Source of the DNA: Candidatus Latescibacterota bacterium
GTDB lineage: Bacteria; Krumholzibacteriota; Krumholzibacteriia; WVZY01; JAKEHA01
Direction of reading: 5' to 3'
Assembly (NCBI GenBank): GCA_963736125.1
Contig: CAVTNQ010000002.1
Location: 292,989 to 356,988 of the forward strand
DNA: 64,000 nucleotides
Shown here: piece after piece, positions 1 to 64,000 of the stretch
Numbering within the stretch: position 1 is the first letter of the stretch
How the letters are laid out: each line of letters starts with the position of its first letter
Position numbers and translations under genes: made by a program
The notes under the pieces: model-generated
What the model was told of the DNA's origin: nothing
The model's input: the letters and a program-made list of their open reading frames with translations, nothing else
Database searches by the model: none

Positions 1-2
1 GC

Positions 3-1319
3 ATGGCTAAGATCGGCATGATCGGTACGGGTTACGTGGGATTGGTCAGCGGGGCGTGTCTGGCCGACTTCGGCCACGACGTGACGTGCGTCGACATCGA
101 CAAGGCGCGCATCGAGGCGCTCAAGCGCGGCGAGATTCCCATCTACGAGCCCGGCTTGAAGGACGTGGTGGCGAAGAACGTCGAAGGCGAGCGGTTGCAT
201 TTCACTACCGATCTCGCTCCGGTGGTGCGCGAGGCCGAAGTGGTGTTCATTGCGGTCGGCACACCGCCGCAGGAAGACGGCGGCAGCGACCTGCGCTACG
301 TGTTCGAAGCCGCGCGCGAGATCGCGAAGCACCTGCACGGCTACACCGTGGTCGTGCAAAAAAGCACGGCACCGGTGGGCACCGCGCGCGAAGTCGGTCG
401 CATACTCGCCCAAGAAAAACCAGCCGACGCCGAAGTCGACGTCGTCGCCAACCCGGAGTTCTTGCGCGAAGGGTCCGCGGTGGGCGACTTCATGCGCCCC
501 GACCGCGTCGTGGTGGGTGCGGAGAGCGAGCGCTCGCGCCAGCTCATGAAGCAAGTCTACCGTCCGCTGTATCTGCTCGAAACACCCCTCGTGTGGACGT
601 CGTTCGAATCGGCCGAAATGATCAAGTACGCGTCGAACGCATTCCTCGCCACCAAGATTTCGTTTATCAACGAAGTGGCGCGCATCTGCGAACTGGTGGG
701 TGCCGACGTCGACGAGGTGGCGCGCGGGATGGGTCACGACGGCCGCATCGGCAAGAAGTTCCTCCACGCCGGCATCGGCTACGGCGGTTCGTGTCTCCCC
801 AAGGACGTCGCATCGCTCATTCACGTAGCACGCGAGCGCGACTACGACGCGCCGCTGGTCTCCGCCGCGCACGCCGTGAATCGTGACCTCCCCATACGTG
901 CGATCGAGAAGCTCGCGCGCGCGACGGGCGGGTTGAGCGGGAAGTCGATCGCGCTCCTCGGCCTCGCCTTCAAACCCAACACCGACGACCTGCGCGAGGG
1001 ACCCGCGCTGCGCTTGGTGCACGAATTGTTGAAAGCGGGCGCGCGCGTCAAGGTCTTCGACCCCGTCGCGATGGACAACTTCCGCAAGCAGGTGAAAGCA
1101 CCGGTCGAGTACGGCAAGAACGCGTACGAAACCGCCACCGGCGCCGACGCGCTGGTACTCGTCACCGAGTGGAACGAGTTCCGCGAGCTCGACTTCGAGC
1201 GTTTGAAGTCGCTGATGCGCGGGCACGTGTTCCTCGACTGCCGCAACGTGTATTCGCCCGCGCGCGTCGAAGCGGAAGGATTCGTGTACGAGTCGTTCGG
1301 GAGAGGCAAGGCGCGATGA
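3..1319 (+). CDS. ugd: UDP-glucose 6-dehydrogenase family (UDP-glucose/GDP-mannose dehydrogenase)
   Basis: N-terminal GTGYVGL Rossmann motif; the EIPIYEPGL motif and overall similarity to Ugd; 438 aa; ATG at position 3. Confidence 0.8.
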   Translation: MAKIGMIGTGYVGLVSGACLADFGHDVTCVDIDKARIEALKRGEIPIYEPGLKDVVAKNVEGERLHFTTDLAPVVREAEVVFIAVGTPPQEDGGSDLRYVFEAAREIAKHLHGYTVVVQKSTAPVGTAREVGRILAQEKPADAEVDVVANPEFLREGSAVGDFMRPDRVVVGAESERSRQLMKQVYRPLYLLETPLVWTSFESAEMIKYASNAFLATKISFINEVARICELVGADVDEVARGMGHDGRIGKKFLHAGIGYGGSCLPKDVASLIHVARERDYDAPLVSAAHAVNRDLPIRAIEKLARATGGLSGKSIALLGLAFKPNTDDLREGPALRLVHELLKAGARVKVFDPVAMDNFRKQVKAPVEYGKNAYETATGADALVLVTEWNEFRELDFERLKSLMRGHVFLDCRNVYSPARVEAEGFVYESFGRGKAR

Positions 1320-2338
1320 AGTCGCTTCTCATCACCGGTGGCGCGGGCTTCATCGGGTCGAACTTCGTCCGCATGATGGCGAACGAGAATCCCAAGGCCA
1401 CCATCACGGTGCTCGACGCGCTCACCTACGCGGGGAATCTCGAGAATATCGCGGACTTGGTGGACGCGGGGCGCGTGCGCTTCATCAAGGGCGACATCCG
1501 CGACGCGGCCGCGGTGCGCGTGGCCATGGAAGGTGCCGAGGTGGTGTTCAACTTCGCCGCCGAGACCCACGTCGACCGTTCGATCGAAGAGGCGGCGAGC
1601 TTCATCGAGACCGACATCCAGGGCACGTACAACCTCTTGAACTTCGCGCGCGAGTTCAAGGTCAAGCGCTACGTGCAGATTTCGACCGACGAAGTCTACG
1701 GCTCGAGCGACGGCACCGACTTCGACGAAACGTCGCCGCTCAAGCCCGGCAATCCCTATTCGGCCAGCAAGTGCGGCGGCGACCTCATGTGCCTCGCGTT
1801 CGCCAACACCTACAAACTTCCGCTCGTGATCACGCGCAGCTCGAACAACTTCGGGCCCTACCAGCACGTCGAGAAGTTCATCCCGCTCTTCATCACCAAC
1901 GCGATGGAAGGGAAAGACCTCCCGCTCTACGGCGACGGGATGCACCAGCGCGACTGGATTTTCGTCGAAGACAACTGCCGCGGCATCGCGATGGTGGCGG
2001 AGAAGGGCAACGACGGCGAGGTCTACAACATCGCGGTGGGGAATTCGCAGCCCAACCTGCGCGTGGCCGAGTTGATCTTGAAGCACGTGGGCACGACAAA
2101 ATCGCGCATCGTGTTCATCGAGGACCGCAAGGGCCACGACCGCATGTACAAGCTGGCGGCCGAAAAAGTGCGCACGCTGGGCTGGTCGCCGCGCACGGAT
2201 TTTGCTGACGCCATGGAGAAAACCGTGCGATGGTACGTCGATCACCCGGGCTGGTGGGAGCGCGTCAAGTCGGGCGCCTTCCGCGACTACTACGAGAAGC
2301 ACTATAAGGACAAGCTGGCGCGAGGAAAGACGAAGTGA
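1316..2338 (+). CDS. rfbB: dTDP-glucose 4,6-dehydratase (RmlB-like short-chain dehydratase)
   Basis: MKSLLITGGAGFIGSNFV N-terminus; YAGNLENI and ETHVDRSI motifs typical of RfbB; its ATG overlaps the ugd stop as ATGA; the six-frame ORF 1169..2338 has a spurious N-terminal extension. Confidence 0.8.
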   Translation: MKSLLITGGAGFIGSNFVRMMANENPKATITVLDALTYAGNLENIADLVDAGRVRFIKGDIRDAAAVRVAMEGAEVVFNFAAETHVDRSIEEAASFIETDIQGTYNLLNFAREFKVKRYVQISTDEVYGSSDGTDFDETSPLKPGNPYSASKCGGDLMCLAFANTYKLPLVITRSSNNFGPYQHVEKFIPLFITNAMEGKDLPLYGDGMHQRDWIFVEDNCRGIAMVAEKGNDGEVYNIAVGNSQPNLRVAELILKHVGTTKSRIVFIEDRKGHDRMYKLAAEKVRTLGWSPRTDFADAMEKTVRWYVDHPGWWERVKSGAFRDYYEKHYKDKLARGKTK

Positions 2339-3450
2339 CGGCGGCACGAACCCCTCGCATCCTTCTCGTCGCCGCGGCGCGGCCCAACTTCATGAAGGTG
2401 GCACCCGTTTGGCGCGCACTCGACGCCACGAAGAAATTCCACATTACACTCGTCCACACCGGCCAGCACTACGACGACAACATGTCGAAGGTCTTCTTCG
2501 ACGACCTGCGCCTCCCGCGCCCCGACGTCCACATGGGGGTGGGCTCGGGCTCGCACGCCGAACAAACCGCCAAGGTCATGCTCGCCTTCGAGCCCGTGAT
2601 GAAGGACGCCGACCCCGACCTGGTGGTGGTGGTGGGCGACGTCAACTCGACCATGGCGTGCACGCTGGTGTCGATCAAGCTCGACGTCCCGGTGGCGCAC
2701 GTCGAAGCGGGACTGCGCAGCTTCGACCGCAAGATGCCGGAAGAGATCAATCGCATGGTCACCGACATCTTGTGCGACCTGCTCTTCACGACCTCGCCCG
2801 AAGCCAACGACAACCTCATGCGCGAGGGGGTAGACGAGCGGAAGATCCATTTCGTGGGCAATGTGATGATCGACAGCCTGCGTTTCTACGCGGCCGACGC
2901 CGAAAAGTCGACGATCTTGGAGAACCTCGGGCTCCAAAAGAAGAGCTACGGCCTGGTGACCCTGCACCGGCCCTCGAACGTCGACGACGCCTTCCAACTG
3001 GTGCGCCTGGTGAAGGTCCTGACCGAGATCGGCGCCGAATGTCCCCTCATTTTCCCGGTCCATCCGCGCACGCGGCACGTCATGGAGCGGGCCGGAATCG
3101 AGGTTCAGGGCGACCGTATGCGGCTTGTCGACCCTATCGGGTACCTGGACTTCATGCATTTAATGACGTATAGTCAAGTGGTCCTCACCGATTCTGGAGG
3201 TATCCAGGAAGAAACGACTGCTCTCGGAATCCCCTGTCTGACGATCCGCGACAACACGGAACGTCCCGTTACCGTCACTGAAGGAACCAATCGCCTGGTC
3301 GGAACCGATCCGGCGAAGATCGCCGCCGAAGCGCGCGACGTGCTTCGACACGGCGTCCAGAATGCCAAGGTTCCCGAGTTGTGGGACGGTCACGCGGCGC
3401 CGCGGATCGCACAGGTGATCACCCGGTTTATCGAAGAGCAGTCTCAATGA
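2335..3450 (+). CDS. wecB: UDP-N-acetylglucosamine 2-epimerase (non-hydrolysing)
   Basis: HTGQHYD motif and the DSGGIQEE motif of the WecB/MnaA family; GTG start overlaps the rfbB stop. Confidence 0.85.
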   Translation: MTAARTPRILLVAAARPNFMKVAPVWRALDATKKFHITLVHTGQHYDDNMSKVFFDDLRLPRPDVHMGVGSGSHAEQTAKVMLAFEPVMKDADPDLVVVVGDVNSTMACTLVSIKLDVPVAHVEAGLRSFDRKMPEEINRMVTDILCDLLFTTSPEANDNLMREGVDERKIHFVGNVMIDSLRFYAADAEKSTILENLGLQKKSYGLVTLHRPSNVDDAFQLVRLVKVLTEIGAECPLIFPVHPRTRHVMERAGIEVQGDRMRLVDPIGYLDFMHLMTYSQVVLTDSGGIQEETTALGIPCLTIRDNTERPVTVTEGTNRLVGTDPAKIAAEARDVLRHGVQNAKVPELWDGHAAPRIAQVITRFIEEQSQ

Positions 3451-4961
3451 GTAGCCGCAACGATTGGTCATTTCAGCATACCCCGGTGGGCAAGAGCTTC
3501 GTGTGGAGCCTGGCCCTCTCCCTCCTCCCCGTTGTCGCCGCCTTCGCGGTTTCCTGGATCACCGCCCGCTTTTCCGGTCCCACCGTTTGGGGTGCGGTTT
3601 CGTGGGCGATGGCCTTCGCGACCCAGGTCCTCATCGTCGCGAAACTCGGCCTCGACCTGGGCGCGTCGCGCTTGGCGAGTGAATACGGCGTCGACAAGCC
3701 GGGTTCGCTGCGGACACTCGTCACCGTCGGAGCGAACCTCCGGCTCTGGTTCACGCTGCCGACGTCTATTGCCACGTATTTGCTGGCTCCGCAGATCGCG
3801 CATTGGTTCCACGAAGAGAGCATGGTGTGGCTGGTGCGCGTGTCGGCGGGCATCGTCTTTTGCGCCAGCGTCTACGAATTCCAGGAACAGTTCCTGATCG
3901 GCCTGAACCGCCACGCGACGGTGTCGCGCGTGCGCACTCTCATGCTTTCTTCGCGCGTGATCTTCACGGCGATCTTCGTCGCCATGGGGCTGGGCGCTGC
4001 CTGGCTCCTCTTGGGATACGTCGCCGCCTGGTTGATCGGCATGGCGGCGTTCTGGTTTCTCCTGCGCCGCTATCTGCCCGCGCACGCGCCCGAAGAGGGG
4101 GACCACGCCGCGATGCGCAAGCGCTTGCTCATGATGAGCATCCCGCTCGCGATCAGTAGTGCCTCGGTGACGATCTACATGCAGATGGACAAGCTGGTGC
4201 TGGGCTACTTCGACAATTTGCAGGAAGTCGGCCAGTACTCGCTGGCGCGTTCGGTGATGGAGGTCTCGCTGTTTCCCGCCTTCGCGCTGGTGACCACACT
4301 CCGCCCCGCGCTGGCGTCGCGCTTCACGCGCGGCGATCGTGCGTCGTGCGCGCGCTTGATCAAGGGTTCGCTGCGTCTCTCGCTGGTGGCGGGTGTGCTG
4401 TTCGGGTCGGTCTTCGTCGCCATGGCGGTACCGCTGTTGTCGCTCGTGTACTCCGACCAGTACCGGTATGCGGGCCAGCTGATGGTGTGGTTCGCCTGGG
4501 TCGTCATCATTCGCAGCCTGGGTGCGATGGTGCTGCCCGCGCTGCTCGCGGCCGACAAGATTCGGACCTATGCGTGGCTCACGGCGGGGGCCGCGGTGCT
4601 CAATTTCGGGCTGAACTTGGTGTTGATCCCGCGCATGCATTCGCGCGGGGCCATCGTGGCGACGATCATCTCGTACGGGTTGCTGTTGGCGTTCGGGTTG
4701 CGCGAGGTTTTCGAGACATTCGGGGTTCGTGTGAGCCCTCGTGCGGTCGGGGCGGGAATTCGCACGCTTCTTGCAGGCAGTCTGGTGGCCGCGGCGCTGT
4801 GGCTCGTCGTCCGCCGGATCGGAGCACCGTCGGCGGTGTGGACGGTGGCGCTGTCGGCGGCCCACGTCCTCCTGTACGGACTCCTCTTGTGGGCGTTCCG
4901 GATCATGCGCCCCGCCGAGGTTCGCCCCTTGATTGGAAGCTTGTTGACGTTAAAGGGATAG
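3447..4961 (+). CDS. Polysaccharide biosynthesis/export protein, Wzx-like flippase (MOP superfamily), multi-pass membrane
   Basis: About 12 predicted TM helices; ATG overlaps the wecB stop (ATGA); lies inside a sugar-nucleotide locus; the six-frame ORF begins upstream at 3381, but the internal ATG at 3447 gives the 4-nt coupling. Confidence 0.6.
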   Translation: MSSRNDWSFQHTPVGKSFVWSLALSLLPVVAAFAVSWITARFSGPTVWGAVSWAMAFATQVLIVAKLGLDLGASRLASEYGVDKPGSLRTLVTVGANLRLWFTLPTSIATYLLAPQIAHWFHEESMVWLVRVSAGIVFCASVYEFQEQFLIGLNRHATVSRVRTLMLSSRVIFTAIFVAMGLGAAWLLLGYVAAWLIGMAAFWFLLRRYLPAHAPEEGDHAAMRKRLLMMSIPLAISSASVTIYMQMDKLVLGYFDNLQEVGQYSLARSVMEVSLFPAFALVTTLRPALASRFTRGDRASCARLIKGSLRLSLVAGVLFGSVFVAMAVPLLSLVYSDQYRYAGQLMVWFAWVVIIRSLGAMVLPALLAADKIRTYAWLTAGAAVLNFGLNLVLIPRMHSRGAIVATIISYGLLLAFGLREVFETFGVRVSPRAVGAGIRTLLAGSLVAAALWLVVRRIGAPSAVWTVALSAAHVLLYGLLLWAFRIMRPAEVRPLIGSLLTLKG

Positions 4962-5066
4962 CGGGAAACGAATCGACATTGACACGTTTGCAGGACGCGA
5001 CCTACCCTCGAAACGATTTTGGGGAGATGATCACCTGCAACCGGGTTCGCAGCAGGAGGCAGTCCG

Positions 5067-6209
5067 TTGTTTGGAAGCTCCACTTGGCTCGGTGACATGA
5101 CGATATTTTTTACGGCGCTCGCGGTGAGCGTCGTTGCCACCCCCCTGATCCGTAGGTTCGCCGTTCGCTGGCGTCTGGGCGACAAGCCCAACGGCCGCAA
5201 GATCCACCCCGACGTCATCCCGCACCTGGGCGGTATCGCGCTCTTGCTCGGTGTCGTGGCCGGGGTCGCGATCGCGTCGGGCGCTCACCCCAACGTCATC
5301 TTGAGAGCGCTGCCCGCGACGGCACTGGTCGTCGCACTCGGGCTCATCGACGACACGCGCAACTTGGCCGCGCGGCCGAAGCTGGTCGTGCAAATCGTCG
5401 CGGCCGTGGTCATGGTGGCGGTCGGCTTCCGCCTCTTCACCGGCATCGATGCGCTCGATTCGTTCTCGATCGGCGCGGGGCTGGTGTCCTTGTTCTTCAT
5501 CATCGGCATGCTGAGCTCGGTCAATCTGATCGACGGCCATGACGGTCTCGCGGCCGGGGTGGCGTTCATCGCCTCGGCGGCCTTCGCGATCATCGGCTAC
5601 ATGGACGGTGCCGCCGGTGTGTTGGCGGGTTCGCTCGCCATCTGCGGCGCCTGCCTCGGCTTTCTTCTGTTCAATTTCCCGCCCGCGAAGATCTACATGG
5701 GCGATACCGGCAGCATGCTGCTCGGTTGGACGCTGGCCCAGGTCGCGTGCCTGATCACGATGCGCAAGGCGGACCTGAACACCTTCGCGGCCGTGCTTCT
5801 CGTGTTGGGCGTCCCCATTCTCGACACCGTCCTCGCCGTGGCGCGTCGCGTGGCCTTGCGCGCACCGCTCTTCGCGGCCGACCATCTCCACATTCATCAC
5901 GTGCTGCGCGACTCCGGGCTGTCGCCGCGGAAGACTCTGCTCGTGCTGTACGGCCTCCAGGTCGTGCTGGCGGGACTCGGTGTCGCCGCGATGACCGGGC
6001 GCGCGTGGCCGGTGGTCGTCGGGTTGGGTGTCGTGGCGGTGGCGTTCGTCGCCTTCTTGCGCGCGATGGTGGAGACGCGCGCGTCGCGTGTCATCGTCGA
6101 CGACGGAGCCGTTCCGCAGGTCGCGCGCACGGTCGCGTCCGCCCACGCGTTCCAGTCGTCGAACTTCACGACGAGTCTTTCGGAACATCGCTCGTCGGTC
6201 GGTCGCTGA
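5067..6209 (+). CDS. Glycosyltransferase family 4, WecA/MraY-like polyprenyl-phosphate N-acetylhexosamine-1-phosphate transferase
   Basis: Multi-TM protein with RKIHP, IDDxxxL, DGxDGLA(G/A)G and MGDTGS motifs typical of MraY/WecA; the start may instead be the ATG at 5097. Confidence 0.7.
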   Translation: MFGSSTWLGDMTIFFTALAVSVVATPLIRRFAVRWRLGDKPNGRKIHPDVIPHLGGIALLLGVVAGVAIASGAHPNVILRALPATALVVALGLIDDTRNLAARPKLVVQIVAAVVMVAVGFRLFTGIDALDSFSIGAGLVSLFFIIGMLSSVNLIDGHDGLAAGVAFIASAAFAIIGYMDGAAGVLAGSLAICGACLGFLLFNFPPAKIYMGDTGSMLLGWTLAQVACLITMRKADLNTFAAVLLVLGVPILDTVLAVARRVALRAPLFAADHLHIHHVLRDSGLSPRKTLLVLYGLQVVLAGLGVAAMTGRAWPVVVGLGVVAVAFVAFLRAMVETRASRVIVDDGAVPQVARTVASAHAFQSSNFTTSLSEHRSSVGR

Positions 6210-6306
6210 CCCCGCTCCGTTGACCTCCCCATAGCGCTGTGCTATCGTTCGGCCCACTTGCCGACGGGCGCGCAGTGCACCCTCTTCCCCTGCGGACGGA
6301 AACCGT

Positions 6307-7230
6307 TTGACGACGAAAACGACGTGTCGGATCGCGAGTGATGTCGACCTTCTTTCGCGCGTGCAGCTCGAAGAAGTCGTCAAGTCCCTCGACGCGTACG
6401 GTTCCAAGCACGCGATCGACTTCGTGACCCAGGAAGAGCCGGAGTCGCTGAAGCTCCTGCGCGCCGCACCCAGTTCGCCCGAGCGCATGGCGGTCCTGAT
6501 GAGCGTCCTGCTCGACGGCGAGTGCGACGTCCTCGTCCTGGACGCGGCGGCCCTCCCGACCAAGATGCCGGCCGGCCTCACCATCGGGGCCTTGACCCGC
6601 CGCATCACGCCCTACGACGCGCTCATCTCCAACGACGATTGCATCCTCGACGAGCTGCGCGAGAACGCGACCCTCGTGACCAACTCTATGCGCCGCGAGG
6701 CGCAGCTGCGCTACTACCGCCCCGATCTCAAGATCGTGCACATGCAGGGAAGCATCGACGCCGTGCTGCAAAAAGTGAAAAGCGCCAAGGTCGACTGTGC
6801 GGTGGTCGCGGCCGCCGACGTGGAACGACTGAACAAGCAGGAATTCGTCGCGGAACTCTTGACCAACTCGGTGTGCGTGCCGGCCGCGGGGCAGGGCGCA
6901 CTCGCGGTGCTGATTCGTTCCTCGGAAGAGCAGTTCAAGGACACCGTCCAGTCGATCAACGACCCCGCGACGCACGGCATGCTGCGCGCCGAGTGGTCAT
7001 TTTTGGAGTACCTCGAAGTCGACCCCGCCGCACCCGTGGCGGTCCTGGCCAGCATCGAAGGCAAGGCGCTCGAGCTGGAAGGGATGGTCGCGTACCCCGA
7101 CGGCAGCGAGAAGATCCAGTGCATGGTCAAGGGCACCATCGGTAACGAAGAAGACCTCGGTCGCACGCTCGCCGTCGAGATCCTCGAATCGGGCGGGCGC
7201 GAAGTGATCGACGAGTTCCGCCTCTCGTAA
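6307..7230 (+). CDS. hemC: Hydroxymethylbilane synthase (porphobilinogen deaminase), divergent N-terminal half
   Basis: Central and C-terminal similarity to HemC (LVTNSMRREAQL, PDLKIVHMQGSIDAVLQKV, VPAAGQGALAV, C-terminal EILESGG); the N-terminal catalytic motifs are poorly conserved, so the start is uncertain. Confidence 0.55.
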   Translation: MTTKTTCRIASDVDLLSRVQLEEVVKSLDAYGSKHAIDFVTQEEPESLKLLRAAPSSPERMAVLMSVLLDGECDVLVLDAAALPTKMPAGLTIGALTRRITPYDALISNDDCILDELRENATLVTNSMRREAQLRYYRPDLKIVHMQGSIDAVLQKVKSAKVDCAVVAAADVERLNKQEFVAELLTNSVCVPAAGQGALAVLIRSSEEQFKDTVQSINDPATHGMLRAEWSFLEYLEVDPAAPVAVLASIEGKALELEGMVAYPDGSEKIQCMVKGTIGNEEDLGRTLAVEILESGGREVIDEFRLS

Positions 7231-7235
7231 TCCAA

Positions 7236-8504
7236 GTGATAGACCGCCGCCTCATTCGCGAAGATCCCGAGCGCGTTCGTACTGGGTTGTCCCGCCGTCG
7301 CGCGACGGTCGATGTCGAGCACCTCCTTTCGATTGACCGCGAGCACCTCGCCAACATGCAACTCGCGGAGAAGCTCAAACACGAGCGCAATGTCTCGTCG
7401 GAAGAAATCGGCAAGCGCAAGTCCAAGGGCGAAGACATCGCACCTTTGCACGCGGCCATGAAGGAGACGTCGACCAAGATCAAGGAGCTGGAAGGGCGCA
7501 ACAAAGAGATCGAAGAGACGCTCGACAAGCTGCTTCTCATGGTCCCGAATCTCCCGCACGCGAGTGTGCCCGACGGCGCCGACTCGGCCGCGAACGTGGT
7601 CGTGCGCACCGTCGGTGTGGAGAAGAAGCCCTTCGACGACGTGCTGCCGCATTGGGAGATCGGCGAGAAGCTCGGCATCTTGGACTTGGAAGCCGGCCGC
7701 ATGGTGAGCGGGCGCGGCTTCATCGTGTTTCGCGGCGACGGGGCGCTGTTGTGTCGCGCACTGATCAACCTCATGCTCGACATGCACGCTGAACAAGGGT
7801 ACGACGAAGTGCGGGTTCCGTACCTCGTGACGCGCGCGTCGATGACCGGCACGGGGCAACTTCCCAAGTTCGAAGAGGACATGTACCACTGCACCGCCGA
7901 CGACCTGTTCCTGATCCCGACTTCCGAAGTCCCGGTGACCAACATCCATCGCGAGTCAGTCCTTGAAAAGAGCCAGCTGCCCATCAAATACACCGCGTAC
8001 AGCCCGTGCTTCCGTCGCGAAGCGGGGAGCCACGGCGCCGACACGCGCGGCCTCCTGCGCGTGCACCAGTTCGACAAGGTCGAGATCGTGAAGTTCGTCC
8101 ACCCCGATTCGTCGTACGACGAATTGGAGACCTTGACCACCGACGCCACTGCGGTCTTGGAAGCACTCGAGCTACCGTATCGCGTGGTGGCATTGTGCGC
8201 GGGCGACTTGGGCTTCGCGAGTGCCAAGACTTACGACCTCGAGACGTTTGCGCCCGGTGTGGACAAGTGGCTCGAAGTTTCGTCGTGCAGCAACTTCGAA
8301 GACTTCCAGGCGCGGCGCGCCGAAATAAGATTGAAAAAGACCGAAGGGGAGAAGCACAAGTTCGTGCACACGCTGAACGGTTCCGGCTTGGCGCTGCCGC
8401 GCGTGGTGGCGTCGATCCTCGAAGTGCACCAAACCCCGACCGGCCGCGTTCGCATTCCCGCGCGACTGCGGCCGTACATGCGCGGCAAGGAGTTCTTGGG
8501 CTGA
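7236..8504 (+). CDS. serS: Seryl-tRNA synthetase
   Basis: MIDRRLIREDPERV N-terminus with a coiled-coil arm; class II aaRS core (YTAYSPCFRREAGSHG, FDKVE); 422 aa. Confidence 0.85.
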   Translation: MIDRRLIREDPERVRTGLSRRRATVDVEHLLSIDREHLANMQLAEKLKHERNVSSEEIGKRKSKGEDIAPLHAAMKETSTKIKELEGRNKEIEETLDKLLLMVPNLPHASVPDGADSAANVVVRTVGVEKKPFDDVLPHWEIGEKLGILDLEAGRMVSGRGFIVFRGDGALLCRALINLMLDMHAEQGYDEVRVPYLVTRASMTGTGQLPKFEEDMYHCTADDLFLIPTSEVPVTNIHRESVLEKSQLPIKYTAYSPCFRREAGSHGADTRGLLRVHQFDKVEIVKFVHPDSSYDELETLTTDATAVLEALELPYRVVALCAGDLGFASAKTYDLETFAPGVDKWLEVSSCSNFEDFQARRAEIRLKKTEGEKHKFVHTLNGSGLALPRVVASILEVHQTPTGRVRIPARLRPYMRGKEFLG

Positions 8505-8507
8505 CGA

Positions 8508-9762
8508 ATGGCGTCGGCGCCCGGCGGCAGCATTCGATTCTGGCTGAAGGGATACCTGTTCCTCGGCGTGGCCGTGCTCATCCTGGCCATGCTGATCTAC
8601 TCCAATCATCTCATCGAACGCATGCGCGAGAACTCCGAGGCGACCAGCCGCCTGTTCTCGCGCTACATGGAAAACGTCATCTTCGAGGTGACCGACGACG
8701 GCCGCCTGGCCAACCTGCGCACCGTCATTCGCGAGACCGACCTCCCCATCATCATCACCGTGCTCGACGGCGTACCCATTCTGTGGAACCACGTGCCGGT
8801 CGAAGAACGCACGGCGGAAGACTTCAGCCTGATCGAGTCGATCGACGCTCGACGTGGACATCCGCCCAACGAGAAGTTTCGCAAGCTGGTCGACCTGTAT
8901 CGTGAGTTCGACAAGAAGAACGCGCCCATTCCCATTCGCGTGGTCGGTGCCAGCGAACCCTCGGGTTGGGTGCACTACGGACCGTCGCCGCTGCAACGCG
9001 AGTTGCGCTACATGCCGTTCGTGCTGCTCGGCATATTCTTGATCTTCATGGCCGTCGCGATTCAAGGGCTTCGTTATCTCAAGTTGAGCGAGCAACGGTC
9101 CATCTGGGTCGGGCTCGCGAAAGAGACCGCGCATCAACTCGGCACACCACTCTCCGCGATGCTCGGTTGGGTGCAGGTCATCAAAGACAAAGCTGCCGAC
9201 AAGGGTTACGACGACATCCGCGGATCTATCGAAGAGATGGAAGTCGACCTCGGACGTTTGAACAAAGTCACCGATCGTTTCAGCAAAATTGGTTCGACGC
9301 CGGACTTGGTCGAAGTCGACTTGAGGCGCGTGCTCGAGAACACCGTCGCGTATTTCCAGAAACGACTCCCCAGCCTCAAATCCAAGTCGGCCATCTCGCT
9401 CGTGGTGGGCGACATCGCGCGCGTGCGCGGCAACGAAGAGCTGCTCGAGTGGGTGTTCGAGAACTTGATCAAGAACGCCATTGACGCGCTCGGCGAAGCC
9501 GGCGGCCAAATCGAGATTCGCGCCGCCAATGACGCTGGCAGCAAGTTCGTCGACGTCACCGTACACGACACCGGCCGCGGCATTCCCGGGCGCACTGCGC
9601 GACGACGTGTTCCGCCCCGGCTTCACCACCAAACGCCGCGGCTGGGGCCTGGGCCTCGCCCTCGCGCGCCGCATCGTCGAGGAATACCACGGCGGCTCCA
9701 TCAAACTCGTCGAATCACGCCCCGGCAAGACGACGTTCTTGGTGAGACTGCCGGCTGCCTAG
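8508..9762 (+). CDS. Sensor histidine kinase, PorY-like, with a +1 frameshift near 9585-9595 (C/G homopolymer)
   Basis: Two TM helices flank a periplasmic domain; HisKA H-box ETAHQLGTPLSAMLGW; HATPase N-box NLIKNAIDA and G1 HDTGRGIPG in frame 0; the G2 end of the ATPase (GFTTKRRGWGLGLALARRIVEEYHGG) continues in the next frame (ORF 9481..9762). Confidence 0.75.
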
Positions 9763-9856
9763 CGCGCAGCCCTCCCGCCTTGATGCCCGCGTCCGCGGGC
9801 CTTATACTCCCAGCACACCATGACTGCAGTCTCATTCCCGCATTCTTTCTAGTTCT

Positions 9857-11405
9857 ATGGCTAACAAACGCATTCTTTGGGTCGACGACGAGATCGAGCT
9901 GCTGAAGTCGCATGTGATGTTCCTGCGCGACAAGGGCTACGACGTCCAAACCGCCACCAACGGGACGGACGCCGTGAACCTGGTCAAGGAGGGGCGCTTC
10001 GACATCATGCTGCTGGACGAGTCGATGCCGGGGCGCGGCGGGCTGGAGACGTTGGTCGAGATCAAGGAATCCGACCCGGTGCTTCCGATCGTGATGATCA
10101 CGAAGAACGAGGAAGAGCGGCTGATGGACAACGCGATCGGGATGAAGATCGACGACTACTTGCTGAAGCCGGTCTCGCCGCTGCAAATCTACTCGGCCTG
10201 CAAGCGCATCTTGGACGCGCCCAAGATCCAGGAGAACCGGCTCTCGCCGGACTACATCAAAGAGTTCAACGAGATCAATACGCTGGTGCAAGAAGGAACG
10301 TGGGACGCGTGGCTGCGCGTGCACCGGCGCATGTGCGCGTGGGACCGGGAATTCGACCAGTTCCGTAACAGCGGACTGGATTCGACGCACGACGACCAGA
10401 AGCTGAACACGGCGCATCACTTCGGGCTCTTCGTCGAAAAGAATTATCGCGACTGGGTGGCCTCCGACAAACGACCGCCGATGAGCCTCGACGTGTTCCC
10501 GCGTTTCATCGCGCCGCATTTGCTCAAGGGCGAGAGGCTGTGCTTCATCCTGGTCGACTGCGTGCGCTTGGATCAGTGGATCGCGATCGAAGATTTCCTC
10601 TCGGAGCAGTTCGACGTGCAGTGGGACTATCTATTGCTCGATCCTTCCCACCGCCACACCGTACTCGCGCAACGCGATCTTTAGCGGTCTGTTCCCCGAC
10701 GACATCGCGCGCCGCTACCCCGACAAGTGGCTCGAGCGCATCAACGAAGATTCGAGCAAGAACAAGTTCGAATCCTTCTTCATGGGCGAGCAGATGAAGA
10801 AGCTGAAACTCGACGAATCGAAGATGCGCTACATGAAGATTCACACCGCGCAGGAAGCGGGGGACGCGCGCAAGCGGGTGGCCTCGCTCATGACCTCGCC
10901 CTTCGTGTCGCTGGTGTTCAACTTCGTCGACATTCTCACCCACGGTCGCAACCAGTCGGACATCCTGCAGCAGCTCTTGCCGAACGAGAGTGCGTTCCGC
11001 TCGCTCATGCGCTCGTGGTTCTCGCACTCGGTCCTGCGCGATATTCTCTCCGACCTCGCGCGCGCCAAAGTGAAGGTGATTCTCACCACCGACCATGGGT
11101 CGATCCTGGGCCGCAAGGCGGCGCTCGTGTACGGACGCCGCGACACCTCGACCAACCTGCGCTACAAGTTCGGCGACAACCTGAAGTGCGATGAAAAGCA
11201 AGCCATCATCGCCCGCAAGCCGTCGGAGTTTCGTTTGCCGTCGGAGTCGGGGACGAAGAACTACATTTTCGCGAAGGAATATTTCTACTTCGTTTACCCG
11301 ACCAACTTCCGCGACTACGAGAAGGCCTACGAGGGAAGCTTCCAACACGGCGGCGTTTCCCTCGAGGAGATGATCCTCCCCTGCCTCACCTTGACACCGC
11401 GCTAG
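9857..11405 (+). CDS. Response regulator with C-terminal PglZ (alkaline-phosphatase-like) domain, PorX-like; frameshift near 10640-10650
   Basis: N-terminal CheY-like REC (ILWVDDE...IMLLDESMPG...KPV); the PglZ signature TPYSRNAIFSGLFP is readable in the alternate frame just upstream of the ORF-track stop at 10684; the PglZ C-terminal motif HGGVSLEEMILP is present; the two ORFs 9857..10684 and 10782..11405 together give about 516 aa, which is PorX-sized. Confidence 0.7.
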
Positions 11406-11407
11406 CG

Positions 11408-11883
11408 GTGCCTACGCGAGTCATGTCGCGAGAACTCGTCCACACGGTGCGCACGCACGACGCGGCCGAAACCGAACGCTTCGGGGCGGCTGTGGGCGCG
11501 CGCATTCGCGGCGGCGCGTGCGTGTGCTTGACGGGCCCGTTGGGAGCGGGGAAGACGGTGCTGGTGAAAGGGCTGTGCCGCGGGCTCGGTGTCGTCGACG
11601 CGGTGACGAGCCCGACGTTCATTCTGATGGAATCGTTCGCGGGGAGACTTCCCATCGTCCACATCGACTTGTATCGACTCGAGCACGAGCGCGAGGTCGA
11701 AGACATCGGCGTGTTCGACTGCTCGACGGCGACACGGTCGTGATCGCCGAGTGGGGCGAGCGCTCGCCGCTTCTCTACGACGCCGCCGATATCGAAGTGC
11801 GCATCGAGCCGAGCGAGGGAAGACGCGCGCACCTCCATATCCACGCAACACCCGACGTTCGCGCGTGTACTGGGCGATTTGAC
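11408..11883 (+). CDS. tsaE: tRNA threonylcarbamoyladenosine biosynthesis protein TsaE (P-loop ATPase), with a 1-nt deletion near 11718; 3' end uncertain
   Basis: Walker A TGPLGAGKT; the C-terminal TsaE segment LLDGDTVVIAEWGE...HLHIHA continues in the -1 frame; no stop is visible before the tsaB ATG. Confidence 0.6.
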
Positions 11884-12617
11884 ATGGTGACGCTCGCTCT
11901 CGATACCTCGCACGCCGTGGGATCGGTCGCGCTGGCGCGCGACGGCGTGGTGCTGGGCGAGATCGCTTCGACGGCGCCGTCGTCGCACTTGGTCGAGCTC
12001 GCACGCGCGGTGGAACGGTTGCTCGGCGAGCAGCGGACTGACCGCGCGTGACGTCGACTCGCGTCGCGGTGGTGTTGGGGCCGGGGAGTTTCACGGGAGT
12101 GCGCATCGCACTCGCGTTCGCAAAAGGGCTCGTCGCGGCGGGCGCGGAGTTGGTCGGCATGGATTCGTTGTCGGTGCTCGCCCTTCCGTTCTTCGACGAG
12201 AGGCACGAGCGCGTGTGTGCCATGATCGACGCCAAGCGCGGCGAAGTCTACGGTGCCGTGTACGAGCGCGCGCGAGGTGCGAATCCGCCGGGACTGGAAG
12301 CGATCGTGACGCCGCGCGCCGAGGCACCGCGGGCGTTCCTCGATGCGCTCGCGCAGGCGCCCGATCTCTTCGTCGGCACCGGGGCCGTCGCACACCGCGA
12401 CGACATCGAGGCGCGCTTCCGGCGCGCCGAGATCGCGAAGGAAGCGCGCGCGTATCCGTCGATGGCGATCTTCGCCTCGATCGCCCATCTCTTGCCGCCG
12501 TTCACGCGCGACGCGGTGAGCGCGCTCGAGCCCATCTATCTGCGACCGAGTGGAGCCGAGCGCAAGCGGCTGCGCGCCCACGCGCCGGGGAAGGCGGGCG
12601 ACGATGGCCTCATCTGA
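11884..12617 (+). CDS. tsaB: tRNA t6A biosynthesis protein TsaB (inactive Kae1 paralogue), two nearby 1-nt indels around 12030 and 12060
   Basis: MVTLALDTSHAVGSVAL N-terminus; the diagnostic GPGSFTGVRIA motif resumes in a third frame after a short middle-frame piece SGLTARDVDS that fits the TsaB alignment. Confidence 0.65.
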
Positions 12618-13071
12618 ACGGCCGCCGGTCGTCCTCGCAGAGCTTTCCGATGAGCATGTTGCCGACCTGCTCAGGATCGAGGGCGAACTATTTCCGGCAC
12701 CATGGACCGAAGCCATGTTTCGCCAGGAAGTGGAAGAGAAGTGGCTGTCGCGCTCTTTTGTAGCATTGCTCGACGAGAAGATTGTCGGCTATGTCATTGC
12801 TTGGTTCCTGCGCGGCGAAGTACACGTGCTGAACCTCGCCGTGACGACGAAACACCAGCGCAAGGGCATCGCGCGTTTTATGCTCGCGCACATCATCGGA
12901 CTCGCGAACGAAGAAGCGTGCCACCTCGTCACCCTCGAGGTGCGCGTGTCGAACGACCCCGCCAAGCTGCTCTATATGTCGATGGGCTTTGCACCGGTGG
13001 GAATCCGTCGCCGCTACTACCACGACAACAACGAGGACGCGCTGGTCATGACCAAGCGCTTGCGCGGATGA
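12604..13071 (+). CDS. rimI: Ribosomal-protein-alanine N-acetyltransferase (GNAT)
   Basis: GNAT motifs (LAVTTKHQRKGIARFML; YMSMGF) with the canonical tsaE-tsaB-rimI neighbourhood; the ATG at 12604 overlaps the tsaB end. Confidence 0.7.
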   Translation: MASSERPPVVLAELSDEHVADLLRIEGELFPAPWTEAMFRQEVEEKWLSRSFVALLDEKIVGYVIAWFLRGEVHVLNLAVTTKHQRKGIARFMLAHIIGLANEEACHLVTLEVRVSNDPAKLLYMSMGFAPVGIRRRYYHDNNEDALVMTKRLRG

Positions 13072-13817
13072 GCGCGCGGCGGTTCGCCTTCATCGCGGGC
13101 AGCGGCATGGACCCGGTGGCGCGCGCCATGACGATTGGCCGCGAGATTCGCTTCGACGACATCGCCGGCGTGGGTGTGTGCGGGGTCGAAGGCCACACCG
13201 GCCGCGTGCTGGAAGGGACCATCGCGGGGCGTGCGTGCACCCTCGTGATGGGTCGACGCCACGTCTACGAAGGCGACCCGGCCGCCGTCGCGCACCTGGT
13301 CGAATGGCTGGCCGCGAGTGGCGTCACCGACCTCGTCATGGCGTCCGCGGCCGGGGCCCTCCATCGACGCCTCGACGCGGGCGATCTGGTGGTCGCGCGC
13401 GACGTCATTGACCTCCAGAATCGGGAGTATCTCGCGCGGCGCGGAAACACGGGCGGCGCGAGCGTCGGTGAAAGTCTTCGCATCGACCCCGGGCTCGCAT
13501 CCGCCGTGGAGCGTGCCGCTACCGCGGCACGTGTTCCCTGGCAGCGCGGGACGATTGTGTGCGGAGTCGGGCCCGCCTACGAAACCAAAGCCGAGGTTCG
13601 GATGTTACAGGACTGGGGCGACGTCGCCACGATGTCGTCGGCCCCCGAGCTGGCCGCGGCGAGTCGGCTGGGGATTCGAGCCGCCGCGATCGCGTTGGTA
13701 ACGAACCCATGCACCGGCGTCGCGTCGTCGCGGCCCAATCACCAAGAGGTCTTGGAAGTTGGCCGGCGGATGGCGGTCGGGCTGGTCAGTGTTTTTGAGC
13801 AACTGATTGCCCAGTAG
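13068..13817 (+). CDS. Purine nucleoside phosphorylase / MTA phosphorylase family (PNP_UDP_1 fold)
   Basis: GSGMD near the N-terminus; GRRHVYEG motif; C-terminal MSSAPE...VTN motifs of PNP/MTAP-family phosphorylases; its ATG overlaps the rimI stop. Confidence 0.6.
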   Translation: MSARRFAFIAGSGMDPVARAMTIGREIRFDDIAGVGVCGVEGHTGRVLEGTIAGRACTLVMGRRHVYEGDPAAVAHLVEWLAASGVTDLVMASAAGALHRRLDAGDLVVARDVIDLQNREYLARRGNTGGASVGESLRIDPGLASAVERAATAARVPWQRGTIVCGVGPAYETKAEVRMLQDWGDVATMSSAPELAAASRLGIRAAAIALVTNPCTGVASSRPNHQEVLEVGRRMAVGLVSVFEQLIAQ

Positions 13818-13943
13818 TCGATTACGACGCCAAGTCGAGGGCCGCCTATCGGCGGCCGGATTAGGGTTGTGGCCCGCTGTCGCGGGCCCGTATAGTCTCC
13901 CCAACACCCCAAGCACCCGAAGGGAAGGACGGTGCTTTCGTAG

Positions 13944-14843
13944 TTGTCCTGGTTCCGTAGGGAAAAACGGGGCGTCCAGCCCATTCAGAAGAAGGCCATC
14001 CCCGACGGCCTGTGGAAGAAGTGCGACTTCTGCGGGGAAATCCTCTACGTCAAAGAGCTCGAGAAGCGGTTGTGGACGTGCTCGAAGTGCGGCAACCACT
14101 TCATGATCTCGACCCAACAGTACATCGAGATCCTGGCCGACCCGGGGACCTTCCGTGAGACGCACACCGGTTTGATCTCCGGCGACCCGCTCCAGTTCAA
14201 AGACCTCAAGAAGTACAAGGACCGCATTCGCGAGTACCACGAGAAGACCGGCATGGAAGACGCCATGGTGACCGGCTTCGCGTCGATGAACGGCCGCGAC
14301 GTCGTCCTCGCCATCATGGACTTCTCCTACATGGGCGGCAGCATGGGCTCGGTCGTGGGCGAAAAATTCGCGCGCGCCGCCCAGGACGCGATTCTCCGCC
14401 GGCGCCCCTTGATCTCGCTCTCGCGCTCGGGCGGGGCCCGCATGCAGGAGTCGATCTTCTCGCTCATGCAGATGGCGAAGACCAGTGCCATGCTTTCGCG
14501 CCTGTCCGAAGAAGGGCTCCCGTTCATCTCGATCCTGACCAACCCGACCACCGGTGGAGTGACCGCCAGCTTCGCCAGCCTGGGCGATGTCATCATCGCC
14601 GAGCCCAAGGCGCTGATCGGGTTCGCGGGACCGCGCGTCATCCAGCAAACCATCCGGCAAGACCTCCCCGAAGGATTCCAGCGCAGCGAGTTCCTGCTCG
14701 AGCACGGCATGATCGACATGATCGTCCCGCGCGACGAGTTGCGCCACGTGCTCGACGGGCTGCTCGACTTCATGTGCGCCCGCGCTGCGTCCGCCTCGGA
14801 CCAGGAAGTGAAGGATGACTCGCAGTCGCCGGCCGTTTCCTGA
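13944..14843 (+). CDS. accD: Acetyl-CoA carboxylase carboxyltransferase beta subunit
   Basis: MSWFRREK...CDFCGEILY...CSKCGNHF zinc-ribbon N-terminus and a carboxyltransferase core; TTG start. Confidence 0.85.
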   Translation: MSWFRREKRGVQPIQKKAIPDGLWKKCDFCGEILYVKELEKRLWTCSKCGNHFMISTQQYIEILADPGTFRETHTGLISGDPLQFKDLKKYKDRIREYHEKTGMEDAMVTGFASMNGRDVVLAIMDFSYMGGSMGSVVGEKFARAAQDAILRRRPLISLSRSGGARMQESIFSLMQMAKTSAMLSRLSEEGLPFISILTNPTTGGVTASFASLGDVIIAEPKALIGFAGPRVIQQTIRQDLPEGFQRSEFLLEHGMIDMIVPRDELRHVLDGLLDFMCARAASASDQEVKDDSQSPAVS

Positions 14844-16185
14844 CCCCTCCGCACTTCCGCCCAACCTTCAATTCGTCCTAGCGCTCTCGCCGTCGGTGAT
14901 GACGCTGGGGCTCGACCACGTCCGGCTCCTGATGGACCGGCTCGGCCACCCCGAGCAACGTTTCCGTGCGGCCATCGTCGCCGGCACCAACGGCAAAGGG
15001 TCGACCACCACGATGCTGGCGGCGATCCTGGCCGCACACGGGCTGCGCACGGGACGCTACACCTCACCGCACGTGTTCAGTGTCGCCGAGCGCATCATGG
15101 TGGACGGAGCCTTCGTGAGTATCGACGAGATGGAAGCCGCCGCCGCGCGCCTGGTGCCGCTGCGCGCCGAGATTCCGTTCAGCTACTTCGAGGGGCTGAC
15201 GGCGATCGCGTTTCTCATTTTTGCCGCGCGCAAGGTCGACGTGGCCGTGCTCGAAGTCGGCTTGGGCGGCCGCCTCGACGCGACCAACGTCGTCGAGCCG
15301 GAGGTGTCGATCGTGACCAGCATCTCGCTCGACCACCGTCGCATTCTGGGCGACACGGAGGAAGAAATCCTAATCGAGAAGCTCGGCGTCGCGCGGCCGG
15401 GCGTGCCGCTCCTGGTGGGCTCGCTATCGAAGCCGCTGCGCGAAATCGTCGACACGCGCGCGGCGCGCGAGCGCATTCCGGTCTTCGGCCCCGACCAACT
15501 CGGTCGCGTGAGCGACGTCGAGGAGGCCTTCGACGGGATTTCCTTTCGCCTCGTCACACCGCGCGCCGACTATGGCCGCGTCTCCATCCCGTTCGCCGGC
15601 GCGCACCAAGCCACGAATGCTCTCCTCGCCATCGGGGCCGCCGAGCGGATGCTCCCCGTCCTGGACGGACTCCGCGGCGCGCTCGCGAGCGCCTACATCC
15701 CGGGCCGCTTCGAGTGCATCCAGCGGGGACGCCAGACCTATGTGATCGACGTCGCCCACAACGACGCGGCCTTGATCGCGACCGCCGACCACCTGGCCGC
15801 CTTTCGCCGCCGCGACGACTGCGCGCTCGTGTTCGGGCTCCTGCGCCGCAAGGAGCTCTTCGACGCACCCCGGCATCTCCTTCGGTCCGCATCTTGCCTC
15901 TGTTTGATCGAACCGCCCGGCGAACCCGGCAGCGCCGACAATGCCTTCGCGCCGCACGAATTGTGGGCGCACTACTTCGCTCCGCTCTTGCCGAACGCGG
16001 CCACCAACGTCATGCTGTGGAATCCGTCGGGCCCGCGCGACGATCCCATGCGACGTTTGGTCGCCTGGCTGGAGCGCTCGCGCTACACGACGGTGGTCGC
16101 GACGGGGTCGCATCGGGTGGTGGAAGAGTTCGGGCTGTGTCTGCATGCAGCCACCCAAGGTGCCGTGAAGGAGGCTACGGATTGA
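14815..16185 (+). CDS. folC: Dihydrofolate synthase / folylpolyglutamate synthase
   Basis: Mur-ligase-type P-loop VAGTNGKGST; classical accD-folC pairing with overlapping ends. Confidence 0.8.
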   Translation: MTRSRRPFPDPSALPPNLQFVLALSPSVMTLGLDHVRLLMDRLGHPEQRFRAAIVAGTNGKGSTTTMLAAILAAHGLRTGRYTSPHVFSVAERIMVDGAFVSIDEMEAAAARLVPLRAEIPFSYFEGLTAIAFLIFAARKVDVAVLEVGLGGRLDATNVVEPEVSIVTSISLDHRRILGDTEEEILIEKLGVARPGVPLLVGSLSKPLREIVDTRAARERIPVFGPDQLGRVSDVEEAFDGISFRLVTPRADYGRVSIPFAGAHQATNALLAIGAAERMLPVLDGLRGALASAYIPGRFECIQRGRQTYVIDVAHNDAALIATADHLAAFRRRDDCALVFGLLRRKELFDAPRHLLRSASCLCLIEPPGEPGSADNAFAPHELWAHYFAPLLPNAATNVMLWNPSGPRDDPMRRLVAWLERSRYTTVVATGSHRVVEEFGLCLHAATQGAVKEATD

Positions 16186-17147
16186 GCGCGTGGATCGGCG
16201 TCGACATCGGCGGCACCAACATCAAGATCGCGACCGTCTCCGCGACGGGCGCCGTCCTCGCGCGCGGAGTGGTCGAAACACGGGCCGGTGAAGGGCCGGC
16301 GGCCGCCTTCCGTCGCATCCACGAGGCTGCGCGTTACCTGGCCGGTCGGCAGTCGATCGCGGGTGTCGGCATCGGCTGCGCGGGCCTGATCGACGCCCGC
16401 CGCGGCCTCCTGCGCGTGTCACCCAACCTACCCGCGTGGAAGGGCGCACCCCTCGCGCGCCTCGCGCGCGCGCATTTTCGACTGCCCATCGCGATCGAGA
16501 ACGACGCCACCAGTGCCGCCTTCGGCGAGTCCTTCGTGCGCGGCGAACGCGGTCGCCATTTGGTGTTCATTACCTTGGGAACCGGGGTGGGCGGTGGGAT
16601 CGTGGCCGACGGGCGCGTGGTGCGCGGGGTGTCGGGGTTTGGTGGCGAGATCGGCCACATGACCGTCGACCCCAACGGGCCCACGTGTCGATGTGGCTCA
16701 CGCGGTTGTCTGGAGGTGTACGCGGGGTCGTACGGGATCGTGCGCGCGGCTCGTGAGGCCGCGAAGGCGTCCGCTAAGGCGCGGCGCGCCCCGCTGGCGC
16801 GACGACTCGGCGGCCGCTCCGTCAGCGCGCGCGACGTCCTCGACGCCGCTCGCCGCGGCGATGTCGTCGGGCGCGCAGCGGCCCGTGTCGCCGGCGAGCA
16901 CCTCGGCCTTGCGATCGCGTCGATGCTGAACGTCTTGAATCCCTCCGCGGTCGTGATCGGCGGCGGGGTGGCGGGCGGCTTCGACGTCTTGGCGCCCCAC
17001 GTGCGGCGCGCGGTCGCGCGCTTCGCCTTCGCCGACACGGCGCGCGCGGCGCGCATCGAGCCCTCGCGACTGGGCAACGACGCCGCCGTCGTGGGAGCGG
17101 CGATGCTCGCGCGCTTCAACACTCGCCCTGCCAGGAAGACCCGGTGA
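16182..17147 (+). CDS. ROK-family sugar kinase (glucokinase-like)
   Basis: IGVDIGGTNIK N-terminus; the ROK zinc motif CRCGSRGCLE; TTG start overlaps the folC stop; the ORF-track N-terminal extension is spurious. Confidence 0.75.
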   Translation: MSAWIGVDIGGTNIKIATVSATGAVLARGVVETRAGEGPAAAFRRIHEAARYLAGRQSIAGVGIGCAGLIDARRGLLRVSPNLPAWKGAPLARLARAHFRLPIAIENDATSAAFGESFVRGERGRHLVFITLGTGVGGGIVADGRVVRGVSGFGGEIGHMTVDPNGPTCRCGSRGCLEVYAGSYGIVRAAREAAKASAKARRAPLARRLGGRSVSARDVLDAARRGDVVGRAAARVAGEHLGLAIASMLNVLNPSAVVIGGGVAGGFDVLAPHVRRAVARFAFADTARAARIEPSRLGNDAAVVGAAMLARFNTRPARKTR

Positions 17148-20100
17148 GTCGTCCGAAAGTCTTCGGTGTGCTCGCGTGGTTCGCGGCCCTCGCGTGGTGG
17201 GGAACGTTCCCCTTGCGCGCGCAGATTCCGACCATCTCACCCGCGGTGTTCTACGACGTCCGCGCCGACCAAAGCCTCCTGAAGAAAGTCGGCGATGAAA
17301 CCGTGCTCGAGCTCACGGGCAACGTGCGCGTCGTCCACGGCGACGTCACCATCACCGCCGACCGCGGGTTGAACTACGCGACCCAACGCCTCACCCAGCT
17401 CTTCGGACACGTGCGCGCGGTGCAGCAAACGCTGGTCATGACCGGCGACGAGGGCGAGTATCGCCAGCTCGAAGACCTCGCCATCGTGAAGAAGAACGTC
17501 CACATCGTCGACGAAGGCTGGCAAGTGACGTGCGACGAGGTGCGCTATTCGCGCACCCAAGACGAGGCCTGGCTCATCGGTCACGTGGTCGGGAAGGACT
17601 CCACGTCGACCATGCACGCCGACCGCGTCCTCTACCAGCGCACCATCGGGCGGGCCGAAGCGTTCGGCAAGGTCGAGATCACCGACGACAAGCAAAACTT
17701 GATCGTGCGCGGCAAGCACGGGCTGTTCTATCGCGACCGCGGCGAAGGGGTCGTCGACCGCGAGCCCAAGCTCATCTCCGGCCCCGACGACCCCGAGCCG
17801 ATCACCGTCGTGAGCGACACCATGCGCGTGTTTCCCGACTCGTCGCGCGCCACTGCGTACTACCGCGTCAAGATTATCAAGGGCAACACCGTCACACAGT
17901 GCGACTCGGCCATGCTCTACGACGACCGCCATCGCGTCGAGTTGTACGGCCACCCGCTCGCCCAGCAAGACAACGTCGCCATGAAGGGCGACCGCATGGT
18001 GGCGTTCTACAACGAATCGGAAGTCCACCGCATCGACATCCTCGGGAGTGCCTCGATCACCGAGGCGGTGCGCGATTCGATGGTGGTCGGTCGCGACAGT
18101 TGGATCCAGGGCGACTCCATCACACTCTACTTGCACGAAGGCGGCGTCGACTCGGTGCGCGTGCGCGGCAAGGCGAAGAGCGAGTACTTCCCCAAGAATC
18201 CCAACAAGGTGGAGGGCAACTCGATCGAAGGCAACAACATGTTCTTCAAGTTCGGGCCCAAGGAAATCGAGTTCGTCGACGTGAAGGGCGGGGCGTCGGG
18301 CCTTTATCGTTACATCAATCTCAAGCGCGGCGAAACCCCCGACAGCCTGCGCGCGGCCGGCGACACCACGCTCTCCTACGTTGCGTTTCCGCAGAAGGCG
18401 GAGCGCGTCGAATACGCGGCCGAGCGCATTCGCTACTTCGCCGATAAGGAAGACCTTGTCCTGGATCAGAAAGCGCGCGTCGACTACAAGAACAGCCGCC
18501 TCGAAGCGGACAACATCACCTATCACGCCTCGCTGCAGGTGCTCGACGCCAGCGGTTCGCCGACGTTGACCGACGCCGGCCAGGCCATCGTCGGGCACCA
18601 GATGGACTACGACCTCGACAGCGGGACCGGGCTGGTTACCGAAGGGTCGACGTCGTACGGCCCGGGCTTCTACAGCGGCCAGGACATGGCCAAGGTGGGG
18701 GAGAACGAGCTCAAGGTGTGGAACTCGGTGTACACGACGTGCGACTTGAAAGAGCCGCACTATCACTTCGCCGCCAAGCACATGAAGGTATATCCGGACG
18801 ACAAGGCCTTCACCGGACCCATTTGGTTGTACATCGGCAAGACGCCCATCTTCGCGCTCCCCTTCATGGCCAACAGCATCGCGCGCGGACGGCATTCGGG
18901 ATTCTTGCGCCCCAACTTCGAATTCGGTATCACGAGCGCCAACGGGCGCTACTTGAGCAATCTCGGTTACTACTGGGCCACCAACGACTACACCGATTTT
19001 ACCTTTGCCGGCGACTTCTACGAAGACTCGCGCTGGCGACTGTACGTCGGGAATCGTTACGCCTTGCGCTACAAGTTCAGCGGGGGTGTCAACTACAACT
19101 ACGTGCGCGACATCGGCGACAATACGACCGAGTGGACGCTCGACGGCATCCACGACCAGACCCTCGGCGAACGCTTCACGTTGAATGCGAGCCTGCGCTT
19201 CGTCTCGAGCGACGCCGCCCCGCAGAGTGTCAATCGCATCGACGACGTCCAGCGCTACATCGACCGGTCCATTCGCTCGACGGTGGCCTTGCGCAAGAGT
19301 TGGAACACGGTGGGATTCAGCGCGTCGGCCAGCCGCACGCAGAACCTCAACATCGTCGACCCGACCGCGATCGTGCAGACCTCGACCTTGCCGAGCGTCC
19401 AACTCTCGATCCCGTCGTGGAACCTCTACTTCGGCGACGAGTCGAAGCCGACCGAAGGCTTGTGGCAGAGCCTGGGGCGCAACACGCGCGTATCGCCCTC
19501 GCTGTCGTTCAATCGGACGGTGCGGGAGAAATTGTTCGAGAACGACGACGTTTCGGCGGCACTCGCGCAGGCCTCGATGCAGAGCCCGCAGAAGATCGGG
19601 TTCGTTACCATATCGCCGTCGATATCGGCCAACCTGACGTCGACGTATGTCGACTACTCGCGCGAGGCGTACCAGTACTATCGAGGTTCGGGCAGCACGA
19701 TCGACACGGTCTCGGTGACAGCACTCGATTCCACTCTCACCGAAAACGTCTTCACGTGGCGCACGGGTGTGGGCGCCAACACGAACATCTTCGGCACCTT
19801 CTATCCCAACCTCGGCCGCTTGCACGGTATTCGTCACACCCTCACACCGTCGGTGAATTACTCGTACACGCCCTCGCAGGACGGACGGCCGCGCTCGCAG
19901 GCGGTGGGTTTGAATCTGCGCAACGCGATCGACTTGAAGATCGCCGGCAACGAAGCGGACACCACGGCCACCGACCAGGAGAAAATGAAACGGCTGTCGG
20001 GTGTCGTGATTTGGAACCTGTCGAGTGCCTACCGGCCGGACACGCCGCTGGCGCGCGCGTGGAGCCCGATCTCGAGCGCGCTCAATTTCGTCTTGTTCGG

Positions 20101-20707
20101 AACCAACTTCTCCATCAATCACACCATCGACCCGTACCATTTCGACGTCACCTCCACGAGTGCCACGTCGACCATCCGCATCGGCGGCACGCACCCGTTC
20201 GGGTCCTCGTCGAAGGTCGAGGTCAAGGAGCTGAACGTGACCGCGTCGCGCGACACCGCGAACGCGGACAACAAGAAGAACGGGGACTTCGCCTCGGGCG
20301 GGGTCGAATTTCGGCAGATCAACCAGGAAGGCGTCGAGGAACCGGTGGAACAGCAGGATCTCCAGCTCGAAGAGAAGCGCCAGCCGTGGAACGTCGTGCT
20401 GGGGCTGTCCTACTCGAGCAACGCGTCGGGTGCCACCAGCTCGACCTTGCGCGTGGGATGGGACGTCAAACTCACCGACAACTGGCGCATCGACTATTCG
20501 ACCATCTACGACGTCGAGGCGCGCGAGCGGTCGGGGCAGCACATCGGCGTCACGCGCGACCTCCATTGCTGGGAGATCGGGTTCTCGCGCCAGCAGCTCG
20601 GCACCGAGTGGCAGTATTACTTCCGCATCGCGCTCAAGGCCCACCCCGAGTTGTATGGCGAATCCGGCAACCGCGGCGTGGGGAGCGGTCTTATGGGGCA
20701 ATTCTAG
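17144..20707 (+). CDS. LptD-like outer-membrane protein (OstA family: N-terminal repeated OstA/LptA-like jellyroll plus large beta-barrel)
   Basis: Signal peptide; repeated OstA-type motifs (LTGNVRVVHGDVTITAD, VVGKDS...ADRVLY, LIVRGKHGLFY); long aromatic-rich C-terminal barrel ending in F; 1187 aa. Confidence 0.5.
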   Translation: MSRPKVFGVLAWFAALAWWGTFPLRAQIPTISPAVFYDVRADQSLLKKVGDETVLELTGNVRVVHGDVTITADRGLNYATQRLTQLFGHVRAVQQTLVMTGDEGEYRQLEDLAIVKKNVHIVDEGWQVTCDEVRYSRTQDEAWLIGHVVGKDSTSTMHADRVLYQRTIGRAEAFGKVEITDDKQNLIVRGKHGLFYRDRGEGVVDREPKLISGPDDPEPITVVSDTMRVFPDSSRATAYYRVKIIKGNTVTQCDSAMLYDDRHRVELYGHPLAQQDNVAMKGDRMVAFYNESEVHRIDILGSASITEAVRDSMVVGRDSWIQGDSITLYLHEGGVDSVRVRGKAKSEYFPKNPNKVEGNSIEGNNMFFKFGPKEIEFVDVKGGASGLYRYINLKRGETPDSLRAAGDTTLSYVAFPQKAERVEYAAERIRYFADKEDLVLDQKARVDYKNSRLEADNITYHASLQVLDASGSPTLTDAGQAIVGHQMDYDLDSGTGLVTEGSTSYGPGFYSGQDMAKVGENELKVWNSVYTTCDLKEPHYHFAAKHMKVYPDDKAFTGPIWLYIGKTPIFALPFMANSIARGRHSGFLRPNFEFGITSANGRYLSNLGYYWATNDYTDFTFAGDFYEDSRWRLYVGNRYALRYKFSGGVNYNYVRDIGDNTTEWTLDGIHDQTLGERFTLNASLRFVSSDAAPQSVNRIDDVQRYIDRSIRSTVALRKSWNTVGFSASASRTQNLNIVDPTAIVQTSTLPSVQLSIPSWNLYFGDESKPTEGLWQSLGRNTRVSPSLSFNRTVREKLFENDDVSAALAQASMQSPQKIGFVTISPSISANLTSTYVDYSREAYQYYRGSGSTIDTVSVTALDSTLTENVFTWRTGVGANTNIFGTFYPNLGRLHGIRHTLTPSVNYSYTPSQDGRPRSQAVGLNLRNAIDLKIAGNEADTTATDQEKMKRLSGVVIWNLSSAYRPDTPLARAWSPISSALNFVLFGTNFSINHTIDPYHFDVTSTSATSTIRIGGTHPFGSSSKVEVKELNVTASRDTANADNKKNGDFASGGVEFRQINQEGVEEPVEQQDLQLEEKRQPWNVVLGLSYSSNASGATSSTLRVGWDVKLTDNWRIDYSTIYDVEARERSGQHIGVTRDLHCWEIGFSRQQLGTEWQYYFRIALKAHPELYGESGNRGVGSGLMGQF

Positions 20708-20780
20708 GGTAGGGCGCGAGCCCCGCCGGGAGATATCCCCCGAAACCCGCGTGGGCACGCCACGAACATCGGAATATGTG

Positions 20781-20809
20781 TTGACACGTTTTTTTCGAGG
20801 TCGATAAAG
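20781..20809 (+). promoter_or_regulatory. Putative sigma-70-type promoter for the HU gene (TTGACA, 17-nt spacer, ATAAAG), followed by a strong SD GGAGG at about 20826
   Basis: A perfect TTGACA at 20781-20786 and an A/T-rich hexamer 17 nt downstream; the spacing fits, but the match to the -10 consensus is only partial. Confidence 0.35.
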
Positions 20810-20839
20810 TGCGCGTGAGAATGGGAAGGAGGTGACAGA

Positions 20840-21133
20840 ATGAACAAAACCGAATTGATCGAACGCGTAGCTCAGAAGACAGGGCTCACGATGAAAGATG
20901 CCAAGAACGTCGTCGACGCGATTTTCAGCACGCAGCCCAAGAACGGCATCATCGCCAACGAGCTCAAGTCGGGTCGCAAGGTTCAGATCACCGGCTTCGG
21001 GACATTCGTGATCCGTCGGCGCAAGAAGCGCGAGGGCAGGAACCCGCAGACGGGCGCGACCATCGAGATTCCAGCGACCAAGTTCCCAGCCTTCTCCGCG
21101 GGCCGTGCTCTGAAGGACCGCGTCAAGGTGTAG
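20840..21133 (+). CDS. hup: DNA-binding protein HU
   Basis: [12 protein letters not shown]...GFGTF...RNPQTG...IPA, the canonical HU/IHF fold; 97 aa. Confidence 0.9.
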
Positions 21134-21158
21134 GGACCCGGCAGTTAGAGAACTGCTC

Positions 21159-21198
21159 GGCAGGCGGAGCGCGAAACAGCGCCCCGCCTGCTTTTTTG
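21159..21198 (+). terminator. Rho-independent terminator after the HU gene
   Basis: GCAGGCGG ... CCGCCTGC GC-rich hairpin followed by TTTTTTG. Confidence 0.7.
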
Positions 21199-21365
21199 TT
21201 GCCCGTCCGCGGGGCGTCGCATCGGGGTCTCCGTCCACCACTCTGCGCGCAATGGTGAATTCCTACGCGCTTTCCGAGTGAGTTCCCGTCGACCCCCGAT
21301 GCAACGCCCATCGCGGCAAGCTGCCGGGACGGGCTTCGACGGAATGGTGTATATTCAACCTCGTT

Positions 21366-22826
21366 ATGCGCCTACGGAACGGCATCGCAATCGGGTTGGC
21401 GGCCCTCTTCGGGCTGGGAGCCGCCCAGGCCCCCCCGTCGGGCGAGGCGCCCAAGCCCGCCACCTCCGTCGTCATCCCCAACGCCCCCTGGAATCCCGAC
21501 CTTCGCCTGCTCTACGAGAGCGACACCCGCGCCTACTACCGTCCTTGCGGATGCAGTGCCAACTCGGCGGGCGGTCTTTCGCGACGCGCGGCGCTTTTGA
21601 ATGATTTGCGCGCGCAATCGGCGCCGGTCGTCTTGTGCACCGCGGGCGATTTCTACGGCACCGCCGACATCTACAACGAGGCCAAGTCGCACTTCGTCGC
21701 GCGCATGATGGACGTGCTCGACTACGACGCCGTCGGGGTGGGCGAGATGGACTTGAACTTCGGCCTGGCGGCACTGGTTGCCGACGTGCGTGCGCTTCGA
21801 CTTCCGGTCGTGTGCGCCAACTTGAACGTCAAGGCCGATTCGCTGCGCGTGCGCAGCGGCGGCCCGGCCGCGGCCGCGGCCGATCGACTCGGCTCGGCTT
21901 TTCCTCCCTACGTCGTCGTCACCAAGGCCGGCTCGCGCTTCGGCTTCTTGGGGTTGATATCGCCGGCCACGCGCGTGAAACCGGTCGCGAAGAAGAACGC
22001 CCCCGTCGAAGCCGTCACGTTTTCATTCGCCGACCCGATCGAAGTCGCGAAGGCGGTGGTTCCCGAGTTGCGCAAGTCGTGCGACGTGCTCGTCGTCCTG
22101 GCGCACATGGGCGAGGACGAAGCGACCGCACTCGTGCAGGCGGTGCCGGGCATCGACCTGGTGGTTCTCGGACACGACCCGCAGGGACGGCCCCTGGGCC
22201 AGCCGGAGAAGGTCGGCACGGCGTCGCTGCTTCGCGGTACCGCGCAGGGCCAGAACATCGGCGAGCTCAACGTCAAGCTGGGCGCCGACCACCGCATCGC
22301 CGACTCGTTCAATGTCATTCATATCATGGACGAGTCGTACCGCGACGATCCCGAGATGACCAAGCGCGTGCAGGGCTTCGACGAAGAGAACCGCAAGAAC
22401 CAGAAGGCGCTCTTCGCGCGTCAGGAAATGCAGAACGACGAAGCGGGCCGGCCCTTCGCCGGGAATTACCTCGGCGTCGGCGCGTGCCAGTCGTGTCACG
22501 CGGAAGCGTTCAATGTCTACACGCATACGCGCCATGCGCACGCCTACTCGACCTTGGCGTCGCAGTTCGTCCATCGCGACACCAACTGTGTCGGCTGCCA
22601 CGTGACCGGCTACGGCGAGGCGGGCGGTTTCGAGGGTGTCCGCTTGCGCGGTGCCAGCGTCGACTTGATCGACGTCCAGTGCGAAGCCTGCCACGGCCCC
22701 GGCGCCAACCACGCGCGCGACGGCTCCTACAAGGCGGCGGCACTCCAGAGTTGTGTCAAGTGCCACACGTCCAACGACGACCCCGATTTCGATTTTGCAA
22801 CCGACTGGCCCAAGATTGCGCACTAG
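21366..22826 (+). CDS. Secreted fusion protein: degenerate metallophosphatase/5'-nucleotidase-like N-domain plus C-terminal tetraheme cytochrome c (cytochrome c554-like)
   Basis: Signal peptide; the N-domain resembles the calcineurin-like phosphoesterase fold but has substituted metal ligands (AGDFYG, GEMDLNFG); the C-terminus carries four CxxCH heme-binding motifs (CQSCH, CVGCH, CEACH, CVKCH). Confidence 0.65.
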   Translation: MRLRNGIAIGLAALFGLGAAQAPPSGEAPKPATSVVIPNAPWNPDLRLLYESDTRAYYRPCGCSANSAGGLSRRAALLNDLRAQSAPVVLCTAGDFYGTADIYNEAKSHFVARMMDVLDYDAVGVGEMDLNFGLAALVADVRALRLPVVCANLNVKADSLRVRSGGPAAAAADRLGSAFPPYVVVTKAGSRFGFLGLISPATRVKPVAKKNAPVEAVTFSFADPIEVAKAVVPELRKSCDVLVVLAHMGEDEATALVQAVPGIDLVVLGHDPQGRPLGQPEKVGTASLLRGTAQGQNIGELNVKLGADHRIADSFNVIHIMDESYRDDPEMTKRVQGFDEENRKNQKALFARQEMQNDEAGRPFAGNYLGVGACQSCHAEAFNVYTHTRHAHAYSTLASQFVHRDTNCVGCHVTGYGEAGGFEGVRLRGASVDLIDVQCEACHGPGANHARDGSYKAAALQSCVKCHTSNDDPDFDFATDWPKIAH

Positions 22827-23595
22827 GCTCGTCCTCGGCGTTCTCGCCGCGCTATCGATGGGGTCGACCCAAGCGCGCGGCGCCGACGCCGGGTCGGTAC
22901 TCCTACCCGGCATCGACATCCGCACCATCGACTTCAAGGTGGGGGCGTGGTGCCGGTATGTCGTCGTCGACGAGGCGATGGACGTCGTCGACTCGAGCGG
23001 GGTCTACATCGCCGTGGTCGGCAAGGAGAAGACGCCGCGCGGGACCGCCTACTGGCTGGAGATCGAGAGCGGGCCGTTGTCGTCCGCCCCGGCCGACCGC
23101 GACGTGGCCCGGACCCTGGTCGACGAGGGGGTCCGGACCATGGCCGACGGCGACTCGCTTTACCGGTATGTGAGTCGGTATTACATTAGGAGGGGCCGCG
23201 AACCGGTCGAACCCGGCGACGTCCACGACTTGATGCGGCTTACGATCGTTTCCCCCACTTCCGATCGCGATTGGGTCGTCACCCCACGGACCACCGTCTC
23301 GACTCCGGCCGGCAAGCTTCTATGCGAGTCGCGCCGCTTCGAGAAGACCGAGAGCAACGAAATCCCGTCGGGGCGCGTAAAGATCGTGCAACGACGGACC
23401 GACCGCGTCGAAGTATGGACCTCGAGCGCGGTCCCCGTTTTCCACCTGGCCCGATGCGTGGTGGAACGCGAGCGCGAGTCCAAGACGGTACCGGCCGTGC
23501 GCGGCATCCCCGACTCGGGCTCGCGGCGGTCACGGACGACTAGCGTCGTCGTCGCCTACGGTATGGGCGCGAAGTCGCTCGTCTCGTCCCCCTGA
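22816..23595 (+). CDS. Hypothetical secreted protein (signal peptide), overlapping the end of the cytochrome gene
   Basis: TTG start inside the cytochrome stop region; N-terminal LVLGVLAALSMGSTQA signal peptide; no recognisable domain. Confidence 0.4.
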   Translation: MRTRLVLGVLAALSMGSTQARGADAGSVLLPGIDIRTIDFKVGAWCRYVVVDEAMDVVDSSGVYIAVVGKEKTPRGTAYWLEIESGPLSSAPADRDVARTLVDEGVRTMADGDSLYRYVSRYYIRRGREPVEPGDVHDLMRLTIVSPTSDRDWVVTPRTTVSTPAGKLLCESRRFEKTESNEIPSGRVKIVQRRTDRVEVWTSSAVPVFHLARCVVERERESKTVPAVRGIPDSGSRRSRTTSVVVAYGMGAKSLVSSP

Positions 23596-23633
23596 ATCTA
23601 GACGGCGAGCTTCTCCAACGCGGAGTTCTATCG

Positions 23634-26003
23634 ATGCGCCTCTCCTCGCGATGGCTTTCCGGCGTGGTCGTGGTAGCGAGCCTGTGCGTCGGTGCCGCCG
23701 AACGCGCCGCCGCGGACGACGTGCAGCTCTTTTCGATGCGGCCGGCGGTGTCCTTGGCCGGTGCGGAGCGCACGTACTGGATCGGAAGCGGTGCGTCCGA
23801 CGAAGAAGCGCTGGCCCTGCGCGACGCCTTGGTCGCAGCCGGTGCGCGCAACGTCAACCTCTTCGTGCCCGACATGGTCATCGTGTGCGACGTCCCGCCG
23901 TCGGTGGCGAGCGACGTCGCGCGCGTCGCGACGACGACGGCGTTTCGGTCGTACAGCGAACGCGCCGTGCGGGCCACCAGCGGCGCCGGTGCCTCGTGGG
24001 GATGGATCGTCGACGCCTACGCACTTGCCGAGCTCGACCCGCTCGACGAAGGCGGCGACGCTCCGGCAGCGAGCGGAAACGACGCGGATTCGTTCCACGA
24101 CGTCGTGCTCACCATCGACCCGGATCGCGTCGAGGCGATCCAGCGCGAGATCGAGACCGCTCGCCGTCTCGACGTCAACGCCACGCGCCCGCCCATCACA
24201 CGCCGCATCAATCAGAACTCCGAGTTTCTCGGCGGCTACATCCTGGCCAGCTTCATCTTCCCTGAAAGCAACAGCGCGCGCGAGCTGAGCTACGAGGATT
24301 GGACCGACGACGACCTGACTGCCGCGCGGGCGGGCGGTGCCGCGGCCATGATTTCGTGGCAGCGATTCGCCCAGATGAATATCAACTACGTGCTCAGCTT
24401 CTACCCGCTTATCCCGACCGGCTACGAGCCCATCACGCACGACATGAACAGCGACGAGTTGTGGATCGTCGACACGATGCACGCGATGGGGTGGGGACTG
24501 TTTTCGGACAACTCGCAGGGCATCGTGCACGAATTCAACGAGAGCGAGCGCGCGCACTGGCGCACCCAGTGGGCAGTCACGTCGTTCATCGCGAACAGCC
24601 GCAACACGCAGGACCATCGTTTCAAGAGCGGTTTGGCGAACTACACCGCGTATGCGTTCCTGGGCGGCCCGTACATGGTGGAGCCGTTTCCGGCCGGCAC
24701 CGACCCCAACCTGATCGGCGAGGACCTCGTGTACTCGCAGATCGTGAACCACGAAGTCGGCCACCTGTTCTGGACGCTGGACGAGTATCCGGGCTCCCCG
24801 GGTGTATGTACCAACCACTCCGGCTATCTCAACGTCCCCAATGGTAATCAAACCATGACCGATCCGAGCGGCGCGCAAGGGCGTTGCGAGCCCCTGACCC
24901 CGTGCATCATGCACACGGCCACGCGCTTCAACCAGGCACGCCCGTGGTGCCAGTACTCCAAGATGCACTTGGGTGTGGGCGACGATAACGGCAATGGGCT
25001 GCCCGACATTTTCGAAGCCGAGCCGGAGATCACGTTTTCGCCCGCGGGACCCGAGACGCTCACCACCAACACCTACACGCTCCGCTTCCACGTCAAGGCG
25101 CACGCGGTGCCCAACCAGAATCCCTATCAAGGATCCGATCAACGGGTGAGCTACGCCTTGCCGCTCGACGGGGCCAAGCTGGTGCTGGGCTCGCTCACGA
25201 TCAACCTCGATGCCCTCGACGGGCACTGGGACGGGCTCGAAGAAGACTGCGAGTTCACCGTGGGCTTGTCGCAGGTGGGGCAAGTGGCGTTCATCGTGCA
25301 GGCGTACAACGAGGTCAATTTCAAGTCGACGCCCGCCATCAAGACGGTCTATTTCGCCGGCGTGCGCTACGACCGGGTGGTAGCGCTCCCGAAGTGGAAT
25401 CGCATCGACGTCGCGTGGGAGACCACGGGCGAGACCTTCGGCGCCAAGTTCGACGTGTATCGCCTCGAGCGCGGGCAAGCCATGCCCGGGACGCTGGTGG
25501 CGCAGAACGTCTACCCGTACGCGACGAGCTCGCAAGGTCAGCCGATGTATCAGGTGCACGACTTCAACGTGACGGCGGGGACCGATTATCGCTACTACAT
25601 CGACGGCGTGTTCGATCTCCCCTTCGATGGCGGAACCAAGCAGTACTCGTCGCCATCGGAAATCGTGGGACAAACCGCGATGATCCAAGTGGTCGACGTG
25701 GTGTCCAACTTGGCTCCCAATCCGACGCGAGGGACGGTGACGTTTTCGGTCGCGGTGCCGAAGTCGTTCGACCAAACGCCGCGGGGGCCGTCGCGCATTC
25801 CGACCGACGTCGACATCCGCGTGTACAACGTGCGCGGGCAACTGATGCGCACGTTGAAGCGCTCGGGCGAGTTGAACAGTGTCGTGACGATGCGTTGGGA
25901 CGGCACCACGCAGGACGGCGACCCCGTGCCCTCGGGCGTCTATTTCCTCCGCGTCAAAGCCGGCGACACCGAATCGGTCCGCAAGATCGTGCTGCTGCGC
26001 TGA
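23634..26003 (+). CDS. Secreted zinc metalloprotease (HExxH) with a T9SS/FlgD-like C-terminal sorting domain
   Basis: Signal peptide; HEVGHLFWTLDEY zinc-binding motif; the C-terminal about 80 aa match the Por_Secre_tail/FlgD-Ig pattern (NPTRG..., VYNVRGQLMRTL, WDGTTQDGDPVPSGVYFLRVKAGD...KIVLLR). Confidence 0.65.
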   Translation: MRLSSRWLSGVVVVASLCVGAAERAAADDVQLFSMRPAVSLAGAERTYWIGSGASDEEALALRDALVAAGARNVNLFVPDMVIVCDVPPSVASDVARVATTTAFRSYSERAVRATSGAGASWGWIVDAYALAELDPLDEGGDAPAASGNDADSFHDVVLTIDPDRVEAIQREIETARRLDVNATRPPITRRINQNSEFLGGYILASFIFPESNSARELSYEDWTDDDLTAARAGGAAAMISWQRFAQMNINYVLSFYPLIPTGYEPITHDMNSDELWIVDTMHAMGWGLFSDNSQGIVHEFNESERAHWRTQWAVTSFIANSRNTQDHRFKSGLANYTAYAFLGGPYMVEPFPAGTDPNLIGEDLVYSQIVNHEVGHLFWTLDEYPGSPGVCTNHSGYLNVPNGNQTMTDPSGAQGRCEPLTPCIMHTATRFNQARPWCQYSKMHLGVGDDNGNGLPDIFEAEPEITFSPAGPETLTTNTYTLRFHVKAHAVPNQNPYQGSDQRVSYALPLDGAKLVLGSLTINLDALDGHWDGLEEDCEFTVGLSQVGQVAFIVQAYNEVNFKSTPAIKTVYFAGVRYDRVVALPKWNRIDVAWETTGETFGAKFDVYRLERGQAMPGTLVAQNVYPYATSSQGQPMYQVHDFNVTAGTDYRYYIDGVFDLPFDGGTKQYSSPSEIVGQTAMIQVVDVVSNLAPNPTRGTVTFSVAVPKSFDQTPRGPSRIPTDVDIRVYNVRGQLMRTLKRSGELNSVVTMRWDGTTQDGDPVPSGVYFLRVKAGDTESVRKIVLLR

Positions 26004-26163
26004 CAAGGCGTCGCCGCGCGGTGCGCCGCGTTTGCGTTGGCCCTACCAATGTGATATACCGAAGCCTGCGGACACGCTAGCGACGCGCGTCCCGACACTC
26101 TTCTCGCGAACTACCCGACGATCCAAGGAGGAAGGCGCGACCCGGTTGCGCCAAAACGACCGC

Positions 26164-27162
26164 ATGAGCGACCGACTACGCCGCGTCAAATACGCCGACT
26201 CCGTTCTCGACACCATCGGCAACACGCCACTCGTCAAATTGAACCGCGTCACCGCCGGTGTGAAGTGCACAGTGCTCGCGAAGCTCGAACAATTCAATCC
26301 CGGCGGGAGTGTCAAGGATCGCATCGGGGTCCAGATGATTCGCGCCGAAGAGGCGAAAGGAACGCTCAAACCCGGCGGGACCATCGTCGAGTGCACGTCG
26401 GGCAATACCGGCCTGGGGCTCGCACTGGCGGCGTCGATCCTGGGATACAAATGCGTGTTCACGATGCCCGACAAAGTACCCCTCGAAAAGGAGTACATGC
26501 TCAAGGCATACGGCGCCGAAGTGATTCGTTGCCCGACCAACGTGGCACCGGAGTCGCCGGAAAGCTACTACTCGGTAGCGAAGCGCCTGGTGCAAGAGCG
26601 ACCGGGTGCCGTTCTCGGCAACCAGTACCACAACCCCATGAACCCGGAAGCGCACTACCGGACGACGGGTCCCGAGATCTGGAAGGACACGCAAGGCGAG
26701 ATCGACTATTTCGTCGCGGGTGTGGGAACGGGCGGGACCATCAGCGGCACCGCGCGCTATCTCAAGGAACAGAACCCGAAGGTGAAGGTGGTCGGCGCCG
26801 ACCCCGTCGGCAGTTTGTTGACACATTATTTCTATACCAAGGAACTGATCGAGGCGCACCAGTACCTGGTCGACGGCATCGGCGAAGATTTCGTGCCGAG
26901 CACCTGCCAGTTCCAATACGTCGACGACATGATCCAAGTCGGCGACCGCGATTCGCTCATCATGACGCGGCGGCTCGCGCGCGAGGAAGGTCTCCTGGTG
27001 GGCAGCTCGTCGGGCGCGGCCCTGGTCGCAGCACTGCAGGTAGCGCGCGACCTCGACGCCGACAAGATCATGGTGGTGCTGATCCCCGACACCGGTGAGC
27101 GCTACTTGAGCAAGGTGCATTCGGAGCCGTGGCTCGCGCAGCACGGGCTCGCGGGGATCTAG
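26164..27162 (+). CDS. PLP-dependent cysteine synthase / cystathionine beta-synthase-like enzyme (no CBS-pair domain)
   Basis: TIGNTPLVKLNR and the lysine-loop region; GNTG; GVGTGGTISG motifs of fold-type II PLP enzymes (CysK/CBS); ATG at 26164 within the longer ORF. Confidence 0.75.
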   Translation: MSDRLRRVKYADSVLDTIGNTPLVKLNRVTAGVKCTVLAKLEQFNPGGSVKDRIGVQMIRAEEAKGTLKPGGTIVECTSGNTGLGLALAASILGYKCVFTMPDKVPLEKEYMLKAYGAEVIRCPTNVAPESPESYYSVAKRLVQERPGAVLGNQYHNPMNPEAHYRTTGPEIWKDTQGEIDYFVAGVGTGGTISGTARYLKEQNPKVKVVGADPVGSLLTHYFYTKELIEAHQYLVDGIGEDFVPSTCQFQYVDDMIQVGDRDSLIMTRRLAREEGLLVGSSSGAALVAALQVARDLDADKIMVVLIPDTGERYLSKVHSEPWLAQHGLAGI

Positions 27163-27190
27163 TAACTTCGAGAAAACGCATAGGAGAAAT

Positions 27191-28324
27191 ATGGGCTTCT
27201 ACACGGATTGCATCCACGCCGGACAGTCATCGGACGACAAGACCGGTGCGGTCATCACGCCGATCTTTCAGACCTCGACCTACCAGCAGGACGGCATCGG
27301 CAAGCACCGCGGCTACGAATACGGGCGCACCCAGAATCCCACGCGCGAAGCACTCGAGCGCAACGTCGCCGCCCTCGAAGGCGGCAAGCACGGGCTCGCG
27401 TATTCGTCCGGGATGGCGGCCACCGACACGATTCTGCGCCTGTTCGGTCCGGGCGACGAAATCGTCGTCACCCACAACGTGTACGGCGGTACGTACCGAC
27501 TGTTCGAAATGGTACTGAAGCAGTACGGGCTCGTGTTTCGGTTCGTCGACACGGCCGAATTGCACGAAGTCGAGCGAGCGCTCTCACCCAAGACCAAGCT
27601 CGTCTATCTCGAATCGCCCACCAACCCGATGCTGCGTGTCACCGACATTCGCAAGGTGGCGGATAGAGCGCACGCGGTCGGCGCGCGCGTGTGCGTCGAC
27701 AACACCTTCATGAGCCCGTACCTGCAAACGCCGCTCGCACTGGGCGCGGACTTGGTGGTGCACAGCACGACCAAGTTCCTGAACGGGCACAGCGACATGG
27801 TGGGCGGCATCGTCATCGTGAACGACGACGCCACGGCACAGCGCCTGCGCTTCCTGCAGAACGCGGTCGGTGCGGTGCCCGGTCCGATGGACTGCTTCCT
27901 GGCGCTGCGCGGGACCAAGACCCTCGCGGTCCGCATGCGCCAGCACGAGGAGAATGCGCGCGTCTTGGCGCAGTTTCTCGCGGGTCACAAGGGTGCGAAG
28001 ACCGTCAACTATCCGGGTCTACCCGATCATCCGCAGCACGAGCTCGCGACGCGACAGGCGCGCGGATTCGGTGCGATCATTTCGTTCGACCTCGGCTCGC
28101 TCGAGCGCGCCGACCACGTGCTGCGTTCCGTGAAGTTGTTTACGCTCGCCGAGAGCTTGGGCGGTGTGGAAAGTTTGATCAGCCATCCGGCGTCGATGAC
28201 GCACGGCAGCGTGCCCGAAGCGGACAAGCTCAAGCTCGGTGTCACACCGGGACTCGTCCGCATCTCCGTCGGCATCGAAGACGTCGAAGATCTGCAATCC
28301 GACCTCGATCGCGCAATGCGTTGA
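27191..28324 (+). CDS. Cystathionine gamma-synthase / gamma-lyase (Cys/Met metabolism PLP-dependent enzyme)
   Basis: IHAGQ...TPIFQTSTY N-terminus, the SxTKFLxGH PLP-lysine motif and the GGVESLI region typical of the MetB/MetC/CGL family. Confidence 0.8.
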   Translation: MGFYTDCIHAGQSSDDKTGAVITPIFQTSTYQQDGIGKHRGYEYGRTQNPTREALERNVAALEGGKHGLAYSSGMAATDTILRLFGPGDEIVVTHNVYGGTYRLFEMVLKQYGLVFRFVDTAELHEVERALSPKTKLVYLESPTNPMLRVTDIRKVADRAHAVGARVCVDNTFMSPYLQTPLALGADLVVHSTTKFLNGHSDMVGGIVIVNDDATAQRLRFLQNAVGAVPGPMDCFLALRGTKTLAVRMRQHEENARVLAQFLAGHKGAKTVNYPGLPDHPQHELATRQARGFGAIISFDLGSLERADHVLRSVKLFTLAESLGGVESLISHPASMTHGSVPEADKLKLGVTPGLVRISVGIEDVEDLQSDLDRAMR

Positions 28325-28325
28325 T

Positions 28326-28365
28326 CGCGTCGCGTCGACGCGCGTCGCATCGTTTCTTCTCGCAT
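28326..28365 (+). terminator. Possible intrinsic terminator after the cystathionine gamma-synthase gene
   Basis: Perfect 12-nt palindrome CGCGTCGACGCG followed by the T-rich stretch GTTTCTTCT. Confidence 0.3.
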
Positions 28366-28615
28366 CTGCACGCGCCGACTTGCGCGATGTGCGCATCGCG
28401 GATATATTCTATGCGTCGATGTTGCCGCACGACGATTCTTGGGCGCATGAGCGCTGACTCTTCCGCAGTTTTTTCTTGACGGCCTCTTGTGGCTTCCTCT
28501 AGGGTGGCCGCAAGATATTGTACCCTGGGCGCGTCAGGACACAGCATCCTGTGTATCCCGGCCATTACGAACGGTTTAGGCGGATGCCTGGTTTTTTCAC
28601 CTCAACGCGGAGGAG

Positions 28616-28801
28616 TTGGGTATGGAAAAGCGGGACAAGAGCGGGGTGCTCATGAAGGACAAAGAGTACGTCAAATACGTACAGCTCCTGCGGAAAGCGG
28701 AACGCGACGGGCGGATAGACGGCTATCCGTGTCCGTTATGCGGATCGCGGTATGTGACGAATGAAGACGCGGAGGATTGCTGCCGCGTCATTATCTCCTG
28801 A
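28616..28801 (+). CDS. Small Cys-rich zinc-ribbon protein (hypothetical), lower GC
   Basis: 61 aa; the CPLCG...EDCC zinc-ribbon-like cysteine pairs; a good SD (GGAGGAG) 9 nt upstream; local GC is clearly lower than the surroundings. Confidence 0.4.
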   Translation: MGMEKRDKSGVLMKDKEYVKYVQLLRKAERDGRIDGYPCPLCGSRYVTNEDAEDCCRVIIS

Positions 28802-29223
28802 TGGACGGTCGCACGGTGATCATGCCTAGCGAGACCACGAGTTCGATTCGACAGCATTGCTCGGTCTGCAAGGCCGACTTCGACATGGACGTCATTAAGC
28901 AGGGGAGCACGGAGGACGTGCTCTGGCTCAAGTGTCCGGGTTGCCAGGGATTCCTTCCCTACATGCCCAAGGAAGACTTGACCGATGTCGAAGATCGCGT
29001 CCCGGACGAGCAGAAGTTCGCGTTGGAGGATCTCGACGTCGAGCACGCGAAGGAATACGCCGAGAACGAGGAGTACCAGATCGGTGAGGTATTGCACCAC
29101 CGGTCGTGGAATGATTTCGGCAAAGTCGTCGCGAAGGACAAGCTTCCAGGCAATCGCCGTACGATCTGGGTCCAGTTCATCCGACAGGGGCGTGTCCAGC
29201 TCCTCGAGGGCGTCGTCCACTAA
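28777..29223 (+). CDS. Small Cys-rich zinc-ribbon protein (hypothetical), overlaps the previous ORF by 25 nt
   Basis: 148 aa; the CSVCK...CPGC motif pair; acidic middle region; might be fused to the previous ORF if another indel is present. Confidence 0.4.
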   Translation: MLPRHYLLMDGRTVIMPSETTSSIRQHCSVCKADFDMDVIKQGSTEDVLWLKCPGCQGFLPYMPKEDLTDVEDRVPDEQKFALEDLDVEHAKEYAENEEYQIGEVLHHRSWNDFGKVVAKDKLPGNRRTIWVQFIRQGRVQLLEGVVH

Positions 29224-29241
29224 CGACGCGCTCCGAGGTTC

Positions 29242-30021
29242 GTGATGCACCGATGCCGTTGGGCGGCGTGCGTATGCGCGATCGCCCTGGCGGTCAATCC
29301 GATTCGGGCCGACGCCGCCGGCGTTTATGAAAACGCCGCCACGGAGTCGGCCCTTCTCGTTTCCCCCCAAAGAATCGTCGCGCGCGGCACGGTCGAAATC
29401 GGCTCCAGCCCGGGCCTCGACGCCACCATGTATCGCCTCCTCGCCGCCTTTCCGGCGCGGTCGTGGTTTCTGTTCTGGGTCGAGATGCCGCTCGTGGCCG
29501 TCTCGGATTCGGACGGCATCGAATCGGGGCCGGGCGACTTCATCCTGCGCGCGCGCGCGCGCACGTGGCACGCGAACGGCCACGCCCTCTCGCTCCTGGC
29601 GACCATCGGGACCAGCACCGGCAATCGCCGCTTCTTTCCGTACTCGTCGCAGACCCTCGACATCGACACCTCGGTCGGCTTCGTGGACTCGATCGGAACG
29701 GTGCAGCCCTTCGCGATCGTGGGCTACGAATGGGTCCATCGCGTCGACGAAGCCCTCTACACCGACGACACCGCACCCGCCAACCACCTCCGCGCCACCG
29801 CCGGCACCGACTTGAAGCTCGACACGAAAAGCAACCTCCGCGGCGGCGTCATGTTTCATTGGTACGACACCGGTGCCGAGCGCACGCTCGTTTTCGCGGG
29901 CGGGAGCTACGACTGGACGCCGTCGTTTCGCCTCCTCGCGGAAGGACAGGTCGAAACCGGGCCGGAAGCGCAGCGCGTCGGCGATTGGTCGCTGACCGCG
30001 GGACTCACGGTGCTGTTCTAA
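29242..30021 (+). CDS. Putative outer-membrane beta-barrel protein (hypothetical)
   Basis: Signal peptide (AIALAVNPIRADA); alternating amphipathic beta-strand pattern; ends in a terminal Phe as many OMPs do. Confidence 0.45.
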   Translation: MMHRCRWAACVCAIALAVNPIRADAAGVYENAATESALLVSPQRIVARGTVEIGSSPGLDATMYRLLAAFPARSWFLFWVEMPLVAVSDSDGIESGPGDFILRARARTWHANGHALSLLATIGTSTGNRRFFPYSSQTLDIDTSVGFVDSIGTVQPFAIVGYEWVHRVDEALYTDDTAPANHLRATAGTDLKLDTKSNLRGGVMFHWYDTGAERTLVFAGGSYDWTPSFRLLAEGQVETGPEAQRVGDWSLTAGLTVLF

Positions 30022-30239
30022 AACACGCGCGGATTACGCTCCCCGTTCGCAAAATCGCCCTTGGGGCGGCGTGCTGTTCCCAAAACGCCCTCGCACGTCT
30101 GTTCCAGTGGCGGTCGACGAGGGGCGAGGGATTCCCATTCTTCCGCATACGGACGCCCCGAAATCCGCTTTCTTGGTGGCACATCGATTGCCAATCAAGC
30201 CCCCGAGTACGGTCGCGAAAACAGCAGCGGAGGAAGACC

Positions 30240-30833
30240 TTGATCCGAATCGTCCTCATCGAAGACGACACCTTGATGCGCGAATGGTTGGGCCGTTCGC
30301 TCACGACGCGCGGCTACAACGTCGAGCGCTACGCCCGCGCCGAGGAAGCCTTGGAGGCACTGTGCTCGGACTCGCCGGACGCCGTCTTGACGGACGTCCG
30401 CATGCCGGGCATGTCGGGGATCGAACTCGGGCGGACACTCCGCGCGCGCGGGATCGACGTGCCCTTGGTCTTCATGAGCGCCGATCCGTCGGAATCCTTG
30501 GGTGTCGACGCCCTCGCCATCGGTGTTCGTCGATTGCTCCGCAAACCCTTCGGTGATCTCTCGGAGTTGTGGGCCGCCGTCGAAGACGCCGTGGCCGAAT
30601 CCATCTCCACCCCCAACGGCGACCTCGCCATGACGTCGCACGCGCTGCGGACACCCTTGACCGCGGTCAAGATGGCGTTCGAAGGCTTGATCGCCGATCG
30701 CGCGCTGGACGCGCGCGAACGCCATTTGGTCGAGATCGCCGCCCGCAATCTCGAACGCCTCACGACCGCCGTCGAAGACCACCTCACGCACTTGGCGTTG
30801 GTGGCCGACACCACGACGACTTCAGTCGACTAA
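30240..30833 (+). CDS. Response-regulator receiver fused to a HisKA-type dimerisation/phosphoacceptor domain, with no ATPase domain
   Basis: TTG start preceded by the SD GGAGGAAG; REC motifs (IVLIEDD...VLTDVRMPGMSG...KPF); an H-box SHALRTPLTAV; the protein ends after the HisKA helices at 198 aa; the ORF-track extension upstream of 30240 is spurious. Confidence 0.6.
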   Translation: MIRIVLIEDDTLMREWLGRSLTTRGYNVERYARAEEALEALCSDSPDAVLTDVRMPGMSGIELGRTLRARGIDVPLVFMSADPSESLGVDALAIGVRRLLRKPFGDLSELWAAVEDAVAESISTPNGDLAMTSHALRTPLTAVKMAFEGLIADRALDARERHLVEIAARNLERLTTAVEDHLTHLALVADTTTTSVD

Positions 30834-32209
30834 TCTCGATCGGATTTGGTTTCGAGGAGCTCGGCCATGCGGGACTTCTTGCGTCCCAATTCGCGCCGGG
30901 CCAGGTTGCGCTTGGCCGCGGCACCGCGTTCCGCCGCGGTGGTGACGCCGTCGGCCAGGATGAGGTCGAGCGGCTGATCGATGCTTCTGTCCGCCTTGAT
31001 GCGCGCGTTCTTCATCTCGAAGGTTCCCTCGTCGACGTGCTTCACGAGATACACCAGCGCCTCGATCCCGTCGCGACCCATGGCCTCGCAATGGACCGGG
31101 TCTCCGGATTCGAAGTAGACGCGGGCGTTTCCTTCCGGTGTGCGCAGCGCCAGGATACCGGTGAGCGCGGCGGCGTTGACCAGGCGCAGCGCTTCGGCGA
31201 CGTCGATCGTGGTCAGGTCGCCCGCGAGCGGCGACGGGTCGTGCACGCGCTTGGCCAAGCCGCGCGTGATCGGCGAGCGGAACACCAAGAAGGCGGCGAT
31301 CAACACGACGATCGCCGTGAGGTGACGCTCCAGCGATCGCGCGACACTGGGGATTACGGCGCGGGCCGCGTCGAGGACCTGGCGCGGCGCGGGCGGAGTC
31401 ACGACGGGCGGCGCCGGCGCGGGACCGCCGGAGAGCGCGCGAAACTGTTCGCGCGCCCATTCATTGGACGGGTCTTGCGCGAGGATCGCCTGCAGCACGT
31501 CGGAGGCTTCGTCGCGCATCCAGTCCTTCGATTCGAGCAAGCGCTTCGCCGACGACTCGAGCTCTTCGACCTGCTTCTGTTCGTGCTGCGTCGAAATCTC
31601 GGAGCGCAGTCGCTGGTATTCTTCCTTCGGATCCTTCGCGAGCGCCAAGTCGACGTTGGAGAGGGCCGCGTCGCTCTGTCCGAGTGCAGCCAAGCAGCGT
31701 GCCTTGGCGGCGTAGAAGCGCGCGTTGTTGGGGTCGATGGTGAGTAAGAGCGACAATCGCGGCAGCGCCGATTCGAACTGCGACGCCGTCATGAGCGAGT
31801 CGACCTGGTGGGCCAGCGACACGCGCAACTCGCGCTCGATTTGGCGCCGGAGCTCCGGGATGTCGTCGCGGCCGGGGACCAGACTGGCGGCGCGGATCAG
31901 GAGCCCGCGCGCATACTCGAGCCGTCCCGTGCGGTGATAGAGCGCCGCCAATTCGCACATTGCCTCCACGTCGCCGGGGTTTCGGAGCAGGACTTCCTGG
32001 TAGTAGACCTCGGCCAGCGCGAAGTGGGACATATTGGCCGCCGCGCGACCCATGCCCATGAGTTCCTCGCGCGTCGTCGTCGAGTCGAATAGTGCCTCGT
32101 TGTTCCATTCCGTGCCCAGTCCCGACGCCTTCTGGGCGCTCGACACGGTGGGGCCGGCGGCGACGACGGCGCTTGCAGCCACTAGGACGATGTAGACGAA
32201 GCGCGGCAT
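30830..32209 (-). CDS. TPR-repeat protein with a C-terminal DUF4388-like domain
   Basis: Signal/TM N-terminus, several TPR-like helical repeats, and a C-terminal segment (GDLTTIDVAEALRLV...VYFESGDPVHCEAMGRDGIEALVYLV) resembling DUF4388; an ATG at 32209 is preferred over the TTG at 32266. Confidence 0.45.
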   Translation of the reverse strand: MPRFVYIVLVAASAVVAAGPTVSSAQKASGLGTEWNNEALFDSTTTREELMGMGRAAANMSHFALAEVYYQEVLLRNPGDVEAMCELAALYHRTGRLEYARGLLIRAASLVPGRDDIPELRRQIERELRVSLAHQVDSLMTASQFESALPRLSLLLTIDPNNARFYAAKARCLAALGQSDAALSNVDLALAKDPKEEYQRLRSEISTQHEQKQVEELESSAKRLLESKDWMRDEASDVLQAILAQDPSNEWAREQFRALSGGPAPAPPVVTPPAPRQVLDAARAVIPSVARSLERHLTAIVVLIAAFLVFRSPITRGLAKRVHDPSPLAGDLTTIDVAEALRLVNAAALTGILALRTPEGNARVYFESGDPVHCEAMGRDGIEALVYLVKHVDEGTFEMKNARIKADRSIDQPLDLILADGVTTAAERGAAAKRNLARRELGRKKSRMAELLETKSDRD

Positions 32210-32279
32210 AACCGGCAGCAAAACGCAACATTCGTACCAGCGGAGAAGGGCGCGGCGAGGCGCCAAAGCGGCGTGGAGG

Positions 32280-33746
32280 CTACTTGCGCACGGTGTCGGC
32301 GAGCGACGACTTCACCCACGTGTCGACGTCGAGGTAACGCGCGGGGTCGCGGAGAATCGAAACACCGTGGCCCGCGGACTGGTAGCGCTTGGTGAGCAGG
32401 AGATCCGACGGCACGGCCGCGCTGAAGACGCCGAGCGAGCGCACCGCGTACGTGTCCTCGTCGCTCGCGACCGCGAGCACCGGTCGCGGCGGACGAAACG
32501 AGATCGCGGAGACGAGGTCCAAGTCCTCGGCGTCGAACACGGGCGAGAGGTGCACCGCGACCGGTGCCAGGTTGTACTCGTGGATCGCGCGTTCGACGAA
32601 CCCGCACGCGTACCCCGCGGCCACGATGGCAATGCGCGTCCGATCGATCTTGCGCGTCTCGACCAGATACGTGAACGCGACCGCGATGTCGCCCGGCAGT
32701 TGGTCGTACTGGTGCGCCGGCAGGTCCGCAATCGACGGCAGCGAATCGCAGCGACTGTCGCCCTGCCCGCGCATGTCGAGGGTGAGTGTCGTGAAGCCGT
32801 CGAGCGTCATGAGCTGCGCGTACGGCGTGTAGGCCGAGCGCCGGCTGCCGACGTCGGCGATGAACAGAATCGCCGACGGCCCCTCGCCCGCGCGCAGGGT
32901 GGCTTCCAGGCGGACGTGGTTCGAGGCTTGCAGCTCGACCAGGGTCGCGTGCTCGTGCGCGAGTGCTTCGGCGCGGCGCTTGCGCGCGTCGGCCACCGCC
33001 TGGTTGACCATGCCGTCGAAGCCGGTCGCGTCGACCGACTTCCGGTCGTGCGCGAGTATTGCCACCAAGGCGCTCTCGTCGTCCGGATTGCTTGCGCCCG
33101 TGTCGCCGATTAGCTCCAGGAGTGTTGCGCGCGCCTCTTGATTCCGGCCGAGTTTCGACAAGCACTGCGACTTCGTGCGACGCGCGTCCTCGGCGGCGTC
33201 GTCTTCGGACAACGCCACGGCTTGATCCGCGACGCGGAGCGCGTCCTCGCACTTGCCCACCTTCGCGAAGGCGCGGGCGCGGATCGCGTAGGTCTGTCCT
33301 ATGTAGGGAGGCGGTGCGGGCGCCGAATTCGCCCACCCGATCGCGTTGTGCGTGACTTCCAGCGCGCGTTCGGGGTCGCCGCGCGTGTCGAGGAGAAACT
33401 CGGCGTACGCATTCGACGCGGCGGCGTCGTACGGAAAGAAGGCGAGGATGCGTTCGTAGGCGGCCTGCGCATCGTCGACGCGGCCGACGGAAACGTAGAG
33501 GTCGGCGAGCCAGCGCAACGCCACCGCCTGGCGCTCGGCGGGGACATCGCCGCTGAGCAATCCTTCCAGCTCGTAGATGCGGCGCTCGGTCGCGGCGCGC
33601 GTGTCGATGGGTCCGCCGACGCCCTGCGCGAGCGCCGGTATCGAAATCGACATGACGAGGAACAATACGGCCGCTGCGATCGATCCCTCGACGCGATTTC
33701 TGGAGCACGAATGAAACACCTTATTATCCGTCTCGTGCGACAGCAT
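32280..33746 (-). CDS. Secreted TPR-repeat protein fused to an alpha/beta-hydrolase (dienelactone-hydrolase-like) domain
   Basis: Signal peptide; TPR region; C-terminal alpha/beta-hydrolase-like region (about 200 aa; no clear GxSxG nucleophile elbow, family unassigned). Confidence 0.45.
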   Translation of the reverse strand: MLSHETDNKVFHSCSRNRVEGSIAAAVLFLVMSISIPALAQGVGGPIDTRAATERRIYELEGLLSGDVPAERQAVALRWLADLYVSVGRVDDAQAAYERILAFFPYDAAASNAYAEFLLDTRGDPERALEVTHNAIGWANSAPAPPPYIGQTYAIRARAFAKVGKCEDALRVADQAVALSEDDAAEDARRTKSQCLSKLGRNQEARATLLELIGDTGASNPDDESALVAILAHDRKSVDATGFDGMVNQAVADARKRRAEALAHEHATLVELQASNHVRLEATLRAGEGPSAILFIADVGSRRSAYTPYAQLMTLDGFTTLTLDMRGQGDSRCDSLPSIADLPAHQYDQLPGDIAVAFTYLVETRKIDRTRIAIVAAGYACGFVERAIHEYNLAPVAVHLSPVFDAEDLDLVSAISFRPPRPVLAVASDEDTYAVRSLGVFSAAVPSDLLLTKRYQSAGHGVSILRDPARYLDVDTWVKSSLADTVRK

Positions 33747-33781
33747 GAGCGGAGAGGGACGATCGCAGCGGCCGGACAGCG

Positions 33782-34342
33782 TCACAACCCCAGCTCCGTC
33801 GCGATACCGCGCAGCGCGGTGATCACGTTCTGGATGTGCGCGTCGAGCGGAATTTCGATCAACTCGGCGCCCCTTGCGATATCCTCGCGCGAGACGTTGC
33901 GCGCGAACGCCTTGTCCTTGAGCTTCTTCTTCACCGACGACGGCTCGACTTCGTCGATCTTCTTGGACGGCCGCACCAGTGTCACCGCGGTGACGAAACC
34001 GCACAACTCGTCGACCGCGAACAGCGTCTTCTGCATGGGCGTCGTGCGCGCGACGCCGGTGTGCTCGGCGTGCGATAGAATCGCGTCGATCAATTCGGCG
34101 TCGTAACCGCGCGCGCGCAGAATTTCGGCGCCCTTGAACGGGTGGTCGTCGAGCGACGGATATTGCTCGTAGTCGAAGTCGTGGAGGAGTCCGGCCGCCC
34201 CCCAGCGCTCGGGGTCTTCGCCGAAGTGGACGGCGTAGAAGCGCATGGCCGCTTCCACCGCGAAGGCGTGCTTCAACAGGCTTTCGCCCCGGGTGTGTTC
34301 CTGGAGCACGACAAGTGCCTCTGCGCGCGATGGAAACGACAC
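33782..34342 (-). CDS. HD/HDIG-domain metal-dependent phosphohydrolase
   Basis: The H...HD...D pattern (LLKHAFAVEAAMRFYA...GLLHDFDYEQ); the long N-terminal part of the ORF-track ORF is antisense noise; a GTG at about 34342 with an AAGGA SD is assumed. Confidence 0.5.
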   Translation of the reverse strand: MSFPSRAEALVVLQEHTRGESLLKHAFAVEAAMRFYAVHFGEDPERWGAAGLLHDFDYEQYPSLDDHPFKGAEILRARGYDAELIDAILSHAEHTGVARTTPMQKTLFAVDELCGFVTAVTLVRPSKKIDEVEPSSVKKKLKDKAFARNVSREDIARGAELIEIPLDAHIQNVITALRGIATELGL

Positions 34343-34429
34343 GTCGACGTCCTTAAGGTTGTTTGCGAGCGGTGGGGGGAATCGTCTATATTGGGGTCTC
34401 AATCGAACGAATGACCACACGATGATAGT

Positions 34430-36217
34430 ATGAACGCACCCGCGAGTTCCAAAGAAAAACGGCGCGCCGCCCTCAAAGTCATCTTCCGCTACCTGGGACG
34501 GTATCGCGGACAAATGGCGCTCGGCGCCCTGAGCCTGGTGGCGGCCGACCTGCTGGTGCTCGCCAATCCGTGGATCTTGAAGACCACCATCGACGCGCTC
34601 TCGCGCGGCATCACCAAGCGCGAGCTGGTGACGTACGCCGGGCTCTTGATCGCCGTGAGCGCGGTCGGCGGTACGTTTCGCTTTTTCATGCGGCGCATCA
34701 TGATCGGCGTCTCGCGGCGCATCGAAGTCGACATGCGCGCCGACTTCTTCGGCCACTTGCAGACCTTGAGTCCCGCCTTCTACCACCGCCACCGCACCGG
34801 CGAATTGATGGCGCTCGCCACCAACGACCTGAACGCGGTGCGCACACTGGTCGGGCCCGCCGTCATGTACTCGATGAATACGATCGTGATTGGAAGCCTC
34901 TCGATCACGTTGATGGCGATTCTGTCATGGAAGCTCACCATCGCGGCCCTGATGCCGATGGTCGTCTTGACGGTCGCGGTCTACTACAGCATTCGCATCA
35001 TCCATCGCTTGTTCGAGATCGTGCAGGCCAAGTTCGCGACCATCAACGCGCGCGCCCAGGAAAACCTGGCCGGCATCCGCGTGGTCAAGGCCTACGCGCG
35101 CGAGCCCTACGAGATCGAACAGTTCGCGGGTGCGAGCGAAGAGTACGTCGAAGCCAACTTGAAGCTGTTTCGCGTGCAGAGCCTGCTGCACCCATTGCTC
35201 GGGACCGTGGCCGGGCTCGGTGTCGTGGCGATTCTCCTCTTCGGCGGTCGCTTGCTCATCGACGGCGAGATCACGCTGGGGACGTTCGTCGCCTTCAACG
35301 GCTATCTCACCATGCTGATCTGGCCCGTCATCGCGCTCGGCTGGGTGATGAACATGACCGAGCAGGGACTGGCGTCGATGCAGCGCATGAACGACGTCAT
35401 GACGGAGCAGTCGGAGATAACCGACGCCGGTGTGAAGGCCGGAGAGGCCGAGGCACCCGGCGGCGCGGCGATCCGCTTCGAGGACGTTTCCTTCTCGTAC
35501 GCCGGCAACGGCGACCGCGGCGACATCTTGAAGAACGTGTCGTTCGAGATTCAGGACGGCGAGACGGTGGCGATCGTCGGTCCCACCGGCTCCGGCAAGA
35601 CCACCGTCATCTCGCTCATCCTGCGCTTGTACGACGTCGGTCGCGGCCGCGTGCTGGTGGGCGGGCGCGACGTGCGCGAGATTCCGCTCTCCGAGCTGCG
35701 CGGCATGGTGGGCTTGGTACCGCAGGACATCTTCCTGTTCTCCGAATCGATTCGCGACAACGTCGCCTTCGGCGTCAAAGAGCTGCACGACCCCGTGCTG
35801 GAAGAAGTGACGCGCACCGCGTCCATCTACGAAGAAGTCGACGAATTCCCCCACCGCTTCGAATCGATGATCGGCGAGCGCGGCATCAATCTATCGGGCG
35901 GACAGAAGCAGCGCGTCGCCATCGCGCGCGCACTAGCCAAGCGGCCGCGCCTGCTCATTCTCGACGACGCCTTGTCCTCGGTCGACGCCACCACGGAAGA
36001 GAAGATCCTGGGGTCGCTCAAGGGTGAGTTCGAGAATCGCACCGCGATCTTGATCTCGCACCGCATCTCGACCGCGCGCGAAGCCGATCGCATCATCGTC
36101 TTGAAGGACGGCGAAGTCGCCGAGCAGGGAACCCACGAAGAGCTGATCGCGCACGGCGGACTCTACGCCGAAATGCACCACAAGCAGATGCTCATGGTGG
36201 CGCTGGAGGGGGCGTAG
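34430..36217 (+). CDS. ABC transporter, fused permease/ATPase (MsbA-like type I exporter half-transporter)
   Basis: Six TM helices, then Walker A GPTGSGKTT, the ABC signature LSGGQKQR and Walker B LILDDALSSVD. Confidence 0.85.
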   Translation: MNAPASSKEKRRAALKVIFRYLGRYRGQMALGALSLVAADLLVLANPWILKTTIDALSRGITKRELVTYAGLLIAVSAVGGTFRFFMRRIMIGVSRRIEVDMRADFFGHLQTLSPAFYHRHRTGELMALATNDLNAVRTLVGPAVMYSMNTIVIGSLSITLMAILSWKLTIAALMPMVVLTVAVYYSIRIIHRLFEIVQAKFATINARAQENLAGIRVVKAYAREPYEIEQFAGASEEYVEANLKLFRVQSLLHPLLGTVAGLGVVAILLFGGRLLIDGEITLGTFVAFNGYLTMLIWPVIALGWVMNMTEQGLASMQRMNDVMTEQSEITDAGVKAGEAEAPGGAAIRFEDVSFSYAGNGDRGDILKNVSFEIQDGETVAIVGPTGSGKTTVISLILRLYDVGRGRVLVGGRDVREIPLSELRGMVGLVPQDIFLFSESIRDNVAFGVKELHDPVLEEVTRTASIYEEVDEFPHRFESMIGERGINLSGGQKQRVAIARALAKRPRLLILDDALSSVDATTEEKILGSLKGEFENRTAILISHRISTAREADRIIVLKDGEVAEQGTHEELIAHGGLYAEMHHKQMLMVALEGA

Positions 36218-36219
36218 GC

Positions 36220-38031
36220 ATGGAGTACATCCAGGCCGACGAGCTGCAGGAAAAACCCTACGACGGCCGCTTGATGAGGCGGCTGCTCACGTACTTGAAG
36301 CCCTACAAGAAGTACGTCGGCGCCAGCATGGTGCTCTTGGCCGTCGAATCGCTGCTCGAGCTGGCCCCGCCGTTCATCACCAAGGTCGCCATCGACCGCT
36401 ACCTCGCGCCGACGGGAGACGTGGCACTCGCCGTACGCCACGCCGGTCTCTATAAGGTGGTCGCGGCCCTCGGCATCGCACTTCTGGCCGGGTTCGTGTC
36501 GAGCTACGCGCACGGCCTCATGATGAGTGTGGTCGGGCAGCGCGTGATGTTCGACATGCGCATGCAGATCTTCAAGCGCCTGCAGAAGCTCGACGTCTCC
36601 TTCTTCGACCGCAATCCGGTGGGGCGCTTGATGACGCGCTTGACCAACGACGTCGAAACGCTGAACGAAATGTTCACCGCGGGCGTGGTGGCGATTTTTC
36701 TGGATATCTTCACGCTGGCGGGAATTGTGGTCGTCCTTATATGGCTCAATTGGAAGCTGGCGCTGATCACGTTCACGGTATTGCCGCTCTTGTATGTGGC
36801 GGCGCATTTGTTTCGTACCAAGGCGCGCGAATCGTATCGCAACGTGCGCGTGCGCCTGGCCGCGCTCAACACGTTCCTGCAGGAAAACGTGACCGGCATG
36901 GCGGTGGTGCAGGTGTTCAATCGCGAACAGGCGCAGTTCGGGCGCTTCACGCGCCTCAATCAGAATCTCTACGACGCGCACATCCAGGGGGTGGTGGCGC
37001 ACTCGGTGTTCTATCCCGCGGTCGAGTTGTTGAGCTCGGTCGCGATCGCGCTGATCATCGCCTTCGGCGGGCTCGACGTGATCGCGGGGGCGATGACGTT
37101 CGGGTCGTTGGTGGCGTTCATCCAGTACGCGCAGCGTTTCTACCGCCCCATCAGCGACCTGTCGGAAAAGTACAACATCCTGCAGTCGGCGATGGCGTCG
37201 TCGGAGCGCATCTTCGGCATCCTCGATCGCGAGCCCACCATCGTCGACCCGGCGCAGCCGGCGTCGATGCCGGACCGGCCTTCCGAAGTGGTGTTCGACC
37301 ACGTGAGCTTTTCGTATAACAAGGACACCGAAGTGCTGCACGACGTGTCGTTCCGCGTGGGCGCGGGCGAGAAGGTGGCCATCGTGGGCTACACGGGCGC
37401 GGGGAAGACCACCATCATCTCGCTGCTCTCGCGCTTCTACGACGTCGAGCAGGGTCGCATCCTGATCGACGGCGTCGACGTGCGCCAATACGCACTGACC
37501 GATCTGCGCCGCCACATCGCGACGGTCCTCCAGGACGTGTTTCTCTTCTCCGGGAGTGTTGCGCACAACATCCATTTGGGCGACCCCTCCATCACCGAAG
37601 AGCGCATACGCGAGGTCGCGCGCTACATCAACGCCGAGCGCTTCATCGAGCGCTTGCCCCACACGTATGACGAAGGCGTGGGCGAGCGCGGGAGTTCGCT
37701 CTCGGTGGGCGAGCGACAATTGCTTTCCTTCGCACGGGCGCTGGTCTACGATCCGAAGATTCTCGTGCTCGACGAAGCCACCTCGAGTGTCGACACCGAG
37801 ACCGAATTCCTGGTGCAAGACGCGCTGCGCAAGTTCATGGCCGGGCGCACGTCGATCGTGATTGCTCACCGCCTCTCCACCATTCGCTACGTCGACCGCA
37901 TCATCGTGTTGCACAAGGGCCGCGTGGTCGAAGAGGGCACCCACGCGGAACTTCTGGCCGAGGGCGGCCACTACGCGAAGCTCTACGAGCTGCAGTTCAA
38001 GGACCAGGAGTCGCGGGAGATGGTGGACTGA
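36220..38031 (+). CDS. ABC transporter, fused permease/ATPase (second half-transporter; likely heterodimer partner)
   Basis: TM domain, then Walker A GYTGAGKTT, signature LSVGERQL and Walker B LVLDEATSSVD; starts 3 nt after the previous gene. Confidence 0.85.
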   Translation: MEYIQADELQEKPYDGRLMRRLLTYLKPYKKYVGASMVLLAVESLLELAPPFITKVAIDRYLAPTGDVALAVRHAGLYKVVAALGIALLAGFVSSYAHGLMMSVVGQRVMFDMRMQIFKRLQKLDVSFFDRNPVGRLMTRLTNDVETLNEMFTAGVVAIFLDIFTLAGIVVVLIWLNWKLALITFTVLPLLYVAAHLFRTKARESYRNVRVRLAALNTFLQENVTGMAVVQVFNREQAQFGRFTRLNQNLYDAHIQGVVAHSVFYPAVELLSSVAIALIIAFGGLDVIAGAMTFGSLVAFIQYAQRFYRPISDLSEKYNILQSAMASSERIFGILDREPTIVDPAQPASMPDRPSEVVFDHVSFSYNKDTEVLHDVSFRVGAGEKVAIVGYTGAGKTTIISLLSRFYDVEQGRILIDGVDVRQYALTDLRRHIATVLQDVFLFSGSVAHNIHLGDPSITEERIREVARYINAERFIERLPHTYDEGVGERGSSLSVGERQLLSFARALVYDPKILVLDEATSSVDTETEFLVQDALRKFMAGRTSIVIAHRLSTIRYVDRIIVLHKGRVVEEGTHAELLAEGGHYAKLYELQFKDQESREMVD

Positions 38032-38040
38032 ACGAGTACG

Positions 38041-39778
38041 GTGATGCGACGATATGCCGCGCTACTTCTCGCCCTGGCGTTGCTGCTCCCGAGCGTCGCG
38101 GGAGCATCGCGCATCGAGTGCCGCCTCGACGGTGTGAAAGACGAGGACGTCCTCAAGAACATCGAAGCCACGCTCTCGATTTTTCGCGACCGCGACCGCG
38201 ACGACCTGACCCCCGCACGTATTCAGCAACTGCACGAGCGCGCACCCATGGAGATTCGTCGCGCGGTGGAGCCGCTCGGCTACTACCACTGCGAGGTCGA
38301 GGGAGCGCTCACGCCCCGCGACGGAGATAAGTTCGACGCGCGCTACGTCATTTCGCTCGGCGAGCCGGTTCGCGTGGGCCGCGTCAACGTGTCGGTGTCC
38401 GGCGACGGGAGCAAGCGCGCACCGTTCCCAGATTTGGTGGCGAAGTTTCCTCTGCAGCCGGGCAGCGTGCTCGACCAGCGGCTGTACACGCGGCAAAAGA
38501 ATGCCTTCGCGGCGGCGGCGATCGACAGCGGCTACCTGGATGCGACCTTCACCACGAGTGCGATCCACCTGAATCGGGACGACAACGTCGCGGACATCGA
38601 TCTCGTGTTCGCGACCGGGCCGCTGTACCGGTTCGGCCCGGTGACGTTCGATTCGACCTCGGTGGACGAACGCGTCCTGCGGTCTTACCTCACGTTCAAG
38701 CGCGGGGATCCCTTTCGTTACCGCAAACTGCTGTCGTTCCAATCCGCGCTGGGGGGTGCCCCGTACTTCAGCCGCGTGGAAGCGGTTCCGCGCCGCGACG
38801 TGGTGGACGACCACGAAGTTCCCATCGAGGTGAAGCTCACGATGCGCCGGCCGCGTCGCTACGAGGTCGGCGTCGGGTATGGCACCGACACCGGGCCGCG
38901 CATTCTTCTCAATGTCGAGTTCCGCCGCTTGAACCGGGCCGGCCATCGCTACACCGGACGCTTGAATCTCTCCGAGATCGAGCTGTCGCTCAACGCGGAG
39001 TACGTGATGCCATCGCGCTATCCCGATGTGCACGCGTACAGCATCGGTGCGGTGGTCGCGCGTCTCGATCCCGTCTCCTACACCACGACACGGCTGGCGG
39101 TGGGACCGACGCGGTCGCAACCCCGCTTCGGCTGGCGCGAGTCGATCACGATGAGCTACGAGCACGAGGACTACACGGTGGGGCCGGACGAAGGCATCAC
39201 GGACTTGGTCATCGCGGGCCTCACCTACCGACTCAAGCGCGCCGACGACGACATCCTGCCCACGCACGGCTACCGGCTGGACGTCGGCGCGCGCGGCGCC
39301 AGCGATGAGTTGCTTTCGTCACAGAGCTTCCTGTCGCTCACGGGCTCCGCGAAAGGGGTACGCTCGCTGAGCGATCGCGTGCGGGTGTTGGCGCGCGTCG
39401 ACGGCGGGTGGACGTCGACGACGTCGGTGCGCGACTTGCCGCCGACGGTCCGCTTCTTCGCCGGAGGCGACAACAGTGTCCGCGGCTACGAATACGAGTC
39501 GCTGGGCCCGGTCGCGGACGACGGACGCGTGGTCGGCGGCGAATTGGTTGCTCGTCACCTCGGCCGAACTCGAAGTCAGGCTGGCGGGCAAGTTCGGGCT
39601 GGCCGCCTTCTACGACGCCGGCAACGCGTTCTCGTCGCCGGGCGAAGGCGTGATCGAGCGGGGCACGGGTTTGGGACTGCGCTGGCGCTCCCCGGTGGGA
39701 CCGATCCGTCTCGACACGGCGTTCGCCGTCGATCACGACGATTGGCGCATTCACTTCACGATGGGACCCGACCTGTGA
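38041..39778 (+). CDS. tamA: TamA (Omp85/BamA-family outer-membrane translocation-assembly protein), with a 1-nt insertion near 39538
   Basis: Signal peptide; POTRA-like repeats; Omp85 motif RFFAGGDNSVRGYEYESLGP; the barrel end (GLAAFYDAGNAF...GLGLRWRSPVGPIRLD...RIHFTMG) continues in the +1 frame (ORF 39476..39778). Confidence 0.7.
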
Positions 39779-42700
39779 CGCGCGCGCGACGCATTCTTCG
39801 CTGGGTCGGTTTCGGCGTGGGAATCCTGCTGGCACTGGTCGTACTCGTGTCGGCCTTCGTTCTCTTCAGCGAGCCGGGTGCGCGGCTGGCGCTGGGATTC
39901 GCGAACCGGAGCGATGTGCCGGTTCGCGCGCGCTCGATCGAGGGGACGTTGGCGGGGCGCTTCGAGTTGCACGGCGTGGAAGTGCGGGTCGGACGGCTCT
40001 CGGCTTCGATCGACACCGTGCGCGTCGCGTGGCGGCCGCTGGCACTGCGCAAGCACCGCGTCGACATCACGGACGCGACGATCGCGGGGGCGCGTGTCGT
40101 GGTCGGACCGGCGGCGCCGGACTCGGTGCGCCAGGAGAAGAGCGCATCCGCCGACTCGACGCGCGAGCGCTGGGTGGTGACCGCCGATCGCGCGCGGGTT
40201 CGCAATGCCACCCTCGACGCACCCGGCGATGTGCACCTCGTCGATGTCGATCTGGTCGGAAGCGGCGGCCCGGACGGCTATCGCGCCGAGATCACGGCGT
40301 CGGGAGCAGCGTGGCGCGTTCCCGAATTGCGAGCGTTTGTGCGCGCGGCCGGCAACACGCGCGCGGTTACCGTCGACTCGCTCGACGTTCGATTGCTGGA
40401 CGGAACGCTCGCCGGCAACGCGTTCGTGCGCTGGAGCCCGGGGTTGTCGTGGCGCGGCCGCCTGCGCGGCGATTCGCTTCAAGTCGGCGAGTTGAGCGAC
40501 ACGCCGCGTGACTGGCTGGGTGCGGTCGCGTTCCGCGCGCAAACGACGGGGACCTTGCGCGAGGATTCCACGCGCATCGGCATCGACCTCGCGTCGCTGG
40601 ACGGTGTGTTGCGCGGTCGCGCGCTATCCGCGGGCGGACGCATCGACGTCGACGGAACGCGCATCGCGTCGCCGGGTGCCTGGGTGCGCTGGGGTCGTGC
40701 CAGTGTGCGCTTCTCCGGCCGCATGGACGAGATCGCGGACGTCACCCTCGACGCCACAGTACCGTCCCTAGCCGAAATTCTGCCCCGCGCGCAAGGGTCG
40801 GCGCGGTTGCGCGGTCGCGTCACCGGCACTTCGTCGAAGTTCGACGTCGACGTCGAGACGAGCGGTCGAGGCGTGCGCGTGGAGCGCCGGAGCATCCCCG
40901 ATTTCGACGCCACGATCGACGCGACGCTCGTCGCGCGCGACTACGTCCCGGAGAGCGCCGACCTGCGCCGCGCCGAGATACGAGTCGGCCGCGGGAAACT
41001 GGAGGTGCGGGGCGGCGCGTCGTGGCACGACGGCATCGCCTGGAAGGTGGCGCTCGCGGCCGACAATTTCGAAACGTCGACGCTGACACCCGCGCGTTGG
41101 AACCTGTACGGACCGCTCTCGCTGCGCGCCACGACTTCGGGAGAGCGACGCAGGCACGTGCGTGGCACCGCGTCGATCGAGACGCTGTCGGGGTCGATTC
41201 GTGGCGCCGCGCTGAGCGGTGCGGGGAGTGTGGTGGTCGACGGCGGCGAAGCGGACTTCTCGGACGTGCACCTCACGTGGGGCGATGCGCACGCGATCGC
41301 CGACGGTCACGTCGGCGCCACCCTCGACCTCGAGTTCGACGTCGTGGCACCCGACTTGGCTCGGCTCGATGCGACGCTGCACGGTGCCTTGTCGATCCAG
41401 GGGAAGGCGCACGGTGCGCGCACCCGACCCGTCGTCACGGCGACCGTCCGCGCCGACAGTCTGCGCACGCGCGGATACGCGGTGGATCACCTGCGAGCGA
41501 GCATCGACGCCGACCTCGCATTCGCGACGCCGGCCGACGTCCGCGTGTCGGCGTTGGGCGCGTCGCGGGGCGAGACCCGCTTCGACAGTGTCAGTGTCAA
41601 TATCGCCGGACCGCGCGATCGACACCACGCGTCGGTCCTGCTGGCGGCGGGTGACCGACGCCTCACGCTGTCGGTGACGGGTGCCTACGCGGATTCGGCG
41701 TGGTCGGGCTGGATCGAAGACGTGCGGCTTCGTCACCCCGTGGCGGGCGCATGGCACTCGCTCGGTCGCGCGTCCGTCGCTGTGTCTCGCTCACACGTGC
41801 AGCTCGATTCGCTCACCCTCGCGTCGGGGAGCGCGCGTCTTTCCGCCGTCGCCGACTGGCGACGCGGTGGTGCCGCGCGCGTCGATCTCGCCGCCGGCCC
41901 GGGGAAGATCGTGCGCGAAGGGAACGCGATCGAGTACAGCGGCCGGCTCTCGGCCCGCGCCGACACGACGGGTATCTTCGCGCGTCTCGATATCGACCTC
42001 GGTCGCGATGGTGCCCTCGCCAAGGTCGACGGAGAGGCGTCGATGCCGCACTTCGTCATCGGGCGCGATTCGCTCGCGACCCAGCCGCTCGAGGGCAAGA
42101 TCGACCTCCACTGCGCCGACATCGGGCCCGTGCTGGCGGTGCTCGCACCCGACCTGCGCAAGTCGTCGGGTAGGCTCACCGCGCAAATATCGCCCAAGGG
42201 AACCGCGGGGAACTTCGCGCTCGTGGGTCGCGTGGCACTCGAGAAGGCGCGCTTCGACCTTGCGTCCGGGCTGCACCTGCGGGACACGGAACTCTTGATG
42301 GTCGCGGACGGGGACGGCCGCGTGTCGTTGAACGGCACCGCGACGTCGGGCGGGGGACGCGTGCGGGTCGAAGCCACGAGCGCGCGGTCGGCGAAAGGCT
42401 GGATCGAGGGAAGTGTTACCGCCAAGGGCGAGCGCTTCCAACTGATCGACCAGCCCGACGCGCAAGTGTTCGTGTCGCCCGACGTGGAGTTGCGGTTGGA
42501 GCCGCATCACGCGGCCGTGACCGGTACCGTGCGCGTGCCATTCGCGCGCATCGAGACGGCACAGGTGCCGGCGTCGGCCGCCGCGACCTCACCCGACGTC
42601 GTGTTCGTCGAAGACACACTGGCGACGAAGGAGGCCACGACGATGACCGCGAAGGTACGCGTGGAACTCGGCGACAGCGTGAGCTTCACAGGCTTCGGGC

Positions 42701-43365
42701 TGCGCGCGCGACTGGCAGGAAGCCTGGACGTCGACGACGAACGCGGTCGTCCGACGCGCGCAACCGGCGAGATTCAGATCGTGGACGGAAAATATCGCGC
42801 GTTCGGCAGCGAGCTCAAGATCGACCCGGGCCGCCTCGTTTTCGGCGGCGGAGCGATCGACAACCCCGGGCTCGACGTGCGCGCATACCGCGGTTTGAGC
42901 ACCCAACAGGTCACGGTGGGCTCGGGCGACATTGTCGGCGTCATCCTGCGCGGCACGCTGCGCCGGCCGGAACTCTCCGTCTTCTCCAATCCAGCCATGT
43001 CGGAGAGCGAGATCATGTCGTATCTCGTGCTGGGCCGGCCCATGTCATCTGGTGATCAATCGGCGCTGGCCAGTGCCGCGTTGCTCATCGGCATGCAGCA
43101 GGGAACGCAGATCGCGGGCGACATCGGCGGACGCTTCGCGCTCGACGAAGCGTATCTCGAGTCCGGGAGCGAGGCCAACGAGACCGCCTTCGTGGCGGGC
43201 AAGTACCTCTCGCCGACACTCTACGTCAGCTATGCGACCGGTCTGTTCGAGAAGACCAACACCTTCCGCGTGCGCTACTCGCTGGCGAAGCGATGGACCC
43301 TGCAAGCGGAAAGCGGAGATGCCAGCAGCACCGATATCCTGTACTGGTTCGAGCGCGGGAAGTAG
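39775..43365 (+). CDS. tamB: TamB (translocation and assembly module subunit, DUF490/AsmA-like)
   Basis: GTG overlapping the tamA stop (GTGA); N-terminal TM anchor; about 1200 aa of beta-rich repeats; C-terminal DUF490-like end (LGRPMSSGD..., YVSYATGLFEKTN, RVRYSL...WTLQAESGD). Confidence 0.7.
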   Translation: MTRARRILRWVGFGVGILLALVVLVSAFVLFSEPGARLALGFANRSDVPVRARSIEGTLAGRFELHGVEVRVGRLSASIDTVRVAWRPLALRKHRVDITDATIAGARVVVGPAAPDSVRQEKSASADSTRERWVVTADRARVRNATLDAPGDVHLVDVDLVGSGGPDGYRAEITASGAAWRVPELRAFVRAAGNTRAVTVDSLDVRLLDGTLAGNAFVRWSPGLSWRGRLRGDSLQVGELSDTPRDWLGAVAFRAQTTGTLREDSTRIGIDLASLDGVLRGRALSAGGRIDVDGTRIASPGAWVRWGRASVRFSGRMDEIADVTLDATVPSLAEILPRAQGSARLRGRVTGTSSKFDVDVETSGRGVRVERRSIPDFDATIDATLVARDYVPESADLRRAEIRVGRGKLEVRGGASWHDGIAWKVALAADNFETSTLTPARWNLYGPLSLRATTSGERRRHVRGTASIETLSGSIRGAALSGAGSVVVDGGEADFSDVHLTWGDAHAIADGHVGATLDLEFDVVAPDLARLDATLHGALSIQGKAHGARTRPVVTATVRADSLRTRGYAVDHLRASIDADLAFATPADVRVSALGASRGETRFDSVSVNIAGPRDRHHASVLLAAGDRRLTLSVTGAYADSAWSGWIEDVRLRHPVAGAWHSLGRASVAVSRSHVQLDSLTLASGSARLSAVADWRRGGAARVDLAAGPGKIVREGNAIEYSGRLSARADTTGIFARLDIDLGRDGALAKVDGEASMPHFVIGRDSLATQPLEGKIDLHCADIGPVLAVLAPDLRKSSGRLTAQISPKGTAGNFALVGRVALEKARFDLASGLHLRDTELLMVADGDGRVSLNGTATSGGGRVRVEATSARSAKGWIEGSVTAKGERFQLIDQPDAQVFVSPDVELRLEPHHAAVTGTVRVPFARIETAQVPASAAATSPDVVFVEDTLATKEATTMTAKVRVELGDSVSFTGFGLRARLAGSLDVDDERGRPTRATGEIQIVDGKYRAFGSELKIDPGRLVFGGGAIDNPGLDVRAYRGLSTQQVTVGSGDIVGVILRGTLRRPELSVFSNPAMSESEIMSYLVLGRPMSSGDQSALASAALLIGMQQGTQIAGDIGGRFALDEAYLESGSEANETAFVAGKYLSPTLYVSYATGLFEKTNTFRVRYSLAKRWTLQAESGDASSTDILYWFERGK

Positions 43366-43388
43366 ACTAGCGGCGTGAGTGTGCCACC

Positions 43389-43825
43389 ATGACCCAACCC
43401 CTCGTCCGCCCCGCCACCGAACGCGACGCCCCCGAGGTCGCGCGCTTGCTGACCGCACTCGGTCATCCGACCGGCGCGGAGTCGATCGTGTCGCGCTGGG
43501 AGGAATGGATCGCGGCGGGGAACGTCGCGTTGGTCGTCGACGGCGACCGCGGGGCACTCTTGGGTGTCGCGACCTTGCACCACATGGTGGTACTGCACCG
43601 CCCGAAGCCGGTCGGACGCATCACGGCCCTCATCGTCGACGAGCGGCACGCGGACGCGGCGTCGGCCGGGCACTGGTGGCCGCCGCGGAAGCGGAGCTCG
43701 CGCGCGTGGGCTGCGGTTTGTTGGAGATCACGAGCAACGCGCGTCTGGTCGACGCGCACGCCTTCTACGAGCACCTCGGGTACGAGCGAACGAGCGCGCG
43801 CTTCGCGAAGATGCTCAACCGTTAG
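43389..43825 (+). CDS. GNAT-family N-acetyltransferase, with a 1-nt deletion near 43648
   Basis: N-terminal RPATERDAPEVARLL; the acetyl-CoA motif RGRGVGRALVAAAEAELARVGC and the C-terminal EHLGYE are readable only after shifting frame (ORF 43379..43825); the 377-aa ORF 43389..44522 is an artefact. Confidence 0.6.
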
Positions 43826-43832
43826 TTCCCAG

Positions 43833-44654
43833 CTAGAAAGCGATCTGCACGCTCACACCCGGGTCCCCCTCGATGGAAACGGGGTGGAGCGACACGCGGT
43901 CGTCCGCGATGGCGTGAAGCTGCGGGACGAAGTAGCCGATGCCGGCGCCGATCAAGTACCCCGCGATGGCGTCGGTGCGAAAGTGGTGGCCGGAGTCGAC
44001 GCGCAGGATGCCCGTGATCGCCGGCAACGTCGCCGCACCGGCCCACATCGCGATCTTGGCCTTCGGACTCTCGACGTACGCCGAAAAGACGCGCGCCATG
44101 AAGAAGCAATTGCACGCGGTCGACGTGGTGTGGCCCGAGTAGAACGACAGCCGCGCGGATTCCGTCGTTTTCTTGTCGAGTGGAGTGTCGGCGTCGTAGA
44201 CGTACGGGCGCGTTCGCAGCACCGTCGTCTTGACGACACCGTTGATCCCCAGATTGAGTGCCGTCGCTTCCAGCCACATGACCCCGATCGTGTGCCAGTC
44301 GCGCTTGGTGTCGTCGCGCACGAAGGTGGTGAGGGGAAGCAGGTACGAGATCGCCGTGAGCACATCGCCCGAATGCGAGCTTTCGTACGGATTGATGGCA
44401 CCGCGATCGAAGCTATTCACGTCGTCGGGATTGAGGGCGTTGATCTCGTCGACCGTGAGTGGGTCGACGTTGCCGAGGAGAACAAGACTCGTGACGCCGA
44501 GTGCGACACCCGAGCCCAATAGGGCGACCTCGCGCGTCTTCTGGAGTCGAAACGGCGACTGCGCCACACTCGTGTGCGCCATGGCCACGATCGTCAAGGC
44601 GACGATTGCAACGCGCACACCTCGGGCTACTCGAATGGGGAACTCGAACCGCAT
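43833..44654 (-). CDS. PAP2-superfamily membrane phosphatase
   Basis: Signal peptide; PAP2 motifs KxxxxxxRP (KTTVLRTRPY), SFYSGHT and RVDSGHHFRTDAIAG. Confidence 0.7.
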   Translation of the reverse strand: MRFEFPIRVARGVRVAIVALTIVAMAHTSVAQSPFRLQKTREVALLGSGVALGVTSLVLLGNVDPLTVDEINALNPDDVNSFDRGAINPYESSHSGDVLTAISYLLPLTTFVRDDTKRDWHTIGVMWLEATALNLGINGVVKTTVLRTRPYVYDADTPLDKKTTESARLSFYSGHTTSTACNCFFMARVFSAYVESPKAKIAMWAGAATLPAITGILRVDSGHHFRTDAIAGYLIGAGIGYFVPQLHAIADDRVSLHPVSIEGDPGVSVQIAF

Positions 44655-44790
44655 GGTGGGGGCCGATCTTACTGCACGCGCGGCAACGGGGCCAGCGCTA
44701 TCGCACCGAACCGTCGTGGACAATCCGCGGCGCGTGCGTTAGCCTGTCCTCCATGAAGGGCTCCTACCGAGCGCTCATGCTTTTGGCGGC

Positions 44791-47458
44791 ATGACGCTCA
44801 ACCCCGGCACCAAACTCGGTCCCTACGAAATCCTCGTCCCCCTGGGCGCGGGCGGCATGGGCGAAGTCTATCGCGCGCGCGACACGCGCCTGGGCCGCGA
44901 CGTGGCCATCAAGGTGCTGCCCCAGCATCTCTCGTCGAATCGCGGAAGTGCGCGCGCGCTTCGAGCGCGAAGCGAAGACGGTCTCCGGCCTCAATCACCC
45001 GCACATCTGCACGCTCTTCGACGTCGGCCGCGAAGGCGAGACGGACTTCTTGGTGATGGAATTGATCGACGGCGAGACGCTGGCGAAGCGCCTCACGAAG
45101 GGCCCGATGGCGGTGTCGGAGGTCGTGAAACTCGGCGTGCAGATCGCCGACGCGCTGGACGGCGCGCACCGCGCCGGCATCGTCCACCGCGACTTGAAAC
45201 CCGGCAACGTGATGCTGACCAAGTCGGGTGCGAAACTCATGGATTTCGGCCTCGCGCGCGCGACCGGCCTGGCCAATCCGTCGGGCAGCGGCGCGTCGAT
45301 GGAATCCCTCACGCAATCGCCCACGATCGCACAACCGCTGACGGCGGAAGGGACGATCGTCGGCACGTTCCAGTACATGTCGCCCGAACAACTCGAGGGC
45401 AGCGAAGCCGACGCGCGCAGCGACCTGTGGGCGCTGGGATGTGTTCTCTACGAAATGACGACGGGCAAACGCGCCTTCGAGGGCAAGAGCCAAGCGTCGT
45501 TGATCGGCGCCATCATGAATTCCCAGCCGGCGCCGATCTCGCAGTTCGCCCCCATGAGCCCGCCCGCCCTCGAACGCCTGGTCAAGCAATGTCTCATTCG
45601 CGACGCCGACGAACGCTGGCAGTCGGCCGGCGATGTGCGCCGCGAGCTGGAGTGGATTGCCGGCAGTTCGTCGCAGAGTGCGGCGCCGCCGATTGCGCAT
45701 CGCCGAAGATTCTCGCGCGGAGCGATCGGCCTTTTCGCCGGCATCCTGATCGCGGCCGTGGCGATCGCGCTCTCGTTCGGTCCGGGAAGGAAACACAGCG
45801 GCGCGGGGCCTCTCATGCGCTTCAGCCTGGAAGCGCCCCGCGGATCGATCCTGACGCAACCCGCCGAACTGGCGTTGTCGCCGGATGGGACCATGCTGGC
45901 GCTGGTCGCGGCCGACAGTGTTGGAAAAGCGTCGATCTACATTCGTCCTCTGGCGAGCGCGGAAGCCCGCGTACTACCGGGGACGGAGTTGGGTTCGCTC
46001 CCGTTCTGGTCGCCCGACAGCCGCACGGTCGCTTTCTTCTCCGGGGGCAAGCTGCGCAAGATTGCCGTCGGTGGTACCGAGCCGGTGGTTCTGTGCGATG
46101 CGCCCGACGCGCGCGGCGGTGACTGGTCCAAGAACGGCGTGATCGTATTCGCCCCCAACAATCAGGGCCCGATCGCGCGCGTGTCCGAAAACGGCGGAGA
46201 TCCGGAGCCGGTGACGACGATCAACGCAGCGCGCCACGAACGCGGCCACCGCTACCCGCAGTTTCTTCCCGATGGAAAACATTTTCTCTACGTGGCGGTC
46301 GGTGCCGACGAGACGGTGGTCACCTACCGCGCGTCGATCGAAGGCGGCGATGCCGAGGAAGTCTGCCAGGGTGGATCCGAGGCACGGTGGGCGGAACCGG
46401 GATATTTGTTGTTTCTAGACAGCGGAGTCAATTCTCCCCGCCGCCGTCTGCTCGCGCAGCGCGTCGATCCGGGCACCCTGCGCGCCACCGGAGATCGGGA
46501 ACTCGTGTTGGACCCGGTCAACGCGACCAACTTTGGCTATGCGAACGTGACCTCGGATGCCCGCAACACGCTCGTGGTGCAGCATTGGAGCGACGCCCAC
46601 CGGAGCCTGGAGTGGGTCGACCGGCGCGGCGTGAAGCTGGGCACCGTAGTCGACGACCTGGCGCTCGGCACGCTGGCACTGAGTCCCGACGGCGAACGAC
46701 TGGCGTATTCCGGCCTGGACCCGCAGGACCTGTTTGTCCTGGATCTCAAGACCGGTGTCTCCACGCGGCTGACCTTCGAGAACAAGAGCATTACGACCAT
46801 CGTGTGGTCGCCCGATGGCCACACCCTCGCGTTCTCACGTCTCTCGAGCGGATGGCAGATGTACATGAAAGCCGCGGACGGCACGGGACCCGATTCACTC
46901 CTGTTTCGCGGCCCCGCGATGTTCAACTTTGCCGACAATTGGTCGGAAGACGGACGCTGGATCGTCGCCGAGTGCGCGGACAGCAGCGGCAATCGCGATC
47001 TCTGGAAGATACCGATGCAGGGTGGCGGACGGCCGTCGGTGTATCAGCGAACGCCCGCGGCGGAACAGGGGGCGTCGTTTTCTCCAGACGGTAAGTGGAT
47101 CCTGTACCAGGTTCCCGAGGGCGACGAGTTCCCGCTCTATGTGCAATCATTCCCGACGCCAGGGTCGAAGTACCAGGTGGCTTTCAAGAATCCGCTGGGC
47201 GCGGGGTGGTCCAAAAAGGGGAATGCGATTTTGGTTGGTGGTGGCGATAACGAGGTGTTTTCCATCGATGTTTCCACTGCGGGCGGTTTCCGCCAGGGCG
47301 CCACACATCGTCTCTTCCGTATGGAAGCGGCCCAAATCTTTTCCGGCATCGCACCCGGCGAGCAGAAATTTCTGATGGCGCGGCTCAAAGACGTCTCGTC
47401 GCTTTCGCGCATCGAAGTCGTCCTCAACTGGCCGTTGCTCCTGAACCACTCGAAATAG
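44791..47458 (+). CDS. Membrane Hanks-type Ser/Thr protein kinase with TolB-like beta-propeller ectodomain (paralogue 1; 1-nt insertion near 44940)
   Basis: Kinase subdomains ([29 protein letters not shown]); a single TM helix; repeated LSPDG/FSPDG/WSPDG beta-propeller blades; the N-terminal 50 aa are in a different frame from the rest (ORFs 44791.. and 44948..). Confidence 0.7.
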
Positions 47459-47466
47459 ATCGAAAG

Positions 47467-50160
47467 ATGTCTCTCGTTCCCGGCACCAGACTCGGCCCCT
47501 ACGAAATCCTCTCGCCCCTCGGCGCGGGTGGCATGGGCGAAGTCTATCGTGCGCGCGACACGCGCCTGGGCCGCGACGTGGCGATCAAGGTGCTGCCGCA
47601 GCATCTCTCGTCGAACGCGGAAGTGCGCGCGCGCTTCGAGCGCGAAGCGAAGACGGTGTCGGGATTGAATCACCCGCACATCTGCACGCTCTTCGACGTC
47701 GGCCGCGAAGGGGAGACGGACTATCTGGTCATGGAACTCATCGACGGTGAAACGCTGGCAACGCGGCTCGCGCGCGGGGCCCTGCCGACCCCCGACGTGC
47801 TTCGCACCGGCACCGAGATCGCGGATGCGCTCGACCGCGCGCACCGCGCCGGTGTCGTCCACCGCGACTTGAAGCCGGGCAACGTCATGTTGACCAAGAG
47901 CGGTGCCAAGCTCATGGACTTCGGGCTCGCGCGCGCGACGGGGCTCGCGGGTTCGCCGGGCAGCGGGGCGTCGATCGCGGCGCTCACGCAATCGCCGACG
48001 GTTGCACACCCTCTCACCGCGGAAGGGACCATCGTCGGGACGTTTCAATACATGTCGCCCGAGCAGCTCGAAGGCGGCGAAGCGGACGCGCGCAGCGACC
48101 TATGGGCGATGGGCTGCGTCTTGTACGAGATGGCGACGGGCAAGCGCGCTTTCGAAGGAAAGAGCCAGGCGTCGTTGATCACGTCGATCATGGGGACGGA
48201 GCCCGCACCGGTTTCGCAGGTGGCGCCGACCGCACCACCCGCGCTCGAGCAACTCGTGCGCGCGTGCTTGGCGAAGGATCCCGCCGACCGCGTGCAGAGC
48301 GCCCACGATGTGAAGCTGCAGCTCTCGTGGATGGCGCAAGCGGGGTCGCAAGCGGGTGCACCGCGGCCCGCAGTCAAGCGGCGTCGAAGCCGCGACGCGC
48401 TGGCGTGGGCCGTCACCGCCGCGGCCGTTGTGGTTGCGATCGGCGCGTTCGTTTTGTCGAAGAAACCCACTGCCGGTTCACCGGCGGTGTATGCGTACTT
48501 GCAACCGCCGCACGGCGTGTTGTTTTCGTCGAGCACGGACCGGCCCTTGCCGCTGGCGATTTCGCGCGACGGTTCGACCATCGCGTTTTGCGCGCGCGAC
48601 GGAGAAGGCCCCGATCTCTTGTGGGTGCGCTCACTCGGCAACGACGACGCGCACCCCATCCCCGGGACCGAGGGAGCACAGGGACCGTTCTTCTCGCCGG
48701 ATGGGCGCTCGCTGGGATTTTTCGCCAACAACGAACTCAAGCGCGTCGACGTGGCCGGCGGTCCGGTGATCTCCCTCGCCAGCGGCATTGATCAACGCGG
48801 CGGGACCTGGAACCGCGACGGCGTCATTCTGTTCACTGGTAACTCGTACGGCCCGGTTTCGACGATCCCGGCGGACGGGGGTAGCGTGACCGCCGCGACG
48901 GCTCTCGACACGACGCGCGCCGAGACCACGCACCGATATCCTCACTTTCTTCCCGACGGACGACATTTTCTTTATTTGGCGCGCCGGGCCGGCGCGGGTG
49001 CGGGCGAAAACCCGACCATCTACGTGGCCGAACTTGGATCCAACACGCGCAAAGCATTGATGGAGGTGGCCTCCAATATTGCGTACGCGTCGGGTCACCT
49101 CATCTATATCCGCGGCGGAGTCTTGGTCGCGCAACGTTTCGATACCGGAAAGCTGGCCGTCGAAGGACCCGCCATCCCGTTGGTCGACGATGCGCGCATC
49201 GACACTCGATTCAGCCGGGGTGTGTTTGCGGTGTCGGAGAACGGCGTTCTCATCTGCATGACGGGGCGTGATCAGACGCGTACGCAGTTGCGCTGGCTGG
49301 ATCGCGCCGGGAAACCGTTGGGCGACGTCGGCGAGCCCGCGGACTACACGTATGGGGGCACACCCTGTATTTCCCCCGACGGAAGGAGCACCGTCATGCC
49401 GATTGCGAACGTCGACCGCGGTGTCTCCGATGTGTGGGTGGTCGATCTCGAATCGGGTCGGCGCCGGAAGCTCACCGTCGACACGCTCGACCATCCCGGC
49501 GCGCAGTGGCAGCCCGGTGGTCGGTCGGCGGTGGTGAGTACGAACACCACGTCGGGGAACGGTTCTCTCGAAGCGATGCAGTTCGATGGGAGACAGGAGA
49601 ACCTCGTCAAGTCGACCGCCGATTTCATGTGGCCCGAGTCGACCTTCGGGGACCGGTTGCTCTACTCGATCGAAACCCCGAAGAATGGGAGCGAGATCTA
49701 CCTCGCGTCGTTGTCGGGCGAAGCCAAGCCGGAAAAGTTTTTCGACACGCCGGCGCGAGTGTCGAGCGCGCAGTTTTCGCCCGACGGACGCTTCGTCGCG
49801 TACGTGTCCGACGAAACCGGACGCCCCGAGGTGTTCGTCGCGGCGTTTCCGCAGCCCGGGGGGCGTTGGCAGGCGTCGCAATCGGGGGGCATCGAGCCGC
49901 GCTGGAATCGAAACGGTCGCGAGCTGTTCTTCGTCGACCCCGAGAATCATGTCGTGTCGCTCGATGTGGAATTCGGTGCGGGTGGGTTCCGGGCCGGAGC
50001 GGCGCGCCCGCTTTTCCAATGGCACGGTTCGGCGGGGCTATGGCGATACGACGTCGCGCCGGACGGAAGTCGATTCCTCGTGGCGGCGGCTCTCGAAGAG
50101 GATCTGGCCCGGCCGGTGACGATTCTCACCGACTGGACGCGAAAGGTCGAAGGGCGCTGA
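47467..50160 (+). CDS. Membrane Ser/Thr protein kinase with TolB-like beta-propeller ectodomain (paralogue 2)
   Basis: Same architecture as paralogue 1; intact 897 aa; the kinase domain is about 90% identical to paralogues 1 and 3. Confidence 0.8.
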   Translation: MSLVPGTRLGPYEILSPLGAGGMGEVYRARDTRLGRDVAIKVLPQHLSSNAEVRARFEREAKTVSGLNHPHICTLFDVGREGETDYLVMELIDGETLATRLARGALPTPDVLRTGTEIADALDRAHRAGVVHRDLKPGNVMLTKSGAKLMDFGLARATGLAGSPGSGASIAALTQSPTVAHPLTAEGTIVGTFQYMSPEQLEGGEADARSDLWAMGCVLYEMATGKRAFEGKSQASLITSIMGTEPAPVSQVAPTAPPALEQLVRACLAKDPADRVQSAHDVKLQLSWMAQAGSQAGAPRPAVKRRRSRDALAWAVTAAAVVVAIGAFVLSKKPTAGSPAVYAYLQPPHGVLFSSSTDRPLPLAISRDGSTIAFCARDGEGPDLLWVRSLGNDDAHPIPGTEGAQGPFFSPDGRSLGFFANNELKRVDVAGGPVISLASGIDQRGGTWNRDGVILFTGNSYGPVSTIPADGGSVTAATALDTTRAETTHRYPHFLPDGRHFLYLARRAGAGAGENPTIYVAELGSNTRKALMEVASNIAYASGHLIYIRGGVLVAQRFDTGKLAVEGPAIPLVDDARIDTRFSRGVFAVSENGVLICMTGRDQTRTQLRWLDRAGKPLGDVGEPADYTYGGTPCISPDGRSTVMPIANVDRGVSDVWVVDLESGRRRKLTVDTLDHPGAQWQPGGRSAVVSTNTTSGNGSLEAMQFDGRQENLVKSTADFMWPESTFGDRLLYSIETPKNGSEIYLASLSGEAKPEKFFDTPARVSSAQFSPDGRFVAYVSDETGRPEVFVAAFPQPGGRWQASQSGGIEPRWNRNGRELFFVDPENHVVSLDVEFGAGGFRAGAARPLFQWHGSAGLWRYDVAPDGSRFLVAAALEEDLARPVTILTDWTRKVEGR

Positions 50161-50169
50161 CCGCGCGCG

Positions 50170-52869
50170 ATGACGTTGAACATCGGCACCAAACTCGGTC
50201 CCTACGAAATCCTCTCGCCATTGGGCGCGGGTGGGATGGGCGAAGTCTATCGCGCGCGCGACACGCGCCTGGGTCGCGACGTGGCGATCAAGGTGCTCCC
50301 GCAGCACCTGTCGTCGAATGCGGAAGTACGCGCGCGCTTCGAGCGCGAAGCGAAGACGGTGTCGGGATTGAATCACCCGCACATCTGCACGCTCTTCGAC
50401 GTCGGTCGCGAAGGCGACACCGACTTCTTGGTGATGGAGTTGATCGAAGGCGAAACGCTGGCGACGCGTCTCTCGCGCGGCGCGCTCCCGACCGCCGACG
50501 TGCTAAGACTCGGCACCGAAATCGCCGACGCACTCGACCGCGCGCACCGCGCCGGCATCGTCCACCGCGACTTGAAACCGGGCAACGTCATGCTGACCAA
50601 GTCGGGTGCGAAGTTGATGGACTTCGGACTCGCGCGCGCCACCGGGCTCGCCAGCTCGTCGGGCAGCGGCGCGTCGCTCCTCACGCAATCGCCCACCGTC
50701 GCGCATCCGCTCACCGCGGAAGGGACGATCGTCGGCACGTTCCAATACATGTCGCCCGAGCAGCTCGAGGGCAAAGAAGCCGACGTGCGCAGCGACTTGT
50801 GGGCGCTCGGGTGTGTGCTCTACGAAATGGCGACGGGCAAGCGCGCGTTCGACGGTGCCAGCCAGGCGTCTCTGATTTCGTCGATCATGTCGTCGAACCC
50901 GGCGCCGATTTCGCAGGTATCGTCGATGGCGCCGCCGGCGCTCGATCGCCTGGTGCAAGCGTGCTTGGTAAAGGATCCCGCCGACCGCATCCAGAGCGCG
51001 CACGACGTGAAGCTGCAATTGGGTTGGATCTCCGACGGCGGTTCGCAAGCGGGAGTCCCGAAAGTTGTCGCGAAGAAGCGCCGCGGTCGCGAACGCCTGG
51101 GCTGGTCGATCGCGGTCGGGCTCGCACTCTTGAGCGGCGCGTTGGGTCGTCAGCTCACGATGAAGTCCAGGGGACACGACCTCGTCACGCGCACGACCAT
51201 CGCGGCGCCGTCGGGGACGCACCTCGAGATTTCGGGCGACGACGCGGGTCCGCCCGCCATCTCACCCGACGGGACGATGTTGGTGTTCTCCGCCGTGGGC
51301 GCGGGCGCGGGCAAGCGTCTCTGGCTCCGGCGTCTCGACGAAATGACCGCGCGACCGTTGCAGGGCACCGACGAAGCGAGCTATCCGTTCTGGTCGCCGG
51401 ACAGCAAGTCGATCGGCTTCTTCAGTCCGACCAAACTCAAGCGACTCGATCTCGCGCAAGGTTCCGTCATCGCGCTGTCGGATTCGGTGGACGCGGCACG
51501 CGGAGGCACGTGGTCGTCGACCGGCGTCATTCTCTTTACGCCCAAGTTCGGCGCCGGTCTTTACCAGGTGCCGGCTTCCGGCGGTTCGCTGCGTGCGGTG
51601 ACAACACTCGACACCACGCTCGAAACGACGCACCGCTTTCCGCAGTTCTTGCCCGACGGACGCCACTTCATCTACTTGTCGGCCAACCACGAAGACCCCG
51701 ACGGCAACTCGTCGGCCATCTACTACGCCTCCCTCGACGGCGGCGACCGGCGTCGCTTGATCACGTCGAAGAGCAACGCCGTCTACGCGCAGGGTTTTCT
51801 CCTGTTCGTGCGCGACAGCACCTTGATGGCGCAGGAATTCGACGCGTCCAAGGGACAGTTGAAAGGCGCGCCGCGCGCGACGCGCGAAGTCGTCCAGCTC
51901 GATCGCTCGACGTGGAACGCAACCATTACAGCGGCGGAGAACGGTGTGTTGGTCTACGGCCTCGGCGGATGGGCGGGCAACAACCGCATCGTGATGGTCG
52001 ATCGCTCGGGGGTCCGGGTGCGCGACTTGGTTGCGTCCGGCAATTTCCTCAACATCGATCTGGCACCGGATGAACACCGGTTGGTGTACGAATGGCAGCA
52101 AACACCGCTGGCCGACGACTGGATCCTCGATCTCACGACGGGAACGCGGTCGCGCATCACCACCAATCCCGACGACGAGTCGTATCCGATCTGGCTCTCC
52201 GACGGAAAGCGGATCGCGTACGGCGGACGGCGTTCGAGCCGCTACCGCATCTTTTTGAAGCGTGCGGACGGTGCTGGTGACGAAACTCAATTCCTCGAGG
52301 ACCCGAACGTCGACGTGTGGCCGGTCGACGCGTCGGCGGACGGAAGATGGCTGGTGTTCGGTAAGGGCCAGGCGTCGGGAACGGCGCACGGCTCGTTATG
52401 GATGGCGTCGCTCACGGGTGGTTCGCCGCCGCGACAATTGCTCGCGGCCGCCGACGACTTCCAAGGCGCGCAGTTCTCGCGCGACGGAAAGTGGCTTGCG
52501 TTTTCCGCCAACGTGTCGGGTCGAACGGAAGTCTACGTGTCGCCGGTTCCGTCCGGTGACGAAGGACTCCAAGCCCGCTGGCAGGTGTCGGGAAACGGCG
52601 GCGACCGCCCCCGCTGGCGCGCGGATAGTCGCGAGCTCTTCTACGTGCGGGCCGACGGCATGATCATGGCCGTCTCGGTGGACGGAACCGGGGCGGAGTT
52701 TCGCGTGGTCGGCGAAAAAGCGCTGTTTCAAGTATTCCAGCGCATCCTGTTGCAGACCATCTGTGTGACCGGCGACGGCGAGCGCTTCGTCGTCAATACG
52801 CTCGGCGGCGACGAAGACGAACCGCTGGCGGTCGTCACCAACTGGCTCCAGACGCTCCCGCAGCAGTAG
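50170..52869 (+). CDS. Membrane Ser/Thr protein kinase with TolB-like beta-propeller ectodomain (paralogue 3)
   Basis: Same architecture; intact 899 aa. Confidence 0.8.
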   Translation: MTLNIGTKLGPYEILSPLGAGGMGEVYRARDTRLGRDVAIKVLPQHLSSNAEVRARFEREAKTVSGLNHPHICTLFDVGREGDTDFLVMELIEGETLATRLSRGALPTADVLRLGTEIADALDRAHRAGIVHRDLKPGNVMLTKSGAKLMDFGLARATGLASSSGSGASLLTQSPTVAHPLTAEGTIVGTFQYMSPEQLEGKEADVRSDLWALGCVLYEMATGKRAFDGASQASLISSIMSSNPAPISQVSSMAPPALDRLVQACLVKDPADRIQSAHDVKLQLGWISDGGSQAGVPKVVAKKRRGRERLGWSIAVGLALLSGALGRQLTMKSRGHDLVTRTTIAAPSGTHLEISGDDAGPPAISPDGTMLVFSAVGAGAGKRLWLRRLDEMTARPLQGTDEASYPFWSPDSKSIGFFSPTKLKRLDLAQGSVIALSDSVDAARGGTWSSTGVILFTPKFGAGLYQVPASGGSLRAVTTLDTTLETTHRFPQFLPDGRHFIYLSANHEDPDGNSSAIYYASLDGGDRRRLITSKSNAVYAQGFLLFVRDSTLMAQEFDASKGQLKGAPRATREVVQLDRSTWNATITAAENGVLVYGLGGWAGNNRIVMVDRSGVRVRDLVASGNFLNIDLAPDEHRLVYEWQQTPLADDWILDLTTGTRSRITTNPDDESYPIWLSDGKRIAYGGRRSSRYRIFLKRADGAGDETQFLEDPNVDVWPVDASADGRWLVFGKGQASGTAHGSLWMASLTGGSPPRQLLAAADDFQGAQFSRDGKWLAFSANVSGRTEVYVSPVPSGDEGLQARWQVSGNGGDRPRWRADSRELFYVRADGMIMAVSVDGTGAEFRVVGEKALFQVFQRILLQTICVTGDGERFVVNTLGGDEDEPLAVVTNWLQTLPQQ

Positions 52870-52895
52870 CACGCATCCTCTAGGGCGCAGCACCG

Positions 52896-52917
52896 CGTTT
52901 GCGCTACAATCCGGCGA
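52896..52917 (+). promoter_or_regulatory. Conserved kinase-gene leader motif CGTTTG(C/G)GCTACAATCC(G/C)GCGA immediately upstream of the ATG (possible -10 TACAAT driving a leaderless mRNA)
   Basis: The 25-nt block including the ATG is 23/25 identical to 56645..56669; TACAAT sits 7 nt before the ATG with no SD. Confidence 0.3.
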
Positions 52918-55890
52918 ATGCTTTCCCCCGGCACCCAACTCGGTCCCTACGAAATCGCGACACCGCTCGGAGCGGGCGGCATGGGCGAAGTGTATCGCGC
53001 GCGCGACACGCGCCTGGGCCGCGAAGTTGCCATCAAGGTTCTCCCGCGTCATCTCGCATCGAATCCGGAAATGCGCGCGCGCTTCGAGCGCGAAGCGTCC
53101 GCCATCGCGACACTCAAGCACCCGAGCATCGTCACCATTCATTCCATCGAGGAAGCGGCCGGCGTCCATTTCATGGTGATGGAGTTGGTGGAAGGCCGAA
53201 CCCTCGCCGACATCATCGCGGACGGCGAAATGTCACTCGAGCGATTCCTCGCGATCGCGGAGCCGCTCGCCGACGGCGTGGCGGCCGCGCACGCGAAGGG
53301 CATCATCCATCGCGACCTCAAACCCGCCAATATTCTCGTCGACGCCAACGGGCGCGTGAAGATTCTCGATTTCGGATTGGCGAAGCTCGCCGAGAAGACG
53401 TTTTCCGATTCGGACCAGACGGTCGGTTCGGAATCGCACACGCGCGACGGCCAGATTCTCGGCACGGTGGCGTACATGTCGCCCGAGCAAGCGGAGGGAC
53501 TCCCGGTCGACCTGCGATCGGACGTCTTTTCGCTGGGCATCGTCTTCTACGAGATGGCGACGGGGAAGAATCCTTTCCAGCGCGCGACCGTGGTCTCGAC
53601 GCTGTCGGCCATCTTGAAAGACACGCCCCCGTCGATCGTGGACCTGCGACCGTTGCCGGCGGCGCTCAACGACATCGTCGCGCACTGCCTCGAGAAGTCG
53701 CCCGCGCAGCGCTATCCGTCGGCGGCCGCGCTGCGCGACGACCTTCGCGTCTTGCAGACGAACACGACGGCGGAGAAGTTGGTGGCGGCGAAACGCGTGT
53801 CGCTGCTCGCAACACTGCGCAAGCCCCGTGTCGCCGTACCCGTGGCGGCGTTGGTGATCGCGCTGGGCGGGGTCGCCGCGTGGGTTCACCATCGCTCGAC
53901 GCGAACGCGCTGGGCGCGACAAGTGGCGCTGCCGGAAATCGAGCGCTTGCTCGACGCGACACCGTGGACCGGCGGTGCGGGGATGTGGAAAGCCTACGAA
54001 CTCGGTAACGAGGCCGCGCGCTTCCTCCCCGACGATCCCGTCCTGCTCGCTCTCGAAGAACGGTACTCCGAGCCGATGACCCTTCACACCGAGCCATCCG
54101 ATGCGCGCGTCTATGCCCGGCCGTTTGCGGCGGCGGATACCGCGTGGACGCTCGTCGGCAAGACTCCCATCGACACGCTGCGCTTCGTGCGCGGCGTTTT
54201 CCGAATCAAGATCGAGAAGAACGGCTACCTGACGGCCAACGACCTGTTCTGGAACGGCTTCTACGACGAGAATGATCGTGTCTACGAATTGAAACGTTCC
54301 GACCAAGTCCCGCGCGGGATGGTGTTCGTTTCGGGTCAAGCGCCGCTCGTGCGATCGGACGGAGTCACCGAGGGCGTGCACATGCCGGGCATCGAGCACT
54401 TGGCACCGCAGAAACTGGGTGATTTCTTCGTCGATCGTTTCGAAGTGACCAACCGCGTCTACAAGCAATTCGTCGACGCGGGCGGTTATGGCGATCCGTC
54501 GTTCTGGAAGGAGCCGTTCATCGAGAACGGACGCACCGTGAAATGGAAGGACGCCATGGCGCGCTTCGTCGACTCGACGCAACGCCCCGGGCCGGCCGGT
54601 TGGGAAGTGGGGGATTATCCGGACGGAAACGACCGCTTTCCCGTCACGGGCATCAGCTGGTATGAAGCGGCGGCCTTCGCCGAGTTCGCCGGTAAGCAAC
54701 TTCCCACCATCTATCACTGGGACCGCGTGGCGCTCACGTGGGCGAGCGGCGACATCGTGCCGCTGAGTAACCTGACCACCAATGGGCTCGTGAACGTGGG
54801 CAGCACGGAGGGAATGAATCGCTACGGTGCCTTCGACCTCGCCGGTAATGCACGCGAGTGGTGCGCCAACGCCACCAGCCGGGGCGATCGTTTCATCTTG
54901 GGCGGCGGTTGGAACGATCCCGCGTATGCATTCAACGACGCCTACGCGCAGTCGCCGTGGGATCGTTCGGAGACCAACGGCTTTCGGTGCATTCGATATA
55001 TCGGGGCCGACGTCGACCGCGTGGCCTTGTCGGACACCGTCGAGGTTCCATTTCGCGATTTTCTAAACGAACCGGCCGTGTCGGACGAGACGTTCGCGCT
55101 GTACACCAACCAATTCCGCTACGACAAGACTCCGCTCGACGCGGACATCGAAGGGACCTCGGAAACCGACGACTACGTGCGCCAGAAGATTGCGTTCGAC
55201 GCGGCGTACGGCGGCGAGCGCATGACGGCGTATCTGTTTCTGCCGAAGAAGAGCACGCCTCCCTATCAAACGGTCGTATACTTTCCGGGATCGGGGTCGA
55301 TCCACACGCGATCGAGCGCGGACCTCTCTCCGGGCACGAGCGATTTCTTCCTGAAGAGCGGACGCGCGTTCTTGTGGCCGGTGTTGAAGAGTACCTACGA
55401 ACGCGGCGACGACCAGACCTCCGACTACGCGGACGAAAGCAATCGCTACAAGGACCACGTGGTGATGTGGACGAAGGACATCATGCGGTCGATCGACTAC
55501 TTGGAGACGCGCGCGGACATCGACGCGAGCCGGCTCGCCTTCCTGGGCCAAAGTTGGGGAGCCGAGTTGGCGCCGGTCGTGCTCGCGGTCGAGCCGCGAC
55601 TCAAGGCGGGCATCCTGGTGGTGGCCGGACTGGGCTTTCAGCGCTCGCAGCCGGAGGCCGATCCGATGAGCTACATTCGCCACGTGCTCGCACCCGTCGT
55701 CATGCTCAATGGGAAGTACGACTTCTTCTTTCCGTACGAGACGTCGCAGGTTCCCTTCTACGAGCTTCTTGGAACTCCAAGAGATCACAAGAAGCTTGTC
55801 GTGTACGAATTCGGCCACGCCATTCCCGCGACGGATCGCGCGCGCGAATCACTGGCGTGGCTGGATCGCTATCTAGGCCCGGTTCGATGA
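52918..55890 (+). CDS. Membrane Ser/Thr protein kinase fused to an FGE-sulfatase (SUMF1-like) domain and a C-terminal alpha/beta-hydrolase domain
   Basis: Kinase motifs ([18 protein letters not shown]); a TM helix; FGE-sulfatase-like region ([36 protein letters not shown]); then an alpha/beta-hydrolase with the nucleophile elbow GQSWGA. Confidence 0.7.
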
Positions 55891-55987
55891 GTCGCGTCGC
55901 GGTTCCACATGGATAGAAGAAACGGCCATCCCGGATTTCCGGGGTGGCCGTTCTCGTGACTCGGTCGAAGCGGTGTCTACCGGGTGA

Positions 55988-56545
55988 CTACCGATAGAGC
56001 GCCTTGATACTCCCCCACGTGGACGAGTTGGTGGGGAGCGGGTTGCTCTCGACCGTGAGTTCGATCGTCCAGGTGGCGGCAACGACGGCGAATCCCGTTG
56101 TGACCTCGCACTTGTACTGCCCGTCGACGATGATCGGAATGATCGGGTTCACCAGGCTGAACGGGGCATTCGTGATGTTGTCGCCGGCCTTCGCCACCGC
56201 ATGGGACACGACGGTTCCAAACGGCGGGGCCGCGGCGACCGGGCCGGACATGTCGAAGCTTGAAATGTCGCGGGGGTTGCTCGCAGAATACACCCAATGG
56301 ATGCTCACGATCGAAAGACCGGCGGGCAGGTTGGCGAAGAATGAGTCCTGCGTATTCGACGTCGGCGTGGGTCCAATGGTGCCCGTCCATACGTTGACGC
56401 CGATATCGAGCACGAACGTGGGCGGGTTGGATTGGTCGAGATCGCCATCGACCGCTTCGTTATAGCTGACGGGCGCGGCCACGCCTGCCCCGACGAGGGC
56501 CAGCGATACCAAAGCGCACAGGAAGCCGACTCTTGCAGTTGTCAT
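55988..56545 (-). CDS. Hypothetical secreted protein
   Basis: ATG at 56545 preceded by a GGAGG SD; signal peptide MTTARVGFLCALVSLALVGAGVAAP; about 185 aa; no confident domain assignment. Confidence 0.5.
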   Translation of the reverse strand: MTTARVGFLCALVSLALVGAGVAAPVSYNEAVDGDLDQSNPPTFVLDIGVNVWTGTIGPTPTSNTQDSFFANLPAGLSIVSIHWVYSASNPRDISSFDMSGPVAAAPPFGTVVSHAVAKAGDNITNAPFSLVNPIIPIIVDGQYKCEVTTGFAVVAATWTIELTVESNPLPTNSSTWGSIKALYR

Positions 56546-56644
56546 GGGGAAACCTCCGATTGAGTTGTTGTGATTACGTAATGGCTCCGTCCGGTCTCCC
56601 ACTTTCGTTCTCGGACACTTAACAGCGTACACGACTTGGTTCCC

Positions 56645-56720
56645 CGTTTGGGCTACAATCCCGCGAATGCGAATCATCGGAAAAAACATCTCGCATTACG
56701 AGATCGTCGAGAGGAGGTGA
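56645..56720 (+). other. Relic 5' end of a Ser/Thr kinase paralogue: the conserved leader motif plus a 17-codon ORF (MRIIGKNISHYEIVERR) that ends in the selD ribosome-binding site
   Basis: Leader motif 23/25 identical to the one upstream of kinase 4; the peptide keeps the G5 and YEI(V/A) register of the kinase N-termini, then stops; its final codons (AGG AGG TGA) form the SD for selD. Confidence 0.45.
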
Positions 56721-56727
56721 CAATCCC

Positions 56728-57777
56728 ATGGCCGAGAAAGATCGCTTGTTTCGCCTGACCGAATTCGCGTCATGCGCCGGTTGAGCCTCTAAATTCAGCG
56801 CGGCGGGGCTGCGCGAAATACTCGGCAAGTTGCCGGTTCCGGCCGATCCGAATGTATTGGTGGGTCACGCCGGGAGCGACGACGCCGGGGTCTATCGACT
56901 CTCGGACGACTCCGCGATGGTAGTCACGGTGGATTTCTTTACACCCATCGTCGACGACGCGTACGACTACGGCCGTGTTGCGGCGACCAACTCGCTCTCC
57001 GACGTGTACGCGATGGGCGGGCGCCCGATCGTGGCACTCAACATTGCGGGCTTTCCGGAGAACACGATTCCACCCGACGTGCTGGGCGAGATCATCCGCG
57101 GAGGCGCCGACGTCGCGCGCGCGGCGGGGGTTTCGATCCTGGGCGGTCACACCGTCAACGACGCCGAAGTGAAATACGGGCTCGCAGTGATCGGTATGAT
57201 CGACCCGCGTCGCATCGTGCGCAACGCCGGTGCGCGCGCGGGAGACGTCTTGATATTGACGAAGGCGATCGGAACCGGCGTGCTCGCGACGGCCTTGAAG
57301 CAGCGCACGCTTTCTCCCGAGCGAACGCGCGCGTTGGTCGCGTCGATGACGCAGCTCAATCGTGACGCCGCGGAGGCGATGCTTCGCCACGACCCGCACG
57401 CGTGCACGGACATCACCGGCTACGGGCTCGTCGGTCACGCCAACGAAATGGCGGAGGGAGGCAATGTCACCATCGTGCTGCGCGCGGCCGGCGTTCCGGT
57501 GCTCGAAGGCGCCCGCGAAGCAGTAGAGCAAGGCCACCTCACCGGCGGCGGCAAGGCGACGCGTCGTTTCATGCAGGACAAGGCGCGCGTCTCATCGGCA
57601 ATCGACGAGACGACGACGTCTCTGCTCTTCGACCCGCAGACGTCGGGCGGCTTGTTGATCGCGGTCGCACCCGAGCGCGCGCCCGCGTTGCTGGCCGAAC
57701 TCAAGCCGATGCATCCGCACGCCGCGATTGTCGGCGAGTGCATCGCGCGTCGCGACGTCTCCATCATCGTCGAATGA
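56728..57777 (+). CDS. selD: Selenide, water dikinase (selenophosphate synthetase), a selenoprotein with an in-frame UGA (Sec) at 56782-56784
   Basis: ATG at 56728 preceded by GGAGG; the N-terminus MAEKDRLFRLTEFASCAG-U-ASKFS aligns with the SelD motif RLTQYSHGAGCGCK with TGA at the Cys/Sec position; the rest (NVLVG..DDAGVY, TVDFFTPIVDD, RVAATNSLSDVYAMGG) is canonical SelD; the ORF track only reports the part after the TGA (56830..57777). Confidence 0.8.
56794..56817 (+). promoter_or_regulatory. Candidate bacterial SECIS hairpin downstream of the selD UGA
   Basis: UUC-A-GCGCGG / CGGGG loop / CUGCGC-GAA: a 9-bp stem with one bulged A and an apical loop about 22 nt after the UGA. Confidence 0.35.
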
Positions 57778-58160
57778 GGCTCTCGCTCGCGTCTACATTC
57801 CTCGTCATGATCGTGGTGCAGGCCGTGCACGCGATCGAAGAATTCCTCTTCGACTTCTGGAACGTGTTTCCGCCCATGCGCGCAGTGTACGGCGGCGTGC
57901 CCCGACTGGGCGAGCGCGTGTTCATCGCGTTTCATGCGCTTCTGATCGGAATCGGGCTGTGGAGCTACCGTCGCTGGGTGCGCGGTGGCGGGGCGAGTGC
58001 TCGCACGGTCATGCGTTGGGGAATTCTTGTGCAATCCTTCACCGTGCTGCTGCACGCGGCGTGGTTTCTCGCCGGGCTGCGATACCAACCTGGGCTGGCG
58101 ACCACACCGCTGTTCGTGCCGGCGATCGCACTGGCGATCGCGGCGTTGAAGCGCTCGTAG
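57774..58160 (+). CDS. Small integral membrane protein with an HXXEE motif (HAIEE), hypothetical
   Basis: ATG overlaps the selD stop (ATGA); four predicted TM helices; HXXEE-family signature. Confidence 0.45.
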   Translation: MRLSLASTFLVMIVVQAVHAIEEFLFDFWNVFPPMRAVYGGVPRLGERVFIAFHALLIGIGLWSYRRWVRGGGASARTVMRWGILVQSFTVLLHAAWFLAGLRYQPGLATTPLFVPAIALAIAALKRS

Positions 58161-58180
58161 CGATGGAGGGGGAAACGAGC

Positions 58181-59542
58181 CTAGAACATCGCGGCGCTCA
58201 AACCGGACGAGACCGCGGGCGCCGGGGCTTGCACCACCGTCGTGCGATCCAATCCTTCGTTCAGCGCCTCGTACATGCGGGAGAGATAGGCGTCGCGCAT
58301 CGCGTTGAAAGCGGCGATGTCGCGGGGAGTAATCGGATCCTTGGACGGCAAGTCGAGCATACGCGGGTTGACCCACTGGCCGTTCTTCTTCATGCGGTAG
58401 CACAGGTGTGGCCCCGTCGCGCAGCCCGTCGACCCAACGTAACCGATCAACTGCCCCTGCGTCACGCGGGCACCGGGGTGCACGCCCTTGCCGTATCCGG
58501 ACAAGTGCAGGTAATACGTCTCGTACGCCTTGCTGTGCCGGATGTGGACGAAGTTGCCGTTTCCGCTCTGATAATTCGCCGCCATCACGACACCGTCGCC
58601 GGTGGCGTACACCGGTGTGCCGCGCGCGGCCGCGTAGTCGACGCCGAAGTGCGGCTTGAAGCGGTGCTCGACGGGGTGGAAGCGGCGCATCGAGTAGTTC
58701 GACGAGATGCGCGAGAACTTGAGCGGCGCGCGGCGCATCGACTTCTGCATCGAGGTGCCGTCGAGCGCGTAGTAGCCCGCCGAGCGTCCCTCGGGCTGGT
58801 AGCGAATCGCGTTCACTTCCTTGCCCAGGTTGACGATGCGCGCGGCCAACACGTTTCCAACGGTCGAATAGCCCGTTTCGTACTCGCGGCGTTCGTAGAG
58901 CAGCGCGTACTGGTCGCCCTGGCGAAGGTCCTTCGCCAAGTCGATGGTCCAGCCGAAGATCTCGTCGATCGAGTTGGCCAACTCGACTTCGACGCCTTGC
59001 GTCTCGAGCGAAGCGGCGATCGAGTCGTAGATAGTTCCGTGAGTGACGTGGTAGGTGATTTCGTAGGGCACCTGCTCGAGAGCGACCGTGAAGGACTCGG
59101 CGCCGCGGCGCACGCACACGAAGTCCGCGGGGCTGGTATAGAGGACGAGGCTGTCGATCTCGCCCGCTTCATTGGTATAGAGGTCGAAGCTCTGCCCGTG
59201 GCGAACGCGACGCCAGTCGAAGGTCTTCTTGGTGTCGCGCGTCATGGCGTCGATCTCGTAGGCGGAGATACCGAGCGCGCGCAGCTCGTCGTACATGGTG
59301 CCATTCTTGTCGATGGTGCCGTGCACCGGCGCAGCCTTGACGGGTGCGGCGACGAACGCCGGGCCGTCGCCCTCGATCGAGGGCGCGTCCATCGCGAGGC
59401 CGTCTTCGGTATAGAGACACCCGACCGGCTCGTCGGCAGGGGCCGTGAGATGGTCCCAGATGGAATAGACGACGGGCTCCTGGCCAGTGAAAGCCAGGAC
59501 CGCGATGATTCCCGTTATCAACGGTGTCGTGCGTCTCTGCAT
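58181..59542 (-). CDS. M23-family metallopeptidase (LytM/lysostaphin-like), secreted
   Basis: Signal peptide; M23 motifs HFGVDYAA..G and GNGNFVHIRH...YLHLS; an internal ATG at 59542 is used; the ORF-track N-terminal extension is not credible. Confidence 0.7.
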   Translation of the reverse strand: MQRRTTPLITGIIAVLAFTGQEPVVYSIWDHLTAPADEPVGCLYTEDGLAMDAPSIEGDGPAFVAAPVKAAPVHGTIDKNGTMYDELRALGISAYEIDAMTRDTKKTFDWRRVRHGQSFDLYTNEAGEIDSLVLYTSPADFVCVRRGAESFTVALEQVPYEITYHVTHGTIYDSIAASLETQGVEVELANSIDEIFGWTIDLAKDLRQGDQYALLYERREYETGYSTVGNVLAARIVNLGKEVNAIRYQPEGRSAGYYALDGTSMQKSMRRAPLKFSRISSNYSMRRFHPVEHRFKPHFGVDYAAARGTPVYATGDGVVMAANYQSGNGNFVHIRHSKAYETYYLHLSGYGKGVHPGARVTQGQLIGYVGSTGCATGPHLCYRMKKNGQWVNPRMLDLPSKDPITPRDIAAFNAMRDAYLSRMYEALNEGLDRTTVVQAPAPAVSSGLSAAMF

Positions 59543-59740
59543 GTAATCTAACTTACGCTCATGTTTAAAGTTACTGCCGCAAAACGCGGCCCGGTGCAGG
59601 CTATCTTGAGCGTTCCGGGGTCGCCGGTTCAAGCCCTTTTTCGGCCGCCCGGGGTGGTAGCTGCAACTTCCATTCCGTGAAAGGGGGTTCCGCATCGTGT
59701 CCGATGGCGGATCGATAGGGAGGAAGGGACCGAGGCCGTT

Positions 59741-59788
59741 GGGCAACAAAACCGAATCCGCCGGCTGGGAACGCAAACCGGCGGATTC
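59741..59788 (-). terminator. Rho-independent terminator of the M14 peptidase gene (minus strand)
   Basis: Perfect 11-bp stem GAATCCGCCGG/CCGGCGGATTC with a 13-nt loop, followed on the minus strand by GGTTTTGTTG. Confidence 0.6.
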
Positions 59789-59842
59789 GTCAGGGGCGGC
59801 GAAGACGGACTCACCGCCGAAATAAATTGTGCACGCGAAGGG

Positions 59843-62128
59843 CTACTTGAGCAAGACCAACTTGCGCGCGACGGTCGTGTTGCCGACTTCGAGGCGAGCG
59901 AAGTAGATTCCGGACGCCGCGGTGCCGCCCGCGTCGTCGAGGCCGTTCCAATACGCAACATATGTTCCGGGTCGACGCGCTTCGCGCACCAGTGTCGCGA
60001 CGCGCGCGCCCGTCACCGAGTACACCGCCAGCACGACGTTCGTCGCTCCTGCGCCGGCCGAGCCGCCCACGACGAACGGAATGCGCGTCGAGGGATTGAA
60101 CGGATTGGGATAATTGGCGCCGACGTTGGTCTTGTACACGCGCGGTTCGTCGACCGCGGTCAGTGTTTCGATCGTGCGATCGCGACTGTTGCTCCACGCG
60201 CTGGACTGATTCTCGGCGTCGATCGCGCGCACGCGGAAGCGCCACAGTCCCGTCGACGGCGGCAGGAAATCGAACTCGTTGCCCGTGACACCGGTGGCGA
60301 CGGTGAAATTGCTCCCGCACGACGGCACCGGGAAGATGTTGTCGACGCGCACACCCGCGCCCAGCACGCCGCCGTCGGTGATGTACGAGATACGCACGAA
60401 GATATCCTCTCCGAGGTACGCGGTGAGCGGGAAGATGGCGTCGACCCAACCGGGACTGACACCGGTGAAGCCGTTGCCGCGATTGGAGCCGAAGGGATTG
60501 AAGTTGGTCGTGATGTTGCCCGGAATCGGCGTCCACGACGAGCCGCCGTCGGTGCTTACGTCCACGTAACCGTAGTCGTAGTTCGACTCGGTGTTGTAAT
60601 TCACCTTGAAGCGCAGCGTGTCCGCCGCCGCGTCGATCATGAGCGGCAGCGCCATGGTGAGCGTGCTGACCAGATTGTTGGAATTCCCGGAGAAGTATCC
60701 GGGGCCCGAGAAGCCGGTCGCGTTGTAGGTGAAGCCGCCGCCCACCCATCCGGTGAGGGCCGGTGTCGCCGGGTCGGTGAACGTGGTCGGATTCAAGCAG
60801 CCTTCGATGCTGTACGAGACGGCCGGATTGGGGTCGCCGGGATCCTGCGTCGCCCATGAGATGCGCGTGATCGCGTTGTTGTACGGGTCCGTCGTGGGAT
60901 CCTGATCGGGGGCCCACGGGCCCACGACACGGTACGGATTGTCGGCGAATTTGAGCAGCTTCATGTTCATGGGGAGCAGTAGATTGAACGTCGGCGTGAT
61001 CAATGCCTCGGCCGGACCGAAGCCGCCCTGCGCGGCACTGTTGATCTCCGGCGTATACGCGAAGATCTTGTTCTTCTCCACTTGCTCGCCGTAACCCCAG
61101 TCGTCGGAGTCGCCGTTGGTGATGTAGATCGCTCCACTCGCGGGATTGCCGGCCAAGTAGCCGTTCTCGAGCACGAGCGAATCGGCCAAGGCCGACATGG
61201 CGGGATGGTCGGGGGTGTTGCCGTAGATGTAGCCCCAGCTGTACAGCAACAGTTCGCCGTAGCTGTGGTACGAGAGCCAGGTCGTGAAGTGGCGCGAGTC
61301 GACGAAATTGCGAATCGCCTGCGTCTCCGGTTCGGAAAACTCGTAGGGCCCGCGATAGACGTCGCTCGACGTTTGCGGCGACGACCCGATGTCATCGTAG
61401 CCCCATTGGTAGCTGTAATTGCGATTCAGGTCGACGCCGAAGAACCCGTCGAGGTTGTCGCGACGGTTCTTTCGCCACCACGAATTGGGCGAGCCGGCGT
61501 GGTTCTGCTGCACGTAGAAATGCCCGTCGGGGTTGACCATCGGGATCACGTAGATCTCGCGCGTGTCGACGTAATTCGTGACGGTTGGATTGACGCCGTA
61601 GTTCTGACACAGGTACTGCGCGAACAAGAGCGGGATCTCCACACTCATCAGCTCGCGCGCGTGGTGGTCGCCCATGTAGAGCACTTCGGGCTCGTCTTCG
61701 TCGACGGCGACGTTGTCGGAGATCTTGAGTGCCGTGATGAAGCGTCCTTGCAGGCTGGTACCGACGATGGACTTCTTCGCGATGGCGGGGTACGTCGACA
61801 CGAGTGTCCCGAGGAGTGCCTCGGTTTCGGCGTAGGTGTGGTACTGGCCCAGGTTCGCGTCCAGCGCTTCCTGCGTCCGATCCGGCTTCTCGACTTGAAT
61901 CGAAATCGGGTAGGGGCGCGTGCGCAAGTACTCGAGGGCAGCGCCTTCGGCGAGGACGTCGATACCGTACTTTGTGCGGGCCAGGATTTCGATGCCGCGC
62001 GCTTGGAAATCGGCGATCTGCGCCGACCCCTTGTACGGAACGGTGACGACTTCGGAACGAACGTAAGACGGGAAGACGACGGCGGCGATCAGGAAGACCG
62101 CCCAGGGGTACCGGAGTCTCGATCTCAT
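59843..62128 (-). CDS. M14-family zinc carboxypeptidase with a T9SS/FlgD-like C-terminal sorting domain
   Basis: Signal peptide; M14 motifs (HHARELMSVE, NPDGH, YHSYGELLLY); C-terminal NPFNPSTRIPF...VYSVTGARVATLV...WNGLDDAGGTAASGIYFARLEVGN...KLVLLK. Confidence 0.75.
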   Translation of the reverse strand: MRSRLRYPWAVFLIAAVVFPSYVRSEVVTVPYKGSAQIADFQARGIEILARTKYGIDVLAEGAALEYLRTRPYPISIQVEKPDRTQEALDANLGQYHTYAETEALLGTLVSTYPAIAKKSIVGTSLQGRFITALKISDNVAVDEDEPEVLYMGDHHARELMSVEIPLLFAQYLCQNYGVNPTVTNYVDTREIYVIPMVNPDGHFYVQQNHAGSPNSWWRKNRRDNLDGFFGVDLNRNYSYQWGYDDIGSSPQTSSDVYRGPYEFSEPETQAIRNFVDSRHFTTWLSYHSYGELLLYSWGYIYGNTPDHPAMSALADSLVLENGYLAGNPASGAIYITNGDSDDWGYGEQVEKNKIFAYTPEINSAAQGGFGPAEALITPTFNLLLPMNMKLLKFADNPYRVVGPWAPDQDPTTDPYNNAITRISWATQDPGDPNPAVSYSIEGCLNPTTFTDPATPALTGWVGGGFTYNATGFSGPGYFSGNSNNLVSTLTMALPLMIDAAADTLRFKVNYNTESNYDYGYVDVSTDGGSSWTPIPGNITTNFNPFGSNRGNGFTGVSPGWVDAIFPLTAYLGEDIFVRISYITDGGVLGAGVRVDNIFPVPSCGSNFTVATGVTGNEFDFLPPSTGLWRFRVRAIDAENQSSAWSNSRDRTIETLTAVDEPRVYKTNVGANYPNPFNPSTRIPFVVGGSAGAGATNVVLAVYSVTGARVATLVREARRPGTYVAYWNGLDDAGGTAASGIYFARLEVGNTTVARKLVLLK

Positions 62129-62188
62129 GAAGATTCCCTTCCTTTAGTGGGCCGAGTTCGCTCATTATAATGCAAAAGCAGGGCGGGG

Positions 62189-63484
62189 ATGGAGAACCGA
62201 CTGAAAAAGCAACTGGCGCTGATCAAGGCGCGGGCGATGACCATCGCCCGGCGCAGCGAGAGCCATTGCGAACCTCCCTTCGAAACGCCTGCGAACGAAT
62301 CCGGTGACACGGCCGGGCCCTCCGCTAACCCCAACTCCGGCAACGCCTCTTCCAACCCGATCGTCGACGAGCTGATTCGGGCCGGGGCAGTGGGACGCGC
62401 CTCCGAGCTCGACCCCGACCGCTTCGAGCTGTCGCGCCGACTCCGACGCGGGCCGTGGTGGTGGCGACGCCGTCTGGGTCGCCCGTCCTCGGCGCTCGAT
62501 TCGATCGCGCGCAGCGAGCGCCAGTCGGGCTACGAAATCGAATTCCAGCGCGTGTTCGAGGGGCTGACGTCCGGCGAAGCGTTGGCTATCGATGGGGCGG
62601 TGCCGGGTGAGGGGCGCTCGCTCGACGGGTCGTCGTATTATCTCGTGCGATCGATGGGGTCCGACATCGACCCGATCGCCCCCACCGAAGCCGAACGCTT
62701 CGCGTCGTTGGGCGCCTGGCCGGAGACGGTGTCGCGCACGATGGTAGGACGTTTCGTGCGTCGCGGGTACGCAGCGCAGGGCTACGGCACTGCGACCGAT
62801 TTCGGCGAGACCATCCCGCTGTTTCGCAAGGCCGACCCGGCCTCGATTCTCTTCTTGGACATCGAGACGGCGGGGTTGTCGGCCAACACCTACGTGTTCC
62901 TGTGCGGGCTCATGCGCTTCGTGCCGGAATCGGGCGCGTTCGACGTCGAGCAGGTGTTCGCGCGCGACTATGCCGAGGAGGAGGGACTGCTCCTGCACGT
63001 GCGCGCGGCTCTCGAGCGCTTCGATACGGTGGTGACGTACAACGGGGCCAGCTTCGACATGCCGTTCCTGCGTACGCGCATGGCGGTGCACCGCATTCCC
63101 GACATCGTCCCGATGGGCTCGGTCGATCTATTGCACGCGACTCGGCGGGTGTTCAAGCCGGCGTTGCCCAACGTCCGGCTGGTCACGGTCGAAGAGCACC
63201 TGCGCGGTGTCACGCGCGTCGACGACATCCCCAGCCGCTTCATCCCCCGCGCCTACCACGAGTATGTTCGGACCCAGGACGCTCGCATCATGCGCAATGT
63301 CGTTTATCACAATCGCATGGACATCTTCACCATGGCCGTGATCTTGAACCACCTGGCCAGTCGGTCCGCCGATGCCGCCAAGGCCAGCGTGGACGCGGCG
63401 TTCCTGGGGGTTGAAAAGCCGTTTGCGCCCGCCCCTCCCGGTGATACCATCGCCCCGCCGAACCCGCCTCACGTGCCTTTCTAG
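62189..63484 (+). CDS. YprB-like RNase H-fold (DnaQ-like exonuclease superfamily) protein
   Basis: ILFLDIETAGLS and VTYNGASFDMPFL motifs of the RNase_H_2/YprB family; paired with the downstream helicase. Confidence 0.55.
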   Translation: MENRLKKQLALIKARAMTIARRSESHCEPPFETPANESGDTAGPSANPNSGNASSNPIVDELIRAGAVGRASELDPDRFELSRRLRRGPWWWRRRLGRPSSALDSIARSERQSGYEIEFQRVFEGLTSGEALAIDGAVPGEGRSLDGSSYYLVRSMGSDIDPIAPTEAERFASLGAWPETVSRTMVGRFVRRGYAAQGYGTATDFGETIPLFRKADPASILFLDIETAGLSANTYVFLCGLMRFVPESGAFDVEQVFARDYAEEEGLLLHVRAALERFDTVVTYNGASFDMPFLRTRMAVHRIPDIVPMGSVDLLHATRRVFKPALPNVRLVTVEEHLRGVTRVDDIPSRFIPRAYHEYVRTQDARIMRNVVYHNRMDIFTMAVILNHLASRSADAAKASVDAAFLGVEKPFAPAPPGDTIAPPNPPHVPF

Positions 63485-63543
63485 CCGCGTGTCGTCCGCG
63501 ATCTCGTCGCGTGCGCGACGCGCACCACGAGGAATCGCGAGCC

Positions 63544-64000
63544 ATGAACGTCGACAAGTTTCTCCGCCATATTCAGTCCGCCGAGTGGTACGACGGCCAA
63601 GTCGTCCGTGTCGAAGCACTCCCCGAACGACCGGCGCGCTTCGCCGCGTTGGAGCCGCCGGTCGACCCGCGCGTGGCGTCGGTGATCGGCCACGACGGCA
63701 TCGCGCGGCTCTACACGCACCAAGCGGAGGCGATCGCGCACGCGCGCAACGGCGAACACGTCGTCGTCGTCACGGGGACGGCGAGCGGTAAGACGCTGTG
63801 CTACAACGTGCCGGTCCTGGAGTCGATCCTCGCCGACCCGTCGTCGTGCGCGCTCTATTTGTATCCGACGAAAGCACTCGCACAGGACCAGCTGCGCACG
63901 CTGACGCGCTACTTGGAAGCGGATCCGACGCTCCCACTGGTGGCCGGCACGTACGACGGCGACACACCGCCGAACGCGCGCAGGAAGCTCAAGAACGAAG
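63544..64000 (+). CDS. DEAD/DEAH-box helicase, YprA-like (partial, runs off the window end)
   Basis: N-terminus with the Q-motif-like LYTHQAEA and Walker A TGTASGKT, the usual partner of YprB; there is no stop within the window. Confidence 0.6.
   Translation, partial: MNVDKFLRHIQSAEWYDGQVVRVEALPERPARFAALEPPVDPRVASVIGHDGIARLYTHQAEAIAHARNGEHVVVVTGTASGKTLCYNVPVLESILADPSSCALYLYPTKALAQDQLRTLTRYLEADPTLPLVAGTYDGDTPPNARRKLKNE

Follow-up and report, generated by a model that had tools for sequence, protein, structure and literature searches.

In decay pseudogenes, such as those of host-restricted bacteria, the lesions are inherited by related strains, stops accumulate and the synonymous-site bias is lost. 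Programmed frameshifting is exemplified by the +1 shift of prfB, the -1 shift of dnaX and the transposases of IS elements. Frameshifts are also caused by long-read consensus indel errors, and bins under ~40x need polishing (PMC9262707). Further, in collapsed assemblies close allelic variants lead to read misalignment and INDEL errors (PMC8445201). Here, we compare with these systems a group of frame breaks in a 64,000-nucleotide stretch of DNA, hereafter the window. We infer that it comes from an uncultured Krumholzibacteriota-like bacterium and from a metagenome assembly of the long-read type, and the coverage, platform and per-read support are likewise deduced. Based on the comparison with another assembly of this species, we propose that ten of the eleven indels are probably consensus errors private to the assembly and not mutations of the organism (a probability of roughly 0.88), for which strain collapse is the likely mechanism.

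Frame breaks in seven conserved genes

Eleven single-nucleotide indels disrupt seven conserved genes in the window (Table 1). Three-frame translation of each site and a codon-usage Viterbi analysis of the whole window show that, at the sites listed in the original prediction, the reading frame switches on the same strand with no intervening stop, and tblastn searches initiated using orthologues of related loci return, at these points, pairs of neighbouring HSPs that lie in two different frames. The breaks split the Pfam domains HATPase_c (54-109), TsaE (2-89), TsaD (53-130), Omp85 (230-322) and GNAT (73-116). All eight frame breaks claimed originally exist, but their total was understated, as three further events were missed, viz., the +1 insertion at ~11850 in tsaE and the -1/+1 pair at 11962/11973 in tsaB. 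The REC-PglZ break is real, though it had been placed at ~10645; that of GNAT is real too, but is better placed at GAG^CGG than described as 'cacc to cac', given that close relatives have DEPARGRGVG here. The Viterbi switches at 17120, 33783, 30232, 57773 and 62141 are ordinary gene borders and not breaks, and an apparent indel pair in folC (15347/15352) arises from the way neighbouring substitutions (GDT versus GQT) are aligned and is not an error site.

Table 1. Indels, artefactual ORFs and the strain-divergent patch, in window coordinates
Feature	Position	Strand	Frame switch	Description
HK (HATPase_c histidine kinase, 8508-9762)	9585..9590	+	9583-9590	+1 insertion in ATTCCCGGGC; window-private
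REC-PglZ response regulator (9857-11405)	10629..10631	+	10629-10631	+1, GACT[A]TCTAT, no homopolymer; window-private
tsaE (11423-11890)	11719..11720	+	11719/20	1-nt deletion, GA(T/C)CTG to GACTG; window-private
tsaE	11849..11853	+		+1 insertion (ACACCCG); first frame regained 131 nt past the deletion
tsaB (11884-12617)	11962..11963	+		1-nt deletion (GAGAT-CGC), first of compensating pair
tsaB	11973..11975	+		+1 insertion (GACGGCG), second of compensating pair
tsaB	12034..12035	+	~12034	+1 insertion, CAG CG[G][A] CTG
tsaB	12058..12059	+	12059	+1 insertion, GTCGA[C][T]CGC, no homopolymer
tamA (38044-39778)	39537..39541	+	39537-39541	+1 insertion in GGCGGCGAAT; window-private
GNAT acetyltransferase (43389-43825)	43643..43644	+	~43644	1-nt deletion, GAGCCGG to GAGCGG; common to contig_81987
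Ser/Thr kinase 1 (44791-47458)	44939..44941	+	44940	+1, TCGAA[T]CGCG; window-private
contig_81987 private +1 insertions	5778, 7329, 7863, ~8510, 33666, 34023, 34053, 43112, 47712, 47803			
Strain-divergent patch	10900..12100	.		~50 substitutions per kb vs contig_81987; elsewhere 0-10 per kb
Artefactual tamA-tamB fusion ORF	38041..43365	+		1774 aa
Artefactual ORF	43389..44522	+		377 aa; GNAT N-terminus out of frame across the antisense of PAP2 (43833-44723, minus)
Artefactual ORF	11518..12051	+		177 aa; out-of-frame tsaE joined to tsaB N-terminus
Artefactual HK ORF	8508..9905	+		465 aa; out-of-frame run into REC-PglZ start

Undoing the eleven indels yields single ORFs of orthologue length with zero internal stops. 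The repaired lengths of 515, 155, 243, 577, 145 and 888 aa equal those of the comparators exactly, and HK has 417 versus 415 aa. As originally stated, the proteins continue in the adjacent frame, the frames being open past each break and the repaired ORFs free of internal stops. In the more distant relatives (L001, L003 and L081-L084) the seven genes are intact in all.

The individual sites were compared with these relatives and with the same-species comparator (contig_81987 of ENA ERZ25039502). At the HK break, contig_81987 has CCC-GGC and L081 has CCCGGGA in frame, and the kinases of relatives are of 415-418 aa. The REC-PglZ site reads GACT-TCTAC in L081, L082 and contig_81987; the repaired protein is equal in length to that of contig_81987 with 99.4% identity, and its homologues, which number in the thousands, have 514-518 aa. 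For tsaE, which is intact in contig_81987, the insertion at ~11850 puts the TGA at 11888-11890 in frame, overlapping the tsaB ATG at 11884, and the C-terminus that results (...ATPTFARVLGDLTW, then the stop) matches that of contig_81987 (...ATPTYASQLAVLTW, then the stop); both edits together restore a TsaE of orthologue length. The compensating pair in tsaB turns the conserved EIRFDAP into EIASTAP, while relatives have EIRFDPP, EAQFAAP or ETFREP at this position; the codon at 12058 is GAT in contig_81987 and GAC in L081, and with four edits TsaB has the same length as in contig_81987. The tamA insertion is the sole indel over 3.75 kb in comparison with L083; contig_81987 is in frame here (GGGGGGAAT), and the repaired length is that of L083 and contig_81987 alike. 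At the kinase 1 site, AAC GCG is present both in contig_81987 and in the paralogue kinase 2, and the repaired kinase is 99.9% identical to the comparator of the same length.

Comparison with a same-species assembly

Contig_81987 was aligned over window positions 3936-57456 (53.5 kb), with identities of 99.0%, 99.7% and 99.6% in the aligned segments. Ten of the eleven sites are unbroken in it (seven of the eight listed originally and the three additional ones), the exception being GNAT, and it encodes PglZ of 515 aa, TsaE of 155, TsaB of 243, TamA of 577 and kinase 1 of 888. No window-private indels were found against it in 12.1-39.5 kb or 45-57.4 kb. Contig_81987 itself carries ten private +1 insertions, at places that are unbroken in the window; these split SerRS (218+189 aa), kinase 2 (94+804 aa) and an HD protein (80+120 aa); the seryl-tRNA synthetase is broken twice. 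Since the ten indels of the window are missing in an assembly of the same species that has other breaks, they are likely to be consensus errors and not biology. The frame breaks, GNAT excepted, are thus supported as assembly artefacts, as the original prediction had interpreted them, and its rejection of pseudogenisation stands with the same exception, given the intact sites and the different breaks of contig_81987.

The 284 SNPs between the window and contig_81987 show that these are truly different strains. Third codon positions hold 172 of the 245 coding SNPs (70%), and PglZ has 25 synonymous versus 2 nonsynonymous differences. This third-position excess indicates purifying selection, the substitutions between the assemblies behaving as real divergence would. 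Past the lesions the frames are open, and they are 95-99.9% identical in PglZ, TsaB, TamA and kinase 1 and 86.5% in TsaE. An argument from a general abundance of indels in the related NCBI MAGs of the accession series was dropped, as L084 and Logan L085 (same strain) differ over 10.4 kb by 1 substitution (TTG/TAG) and 0 indels.

The three misleading ORFs named in the original prediction exist as claimed (Table 1). The true stop of tamA is a TGA (39776-39778) that overlaps the GTG start of tamB at 39775. The HK with its out-of-frame tail is on record among the proteins called in the source assembly, and the database holds truncated or fused products, such as 275+207 aa in place of the 515-aa protein. 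The broken fragments of the window are recorded from one NCBI/ENA contig alone, which is of 2,055,473 bp and belongs to an uncultured lineage. At least seven genes are miscalled in this assembly, and the worth of this finding is practical rather than biological. Pseudogene counts, completeness estimates, and pangenome or dN/dS work on this genome would be distorted, and a sister assembly of the same species reveals such errors without reads.

The universal essentiality of tsaB, tsaE and tamA, which had been invoked against their inactivation, was overstated: some bacteria can do without the t6A genes, and E. coli does not require tamA. The argument from essentiality is stronger for the seryl-tRNA synthetase, twice broken in the sister assembly.

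The deletion shared in GNAT

Between the window and contig_81987 there are zero indels in the GNAT region. Upon repair, Acetyltransf_1 (22-116) is matched in one stretch of the 145-aa protein, whose closest relative (92% identity, 145 aa) has DEPARGRGVG at the site. Being common to both assemblies, this break is not a private consensus error. Most simply, it would be a real frameshift which both strains inherited in a dispensable accessory gene; the other reading, a context-specific systematic error, would have the same base-calling or polishing error arise independently in both assemblies with no real mutation, and we regard this as possible, though the less favoured of the two. Both assemblies appear to be long-read ones of the same kind (the name contig_81987 is Flye-style), and a single restored C yields a perfect 145-aa GNAT with its family motif. 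On the other hand, the other 20 indels are all private, the bases beside the deletion differ (CGGCA versus CGACA) and hence the local context is not identical, and the gene is missing at this position in L084, so that a real pseudogene among dispensable accessory genes would be unremarkable. An error at a methylation motif was rejected, as the restored C gives GCCGGC in the window and GCCGAC in the sister, with no shared motif. GNAT alone behaves as a candidate for a real pseudogene. The alternative k-mers of the site are GACGAGCGGCACGCGG and GACGAGCCGGCACGCGG. When JGI metagenome contigs were scanned twice with exact patterns, the GNAT junction was not found in a third copy from this species.

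Origin of the private indels and comparison with known systems

The private indels are unevenly placed. Eight of the ten of the window lie inside 2,471 nt (approximate p ~1.5e-7 for uniform placement), and six are contained in the strain-divergent patch (Table 1). SNPs within +/-250 nt of the indels average 16 versus 2.5 at random positions, an association that has p<1e-4 per event and p=0.06 once the events are grouped into seven clusters. Insertions outnumber deletions by 18 to 2 among the private indels of both assemblies. The original prediction had directed attention to homopolymer lengths, but these are not homopolymer errors: no site touches a run of more than 3, at five sites the run is 1, and homopolymer slip was thus rejected as the cause. 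Among the clean insertions of both assemblies, 12 of 14 can be read as tandem doublets of two synonymous third-position alleles, e.g., GA[C][T], AA[T][C] and CTT[G] (binomial p 0.001), although the null probability is high (0.42) and several doublets fit an extension of a 2-3 nt run equally well. At 12058, both doublet alleles, C and T, occur in relatives, and the insertion at 10629 is a second-position A/T doublet matching F and Y residues, each found in relatives.

We hypothesize that reads of co-occurring strains, differing at many close SNPs, may have been merged into one consensus by the assembler or polisher. Misaligned strain reads would then cause both alleles of a SNP to be written in succession, forming a 1-nt insertion, or, more rarely, a base to be lost. 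Such a collapse would explain the clustering in the divergent patch, the excess of insertions, the avoidance of homopolymers and the synonymous third-position insertions; allele doubling leaves the two deletions and the insertion at 11973 unexplained. Tandem SNP alleles in strain-variable patches, as opposed to homopolymer slips, would be a recognisable and correctable error signature if confirmed on reads.

A simpler cause of the artefact would be random leftover long-read errors at low local depth, with no mixture of strains. This we consider rather unlikely, though each assembly has ~10 private indels per 53.5 kb bunched in short stretches, low-coverage long-read bins are known to retain indel errors (PMC9262707) and the association with SNP density reaches only p=0.06 at the level of clusters. 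The fit of 12 of 14 insertions to synonymous third-position doublets (p=0.001), the location of the densest indel cluster in the most divergent patch, the 18:2 ratio of insertions to deletions and the lack of a homopolymer association all speak against it. The original explanation, uncorrected long-read or low-coverage consensus error, thus holds as to the artefact (10 of 11 indels are absent from contig_81987), but the pattern fits a collapse of strains better than plain low coverage.

Readings in which the frameshifts are biological fare worse. Gene decay, with real strain-specific mutations and different pseudogenes in each strain, could draw on the true difference between the strains (284 SNPs) and on the shared GNAT frameshift, which could be real. 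It would, however, need six independent indels in 340 nt of tsaE/tsaB and two in the seryl-tRNA synthetase of the sister, in genes whose downstream frames are stop-free with identities of up to 99.9%, whose repaired lengths equal those of orthologues and whose substitutions bear strong purifying selection; also, the insertions favour synonymous sites, a preference not expected of real frameshift mutations. We therefore judge it very unlikely. Extremely improbable is the version in which all frameshifts are real and co-existing strains carry different recent inactivations of tsaB/tsaE (t6A pathway), tamA, signalling genes or even seryl-tRNA synthetase; were it true, it would mean an unusual local process of indel mutation, or that broken core genes are tolerated. 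In a far more modest form of this reading, the frameshift shared in GNAT would alone be real, as a recently fixed pseudogene. Programmed ribosomal frameshifting or transcriptional slippage, by which full-length proteins would still be made, could account for the seamless continuation in the adjacent frame at every break. Yet all relatives, and contig_81987 as well, encode the orthologues as plain in-frame genes, none of the sites has a slippery heptamer or a run of more than 3 nt, and +1 and -1 shifts both occur, at times several per gene; this reading is next to impossible.

The loci resemble decay pseudogenes in being frameshifted copies of recognisable genes, but differ in that 10 of 11 lesions are private, the frames past them are clean and the substitutions bear the mark of strong selection. 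They share with programmed frameshifting the continuation of the protein in the adjacent frame, but the shift is not conserved in orthologues, there is no slippery sequence and its direction is mixed. They resemble long-read consensus indel errors (PMC9262707; PMC12007338), where single-base indels likewise fragment conserved genes into truncated and fused ORFs; as in such cases, the indels are private to one assembly and gone in an independent one, and a source contig of 2.06 Mb from an uncultured organism would be typical of long-read metagenomics. Unlike the classic errors of this type, which fall in homopolymers, those described here have runs of at most 3 and are dominated by insertions (18 to 2). 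A further precedent is the collapsed versus phased assembly of Trypanosoma brucei (PMC8445201), in which close variants between co-assembled haplotypes lead, through misalignment, to spurious ORF-truncating indels; here, most of the window-private indels lie in the SNP-densest patch (with p=0.06 for the association by cluster) and the insertions are mostly tandem-allele-like. The two alleles of Trypanosoma brucei are those of a diploid eukaryote, whereas the haplotypes at this locus would be those of co-occurring bacterial strains in a presumed mixture.

Mapping and repair of the frame breaks

The window has a G+C content of ~64% and is coding nearly throughout, and three-frame translation at each site, together with a codon-usage Viterbi segmentation across the 64 kb, confirms the eight single-nucleotide frame breaks of the original prediction, along with the three misleading ORFs it had described. 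At each break the coding frame changes with no stop and no change of strand; all remaining Viterbi frame switches in the window were rejected as ordinary gene borders. The breaks cut Pfam domains; for example, the 58 residues past the break in the HATPase_c histidine kinase (HK) correspond to positions 54-109 of HATPase_c, and past the tamA break 78 residues correspond to Omp85 positions 230-322. We additionally observe three indels private to the window, i.e., 1-nt indels present in one of two same-species assemblies only, bringing the total to 11. In tsaE, the second indel restores the first frame, and the TGA at 11888-11890 then overlaps the tsaB ATG at 11884, as in the second assembly, contig_81987. 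In tsaB, a -1/+1 pair 10 nt apart (11962/11973) converts the conserved EIRFDAP to EIASTAP. The ends of the window were covered by the frame model only (57457-64000) or by the frame model and comparison with more distant relatives (1-3935).

Removal or addition of one base at each of the 11 indels yields single ORFs with no internal stop, which match their comparator lengths exactly except in HK (417 vs 415 aa). The stop/start overlaps of tamA-tamB and tsaE-tsaB, seen only after frameshift repair, suggest translational coupling.

Frame breaks, indels, repaired products and neighboring features (window coordinates; switches from translation and Viterbi segmentation)
Feature	Position	Window-private indels	Repaired (aa)	Comparator (aa)	Identity
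HK	9583-9590	9588 +1	417	L081, a more distant relative's locus (415)	84.7%
REC-PglZ response regulator	10629-10631	10629 +1	515	contig_81987 (515)	99.4%
tsaE	11719/20	11719 -1; ~11850 +1	155	contig_81987 (155)	86.5%
tsaB	~12034 and 12059	11962 -1; 11973 +1; ~12034 +1; 12058 +1	243	contig_81987 (243)	95.1%
tamA	39537-39541	39537 +1	577	contig_81987 (577)	99.0%
GNAT	~43644		145	L089, JGI relative (145)	91.8%
Kinase 1, first of four tandem Ser/Thr kinases	44940	44940 +1	888	contig_81987 (888)	99.9%
contig_81987-private indels (10, all +1)	5778, 7329, 7863, ~8510, 33666, 34023, 34053, 43112, 47712, 47803				
tsaE TGA/tsaB ATG overlap (ATGGTGA)	11884-11890				
tamA TGA/tamB GTG overlap (GTGA)	39775-39778				
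In-frame 6-nt difference in HK	8849-8859				
Divergent patch	10900-12100 (weaker 9900-13900)				
Tandem kinase array	44791-55890				

Comparison with a second strain and with relatives

Exact-sequence look-ups trace the broken products to a single recorded NCBI/ENA contig, 2,055,473 bp long (REC-PglZ halves of 275 aa and 207 aa, a TsaB piece of 189 aa, a kinase piece of 836 aa and an HK product of 465 aa with an out-of-frame tail). The 90% clusters of these products also contain close relatives encoded on an ENA contig (ERZ25039502 contig_81987, 183,538 bp), of which three overlapping pieces were aligned to window 3936-57456 with 99.0%, 99.7% and 99.6% identity. Over these 53.5 kb, the two differ by 284 substitutions and two mutually exclusive indel sets. 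The comparison with close genomes that had been proposed finds contig_81987 intact at all 10 window-private sites (REC-PglZ 515 aa, TsaE 155, TsaB 243, TamA 577, kinase 1 888), and the window is intact where contig_81987 is broken (SerRS 218+189 aa, kinase 2 94+804, HD protein 80+120). The contig_81987 insertions break a glycosyltransferase, SerRS (twice), the starts of HK and a TPR gene, an HD-domain gene (twice), the TamB C-terminus and kinase 2 (twice), and the contig_81987 gene calls must be corrected in the same way as those of the window. The third codon position accounts for 172 of the 245 coding substitutions (70%), and the codon differences in REC-PglZ comprise 25 synonymous and 2 nonsynonymous ones. 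This bias indicates that the window and contig_81987 come from two real strains and that purifying selection has acted on their genes, the apparently broken ones included. A genuine length difference in the periplasmic or linker region of HK, where the window is longer than both contig_81987 and L081, keeps the frame, unlike the 1-nt events.

The SerRS adjoining the first break cluster has its top GTDB-representative match at 78% identity, and its closest matches are Krumholzibacteriia or Latescibacteria MAGs. The relatives share the order SerRS, HK, REC-PglZ, tsaE, tsaB, rimI, PNP, accD, with each gene a single ORF (HK 415-418 aa, REC-PglZ 514-516, TsaE 154-155, TsaB 245-256). Nearly all REC-PglZ homologues are 514-518 aa long among the 120 best listed of many returned, and most TamA homologues have 577-590 aa. 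At 87% nucleotide identity, the closest tamA locus shows a single indel against the window in 3.75 kb, namely the tamA break, and tblastn of the relatives' ORFs against the window gives split HSPs at the listed break sites only.

The HK to rimI string (window 8508-13071) is conserved across Krumholzibacteriia/Latescibacteria relatives (L001, L003, L081 and L086, the last a piece of contig_81987), REC-PglZ belonging to the "bifunctional response regulator/alkaline phosphatase family". The HK/REC-PglZ gap holds a 607-aa minus-strand gene in L081; in L001 it holds an additional small ORF and an N-masked stretch within an 812-aa ORF that joins extra upstream sequence to REC-PglZ. The four tandem paralogues (888, 897, ~900 and ~1000 aa) fuse a Ser/Thr protein kinase to PD40/Tricorn-type beta-propeller repeats; over their first ~95 residues, the proteins of kinases 1 and 2 hardly differ, while the kinase-domain DNA is ~85% identical. 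The array is conserved in contig_81987 and in part in L084, an NCBI MAG contig (GCA_973582895.1). L084 is otherwise identical over 10,417 nt to L085, a Logan assembly of SRR30312860, but one base differs (TAG vs TTG; L084 3728-3787, L085 481-540), placing a stop inside an ABC-transporter gene of the MAG (61+524 aa vs 603 aa).

The GNAT frameshift

The GNAT region differs between the two assemblies by two substitutions only and the frame break is common to both, so the lesion is not a private consensus error. The repaired GNAT gives an unbroken Acetyltransf_1 match spanning the junction. Its closest relatives (up to 92% identical, 145-150 aa) read ...IVDE-PA-RGRGVG... at the break, and two JGI contigs with the window's order of tamB, GNAT, PAP2 and kinase have GAGCCCGCG vs GAG-CGGCA in the window; the missing base is thus a C at 43643/43644. 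On the simplest reading, both strains inherited a real frameshift in an accessory gene that is dispensable, the alternative being a systematic error in both assemblies. The gene is missing at the corresponding position in L084, and no third same-species copy of the junction turned up when JGI metagenomes were scanned twice by exact pattern. The interpretation of the breaks as assembly errors is supported for 10 of the 11 indels, while GNAT, common to two strains, may be real.

Origin of the private indels

GNAT apart, the frame breaks are not a biological feature and serve as a correct, useful data-quality flag. Programmed frameshifting is excluded, as all relatives and contig_81987 encode the orthologues in frame, slippery motifs are absent at the sites and shift directions are mixed. 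Real strain-specific decay of the broken genes is very unlikely; it would need tsaE and tsaB to have taken six independent indels in 340 nt while the frames downstream stayed clean, the sister strain would have to live with a seryl-tRNA synthetase frameshifted twice, and substitutions in the apparently broken genes show purifying selection.

We hypothesize that the private indels probably arose when reads of co-occurring strains were merged into a single consensus, which would be expected to produce clustered indels in a divergent patch, away from homopolymers, with an excess of insertions and doublets of alleles. Eight of the 10 window-private indels fall in a stretch of 2,471 nt (p approximately 1.5e-7 if placement were uniform), where the strains differ most (~50 substitutions per kb vs 0-10 elsewhere). 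Around indels of both assemblies (+/-250 nt), SNPs average 16 vs 2.5 at random positions, with p=0.06 once neighboring indels count as one cluster. No run longer than 3 touches any indel site, and insertions outnumber deletions by 18 to 2. Among the cleanly alignable insertions, 12 of 14 are readable as an adjacent pair of synonymous third-position alleles, for example GA[C][T], AA[T][C], CC[C][G], GG[C][G] and, three times, CTT[G] (p=0.001 given a chance of 0.42 that a random insertion qualifies as such a synonymous doublet); the other two correspond to F/Y and I/V replacements, of which F/Y is seen among relatives. Plain low-coverage error without strain mixing is a possible sub-mechanism; long-read metagenome assemblies keep frameshift-causing indels, especially below ~40x coverage (PMC9262707).

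The divergent patch itself covers tsaE and the tsaB 5' end, in contrast to long stretches elsewhere without substitutions (23-29 kb, 39.8-42.8 kb), and resembles either an allele imported by recombination or a consensus of mixed strains. The name contig_81987 fits the 'contig_N' pattern of a Flye plus one-round Medaka workflow for large soil MAG sets (PMC12313526), a match of name alone that does not imply the project origin of either assembly. A precedent for consensus of mixed sequences is the collapsed diploid long-read assembly, in which nearby allelic variants lead to misaligned reads and ORF-truncating INDEL errors (PMC8445201); the variants there are diploid alleles whereas those of the window would come from co-occurring strains, and we propose that the cause is the same.

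Follow-up and report, generated by a model that had tools for sequence, protein, structure and literature searches.

ORF1 (21366–22826, + strand) encodes a 486-residue periplasmic protein that is a cysteine-form member of a catalogued UshA-like (seleno)protein family and not a new fusion. The explanation that best accounts for the protein as a whole, to which we assign a probability of roughly 60%, is that this family member would perform (seleno)thiol redox chemistry at Cys61 and Cys63 that is coupled to the hemes of its C-terminal domain. Coordinates refer to the window, the 64,000-nt stretch of DNA that was analysed, and the features located below all lie on its + strand. ORF1 was taken from the list of open reading frames, and its top NCBIfam match is NF041198 ('UshA_like_PCGU'), with an E-value of 2.5e-71 and 240.8 bits. 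This score misses the equivalog cut-off of the model (275 bits); nine relatives from other phyla also have NF041198 as their top match with 202–352 bits, and several lineages fall under the cut-off. Model positions 356–518 of 519 align to ORF1 residues 320–477, and ORF1 features the UshA-like N-domain and C-terminal multi-CxxCH region of NF041198 as well as the P-C-G-C version of the family's P-C-G-U/P-C-G-C motif (P60-C61-G62-C63, 21543–21554). The initial annotation had described a fusion with an unusual binding domain. The fusion is already covered by NF041198, and the 'COG0737 UshA-like, CxU' selenoprotein family was catalogued by Zhang and Gladyshev in 2008 (PMC2398784) and is listed also in PMC9312934 and PMC13188914.

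Public data contain a protein identical to ORF1 (P0001), and 388 homologues were found. The family has at least 569 species-level genome matches in one scan and is spread over Krumholzibacteria, Latescibacteria, Eisenbacteria, Acidobacteriota, Myxococcota, Nitrospinota, Armatimonadota, and others. Across 85 family sequences the invariant or nearly invariant positions are C61, G62, C/U63, G69, G70, G94, the four CxxCH motifs, and H390, H449, and H486. Gene callers split the selenocysteine forms into a stub of 46–48 aa and a 'multiheme cytochrome' of ~400 aa, so that most database entries do not contain the catalytic motif.

The protein begins with a predicted Sec signal peptide, MRLRNGIAIGLAALFGLGAAQA (21366–21431), which was read from the sequence, and the full-length homologues keep the same N-terminus. 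Export is a requirement for c-type hemes. The signal is followed by a 5'-nucleotidase-type metallophosphatase-fold N-domain (approximately residues 45–328, 21498–22349), which was assigned with phmmer, AF2, and Foldseek. The N-terminal ~320 residues match PDB 2z1a with an E-value of 5e-16 in phmmer, the AF2 model has pLDDT values above 90 across residues ~40–330, and Foldseek against the PDB returned the 5'-nucleotidase metallophosphatase relatives 3ive, CD73, 2z1a, UshA, and SoxB with E-values of ~1e-18 over ~320 columns. The Pfam Metallophos match is 16.7 bits, under the 21.5-bit cut-off, and the metallophosphatase beta-sandwich fold is present by Foldseek. A long helix (residues 329–359 in the AF2 secondary structure, 22350–22442) links the N-domain to the heme domain and occupies the place of the 5'-nucleotidase inter-domain helix; the Foldseek alignments to UshA reach ~350 columns. 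Pfam gives no match to the substrate-binding C-terminal domain of 5'-nucleotidases in ORF1, and residues 370–486 are of the Cytochrome_C554 type. The signal-like N-terminus, phmmer, Foldseek, and Pfam agree with the initial description of a secreted fusion, in which a 5'-nucleotidase/metallophosphatase fold in degenerate form is joined to a c554-like tetraheme domain, and a periplasmic electron-transfer role for ORF1 is reasonable.

The tetraheme domain (22473–22823) contains four CxxCH motifs, CQSCH (22485–22499), CVGCH (22587–22601), CEACH (22680–22694), and CVKCH (22752–22766). Both the motifs and the resemblance to cytochrome c554 had been noticed from the sequence and are confirmed by a match to Pfam Cytochrome_C554 (PF13435; E 6e-14, 53.2 bits, cut-off 20.8), a match to Nitrosomonas c554 (1bvb, E 1.9e-9), and the invariant columns. 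This domain is the best-conserved part of the protein among the 85 sequences, in which the non-motif histidines H390, H449, and H486 are also invariant, giving three additional histidines for four hemes. AF2 models no hemes, its pLDDT is below 50 over residues 361–451, and the loop that contains the CGC motif (residues 60–68) is also of low confidence.

The canonical metal ligands of the N-domain had been described as replaced, which is correct for only some of them. A residue-by-residue alignment to 2z1a determined that motif I, NDTHAH, corresponds to SDTRAY in ORF1 (D53-T-R55), with the Asp kept and the His changed to Arg55. GEMDLNFG is the counterpart of GNHEFDLG, as was proposed, and this motif III reads G126-E-M-D129, so that the GNH residues are lost and the catalytic His of GNHE becomes Met128. 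AGDFYG was proposed as the counterpart of GDxHG, but it pairs with motif II (DAGD) instead, and its Asp95 (21648–21650) is kept. His247 (22104–22106) and His270 (22173–22175) are kept as well, the corresponding motifs changing from SHLG to AHMG and from GGHS to LGHD. The Glu127-Met128-Asp129 segment (21744–21752) replaces Asn-His-Glu of GNHE on the basis of the alignment and of family conservation, and the Asp129 column is Asp or Glu in 85/85 family sequences. Asp95, Glu127, His247, and His270 form a set that is all-or-none: they are found together in 25 of the 85 family members, from about ten lineages, are lost together elsewhere, and are near-invariant within ORF1's own clade. This set could mean that the cysteines serve as metal ligands and not as a redox pair, which counts against a thiol redox reading. 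The phosphatase ligand positions, including those of motifs I and III, are variable across the 85 sequences, and none of the CGC-bearing representatives contains a GNH[ED] motif. Judged from the sequence, the best explanation is that the N-domain keeps the nucleotidase fold and has probably lost phosphoesterase chemistry.

The family-defining CxC/CxU motif is Cys61-Gly-Cys63 (TGC GGA TGC, 21546–21554), which was identified by reading the codons and by family comparison. It was absent from the initial annotation. Cys63 is the selenocysteine position, and its TGC codon is one base from TGA; in L001 and L002, two near relatives whose genes are arranged identically, an in-frame TGA is found exactly at this position (YYRPCG*). 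In 86 family genes from many phyla the codon is TGA in 42 and Cys in 44. A SECIS-like hairpin with a G-starting apical loop 22–32 nt downstream of the codon is found in 36/41 TGA forms and 5/45 Cys forms, a comparison that is descriptive, as the position and loop criteria were chosen after inspection. Overall folding energy downstream of the codon does not separate the two forms (Mann-Whitney p 0.83), and it is the hairpin position and loop type alone that separate them. ORF1 itself does not encode selenocysteine, its codon being TGC without the family-type SECIS-like hairpin; Cys forms are admitted by the family name. The 64,000-nt window contains no tRNA genes and hence no tRNA-Sec.

In the proposed mechanism, ORF1 would be exported to the periplasm, and the Cys-Gly-Cys motif would sit in the loop that follows the first strand, a place normally taken by the continuation of metal motif I. 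On the same kind of linker helix, the c554-like four-heme domain would take the position at which true 5'-nucleotidases have a nucleotide-binding C-terminal domain, and this placement suggests that the hemes face the former active-site cleft and may lie near the CxC loop. A periplasmic substrate would react with Cys61 and Cys63 in a two-electron thiol/disulfide (or selenol/selenenylsulfide) step, and the four hemes would carry the electrons singly between this site and soluble redox partners in the periplasm, with either direction of flow being conceivable. Overall, ORF1 would act as a (seleno)thiol:cytochrome c oxidoreductase. Candidate substrates are low-molecular-weight thiols, for example cysteine/cystine, as well as the disulfides of proteins and inorganic forms of sulfur or selenium. 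A single metal ion beside the cysteines is a further possibility in ORF1's subfamily, with the retained Asp95, Glu127, His247, and His270 as its ligands.

There is a competing explanation in which the Cys/selenocysteine pair provides ligands, either for a metal together with Asp95, Glu127, His247, and His270, or for the one heme that does not have a conserved distal His. The resulting metal- or heme-(seleno)thiolate centre, modelled on the His/Cys-ligated hemes of sulfur-oxidising cytochromes, would act on small inorganic substrates, for example oxyanions of sulfur, selenium, or nitrogen. The all-or-none tetrad and its near-invariance in ORF1's clade are consistent with such a centre, as is the count of just three invariant non-motif histidines for four hemes. 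The alignment to c554, whose second heme is five-coordinate, covers the second and third heme motifs, and SoxB is the second-best NCBIfam match of ORF1 (E 7e-18). However, the 60 of 85 members that do not have the tetrad still keep C-G-C/U and the hemes, which argues that a metal is not the universal core of the mechanism, and sox, dsr, and other sulfur-oxidation genes are absent nearby in the family loci examined. We regard this explanation as unlikely.

The initial annotation proposed that the N-domain is a non-catalytic docking module for a partner or substrate, which would leave the tetraheme domain alone as a plain electron shuttle. The loss of the phosphoesterase catalytic residues and the concentration of conservation in the heme domain would fit this proposal, however, all 85 family sequences keep the C-G-C/U motif, about half of the family has selenocysteine at this site, and SECIS-like hairpins accompany it. 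Selenocysteine in bacterial proteins is nearly always found at a redox-catalytic position; its incorporation is costly, and we know of no case in which it is kept up for mere binding. In selenoproteins, this combination of an invariant C-G-C/U motif and frequent selenocysteine use marks a catalytic redox site. Additionally, stand-alone CGC domains without hemes occur, accounting for 36 of the top 150 representatives, and they are often found in tandem with a selenocysteine-plus-heme paralogue, an arrangement that is expected for a thiol relay. A purely binding role is very improbable, and, as far as can be judged from conservation, the N-domain most likely functions as a catalytic module for (seleno)thiol redox chemistry that is connected to four hemes. 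It is also highly improbable that ORF1 is still a metal-dependent hydrolase (5'-nucleotidase or SoxB-like thiosulfohydrolase) with an acquired cytochrome domain: possible ligands occupy four or five of seven positions in ORF1's subfamily and there is weak similarity to SoxB and cyclic-nucleotide phosphodiesterase models, but the GNHE catalytic His and motif I His are Met128 and Arg55, the substrate-binding C-terminal domain is missing, the SoxB model (TIGR04486) gives 64.2 bits against a cut-off of 550 with an incomplete ligand set, and the ligands are not kept family-wide.

The thiol-redox reading of ORF1 can be extended to the whole family, although doubtfully. In this extension the C-G-C/U tetraheme proteins would be an unrecognised, widespread periplasmic thiol-redox system, in which an inactive nucleotidase scaffold carries a (seleno)cysteine pair that exchanges electrons directly with c-type hemes and through them with the respiratory chain. 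The heme-less paralogues would be mobile relays, and ORF1's subfamily would be a metal-assisted variant. The oxidation or reduction of low-molecular-weight thiols or protein disulfides is a candidate role for such a system, and the cysteine/cystine pool is a candidate because the cystathionine beta-synthase/gamma-lyase neighbours of ORF1 are conserved.

The conserved neighbours of ORF1 are LptD-HU upstream and the cystathionine beta-synthase/gamma-lyase pair downstream. LptD-HU and ORF1 are separated by an intrinsic terminator after the HU gene (21160–21197), consisting of a stem followed by UUUUUU; the fold of 21134–21215 has an energy of −42.2 kcal/mol and a z of −3.65. This terminator was not picked up by a consensus terminator scan and was found by folding the region. 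The synteny of LptD-HU with the CBS-like/CGL-like genes is common to related FCB-type phyla, and may be an inherited gene order that we do not take as proof of a functional link. In Myxococcota, the family gene neighbours rpsP, a KH-domain gene, rimM, and trmD on the other strand, and in Acidobacteriota it neighbours a DUF721-like gene and maf; these were identified by eye and are treated as housekeeping synteny. Reductases and outer-membrane conduits had been named as neighbours to look for beside homologous fusions. Neighbourhood clustering of 83 genome loci revealed no redox partner or substrate-related gene that is conserved beside the family across phyla.

Downstream of ORF1 is ORF2 (22816–23595), a hypothetical secreted protein whose length is 259 aa with TTG 22816 as its start. 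The start candidates are GTG 22753, TTG 22795, TTG 22816, and ATG 22858. An other-frame ORF that runs to 23595 does overlap the end of ORF1, as was initially noted, but its exact start is ambiguous. From TTG 22816 the overlap is 11 nt, in another frame. The overlap is likely to be 11 nt or longer, because the conserved hydrophobic signal segment of ORF2 at 22828–22854 is included only if translation begins no later than 22816. A Tat-type signal (TG[P/R]RLRT) was considered and rejected for ORF2, since this stretch is an out-of-frame image of the conserved DWPKIAH of ORF1 and ORF2 has Pro and not Arg. ORF2 has no Pfam or NCBIfam matches, and its relatives are found only in Krumholzibacteria and Latescibacteria. 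Its fold is an open, unclosed beta-barrel of the LolA/RseB-like type, which is shared with the lipid-binding proteins LolA, LolB, RseB, MucB, and LppX at 5–14% identity and without membership in their sequence families. The proposal that ORF2 is a redox partner of ORF1 was rejected, as it has no heme, CxxC, or other redox motif, has a lipid-carrier fold, and is clade-restricted.

ORF1 itself is an ordinary finding, a Cys-form member of a catalogued family. The family is an orphan, being large and listed since 2008, and no experimental or functional study of any member was found in the literature searched. If the (seleno)thiol-to-heme coupling is true, it would link periplasmic thiol chemistry directly to c-type cytochromes, a connection that, to our knowledge, does not occur in characterised systems.

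Within NF041198, ORF1 shares the signal peptide, the 5'-nucleotidase-like N-domain with P-C-G-U/C, and the C-terminal four-CxxCH region, and the selenocysteine-containing relatives have a gene order identical to the ORF1 locus. The name-giving members have selenocysteine whereas ORF1 has Cys (TGC), and ORF1's clade keeps the Asp-Glu-His-His set that most family members do not have. The 5'-nucleotidases (E. coli UshA, T. thermophilus 2z1a, and human CD73) and SoxB are similar to ORF1 in the N-terminal fold and linker helix, and they share with it the GG-x-x-R-R helix start, the Asp of motif II, and both later histidines. Unlike these enzymes, ORF1 has replacements of the motif I His and of the GNHE Asn-His, a tetraheme domain instead of the C-terminal substrate-binding domain, and an added CxC/CxU motif. 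Cytochrome c554 from Nitrosomonas europaea (1bvb/1ft5) and ORF1 each feature four CxxCH motifs together with three conserved histidines outside the motifs, one fewer than the number of hemes, and are alike by sequence in the stretch that holds the second and third motifs (CVGCHVxGxGxxGG ... CExCHGPG). However, c554 stands alone as a protein and carries electrons away from hydroxylamine oxidoreductase, whereas in ORF1 the module forms the C-terminal part of a larger protein that resembles an enzyme. The CPC motif of Mia40 and the CGC tail of Erv2 are CxC-based disulfide catalysts. MauE is another, as it utilizes a periplasm-facing CGC motif in a flexible loop as a disulfide-generating active site (bioRxiv 10.64898/2026.03.05.709764). 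In these CxC catalysts a Cys-x-Cys motif in a flexible segment that faces the periplasm or IMS feeds a respiratory acceptor, and by analogy they suggest a possible working mode for ORF1. ORF1 has no sequence or fold kinship to MauE, Mia40, or Erv2, and its proposed acceptor would be covalently attached c-hemes and not a quinone or flavin.

ORF1, the 486-aa gene product under study (ATG 21366 to TAG 22824–22826, forward strand, in the ORF list), belongs to a catalogued, functionally uncharacterized family, of which it is a Cys form scoring below the cut-off. Its top family match is the NCBIfam model NF041198, 'UshA-like (seleno)protein' (UshA_like_PCGU), with an E-value of 2.5e-71 and a score of 240.8 bits, under the cut-off of 275; positions 356–518 of the 519 in the model cover the heme region. 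The fusion of a metallophosphatase fold to a tetraheme cytochrome, described in the initial annotation, is not new: besides the NF041198 model, a 'COG0737, UshA-like, CxU' family of 76 Sec and 92 Cys sequences was reported from GOS data (PMC2398784), and the family is also catalogued under NF041198 (PMC13188914) and in PMC9312934. No discussion of its function was found in the literature searched, and the interest of ORF1 is moderate, coming mainly from this orphan status. The first description was largely right as an observation and partly right as an interpretation; it overlooked the defining Cys-Gly-Cys motif and the catalogued family.

The N-terminus of ORF1 is a typical export signal, MRLRNGIAIGLAALFGLGAAQA. 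Sequence and structure searches confirm that the N-terminal part features the 5'-nucleotidase metallophosphatase fold. The best PDB match by phmmer is the Thermus thermophilus 5'-nucleotidase 2z1a (E 5e-16), followed by the venom and human CD73 enzymes, and Foldseek against the PDB aligns ~320 columns with 5'-nucleotidases, CD73, UshA, and SoxB (E ~1e-18); AF2 pLDDT is >90 across residues ~40–330. The SoxB and cyclic-nucleotide phosphodiesterase models of NCBIfam match weakly, and the Pfam Metallophos model scores under threshold. Unlike 5'-nucleotidases, ORF1 does not have their usual C-terminal nucleotide-binding domain. A long helix (residues 329–359, AF2) leads into a C-terminal domain for which Cytochrome_C554 is the Pfam match (E 6e-14) and c554 of Nitrosomonas gives E 1.9e-9. 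This domain contains four CxxCH motifs (CQSCH, CVGCH, CEACH, and CVKCH; coordinates checked), all inside the final 115 residues. ORF1 is the only ORF of the 64-kb window with more than one CxxCH. The pLDDT of the cytochrome domain is <50, AF2 being unable to model it without hemes.

Residue-level alignment with 2z1a places NDTHAH at SDTRAY of ORF1 (D53 retained, His replaced by R55), DAGD at TAGD (D95 retained, 21648–21650), GNHEFDLG at GEMDLNFG (Asn replaced by E127, 21744–21746, and the catalytic His by M128), SHLG at AHMG (H247 retained, 22104–22106), and GGHS at LGHD (H270 retained, 22173–22175). The proposal that the metal ligands are replaced therefore holds for GEMDLNFG, but the AGDFYG segment also cited for it is the DAGD counterpart with its Asp in place, and both later histidines are kept. 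The family motif is P60-C61-G62-C63, in which the Cys-Gly-Cys codons are TGC GGA TGC (21546–21554, forward strand). An alignment of 85 sequences shows little or no variation at C61, G62, C/U63, G69, G70, and G94, at residue 129 (Asp or Glu), in the four CxxCH, and at E440, H390, H449, and H486. Only three invariant histidines outside the motifs are thus available to four hemes, so that one heme lacks a conserved distal His; in c554, too, heme II is five-coordinate. The old metal ligands are variable (position 95 holds Asp in 38 sequences and Asn in 26; E127 is kept in 31, H247 in 26, and H270 in 26). Asp95, Glu127, His247, and His270 are jointly present in 25 of 85 sequences from about ten lineages and jointly absent elsewhere. 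The 25 comprise the Krumholzibacteria/Latescibacteria clade of the window and single members of Chitinivibrionia, Armatimonadota, Gemmatimonadota, Nitrospinota, Zixibacteria, Chromatiales, and Hyalangium. This pattern suggests a subfamily with a putative mononuclear metal site retained beside the Cys pair; such a site cannot be the core of the family function.

A scan of species-representative genomes found relatives encoded by 569 of the 600 matches listed, hence at least 569 in total, in many phyla and including cultured Hyalangium and Myxococcus strains. In 86 reconstructed family genes (83 loci and the window) the codon at the position of Cys63 is TGA in 42 and Cys in 44. A SECIS-like hairpin with an apical loop starting GG or GU lies 22–32 nt 3' of this codon in 36 of 41 TGA forms and 5 of 45 Cys forms, a descriptive contrast as the hairpin criteria were chosen after inspection; it is absent from the window. 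In the TGA forms the apical loop reads GGC/GGA at +32 or GGUCU at +22, and position and loop are consistent with bacterial SECIS geometry. The closest fetched Cys-form relative (L004, 81% identical) still features a GUCU-loop hairpin at +23 from its Cys codon, which may be a SECIS remnant that the window itself has lost. Only ~20 of 388 database homologues of ORF1 are full length; most others are ~400 aa with 82–84% query coverage. Two fetched loci, L001 and L002, account for such short entries: each has a 46–48 aa ORF 5' of the called gene, read-through gives '...YYRPCG*HNNAAGG...', and the in-frame TGA falls exactly at Cys63. Public gene callers cut these Sec forms into the stub and a ~400-aa 'multiheme cytochrome' (L001:5812-7221, L002:5782-7206, P0023-P0120). 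Because gene calls are split at the TGA, most database entries lack both the signal peptide and C-G-U.

With the isolated N-domain as query, an exhaustive search returned 7,326 proteins when the E-value limit was 1e-3 and 1,488 when it was 1e-10. Among its best 150 representatives, 36 are stand-alone CGC proteins of ~300–340 aa with signal peptides and without hemes, 19 have CGC and four hemes, 16 have four hemes without the motif, 28 are ordinary GNH(E/D) nucleotidases, and 51 have none of CGC, hemes, or GNH(E/D); no CGC-bearing protein of the 150 has GNH(E/D). The 16 motif-less proteins are 377–465 aa long and start beyond the motif position, which suggests N-truncated Sec forms. Two proteins of ~1,200 aa (P0191, P0195) carry the module at their C-terminus, with CGC at about residue 811–815 and four CxxCH, after an N-terminal extension of ~800 aa. 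Two arrangements recurred in a metagenome scan that used stand-alone forms as seed. The first is a Sec-plus-heme gene directly before or after a heme-less Cys paralogue, and such pairs could form a relay or heterodimer; in L087-L093, L097, L115, L116, L120, L125, and L133 the Cys paralogue is the N-domain alone. The second is, in this order, a Sec-plus-heme gene, a PALP gene, a Cys/Met-PLP gene, and a Cys-plus-heme gene.

Upstream of ORF1 are an unusually long LptD-like gene (1187 aa, 17144–20707, forward strand) with LptD_N/OstA and LptC-like segments and, 3' of it, an HU gene (20840–21133, forward strand). A strong intrinsic terminator follows HU (21160–21197, forward strand; −42.2 kcal/mol, z −3.65 on folding), so ORF1 is not co-transcribed with these genes. 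L001, L002, and the window share the order Mur ligase, ROK, LptD, HU, family gene, and ORF2 homologue, ORF2 being the secreted hypothetical protein directly downstream. Next to ORF2 is a secreted 789-aa protein (23634–26003, forward strand) whose HEVGH resembles a zinc-protease motif and whose C-terminus is a T9SS sorting/FlgD-Ig-like domain; L002 has a 796-aa gene at this position and L001 no called gene. It is followed by a CBS-like PLP enzyme (26161–27162; best model TIGR01137, 455 bits, under cut-off) and a cystathionine gamma-synthase/lyase-type enzyme (27191–28324; NF005871, 517.7 bits, cut-off 513). Eisenbacteria and related lineages have the same arrangement, LptD-HU before and the two PLP genes after, around family genes of only ~30% identity. 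LptD, in some loci with HU, precedes such genes in L018, L020, L022, L031, L033, L035, L037, and L040, and the PLP pair lies between two UshA-like paralogues in Eisenbacteria-type loci (L098, L099, L105, L109, L112, L114, L152, L158). In Myxococcota and Acidobacteriota the family gene is surrounded by housekeeping genes unrelated to these. The gene order may simply have been inherited; a link to cysteine metabolism is suggested, though not proven, by the PLP pair lying between paralogues.

ORF2 ends at 23595 in a frame different from that of ORF1, and nucleotides 22828–22854 encode its signal segment, which is hydrophobic and conserved. Because the stretch from the ORF1 stop to ATG 22858 has no start codon, an ORF2 that includes the signal likely overlaps ORF1 by at least 11 nt. 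Candidate starts upstream of the signal are TTG 22816, which fits a nearly identical 259-aa protein in public data, TTG 22795, and GTG 22753; the alternative call at ATG 22858 gives 245 aa and loses the signal. The conservation of TG(P/R)RLRT in the ORF2 frame (22795–22826) is uninformative on the start because it is an out-of-frame image of the conserved ORF1 C-terminus DWPKIAH, where a change between synonymous Pro codons switches the ORF2 reading between Pro and Arg. ORF2 has no match in Pfam and NCBIfam. Its 63 homologues are all hypothetical, the few organism-labelled ones being Krumholzibacteria, and it lies directly 3' of the family gene in 15 loci only, all Krumholzibacteria/Latescibacteria.

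As a general mechanism, a (seleno)thiol-based oxidoreductase coupled to c-type hemes is favored, with a probability of about 0.6. This reading combines export, a dead scaffold, an invariant Cys-x-Cys/Sec, the use of selenocysteine, and a four-heme wire. The protein would be exported to the periplasm, where a dead phosphatase scaffold would present the Cys pair in the loop after motif I, with selenocysteine at that site in Sec forms; the hemes, on the same linker helix in place of the substrate-binding domain, would be coupled to its two-electron chemistry. The most durable alternative, that Cys and Sec act as metal or heme ligands, is possible but considerably less probable. The non-catalytic binding module first proposed for the N-domain is improbable, given C61-G62-C/U63 invariant in 85 sequences and TGA in 42 of 86 genes. 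A still-active hydrolase is slightly less credible again, since the catalytic His of GNHE is M128 and the motif I His is R55. For the favored (seleno)thiol oxidoreductase, the 5'-nucleotidases offer a guide to geometry: their active site lies at the interface of their two domains, and by analogy the hemes probably face the CGC loop. In MauE, recent experiments identified as a disulfide-forming site a CGC that lies in a flexible periplasmic loop (bioRxiv 10.64898/2026.03.05.709764), a likeness to ORF1 that is an analogy of mechanism and not a family relationship.

Follow-up and report, generated by a model that had tools for sequence, protein, structure and literature searches.

A tandem array of four receptor-type Ser/Thr kinases in a Krumholzibacteriota genome, with distinct conserved sensors and kinase domains probably kept alike by gene conversion

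Bacterial multigene families such as the duplicated tuf genes and the rRNA operons undergo gene conversion and concerted evolution, in which non-reciprocal exchange keeps paralogous segments alike and leaves tree incongruence and low silent-site divergence behind. Among receptor Ser/Thr kinases (STKs), PknD of Mycobacterium tuberculosis (PDB 1rwi) has an extracellular six-bladed beta-propeller. An expansion of membrane-spanning STKs that carry WD40, TPR, or FGE-sulfatase domains in the periplasm is described for the Planctomycetota and Myxobacteria (PMC11032199, citing Perez et al. 2008), and the same source ascribes tandem duplicates and species-specific kinase clades to “duplication and/or recombination”.

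The locus compared here with these systems lies in a window of 64,000 nucleotides, i.e., the whole stretch of DNA that was analysed. Positions 44791-55890 hold four co-oriented, closely packed genes (g1 to g4, with gaps of 8, 9, and 48 nt), which together with their flanks are laid out as follows:

43836..44723, - strand, PAP2 phosphatase gene upstream of g1 (Pfam PAP2 1.2e-18; PAP2 also in the independent contig L080)
44791..47458, + strand, g1, receptor Ser/Thr kinase with double beta-propeller ectodomain, 888 aa after removal of the base at 44940
44824..45622, + strand, g1 kinase domain (Pfam Pkinase 2.4e-47; catalytic motifs)
44940..44940, + strand, private insertion of one base, frameshifting g1 at codon 50
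45722..45778, + strand, g1 predicted transmembrane (TM) helix (Kyte-Doolittle 19-residue mean 2.55; sole peak of at least 1.4)
47467..50160, + strand, g2, receptor Ser/Thr kinase, 897 aa
47500-48300, 48400-48456, and 48469-50157, + strand, g2 kinase, TM helix, and double TolB-like propeller ectodomain
50170..52869, + strand, g3, receptor Ser/Thr kinase, 899 aa (Pfam, motifs, TM)
50203-50997, 51097-51147, and 51172-52866, + strand, g3 kinase, TM helix, and propeller ectodomain
52918..55890, + strand, g4, receptor Ser/Thr kinase, 990 aa (Pfam, PDB sequence matches)
52948-53733, 53830-53886, and about 54067-54255, + strand, g4 kinase, TM helix, and beta-sandwich
54397-54996 and 55228-55875, + strand, g4 FGE-like domain and CE7-like alpha/beta-hydrolase
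55922..55951, + strand, GC-rich hairpin 32 nt past the g4 stop (direct reading: ACGGCCATCCCGGA-TTT-CCGGGGTGGCCGT)

As the PAP2 gene upstream lies on the opposite strand, g1 opens a new transcription unit, and the hairpin, which a consensus terminator scan did not pick up, possibly marks its end. No partner phosphatase or FHA gene adjoining the array was found among the neighbouring genes. The named best matches of both the SerRS and the kinases are from Candidatus Krumholzibacteria, which identifies the host as a member of the Krumholzibacteriota rather than the Acidobacteria-like bacterium suggested by the initial annotation.

All four proteins match Pkinase at 162-169 bits (Pfam cut-off 31.7), and the G-loop (GxGxxG), VAIK, alphaC Glu, HRDLKxxN, DFG, and SPE motifs are present in g2, g3, g4, and the repaired g1, whose Pkinase match spans residues 12-277 and is accompanied by PD40. 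This score and full catalytic motif set classify the four products as putative Hanks-type Ser/Thr kinases. In each, hydropathy calculation gives just one hydrophobic segment, around residues 305-330, with 4-7 Lys/Arg on its N-side, from which a PknB/PknD-like bitopic topology is predicted, with an N-terminal cytoplasmic kinase, one TM helix, and a C-terminal extracytoplasmic domain. Open reading frames (ORFs), Pfam matches, motifs, and the single TM segment thus bear out the tandem array of four bitopic Hanks-type kinases proposed previously. Four consecutive genes are indeed present, but g1 is not a single ORF in the window, being split into ORFs 44791-46122 (frame 1) and 44948-47458 (frame 2) by the extra base at 44940, where the window reads TCGAATCGCGG and the aligned paralogues read TCGAA[T/C]GCGG. 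This base is missing in L080, in the g1 orthologue L001_A2, and in both paralogues of the window and of L080, and the site resembles a merged T/C variant (AAT-C-GCG in the window versus AAC-GCG or AAT-GCG elsewhere). Since g1 is intact (888 aa) in L080, an independent ENA contig that is 99.67% identical across 22.4 kb with the same array and gene order, the frameshift is most likely a consensus error of this assembly, although it could be a real, strain-specific pseudogenisation.

The sensors of g1-g3 show PD40 repeats (52-69 bits, Pfam cut-off 20.9) as well as the six-bladed fold by which PD40/TolB-like beta-propellers are recognised, and each ectodomain comprises two such TolB-like propellers. 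With only 30-33% protein identity among them, they are the strongly diverged TolB-like propeller ectodomains that had been described from the initial reading. Orthology to TolB of the Tol-Pal system was considered and rejected, as the ectodomain model is all-beta, the protein is kinase-anchored, and the array neighbours are PAP2, TamAB, and peptidases.

In g4, an FGE-sulfatase match (72.8 bits, Pfam cut-off 23.3) and similarity to solved FGEs in a PDB sequence search (E 1.4e-8) support the FGE-like domain noted earlier. True formylglycine-generating enzymes, both human and bacterial, have a catalytic Cys pair in a GGS-x-x-C-x4-C motif. The corresponding stretch of g4 is without Cys, with the motif position judged by inspection and the phmmer alignment to FGEs stopping short of the Cys-motif region; g4 was consequently rejected as a true FGE, and the domain is predicted to be non-catalytic. 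The likewise previously noted alpha/beta-hydrolase scores just under the Pfam cut-offs of DLH and PETase, while it aligns to a lipase/dienelactone hydrolase from the PDB (E 3.7e-6) with Ser, Asp, and His matched, and its fold in an AF2 model of g4 (pLDDT 89.4) resembles CE7 acetyl-xylan esterases (Foldseek, TM 0.63-0.66). With Ser (GQSWG), Asp (KYD), and His (GHA) invariant in 61 homologues (nucleophile motif GxSWG), model and alignment identify a CE7-like esterase whose Ser-Asp-His triad is intact. The protein is a full-length member of a Pkinase-FGE-sulfatase-alpha/beta-hydrolase family with more than 7,500 matches, the best 120 of which are at least 53% identical across the entire ectodomain; full-length relatives occur in MAGs of Acidobacteriota, Bacteroidota, Gemmatimonadota, Calditrichota, and Myxococcota, and g4 shows nothing distinctive compared with this family. 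The family is uncharacterised, and its members are annotated as “protein kinase” or “dienelactone hydrolase”. Overall, the g4 kinase shares 49-51% protein identity with those of g1-g3, except for its first ~170 nt (84-88.5% DNA identity).

The locus is probably an old, operon-like array of receptors with distinct, conserved sensors, in which the g1-g3 kinases have been homogenised by patchy gene conversion. Protein identities among these kinase domains are 82.1, 83.8, and 88.6%, somewhat below the approximately 90% given initially, and the DNA repeats (774-876 nt) are 82-84% identical with longest exact matches of 77, 59, and 40 nt, for which “near-identical” was an overstatement. Kinase arrays of 3-7 members also exist in Acidobacteriota and Bacteroidota, with kinase domains at only 50-74% identity; in control arrays from other phyla, kinases are only 49-74% and ectodomains 23-49% identical. 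The tandem arrangement and the contrast between kinases and ectodomains had suggested a recent duplication, after which the sensors diversified fast or under positive selection while the kinases stayed alike. However, each ectodomain type is matched by a separate orthologue in related MAGs (L001, L003, L024, L081), with identities of 67-85% (in L001, 73.3% for g1, 80.7% for g2, 67.2% for g3, and 76.6% for g4), and the ectodomain tree resolves into clean orthogroups (98-100% bootstrap). Between paralogues, silent sites have reached saturation in the ectodomain but not in the kinase: dS is 0.53-0.69 in the kinase versus 1.30-1.53 in the ectodomain, and for conserved four-fold codons the fraction of identical third positions is 0.64-0.72 versus 0.39-0.45, the latter at chance level (0.37 overall, 0.32-0.58 by codon box). 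Orthologous ectodomains have a dN/dS of 0.05-0.20, which indicates plain purifying selection instead of diversification of the sensing half, and dN is similar in both halves of orthologues, so that rate differences cannot account for the contrast. A recent duplication is thus largely refuted and very improbable.

Could the kinases instead simply be under much stronger purifying selection than the ectodomains, codon-level constraint included, without any conversion? Low dN/dS of orthologous kinases (0.04-0.25) and the conservation of the first ~57 residues throughout the wider family, g4 and L003_B0 included, would fit, yet silent-site likeness far above chance in the kinase half alone, and the lower kinase identity in equally old arrays of other phyla, make this quite unlikely. 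Kinase and ectodomain trees also conflict at 100% bootstrap: the window's g3 kinase nests in the g2 orthogroup, while the orthologues of its ectodomain are L001_A3 and L081_E3. In comparison with L081, codons 1-140 of all three window genes cluster with L081_E3 (100% bootstrap) and the orthology signal is gone, while it persists in codons 141-280 and in the ectodomain (98-100% bootstrap), all in NJ trees of 130-260 columns with many weakly supported internal nodes. Likewise, g3 is 96% identical to g2 over codons 36-76 but 89% to its own orthologue, and N-lobe identity is 87% between g2 and g3 versus 84% between g3 and L081_E3 and 85% between g2 and L081_E2; in the C-lobe, paralogues are not closer than orthologues when the window is compared with L081. 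A GENECONV-like permutation test, which models rate variation along the gene incompletely, found significant shared-polymorphism runs for g1-g2 and g2-g3 (p about 0.001, similar in L081 and L001 paralogue pairs) and not for orthologue pairs (p = 0.08 and 0.42). The dS contrast, the tree conflict, and these paralogue-only runs uphold the earlier suggestion of gene conversion on the catalytic half. Alternatively, recombination at the juxtamembrane boundary, inside one genome or among related lineages, might have swapped whole kinase or sensor modules and so put the same kinase on unrelated sensors. This reading draws on several observations: g4 DNA identity to L081 jumps from 77-88% to 92-100% at about codon 235-250, L003_B2 joins a foreign ectodomain (21-23% identical to all others) to a similar kinase (74-79%), and array order and content vary (g2, g1, g3, g4 in L001; no g3 in L024; an inserted PEP-mutase gene and an additional kinase in L081). 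The domain swapping proposed initially is partly corroborated by this variable membership and by the sharp g4 breakpoint at the end of the kinase domain. Nevertheless, likeness inside the kinase is graded and patchy, with N-lobe above C-lobe and short near-identical tracts, for which several conversion tracts of varied length are a better fit than one clean swap; module swapping as the main explanation is unlikely, although the two processes are not exclusive. Lastly, repeat collapse, chimeric repeats, or duplication of contig ends might have produced the array or the likeness of its kinase halves, given private 1-nt indels in the kinase repeats of both the window (44940) and L080 (two sites in g2). 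An additional private indel in the window's TamA, outside the repeats, points to a general consensus-error rate, though, and no sign of assembly collapse was seen in the L080 comparison or in the repeat identity. With the same array in two independent assemblies, orthologous arrays in four further MAGs, and repeats under 900 nt at an identity well below the collapse range, an artefact is almost certainly not the explanation, contrary to the concern that the array was a likely collapse site.

Under the conversion scenario, the array would be an old, operon-like, chromosomal set of four bitopic receptor kinases, each running from a cytoplasmic kinase through a juxtamembrane stretch rich in Lys/Arg and one TM helix to a periplasmic sensor. 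The g1-g3 sensors would have diverged anciently, each retained as a separate orthologue group under purifying selection, and g4 belongs to a separate, very widespread family with a beta-sandwich, FGE-like domain, and CE7-like esterase as its sensor. Repeated patchy conversion between array members, biased to the 5' end, would hold the g1-g3 kinase modules, and further array members in relatives, at 74-89% identity; the codon-level comparisons support an effect that peaks in the N-lobe, is weaker in the C-lobe, and disappears at the juxtamembrane region. Conversion is not recent, with a paralogue kinase dS of about 0.5 and C-lobes that still track orthology relative to L081, and differences between the window and L080 in the kinase repeats are mostly window-private derived bases, not paralogue-derived tracts. 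Ligand binding by each sensor may lead to dimerisation and autophosphorylation of the activation loop. The g1-g3 kinases are nearly identical in their activation segment and substrate-binding lobe, so that several different inputs from the periplasm probably feed into a common set of cytoplasmic substrates. That the homogenised kinase is itself functionally selected instead of being a side effect of proximity, with the array as a many-inputs-to-one-output hub of receptors able to heterodimerise and cross-phosphorylate and with sensors that lineages gain, lose, or exchange at the juxtamembrane boundary, is a tentative and rather unlikely extension. If true, receptors with different periplasmic sensors would have one substrate specificity, forming a system of plug-in receptor-kinase cassettes characteristic of Krumholzibacteriota and relatives.

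Compared with the described systems, g1-g3 carry two tandem PD40/TolB-type propellers (about 560 aa) where PknD has one NHL-type propeller; sequence identity to PknD is 14%, and PknD belongs to another phylum and lies outside any tandem array with a common kinase module. From TolB and the Pfam families PD40, Tricorn_N, and Tricorn_2nd, the g1-g3 propellers differ by the missing TolB N-terminal alpha/beta domain, and unlike TolB they are TM-tethered to a kinase outside any Tol-Pal operon. The STKs of Planctomycetota and Myxobacteria share the topology, in which a single kinase fold is combined with many repeat or FGE-sulfatase domains in the periplasm, whereas the present array is from Krumholzibacteriota and has PD40 sensors instead of WD40/TPR; unlike for those STKs (PMC11032199), the recombination explanation was here checked directly against ectodomain orthology. 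For g4 and its L081 counterpart, the kinase and sensor halves have different histories. In contrast to the tuf genes and rRNA operons, conversion would affect only one of the domains in multidomain receptor genes, and homogenisation is incomplete, at 82-89% identity instead of near identity. The array is a clear and well-documented case of an already known type of gene family and not a new system, with a modestly interesting evolutionary pattern.

The kinase array of the window comprises the following features.

44791-47458, same strand as genes 2-4: gene 1 coding region
47467-50160, same strand as genes 1, 3 and 4: gene 2 coding region
50170-52869, same strand as genes 1, 2 and 4: gene 3 coding region
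52918-55890, same strand as genes 1-3: gene 4 coding region
Upstream of gene 1, divergent: PAP2 gene
55922-55951, after gene 4: hairpin

Gaps of only 8, 9 and 48 nt separate genes 1-2, 2-3 and 3-4, respectively, which together with the hairpin 3' of gene 4 suggests that the four genes form one transcription unit. A consensus scan of positions 43300-56800 returned 1 promoter and 11 terminators, against shuffle expectations of 1.7 and 10.7, so neither count departs from chance and the scan carries no information on the transcription unit. All four proteins far exceed the Pfam cut-off for Pkinase and contain the complete Hanks catalytic motif set; in addition, PD40 is matched by genes 1-3 and FGE-sulfatase by gene 4. 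One dominant hydrophobic segment (residues ~305-330) with a Lys/Arg cluster ahead of it is found in each protein and fits a cytoplasmic kinase with a single transmembrane helix and a periplasmic C-terminal domain. The coordinates, Pfam matches, motifs and hydrophobic segments confirm the same-strand array of four membrane kinases with ectodomains described in the initial annotation, with the topology being predicted. Searching the 64-kb window yielded no kinase copies outside these four genes, and neither PP2C phosphatase nor FHA partner genes were found among the scanned neighbours of the array.

The FGE-sulfatase-like domain and alpha/beta-hydrolase ascribed earlier to gene 4 were both recovered. 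Its ectodomain was modelled with a pLDDT of 89.4 and includes juxtamembrane helices and a beta-sandwich, a region that scores as PEGA in some homologues. The FGE-like domain that is also part of it matches solved FGEs (E 1e-8), and on inspection lacks Cys at the site that the published motif assigns to the catalytic Cys pair of true FGEs. The C-terminal alpha/beta-hydrolase has CE7 acetyl-xylan esterases as its nearest structures (TM 0.63-0.66), and its triad of Ser (GQSWG), Asp and His can be aligned with that of a lipase and is invariant in 61 homologues. This architecture belongs to a very large uncharacterised family that spans phyla.

Genes 1-3 share 82-89% identity in the kinase domain and 30-33% in the ectodomain, and their DNA repeats of 774-876 nt are 82-84% identical, with longest exact matches of 77, 59 and 40 nt. 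The high similarity reported initially is therefore real, but the figures of about 90% identity and long identical DNA stretches were too high. The kinase of gene 4 shares 49-51% identity with those of genes 1-3, the first ~170 nt being the exception (84-88.5% DNA identity). Compared with control arrays from the Acidobacteriota (L033, seven genes) and Bacteroidota (L005, L012 and L015), where ectodomains are 23-49% and kinases only 49-74% identical, the kinase identity of genes 1-3 is an outlier.

Several lines of evidence indicate that the two halves of these genes have different histories. The silent-site divergence of paralogue pairs amounts to 0.53-0.69 in the kinase and reaches saturation (1.3-1.5) in the ectodomain. 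At conserved four-fold codons, third positions are identical at a frequency of 0.64-0.72 in the kinase versus a chance level of 0.39-0.45 in the ectodomain. In kinase trees, gene 3 of the window is nested within the gene 2 orthogroup (100% bootstrap), apart from its own ectodomain orthologue. The orthology between the window and the related locus L081 is lost in the tree of codons 1-140, where window genes 1, 2 and 3 cluster with the L081 orthologue of gene 3 (100% bootstrap), but is kept in the trees of codons 141-280 and of the ectodomain (98-100%). Within codons 36-76, window gene 3 is 96% identical to window gene 2 and 89% identical to its own orthologue. Permuting polymorphic sites in a GENECONV-like test yielded p ~0.001 with the paralogue pairs of three genomes, and orthologue pairs were not significant. 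Taken together, the silent sites, tree conflict, permutation and control arrays support repeated, patchy and 5'-biased gene conversion among the array members, so the conversion proposed earlier for the catalytic half held up. It is not recent, however.

The recent duplication proposed alongside it is not borne out, since the ectodomains fall into clean orthogroups (98-100% bootstrap); with a dN/dS between orthologues of 0.05-0.20, the sensors are ancient, distinct and conserved, and these same ratios led us to reject diversifying selection on them. Very recent conversion between strains was likewise rejected: 12 substitutions, all polarised, distinguish the kinase repeats of the window from those of the near-identical contig L080, and most are private derived bases of the window, with L080 agreeing at most of the sites with orthologues and paralogues alike. 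The domain swapping suggested initially is partly borne out. Between gene 4 and its L081 orthologue (8682-11666), DNA identity rises from 77-88% in the kinase to 92-100% past approximately codon 235-250, with a dS of 0.5 in the kinase versus 0.19 after approximately codon 240. The end of the kinase domain thus also acted as a recombination boundary, which indicates lineage-level recombination or replacement of the kinase module, whereas the pattern in genes 1-3 is graded and patchy and fits conversion better.

The array is old and variable among related loci. At least seven tandem kinases occur in L001 (1-17383), from a Krumholzibacteriia MAG, where the orthologues are ordered as genes 2, 1, 3 and 4, i.e., with genes 1 and 2 swapped relative to the window, followed by a second FGE-type kinase and another PD40 kinase. 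In L081, where the orthologues run in the order of genes 1, 2, 3 and 4, a PEP-mutase family gene (5073-5924, 283 aa) that the window lacks lies between the orthologues of genes 2 and 3, and gene 4 is followed by an extra PD40 kinase without counterpart in the window. Gene 2 is directly followed by gene 4 in L024, and a different PD40 kinase (7323-9995) precedes gene 4 in L003. The ectodomain of the latter is 21-23% identical to all others in the set and its kinase 74-79% identical to those of genes 1-3, a further case of the shared-module pattern, here with a very distant sensor. Of the 80 retrieved loci with kinase matches, 16 contained at least three kinase genes, and same-strand arrays of four to seven receptor kinases were found in L001 (at least seven), the Acidobacteriota locus L033 (seven) and the Bacteroidota loci L005, L012 and L015 (four to six).

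Assembly reliability was assessed with L080, an independent ENA contig of 183.5 kb that is 99.67% identical to window 37747-60160. Its gene order is the same, so the array is real rather than a duplication artefact, and nothing suggests the suspected assembly collapse, as the repeats are only 82-84% identical. A frameshift had been missed when gene 1 was treated as a single gene: in the window, the gene is split by an additional base at 44940, which puts it out of frame at codon 50. This base is missing in L080, in the L001 orthologue and in both paralogues. In L080, gene 1 is whole (888 aa) and gene 2 is broken by two private 1-nt insertions. Both assemblies seem to carry consensus indels, and because private indels hit different genes in two near-identical assemblies, we favour consensus error over pseudogenes and consider it the likely origin of the 44940 frameshift. 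Similarly, an apparent TamA-TamB fusion (38041-43365; POTRA, Omp85 and TamB) was rejected as an indel artefact: a private extra base at 39537 joins both genes as a 1774-aa ORF and shortens the Omp85 match, whereas L080 keeps TamA (577 aa) and TamB (1198 aa) with a 4-nt overlap. Consensus sequences of long-read MAGs can therefore contain single-base indels that imitate both pseudogenes and gene fusions. A second indel difference at 43111 touches the TamB C-terminus, where the window frame follows the Pfam TamB profile all the way through. Separately, seven substitutions relative to L080 are clustered within 11 nt (56736-56746; GAGAAAGATCGCTTG vs GACAAAGACAATCTG), in the short gap between ORFs 55988-56689 (-) and 56770-57537 (-).

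The host was first described as Acidobacteria-like, which is wrong, although relatives do exist in Acidobacteriota. All named best hits of the SerRS (7236-8504) are Candidatus Krumholzibacteria (75-82% identity), followed by one Latescibacterota match (70%), and the closest kinase loci are from Krumholzibacteriia or Latescibacterota MAGs. Exact-match look-ups with the window proteins of genes 2 and 3 and with the cluster representative that is 100% identical to the SerRS gave no record. The remainder of the window has the ordinary gene content of a diderm chromosome, with LptD, TamAB, a Mur ligase, polysaccharide synthesis genes and ABC exporters. It also includes an unusually long LptD-like ORF (17144-20707, 1187 aa; LptD_N/OstA, an LptC-related stretch and LptD_2), a multihaem cytochrome-like ORF (21366-22826; Cytochrome_C554 and weak MtrC/MtrF-like matches) and a histidine-kinase-like ORF (8508-10684; HATPase_c) that overlaps a response-regulator ORF at the start of the latter, the sole other signalling pair among the ORFs scanned.

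Soil and sediment phyla are rich in bacterial receptor Ser/Thr kinases that carry large periplasmic domains, and to our knowledge a ligand or substrate has been established for almost none. Each receptor of the array may sense a different periplasmic ligand, the binding of which would induce dimerisation and thereby autophosphorylation in the long activation segment, which is rich in Ser and Thr and includes GTFQYMSPE. Because this segment is nearly identical across genes 1-3, their three inputs probably converge on a common set of substrates, and several sensors may act on shared downstream targets. The locus separates two histories, with old, distinct and conserved sensors on the one hand, and a common kinase module repeatedly overwritten from neighbouring copies on the other. 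Lineage-specific expansion is usually claimed on the basis of kinase-domain trees, which can be misleading where conversion is active.

Gene conversion is a well-known process in bacteria. In the literature searched, neither PD40 or TolB receptor kinases nor conversion within arrays of bacterial Ser/Thr kinases had a direct precedent, and we found no paper on domain-restricted conversion in such arrays. For Planctomycetota and Myxobacteria, species-specific clades of kinases and tandem duplicates have been attributed to "duplication and/or recombination" (PMC11032199), and FGE-sulfatase-linked families are also present in the bacterial Ser/Thr kinase atlas. The array is a known kind of gene family with a modestly interesting evolutionary pattern, and its four genes match, in topology and logic, both PknD and the membrane Ser/Thr kinases of Planctomycetota and Myxobacteria with periplasmic WD40, TPR or FGE-sulfatase domains.

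What the first reader, a model, noticed from the sequence alone, without database searches (positions are those of the whole stretch)
56645..56727. Relic 5' end of a fifth kinase gene co-opted as the upstream region and ribosome-binding site of selD, plus a shared leader motif that suggests leaderless kinase transcripts
The 25 nt ending at the kinase-4 ATG (CGTTTGCGCTACAATCCGGCGAATG, 52896..52920) recur with 23/25 identity at 56645..56669. There they are followed by a 17-codon ORF (MRIIGKNISHYEIVERR) that keeps the register of the kinase N-termini (G5, YEI) and then stops. Its last codons, AGG AGG TGA, supply the Shine-Dalgarno sequence for selD 7 nt upstream of its ATG. A weaker copy (GGACAATCCGCGGCG) lies upstream of kinase 1. 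The motif contains TACAAT exactly 7 nt before the ATG with no SD, the geometry expected for a -10 box that drives a leaderless mRNA. So this appears to be a degraded kinase gene whose promoter and first codons survive, possibly as a regulatory upstream ORF for selD.
Basis: seen in the sequence. Interest (0 to 1): 0.55.

Follow-up and report, generated by a model that had tools for sequence, protein, structure and literature searches.

The report
Kinase gene stump upstream of selD
A 17-codon reading frame just upstream of the selenium-metabolism gene selD is the leftover start of a lost protein-kinase gene; its conserved promoter-like sequence survives and probably now drives selD, a tidy but fairly ordinary case of gene decay with promoter retention.

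Summary
The 25-mer before kinase 4 recurs at 56645..56669 with 23/25 identity (no such match in 100 shuffles), followed by a 17-codon ORF that ends 7 nt before selD. Related loci confirm the relic reading. At the same position, divergent from a conserved 185-aa gene, one relative (L036) has the motif plus an intact PD40-type kinase. Another (L011/L012) has the motif plus a decayed stump of about 33 codons. The window and its sister strain L006 keep only 14 codons. The motif (GTTTGnGnTAnAAT-N7-ATG) is a conserved island; the stump and the flanking DNA have decayed. It also precedes one FGE- or TPR-type kinase per array in relatives, always 7 nt from the ATG and without a Shine-Dalgarno sequence. 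This fits a -10 element for a leaderless transcript, but that is untested. The AGGAGGTGA Shine-Dalgarno/stop belongs to selD's own ribosome-binding site, conserved in all relatives. The "weak third copy" before kinase 1 is chance. The motif does not mark all kinase paralogues. A convergent gene and a strong hairpin separate selD from the kinase array here, so the retained promoter plausibly supplies selD transcription. Interest is modest.

The parts
52890..52917 (+). Motif copy 1 (CCGCGTTTGCGCTACAATCCGGCGA), directly before the kinase 4 ATG. The -10-like TACAAT is at 52905..52910, 7 nt from the ATG, with no SD.
   Evidence: The orthologous intergenic region is conserved in L008 and L009, and before the TPR-type kinase of L013/L016.
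52918..55890 (+). Kinase 4: a Ser/Thr kinase with FGE-sulfatase and hydrolase-like C-terminal domains (990 aa).
   Evidence: Pfam Pkinase 1.3e-49 and FGE-sulfatase 4.6e-20. Orthologues in L008, L009 and L010.
55922..55951 (.). GC-rich 13-bp hairpin between the convergent kinase 4 and 185-aa genes; a likely bidirectional terminator that separates selD from the kinase array.
   Evidence: Fold z = -3.9 on the minus strand and -3.8 on the plus strand, with 0 of 200 shuffles folding as well. On the minus strand it is followed by UUUCUUCUAU.
55988..56545 (-). Gene for a 185-aa protein with an N-terminal hydrophobic stretch (no Pfam family), divergent from selD.
   Evidence: 22 homologues, some named Candidatus Krumholzibacteria. 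Found between the kinase array and selD, or a kinase, in L011, L013-L016 and L036.
56546..56634 (.). The half of the divergent intergenic region nearest the 185-aa gene; homologous to L013-type loci and probably that gene's own promoter and leader.
   Evidence: Local alignment z = 7.8 against L013, about 0 against L036 and L011.
56639..56666 (+). Motif copy 2 (CCCCGTTTGGGCTACAATCCCGCGA). The -10-like TACAAT is at 56654..56659, 7 nt before the mini-ORF ATG. Inferred to be the retained promoter of the lost kinase, now serving selD.
   Evidence: It is the only block of the selD-proximal intergenic region conserved with L036 and L011. 22/25 identical to the kinase 4 copy, against 26/48 for the stump.
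56667..56720 (+). 17-codon mini-ORF MRIIGKNISHYEIVERR*. Codons 1-14 (56667..56708) are the decayed 5' stump of a kinase gene. The last codons lie in the selD RBS.
   Evidence: Positional homologues: an intact kinase in L036 and a stump of about 33 codons in L011/L012. Identical in sister strain L006.
56711..56727 (+). selD ribosome-binding region GAGGAGGTGACAATCCC: the ancestral SD, with up to 9 nt complementary to the usual 16S rRNA 3' end. It contains the mini-ORF stop TGA at 56718..56720.
   Evidence: blastn homology to relatives resumes at 56711/56712. Same sequence in L007, L009 and L010, and near-identical in L008 (AAGGAGGTGACAATCTC). In L007 a full-length kinase ORF ends at this same TGA.
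56728..57777 (+). selD (selenide, water dikinase), 349 codons, with an in-frame TGA (probable selenocysteine) at codon 19 (56782..56784).
   Evidence: The motif SCAG-TGA-ASK is conserved in relatives.
56794..56817 (+). Hairpin 9 nt after the selD TGA; a candidate SECIS element.
   Evidence: One pair changes from G-U to A-U in L007 and L013. No Rfam hit at gathering threshold.

Best explanation
The mini-ORF is the 5' stump of a PD40-type Ser/Thr kinase gene that once lay between the 185-aa gene and selD, or was recombined in from such a locus. Its body is gone. What survives is a motif of about 28 nt (GTTTGnGnTAnAAT, then 7 nt, then ATG) and 14 decayed codons, joined in frame to selD's own strong Shine-Dalgarno sequence. 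The motif is most likely the core promoter of the lost kinase. Its -10-like hexamer sits so close to the ATG that the transcript would begin at or 1 nt before the start codon, which makes it leaderless. In this genome a convergent gene and a strong hairpin cut selD off from the kinase array. In close relatives the last kinase of that array directly abuts selD. The retained promoter therefore probably supplies selD transcription, and selD mRNA would carry a 61-nt leader that starts with the mini-ORF. If that is correct, ribosomes loading on the 5'-terminal AUG would stop at the UGA inside the selD SD, 7 nt before the selD AUG. That is the same stop-start geometry by which a full-length kinase is juxtaposed to selD in relative L007. 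SHOWN: the homology, the three decay states, the conservation of the motif above its surroundings, and the ancestry of the SD. INFERRED: promoter activity, the transcription start, translation of the mini-ORF, and any effect on selD.
For: The repeat is far beyond chance. The same position in relatives shows three states: L036 has the motif plus an intact kinase ORF of at least 116 aa; L011/L012 has the motif plus about 120 nt colinear with kinase 5' ends through the P-loop, but broken; the window and L006 have 14 codons. The L036 kinase is 78-84% identical to PD40 kinases, closest to the L007 kinase that abuts selD. Motif against stump: 22/25 against 26/48, Fisher p = 0.004. L011 and L036 share 28/30 identical bases just before the ATG, but identity falls off on both sides. 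The window's motif-plus-stump segment aligns to L036 and L011 (z = 4.2 and 3.2), while its flank does not. All six motif-bearing loci read keep T-A-n-A-A-T (only position 3 varies, C or G) and the 7-nt spacing, while the spacer sequence varies and contains no SD. TACAAT occurs only 3 times in the window, all in intergenic DNA. Ten of 18 unrelated metagenome matches to the motif begin an ORF of at least 100 codons exactly at the ATG, against a 23% background (p = 0.003). [quoted passage not shown] The selD RBS is ancestral. The hairpin 55922..55951 has z about -3.9.
Against: There are no transcription start or expression data. Neither copy has a canonical -35, and the sigma-70 scan does not call either one. 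The canonical +1 would be the A just before the ATG, giving a 1-nt leader. Leaderless geometry is rare in this organism: only 1 long ORF in the 64-kb window has it, and selD and the 185-aa gene use strong SDs. L013-L016 have the same arrangement of 184-aa gene and selD without the motif, so selD can be expressed without it. The relic's motif is closer to the window's own kinase 4 copy (22/25) than to its positional homologues (18-19/25). The intergenic region is a mosaic. The history may therefore involve gene conversion or recombination rather than simple deletion in place. An open frame of 17 codons is not evidence of selection, since roughly half of random 14-codon stretches are open. The stump alone is only about 50% identical to any kinase 5' end.
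Confidence: 0.6

Rival explanations
1. The second motif copy is only a neutral by-product of recent recombination or gene conversion within the highly recombinogenic kinase array, templated by the kinase 4 upstream region. It has no promoter role at selD, and selD is transcribed from elsewhere or by read-through.
For: The relic motif is closer to the window's own kinase 4 copy (22/25) than to the positional homologues L036 and L011 (19/25 and 18/25). The intergenic region is a mosaic. The array clearly rearranges often: every relative has a different gene order, and there are several frameshifted kinases. L013-L016 express selD without the motif.
Against: Conversion limited to 28 nt that ends exactly at the ATG would be odd. 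The same motif is also kept next to the 185-aa gene in L036 and L011, where the adjacent sequence has decayed or diverged. A strong hairpin and a convergent gene lie between kinase 4 and selD. The -10-like positions and the spacing are exactly what is preserved.
Confidence: 0.15
2. The conserved motif is not a promoter. It is a binding site for a regulator, or an RNA-level element for SD-independent internal initiation on read-through transcripts. It is shared by a subset of kinase genes and was inherited by the stump.
For: Conservation extends beyond the hexamer: GTTTG upstream and C..CG downstream are invariant in five copies. There is no -35. Kinase 4 lies only 48 nt after kinase 3, so read-through transcripts are likely.
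Against: The invariant T-A-n-A-A-T with a variable third position is the classic -10 pattern. Unrelated genes in other bacteria with the same motif start their ORFs exactly at the ATG. No palindrome or repeat typical of an operator is visible in the motif (sequence inspection).
Confidence: 0.15
3. The mini-ORF is a selected regulatory leader peptide for selD, acting by attenuation or translational coupling, rather than a passive remnant. Its translation opens or occludes the selD SD.
For: The stop codon lies inside the SD, 7 nt from the selD AUG, the same geometry as the kinase-selD junction in L007. The predicted helix pairing the SD with GCCUCU just after the Sec codon is kept in 6 of 6 relatives. 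There is a small hairpin inside the ORF. Leaderless short ORFs are known to regulate downstream genes in mycobacteria (bioRxiv 10.1101/834739).
Against: Only two near-identical strains carry it, so there is no evidence of coding constraint. The folds are not more stable than shuffles (z = 0.59 and -0.29). The helix pairs never vary, so there is no covariation. The peptide has no run of residues suggestive of a sensor.
Confidence: 0.1
4. The similarity is coincidental.
For: The 10-nt core GCTACAATCC on its own is not significant: 45 of 100 shuffles give at least 2 hits at up to 1 mismatch.
Against: None of 100 shuffles gave any 25-mer match at up to 3 mismatches. The same motif occurs at homologous positions in five other loci.
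Confidence: 0.01

Closest known systems
[quoted passage not shown] 2015, PMC4633059; Canestrari et al. 2020, bioRxiv 10.1101/834739)
   Same: A short unannotated ORF whose ATG would sit at the transcript 5' end, directly downstream of a -10 element. It is followed by an annotated gene, and its stop is close to that gene's start.
   Different: In mycobacteria, transcription starts and translation were measured, and some peptides (polycysteine) have a shown sensory role. Here everything after the sequence is inferred. The organism is an uncultured FCB-group bacterium in which leaderless geometry looks rare. The ORF is demonstrably the stump of a decayed gene, not a dedicated leader peptide.
Translational coupling by termination-reinitiation at closely spaced stop and start codons in bacterial operons (general knowledge; summarised in the introduction of PMC4633059)
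   Same: The stop lies 7 nt before the next AUG and inside its SD. The identical junction is used by a full-length kinase and selD in relative L007.
   Different: The upstream cistron is only 17 codons and would be initiated without a leader. Coupling has not been tested.
Gene remnants or pseudogene fragments that keep their promoter after the body of the gene is deleted (general concept; my own knowledge, no specific paper checked)
   Same: The promoter-proximal sequence is conserved while the coding remnant decays. The downstream gene inherits the transcription signal.
   Different: The remnant is joined in frame to the next gene's RBS. Three decay stages of the same locus can be seen in related genomes.
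Selenocysteine-containing SelD (Sec in place of the catalytic Cys in the N-terminal loop; my own knowledge)
   Same: The in-frame TGA lies where, from memory, E. coli SelD has its N-terminal catalytic Cys (not aligned here). A hairpin follows 9 nt downstream.
   Different: This concerns the neighbouring gene, not the finding itself. No Rfam SECIS model matched.

Membership tests
Kinase gene remnant (pseudogene fragment of a Pkinase-family Ser/Thr kinase) | Sequence colinear with the 5' end of intact paralogues, in the same register from the start codon | tested here: met
   M1, G5, Y11-E12-I13 and TACGAGATCG (9/10) are in register with kinase 4. The stump alone is only about 50% identical in nucleotides, so this rests partly on the flanking motif.
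Kinase gene remnant (pseudogene fragment of a Pkinase-family Ser/Thr kinase) | An intact gene at the homologous position in related genomes | tested here: met
   L036: 185-aa gene, motif, then an intact kinase ORF of at least 116 aa. L011/L012 shows an intermediate decayed stump.
Kinase gene remnant (pseudogene fragment of a Pkinase-family Ser/Thr kinase) | Loss of the catalytic domain | tested here: met
   The ORF stops after 17 codons, before the P-loop GxGxxG. Homology to relatives' selD RBS resumes at 56711.
Bacterial leaderless mRNA / leaderless short ORF | -10 promoter element about 6-8 nt upstream of the start codon, with no room for an SD | tested here: met
   TACAAT or TAGAAT lies exactly 7 nt before the ATG in six copies, and the spacers are GC-rich without an SD.
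Bacterial leaderless mRNA / leaderless short ORF | Transcription start mapped at the A (or G) of the start codon | not testable with these tools
   No transcriptome data. The canonical spacing would put +1 at the A one base before the ATG.
Bacterial leaderless mRNA / leaderless short ORF | Evidence that the ORF is translated (ribosome profiling, reporter or peptide) | not testable with these tools
   None available. The organism is uncultured.
Sigma-70-type promoter | -35 hexamer at 16-18 nt from the -10 hexamer | tested here: not met
   The consensus scan finds no -35/-10 pair at either copy. There is a conserved GTTTG 3 nt upstream of the hexamer, and a (T)CTCT(C/A)GG element 20-21 nt upstream in most copies, but it lies about 39 nt upstream in the relic copy.
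Regulatory upstream ORF / leader peptide of selD | Conservation of the ORF (frame, length or peptide) across diverged genomes with the same arrangement | tested here: inconclusive
   Only the window and the 99.8% identical L006 carry it. L013-L016 have an unrelated 16-codon ORF ending at the same TGA.
Kinase-specific regulon motif marking all paralogues | Presence upstream of most kinase paralogues | tested here: not met
   Absent before kinases 1-3 and the other PD40 kinases in all loci examined. Exact-pattern scans of genome and metagenome collections gave only non-kinase hits.

The most novel reading that the evidence does not exclude
The stump has been exapted as a translated leaderless upstream ORF that controls synthesis of a selenocysteine-containing SelD. 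Ribosomes that start at the 5'-terminal AUG terminate on the UGA inside the selD Shine-Dalgarno and open a conserved long-range helix. That helix pairs the SD and AUG with the codons flanking the Sec-UGA. selD translation would then be tied to leaderless initiation capacity or to selenium status. In parallel, GTTTGnGnTAnAAT-N7-ATG would define a leaderless promoter class used for selected signalling kinases in an FCB-group lineage.
Probability: 0.1. Interest if true: 0.6.

Novelty: new member of a known kind. Interest (0 to 1): 0.3.

Why it matters
The locus is a clean natural series, from intact gene to decayed stump to 14-codon stump. It shows how a promoter can outlive its gene and be inherited by the neighbouring gene, and how short upstream ORFs can arise from gene remnants rather than being built de novo. 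It also gives sequence-level evidence for leaderless gene starts in an uncultured Latescibacterota/Krumholzibacteria-like lineage, where nothing is known about transcription or translation signals. On the practical side, gene callers mis-start kinase 4 and truncate the selenoprotein selD. None of this overturns current understanding.

Tried and rejected
1. Looked up exact protein matches for kinase 4 and for P0001, the SelD on a 2-Mb contig. Neither is on record, so the source genome could not be scanned as a whole.
2. Scanned genome contigs with TGNGCTACAATCCNGCGAATG. It gave 5 hits, about the chance level, none of them a kinase or from this clade.
3. Scanned metagenome contigs with GTTTGNGNTACAATNCNNCGNATG. 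It gave 18 hits, none from this clade. They were useful only as evidence that the geometry is a generic leaderless one.
4. My first idea after seeing L007 was that the two motif copies are direct repeats flanking an inserted kinase 4 + 185-aa segment. I dropped it. Kinase 4 with its motif is orthologous in L008 and L009 without the 185-aa gene, only 55897..56710 is window-specific, and the 185-aa gene lies next to selD in the distant relatives L013-L016.
5. I suspected the stump came from a different 'ISHY'-type kinase subfamily. No kinase with such an N-terminus occurs in any clade locus, so the resemblance is a recollection only and is probably due to decay.
6. Rfam and tRNA scans of the window found nothing.
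7. Single-sequence folds of the selD leader and the SECIS region are no more stable than shuffles.
8. Two contig look-ups returned no DNA because the sample files were too large.

Full report
**1. The observation**

- CGTTTGCGCTACAATCCGGCGAATG (52896..52920) ends at the ATG of kinase 4, whose ORF is 52918..55890.
- CGTTTGGGCTACAATCCCGCGAATG (56645..56669) matches it at 23/25, or 25/28 when extended three bases upstream.
- Allowing 3 mismatches, these are the only two hits in the window. None of 100 dinucleotide-preserving shuffles produced a hit. The 10-nt core alone would not be significant.
- The ORF 56667..56720 reads MRIIGKNISHYEIVERR*. G5 and Y11-E12-I13 are in register with kinase 4 ([13 protein letters not shown]).
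- Its stop TGA lies within AGGAGGTGA, 7 nt before the selD ATG. That ATG is at 56728, and selD is 56728..57777.
- Upstream of the motif the two regions are unrelated. Downstream of the ATG they share only about 50% of bases.

**2. The genes around it**

- Kinases 2 and 3 are Pkinase + PD40 proteins. Kinase 4 is Pkinase + FGE-sulfatase + a hydrolase-like domain. The selD product has AIRS and AIRS_C domains.
- selD carries an in-frame TGA at codon 19 in the motif SCAG-TGA-ASK, so it probably encodes a selenocysteine SelD.
- A 185-aa protein with no Pfam family is encoded on the minus strand at 55988..56545. It is convergent with kinase 4 and divergent from selD.
- Between kinase 4 and that gene lies a 13-bp GC-rich hairpin (55922..55951). 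Its fold z is about -3.9 on both strands, and 0 of 200 shuffles fold as well.
- The nearest named relatives of SelD and the 185-aa protein are labelled Candidatus Latescibacterota and Candidatus Krumholzibacteria.

**3. Related loci**

SelD homologues led to several loci.

| Locus | SelD identity to window | Gene order upstream of selD |
|---|---|---|
| L006 | 100% (DNA 99.77% over 6.5 kb) | Same structure as the window, identical mini-ORF |
| L008 | 91% | FGE-kinase, then PD40-kinase, then selD |
| L009 | 88% | FGE-kinase, then selD |
| L010 | 87% | FGE-kinase, then selD |
| L007 | 87% | PD40-kinase, then selD |

blastn shows that window 55897..56710 has no counterpart in L009 or L010, where the gap is 11 nt. 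In L008 a whole kinase occupies that site.

The block GAGGAGGTGACAATCCCATG precedes selD in L007, L009 and L010, and in L008 with two base differences (AAGGAGGTGACAATCTCATG). In L007 the full-length kinase ORF ends at the very TGA inside it. The Shine-Dalgarno sequence and stop that close the mini-ORF are therefore selD's own ancestral ribosome-binding site, not a contribution of the relic.

**4. The relic is real: three states of one locus**

Homologues of the 185-aa protein gave the decisive loci.
- **L013-L016** (protein 66% identical, SelD 75%). The 184-aa gene is already divergent from selD, with the kinase array converging on it. No motif lies between them.
- **L011/L012** (79%). Divergent from the 185-aa gene lies GGTTTGCGATACAATGCCGCGGATG. 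About 120 nt follow that are colinear with real kinase 5' ends through the P-loop codons, but the frame is broken. An intact kinase comes next.
- **L036** (75%). The same motif is followed by an intact kinase [34 protein letters not shown]..., open to the contig end.
- **Window and L006.** Only a 14-codon stump remains.

The intact L036 kinase is 78-84% identical to PD40-type kinases. It is closest to the L007 kinase that abuts selD, and only 57-62% identical to the FGE/TPR types.

**5. The motif is a conserved island**

- Relative to kinase 4, the relic keeps 22/25 bases before the ATG but only 26/48 after it (Fisher p = 0.004).
- L011 and L036 share 28/30 identical bases just before the ATG. 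Identity falls away on both sides.
- The window's motif-plus-stump segment aligns with L036 and L011 (z = 4.2 and 3.2). The rest of the intergenic region does not.
- The motif also precedes the FGE-type kinase in the window, L006, L008 and L009, and the TPR-type kinase in L013/L016 (GCGTTTGCGATAGAATCCGCCGC-ATG). It is absent before all other PD40 kinases.
- Across the copies, the hexamer is T-A-n-A-A-T with only position 3 varying, and the distance to the ATG is always 7 nt. The spacer varies and never holds an SD.
- TACAAT occurs only 3 times in both strands of the window, all in intergenic DNA.

**6. Is it a leaderless promoter?**

For:
- A hexamer 7 nt from the ATG leaves no room for a leader.
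- No alternative translation signal is present.
- The start codon assignment is secure, because all paralogues begin M + 10-11 residues before the conserved YEI.
- An exact-pattern scan of metagenomes returned 18 unrelated loci. In 10 of them an ORF of at least 100 codons starts exactly at the motif's ATG, against 23% for all ATGs in those loci (p = 0.003). Several are evident true N-termini.
- In mycobacteria a 5'-terminal ATG or GTG is necessary and sufficient for leaderless initiation, and leaderless short ORFs often head operons (PMC4633059; bioRxiv 10.1101/834739).

Against:
- There is no canonical -35.
- Only one long ORF in this window has the geometry.
- There are no expression data.

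**7. The likely mechanism at selD**

In close relatives selD follows a kinase within 10-40 nt, which fits co-transcription with the array. In the window, the convergent 185-aa gene and the hairpin interrupt that. The retained kinase promoter is the obvious candidate to transcribe selD, giving a 61-nt leader that begins with the mini-ORF. Translation of the mini-ORF would end inside the selD SD, 7 nt before its AUG, which is the geometry of the kinase-selD junction in L007. Whether this helps, hinders or does nothing to selD translation cannot be decided. A consensus fold pairs the SD with GCCUCU just after the Sec codon in 6 of 6 relatives, but the pairs never vary. Single-sequence folds are not unusually stable.

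**8. What is not resolved**

- The window's intergenic region is a mosaic. The half nearest the 185-aa gene resembles L013 (z = 7.8). The motif and stump resemble L036 and L011.
- The relic's motif is closer to the window's own kinase 4 copy than to its positional homologues.
- With the loci in hand I cannot separate three histories: deletion of a fifth kinase in place, import of a fragment by recombination, or gene conversion between promoter copies.
- The arrays are clearly unstable. Every relative has a different order, and several kinases are frameshifted.

**9.

- The 'weaker copy' before kinase 1 is not conserved in the orthologous L009 region although its flanks are. ACAATCC occurs 5 times in the window. 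I treat it as chance.
- The motif does not mark all kinase paralogues.
- The exact-pattern genome scan found 5 hits, about the chance level, and none was a kinase.

**10. Verdict**

The SD co-option and the third copy are rejected. Leaderless promoter function is plausible but inferred. This is a new example of known phenomena: a gene remnant with a retained promoter, and a candidate leaderless short upstream ORF. Interest is modest.

Noticed in passing
window 56728..57777 (TGA at 56782..56784; hairpin 56794..56817): selD has an in-frame TGA at codon 19 (SCAG-TGA-ASK), so it is probably a selenocysteine-containing SelD, with a candidate SECIS hairpin 9 nt downstream. Gene callers truncate it to 286-319 aa in every relative. 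No Rfam SECIS family matched.
   Followed up: partly
window 56713..56790: The consensus fold pairs the selD Shine-Dalgarno GGAGGU (56713..56718) with GCCUCU (56785..56790) just after the Sec TGA, and pairs the region around the AUG with the codons before the TGA. The pairing is kept in 6 of 6 relatives, but the bases never vary, so there is no covariation support.
   Followed up: partly
window 44791..47458: Kinase 1 is split by a frameshift near 44938 (ORFs 44791..46122 and 44948..47458). Sister strain L006 has a split kinase 2, and L009 has several kinase fragments. The tandem kinase array carries pseudogenes and differs in gene order in every relative.
   Followed up: partly
window 56681..56704: Inside the mini-ORF, an A6 run is followed by a perfect small hairpin (AUCUCG-CAUUA-CGAGAU). 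Read on the minus strand it scores as a weak terminator-like site. It may be chance.
   Followed up: no
window 28517..28522, minus strand (intergenic gap 28325..28722): The only other TACAAT in the window lies in a 400-nt gap between two convergent genes, with no obvious ORF or Rfam match downstream. It could be a promoter for a small transcript.
   Followed up: no
L013 about 4843..4900, minus strand (same in L014-L016): An unrelated 16-codon ORF (MLMPRASNSGGAPWRR*) also ends at the TGA inside the selD Shine-Dalgarno. In L007 a full-length kinase ends at that same TGA. The recurrent stop there may simply reflect the SD sequence GGAGGTGA.
   Followed up: no
L010 about 6784..6803; L008 about 7088..7101: Other kinase starts have -10-like hexamers close to the ATG: TAGAAT 10 nt before the FGE-kinase of L010, and TAGAGT 8 nt before the PD40 kinase that precedes selD in L008. 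This hints at degenerate versions of the same promoter.
   Followed up: no
L006 6002 against 6065; L008 4058 against 4067: Automatic gene calls mis-start the motif-bearing kinase. In L006 the call uses an internal ATG 21 codons in. In L008 it uses an upstream ATG that overlaps the TACAAT hexamer. This is what would be expected if the true start lacks an SD.
   Followed up: partly
L007 6709..7168: A short ORF (MATPQDPEFEARV...) lies between two kinases in L007. It was not called as a gene in the look-up, and by eye it resembles a small thioesterase-fold protein. Not checked against any family library.
   Followed up: no
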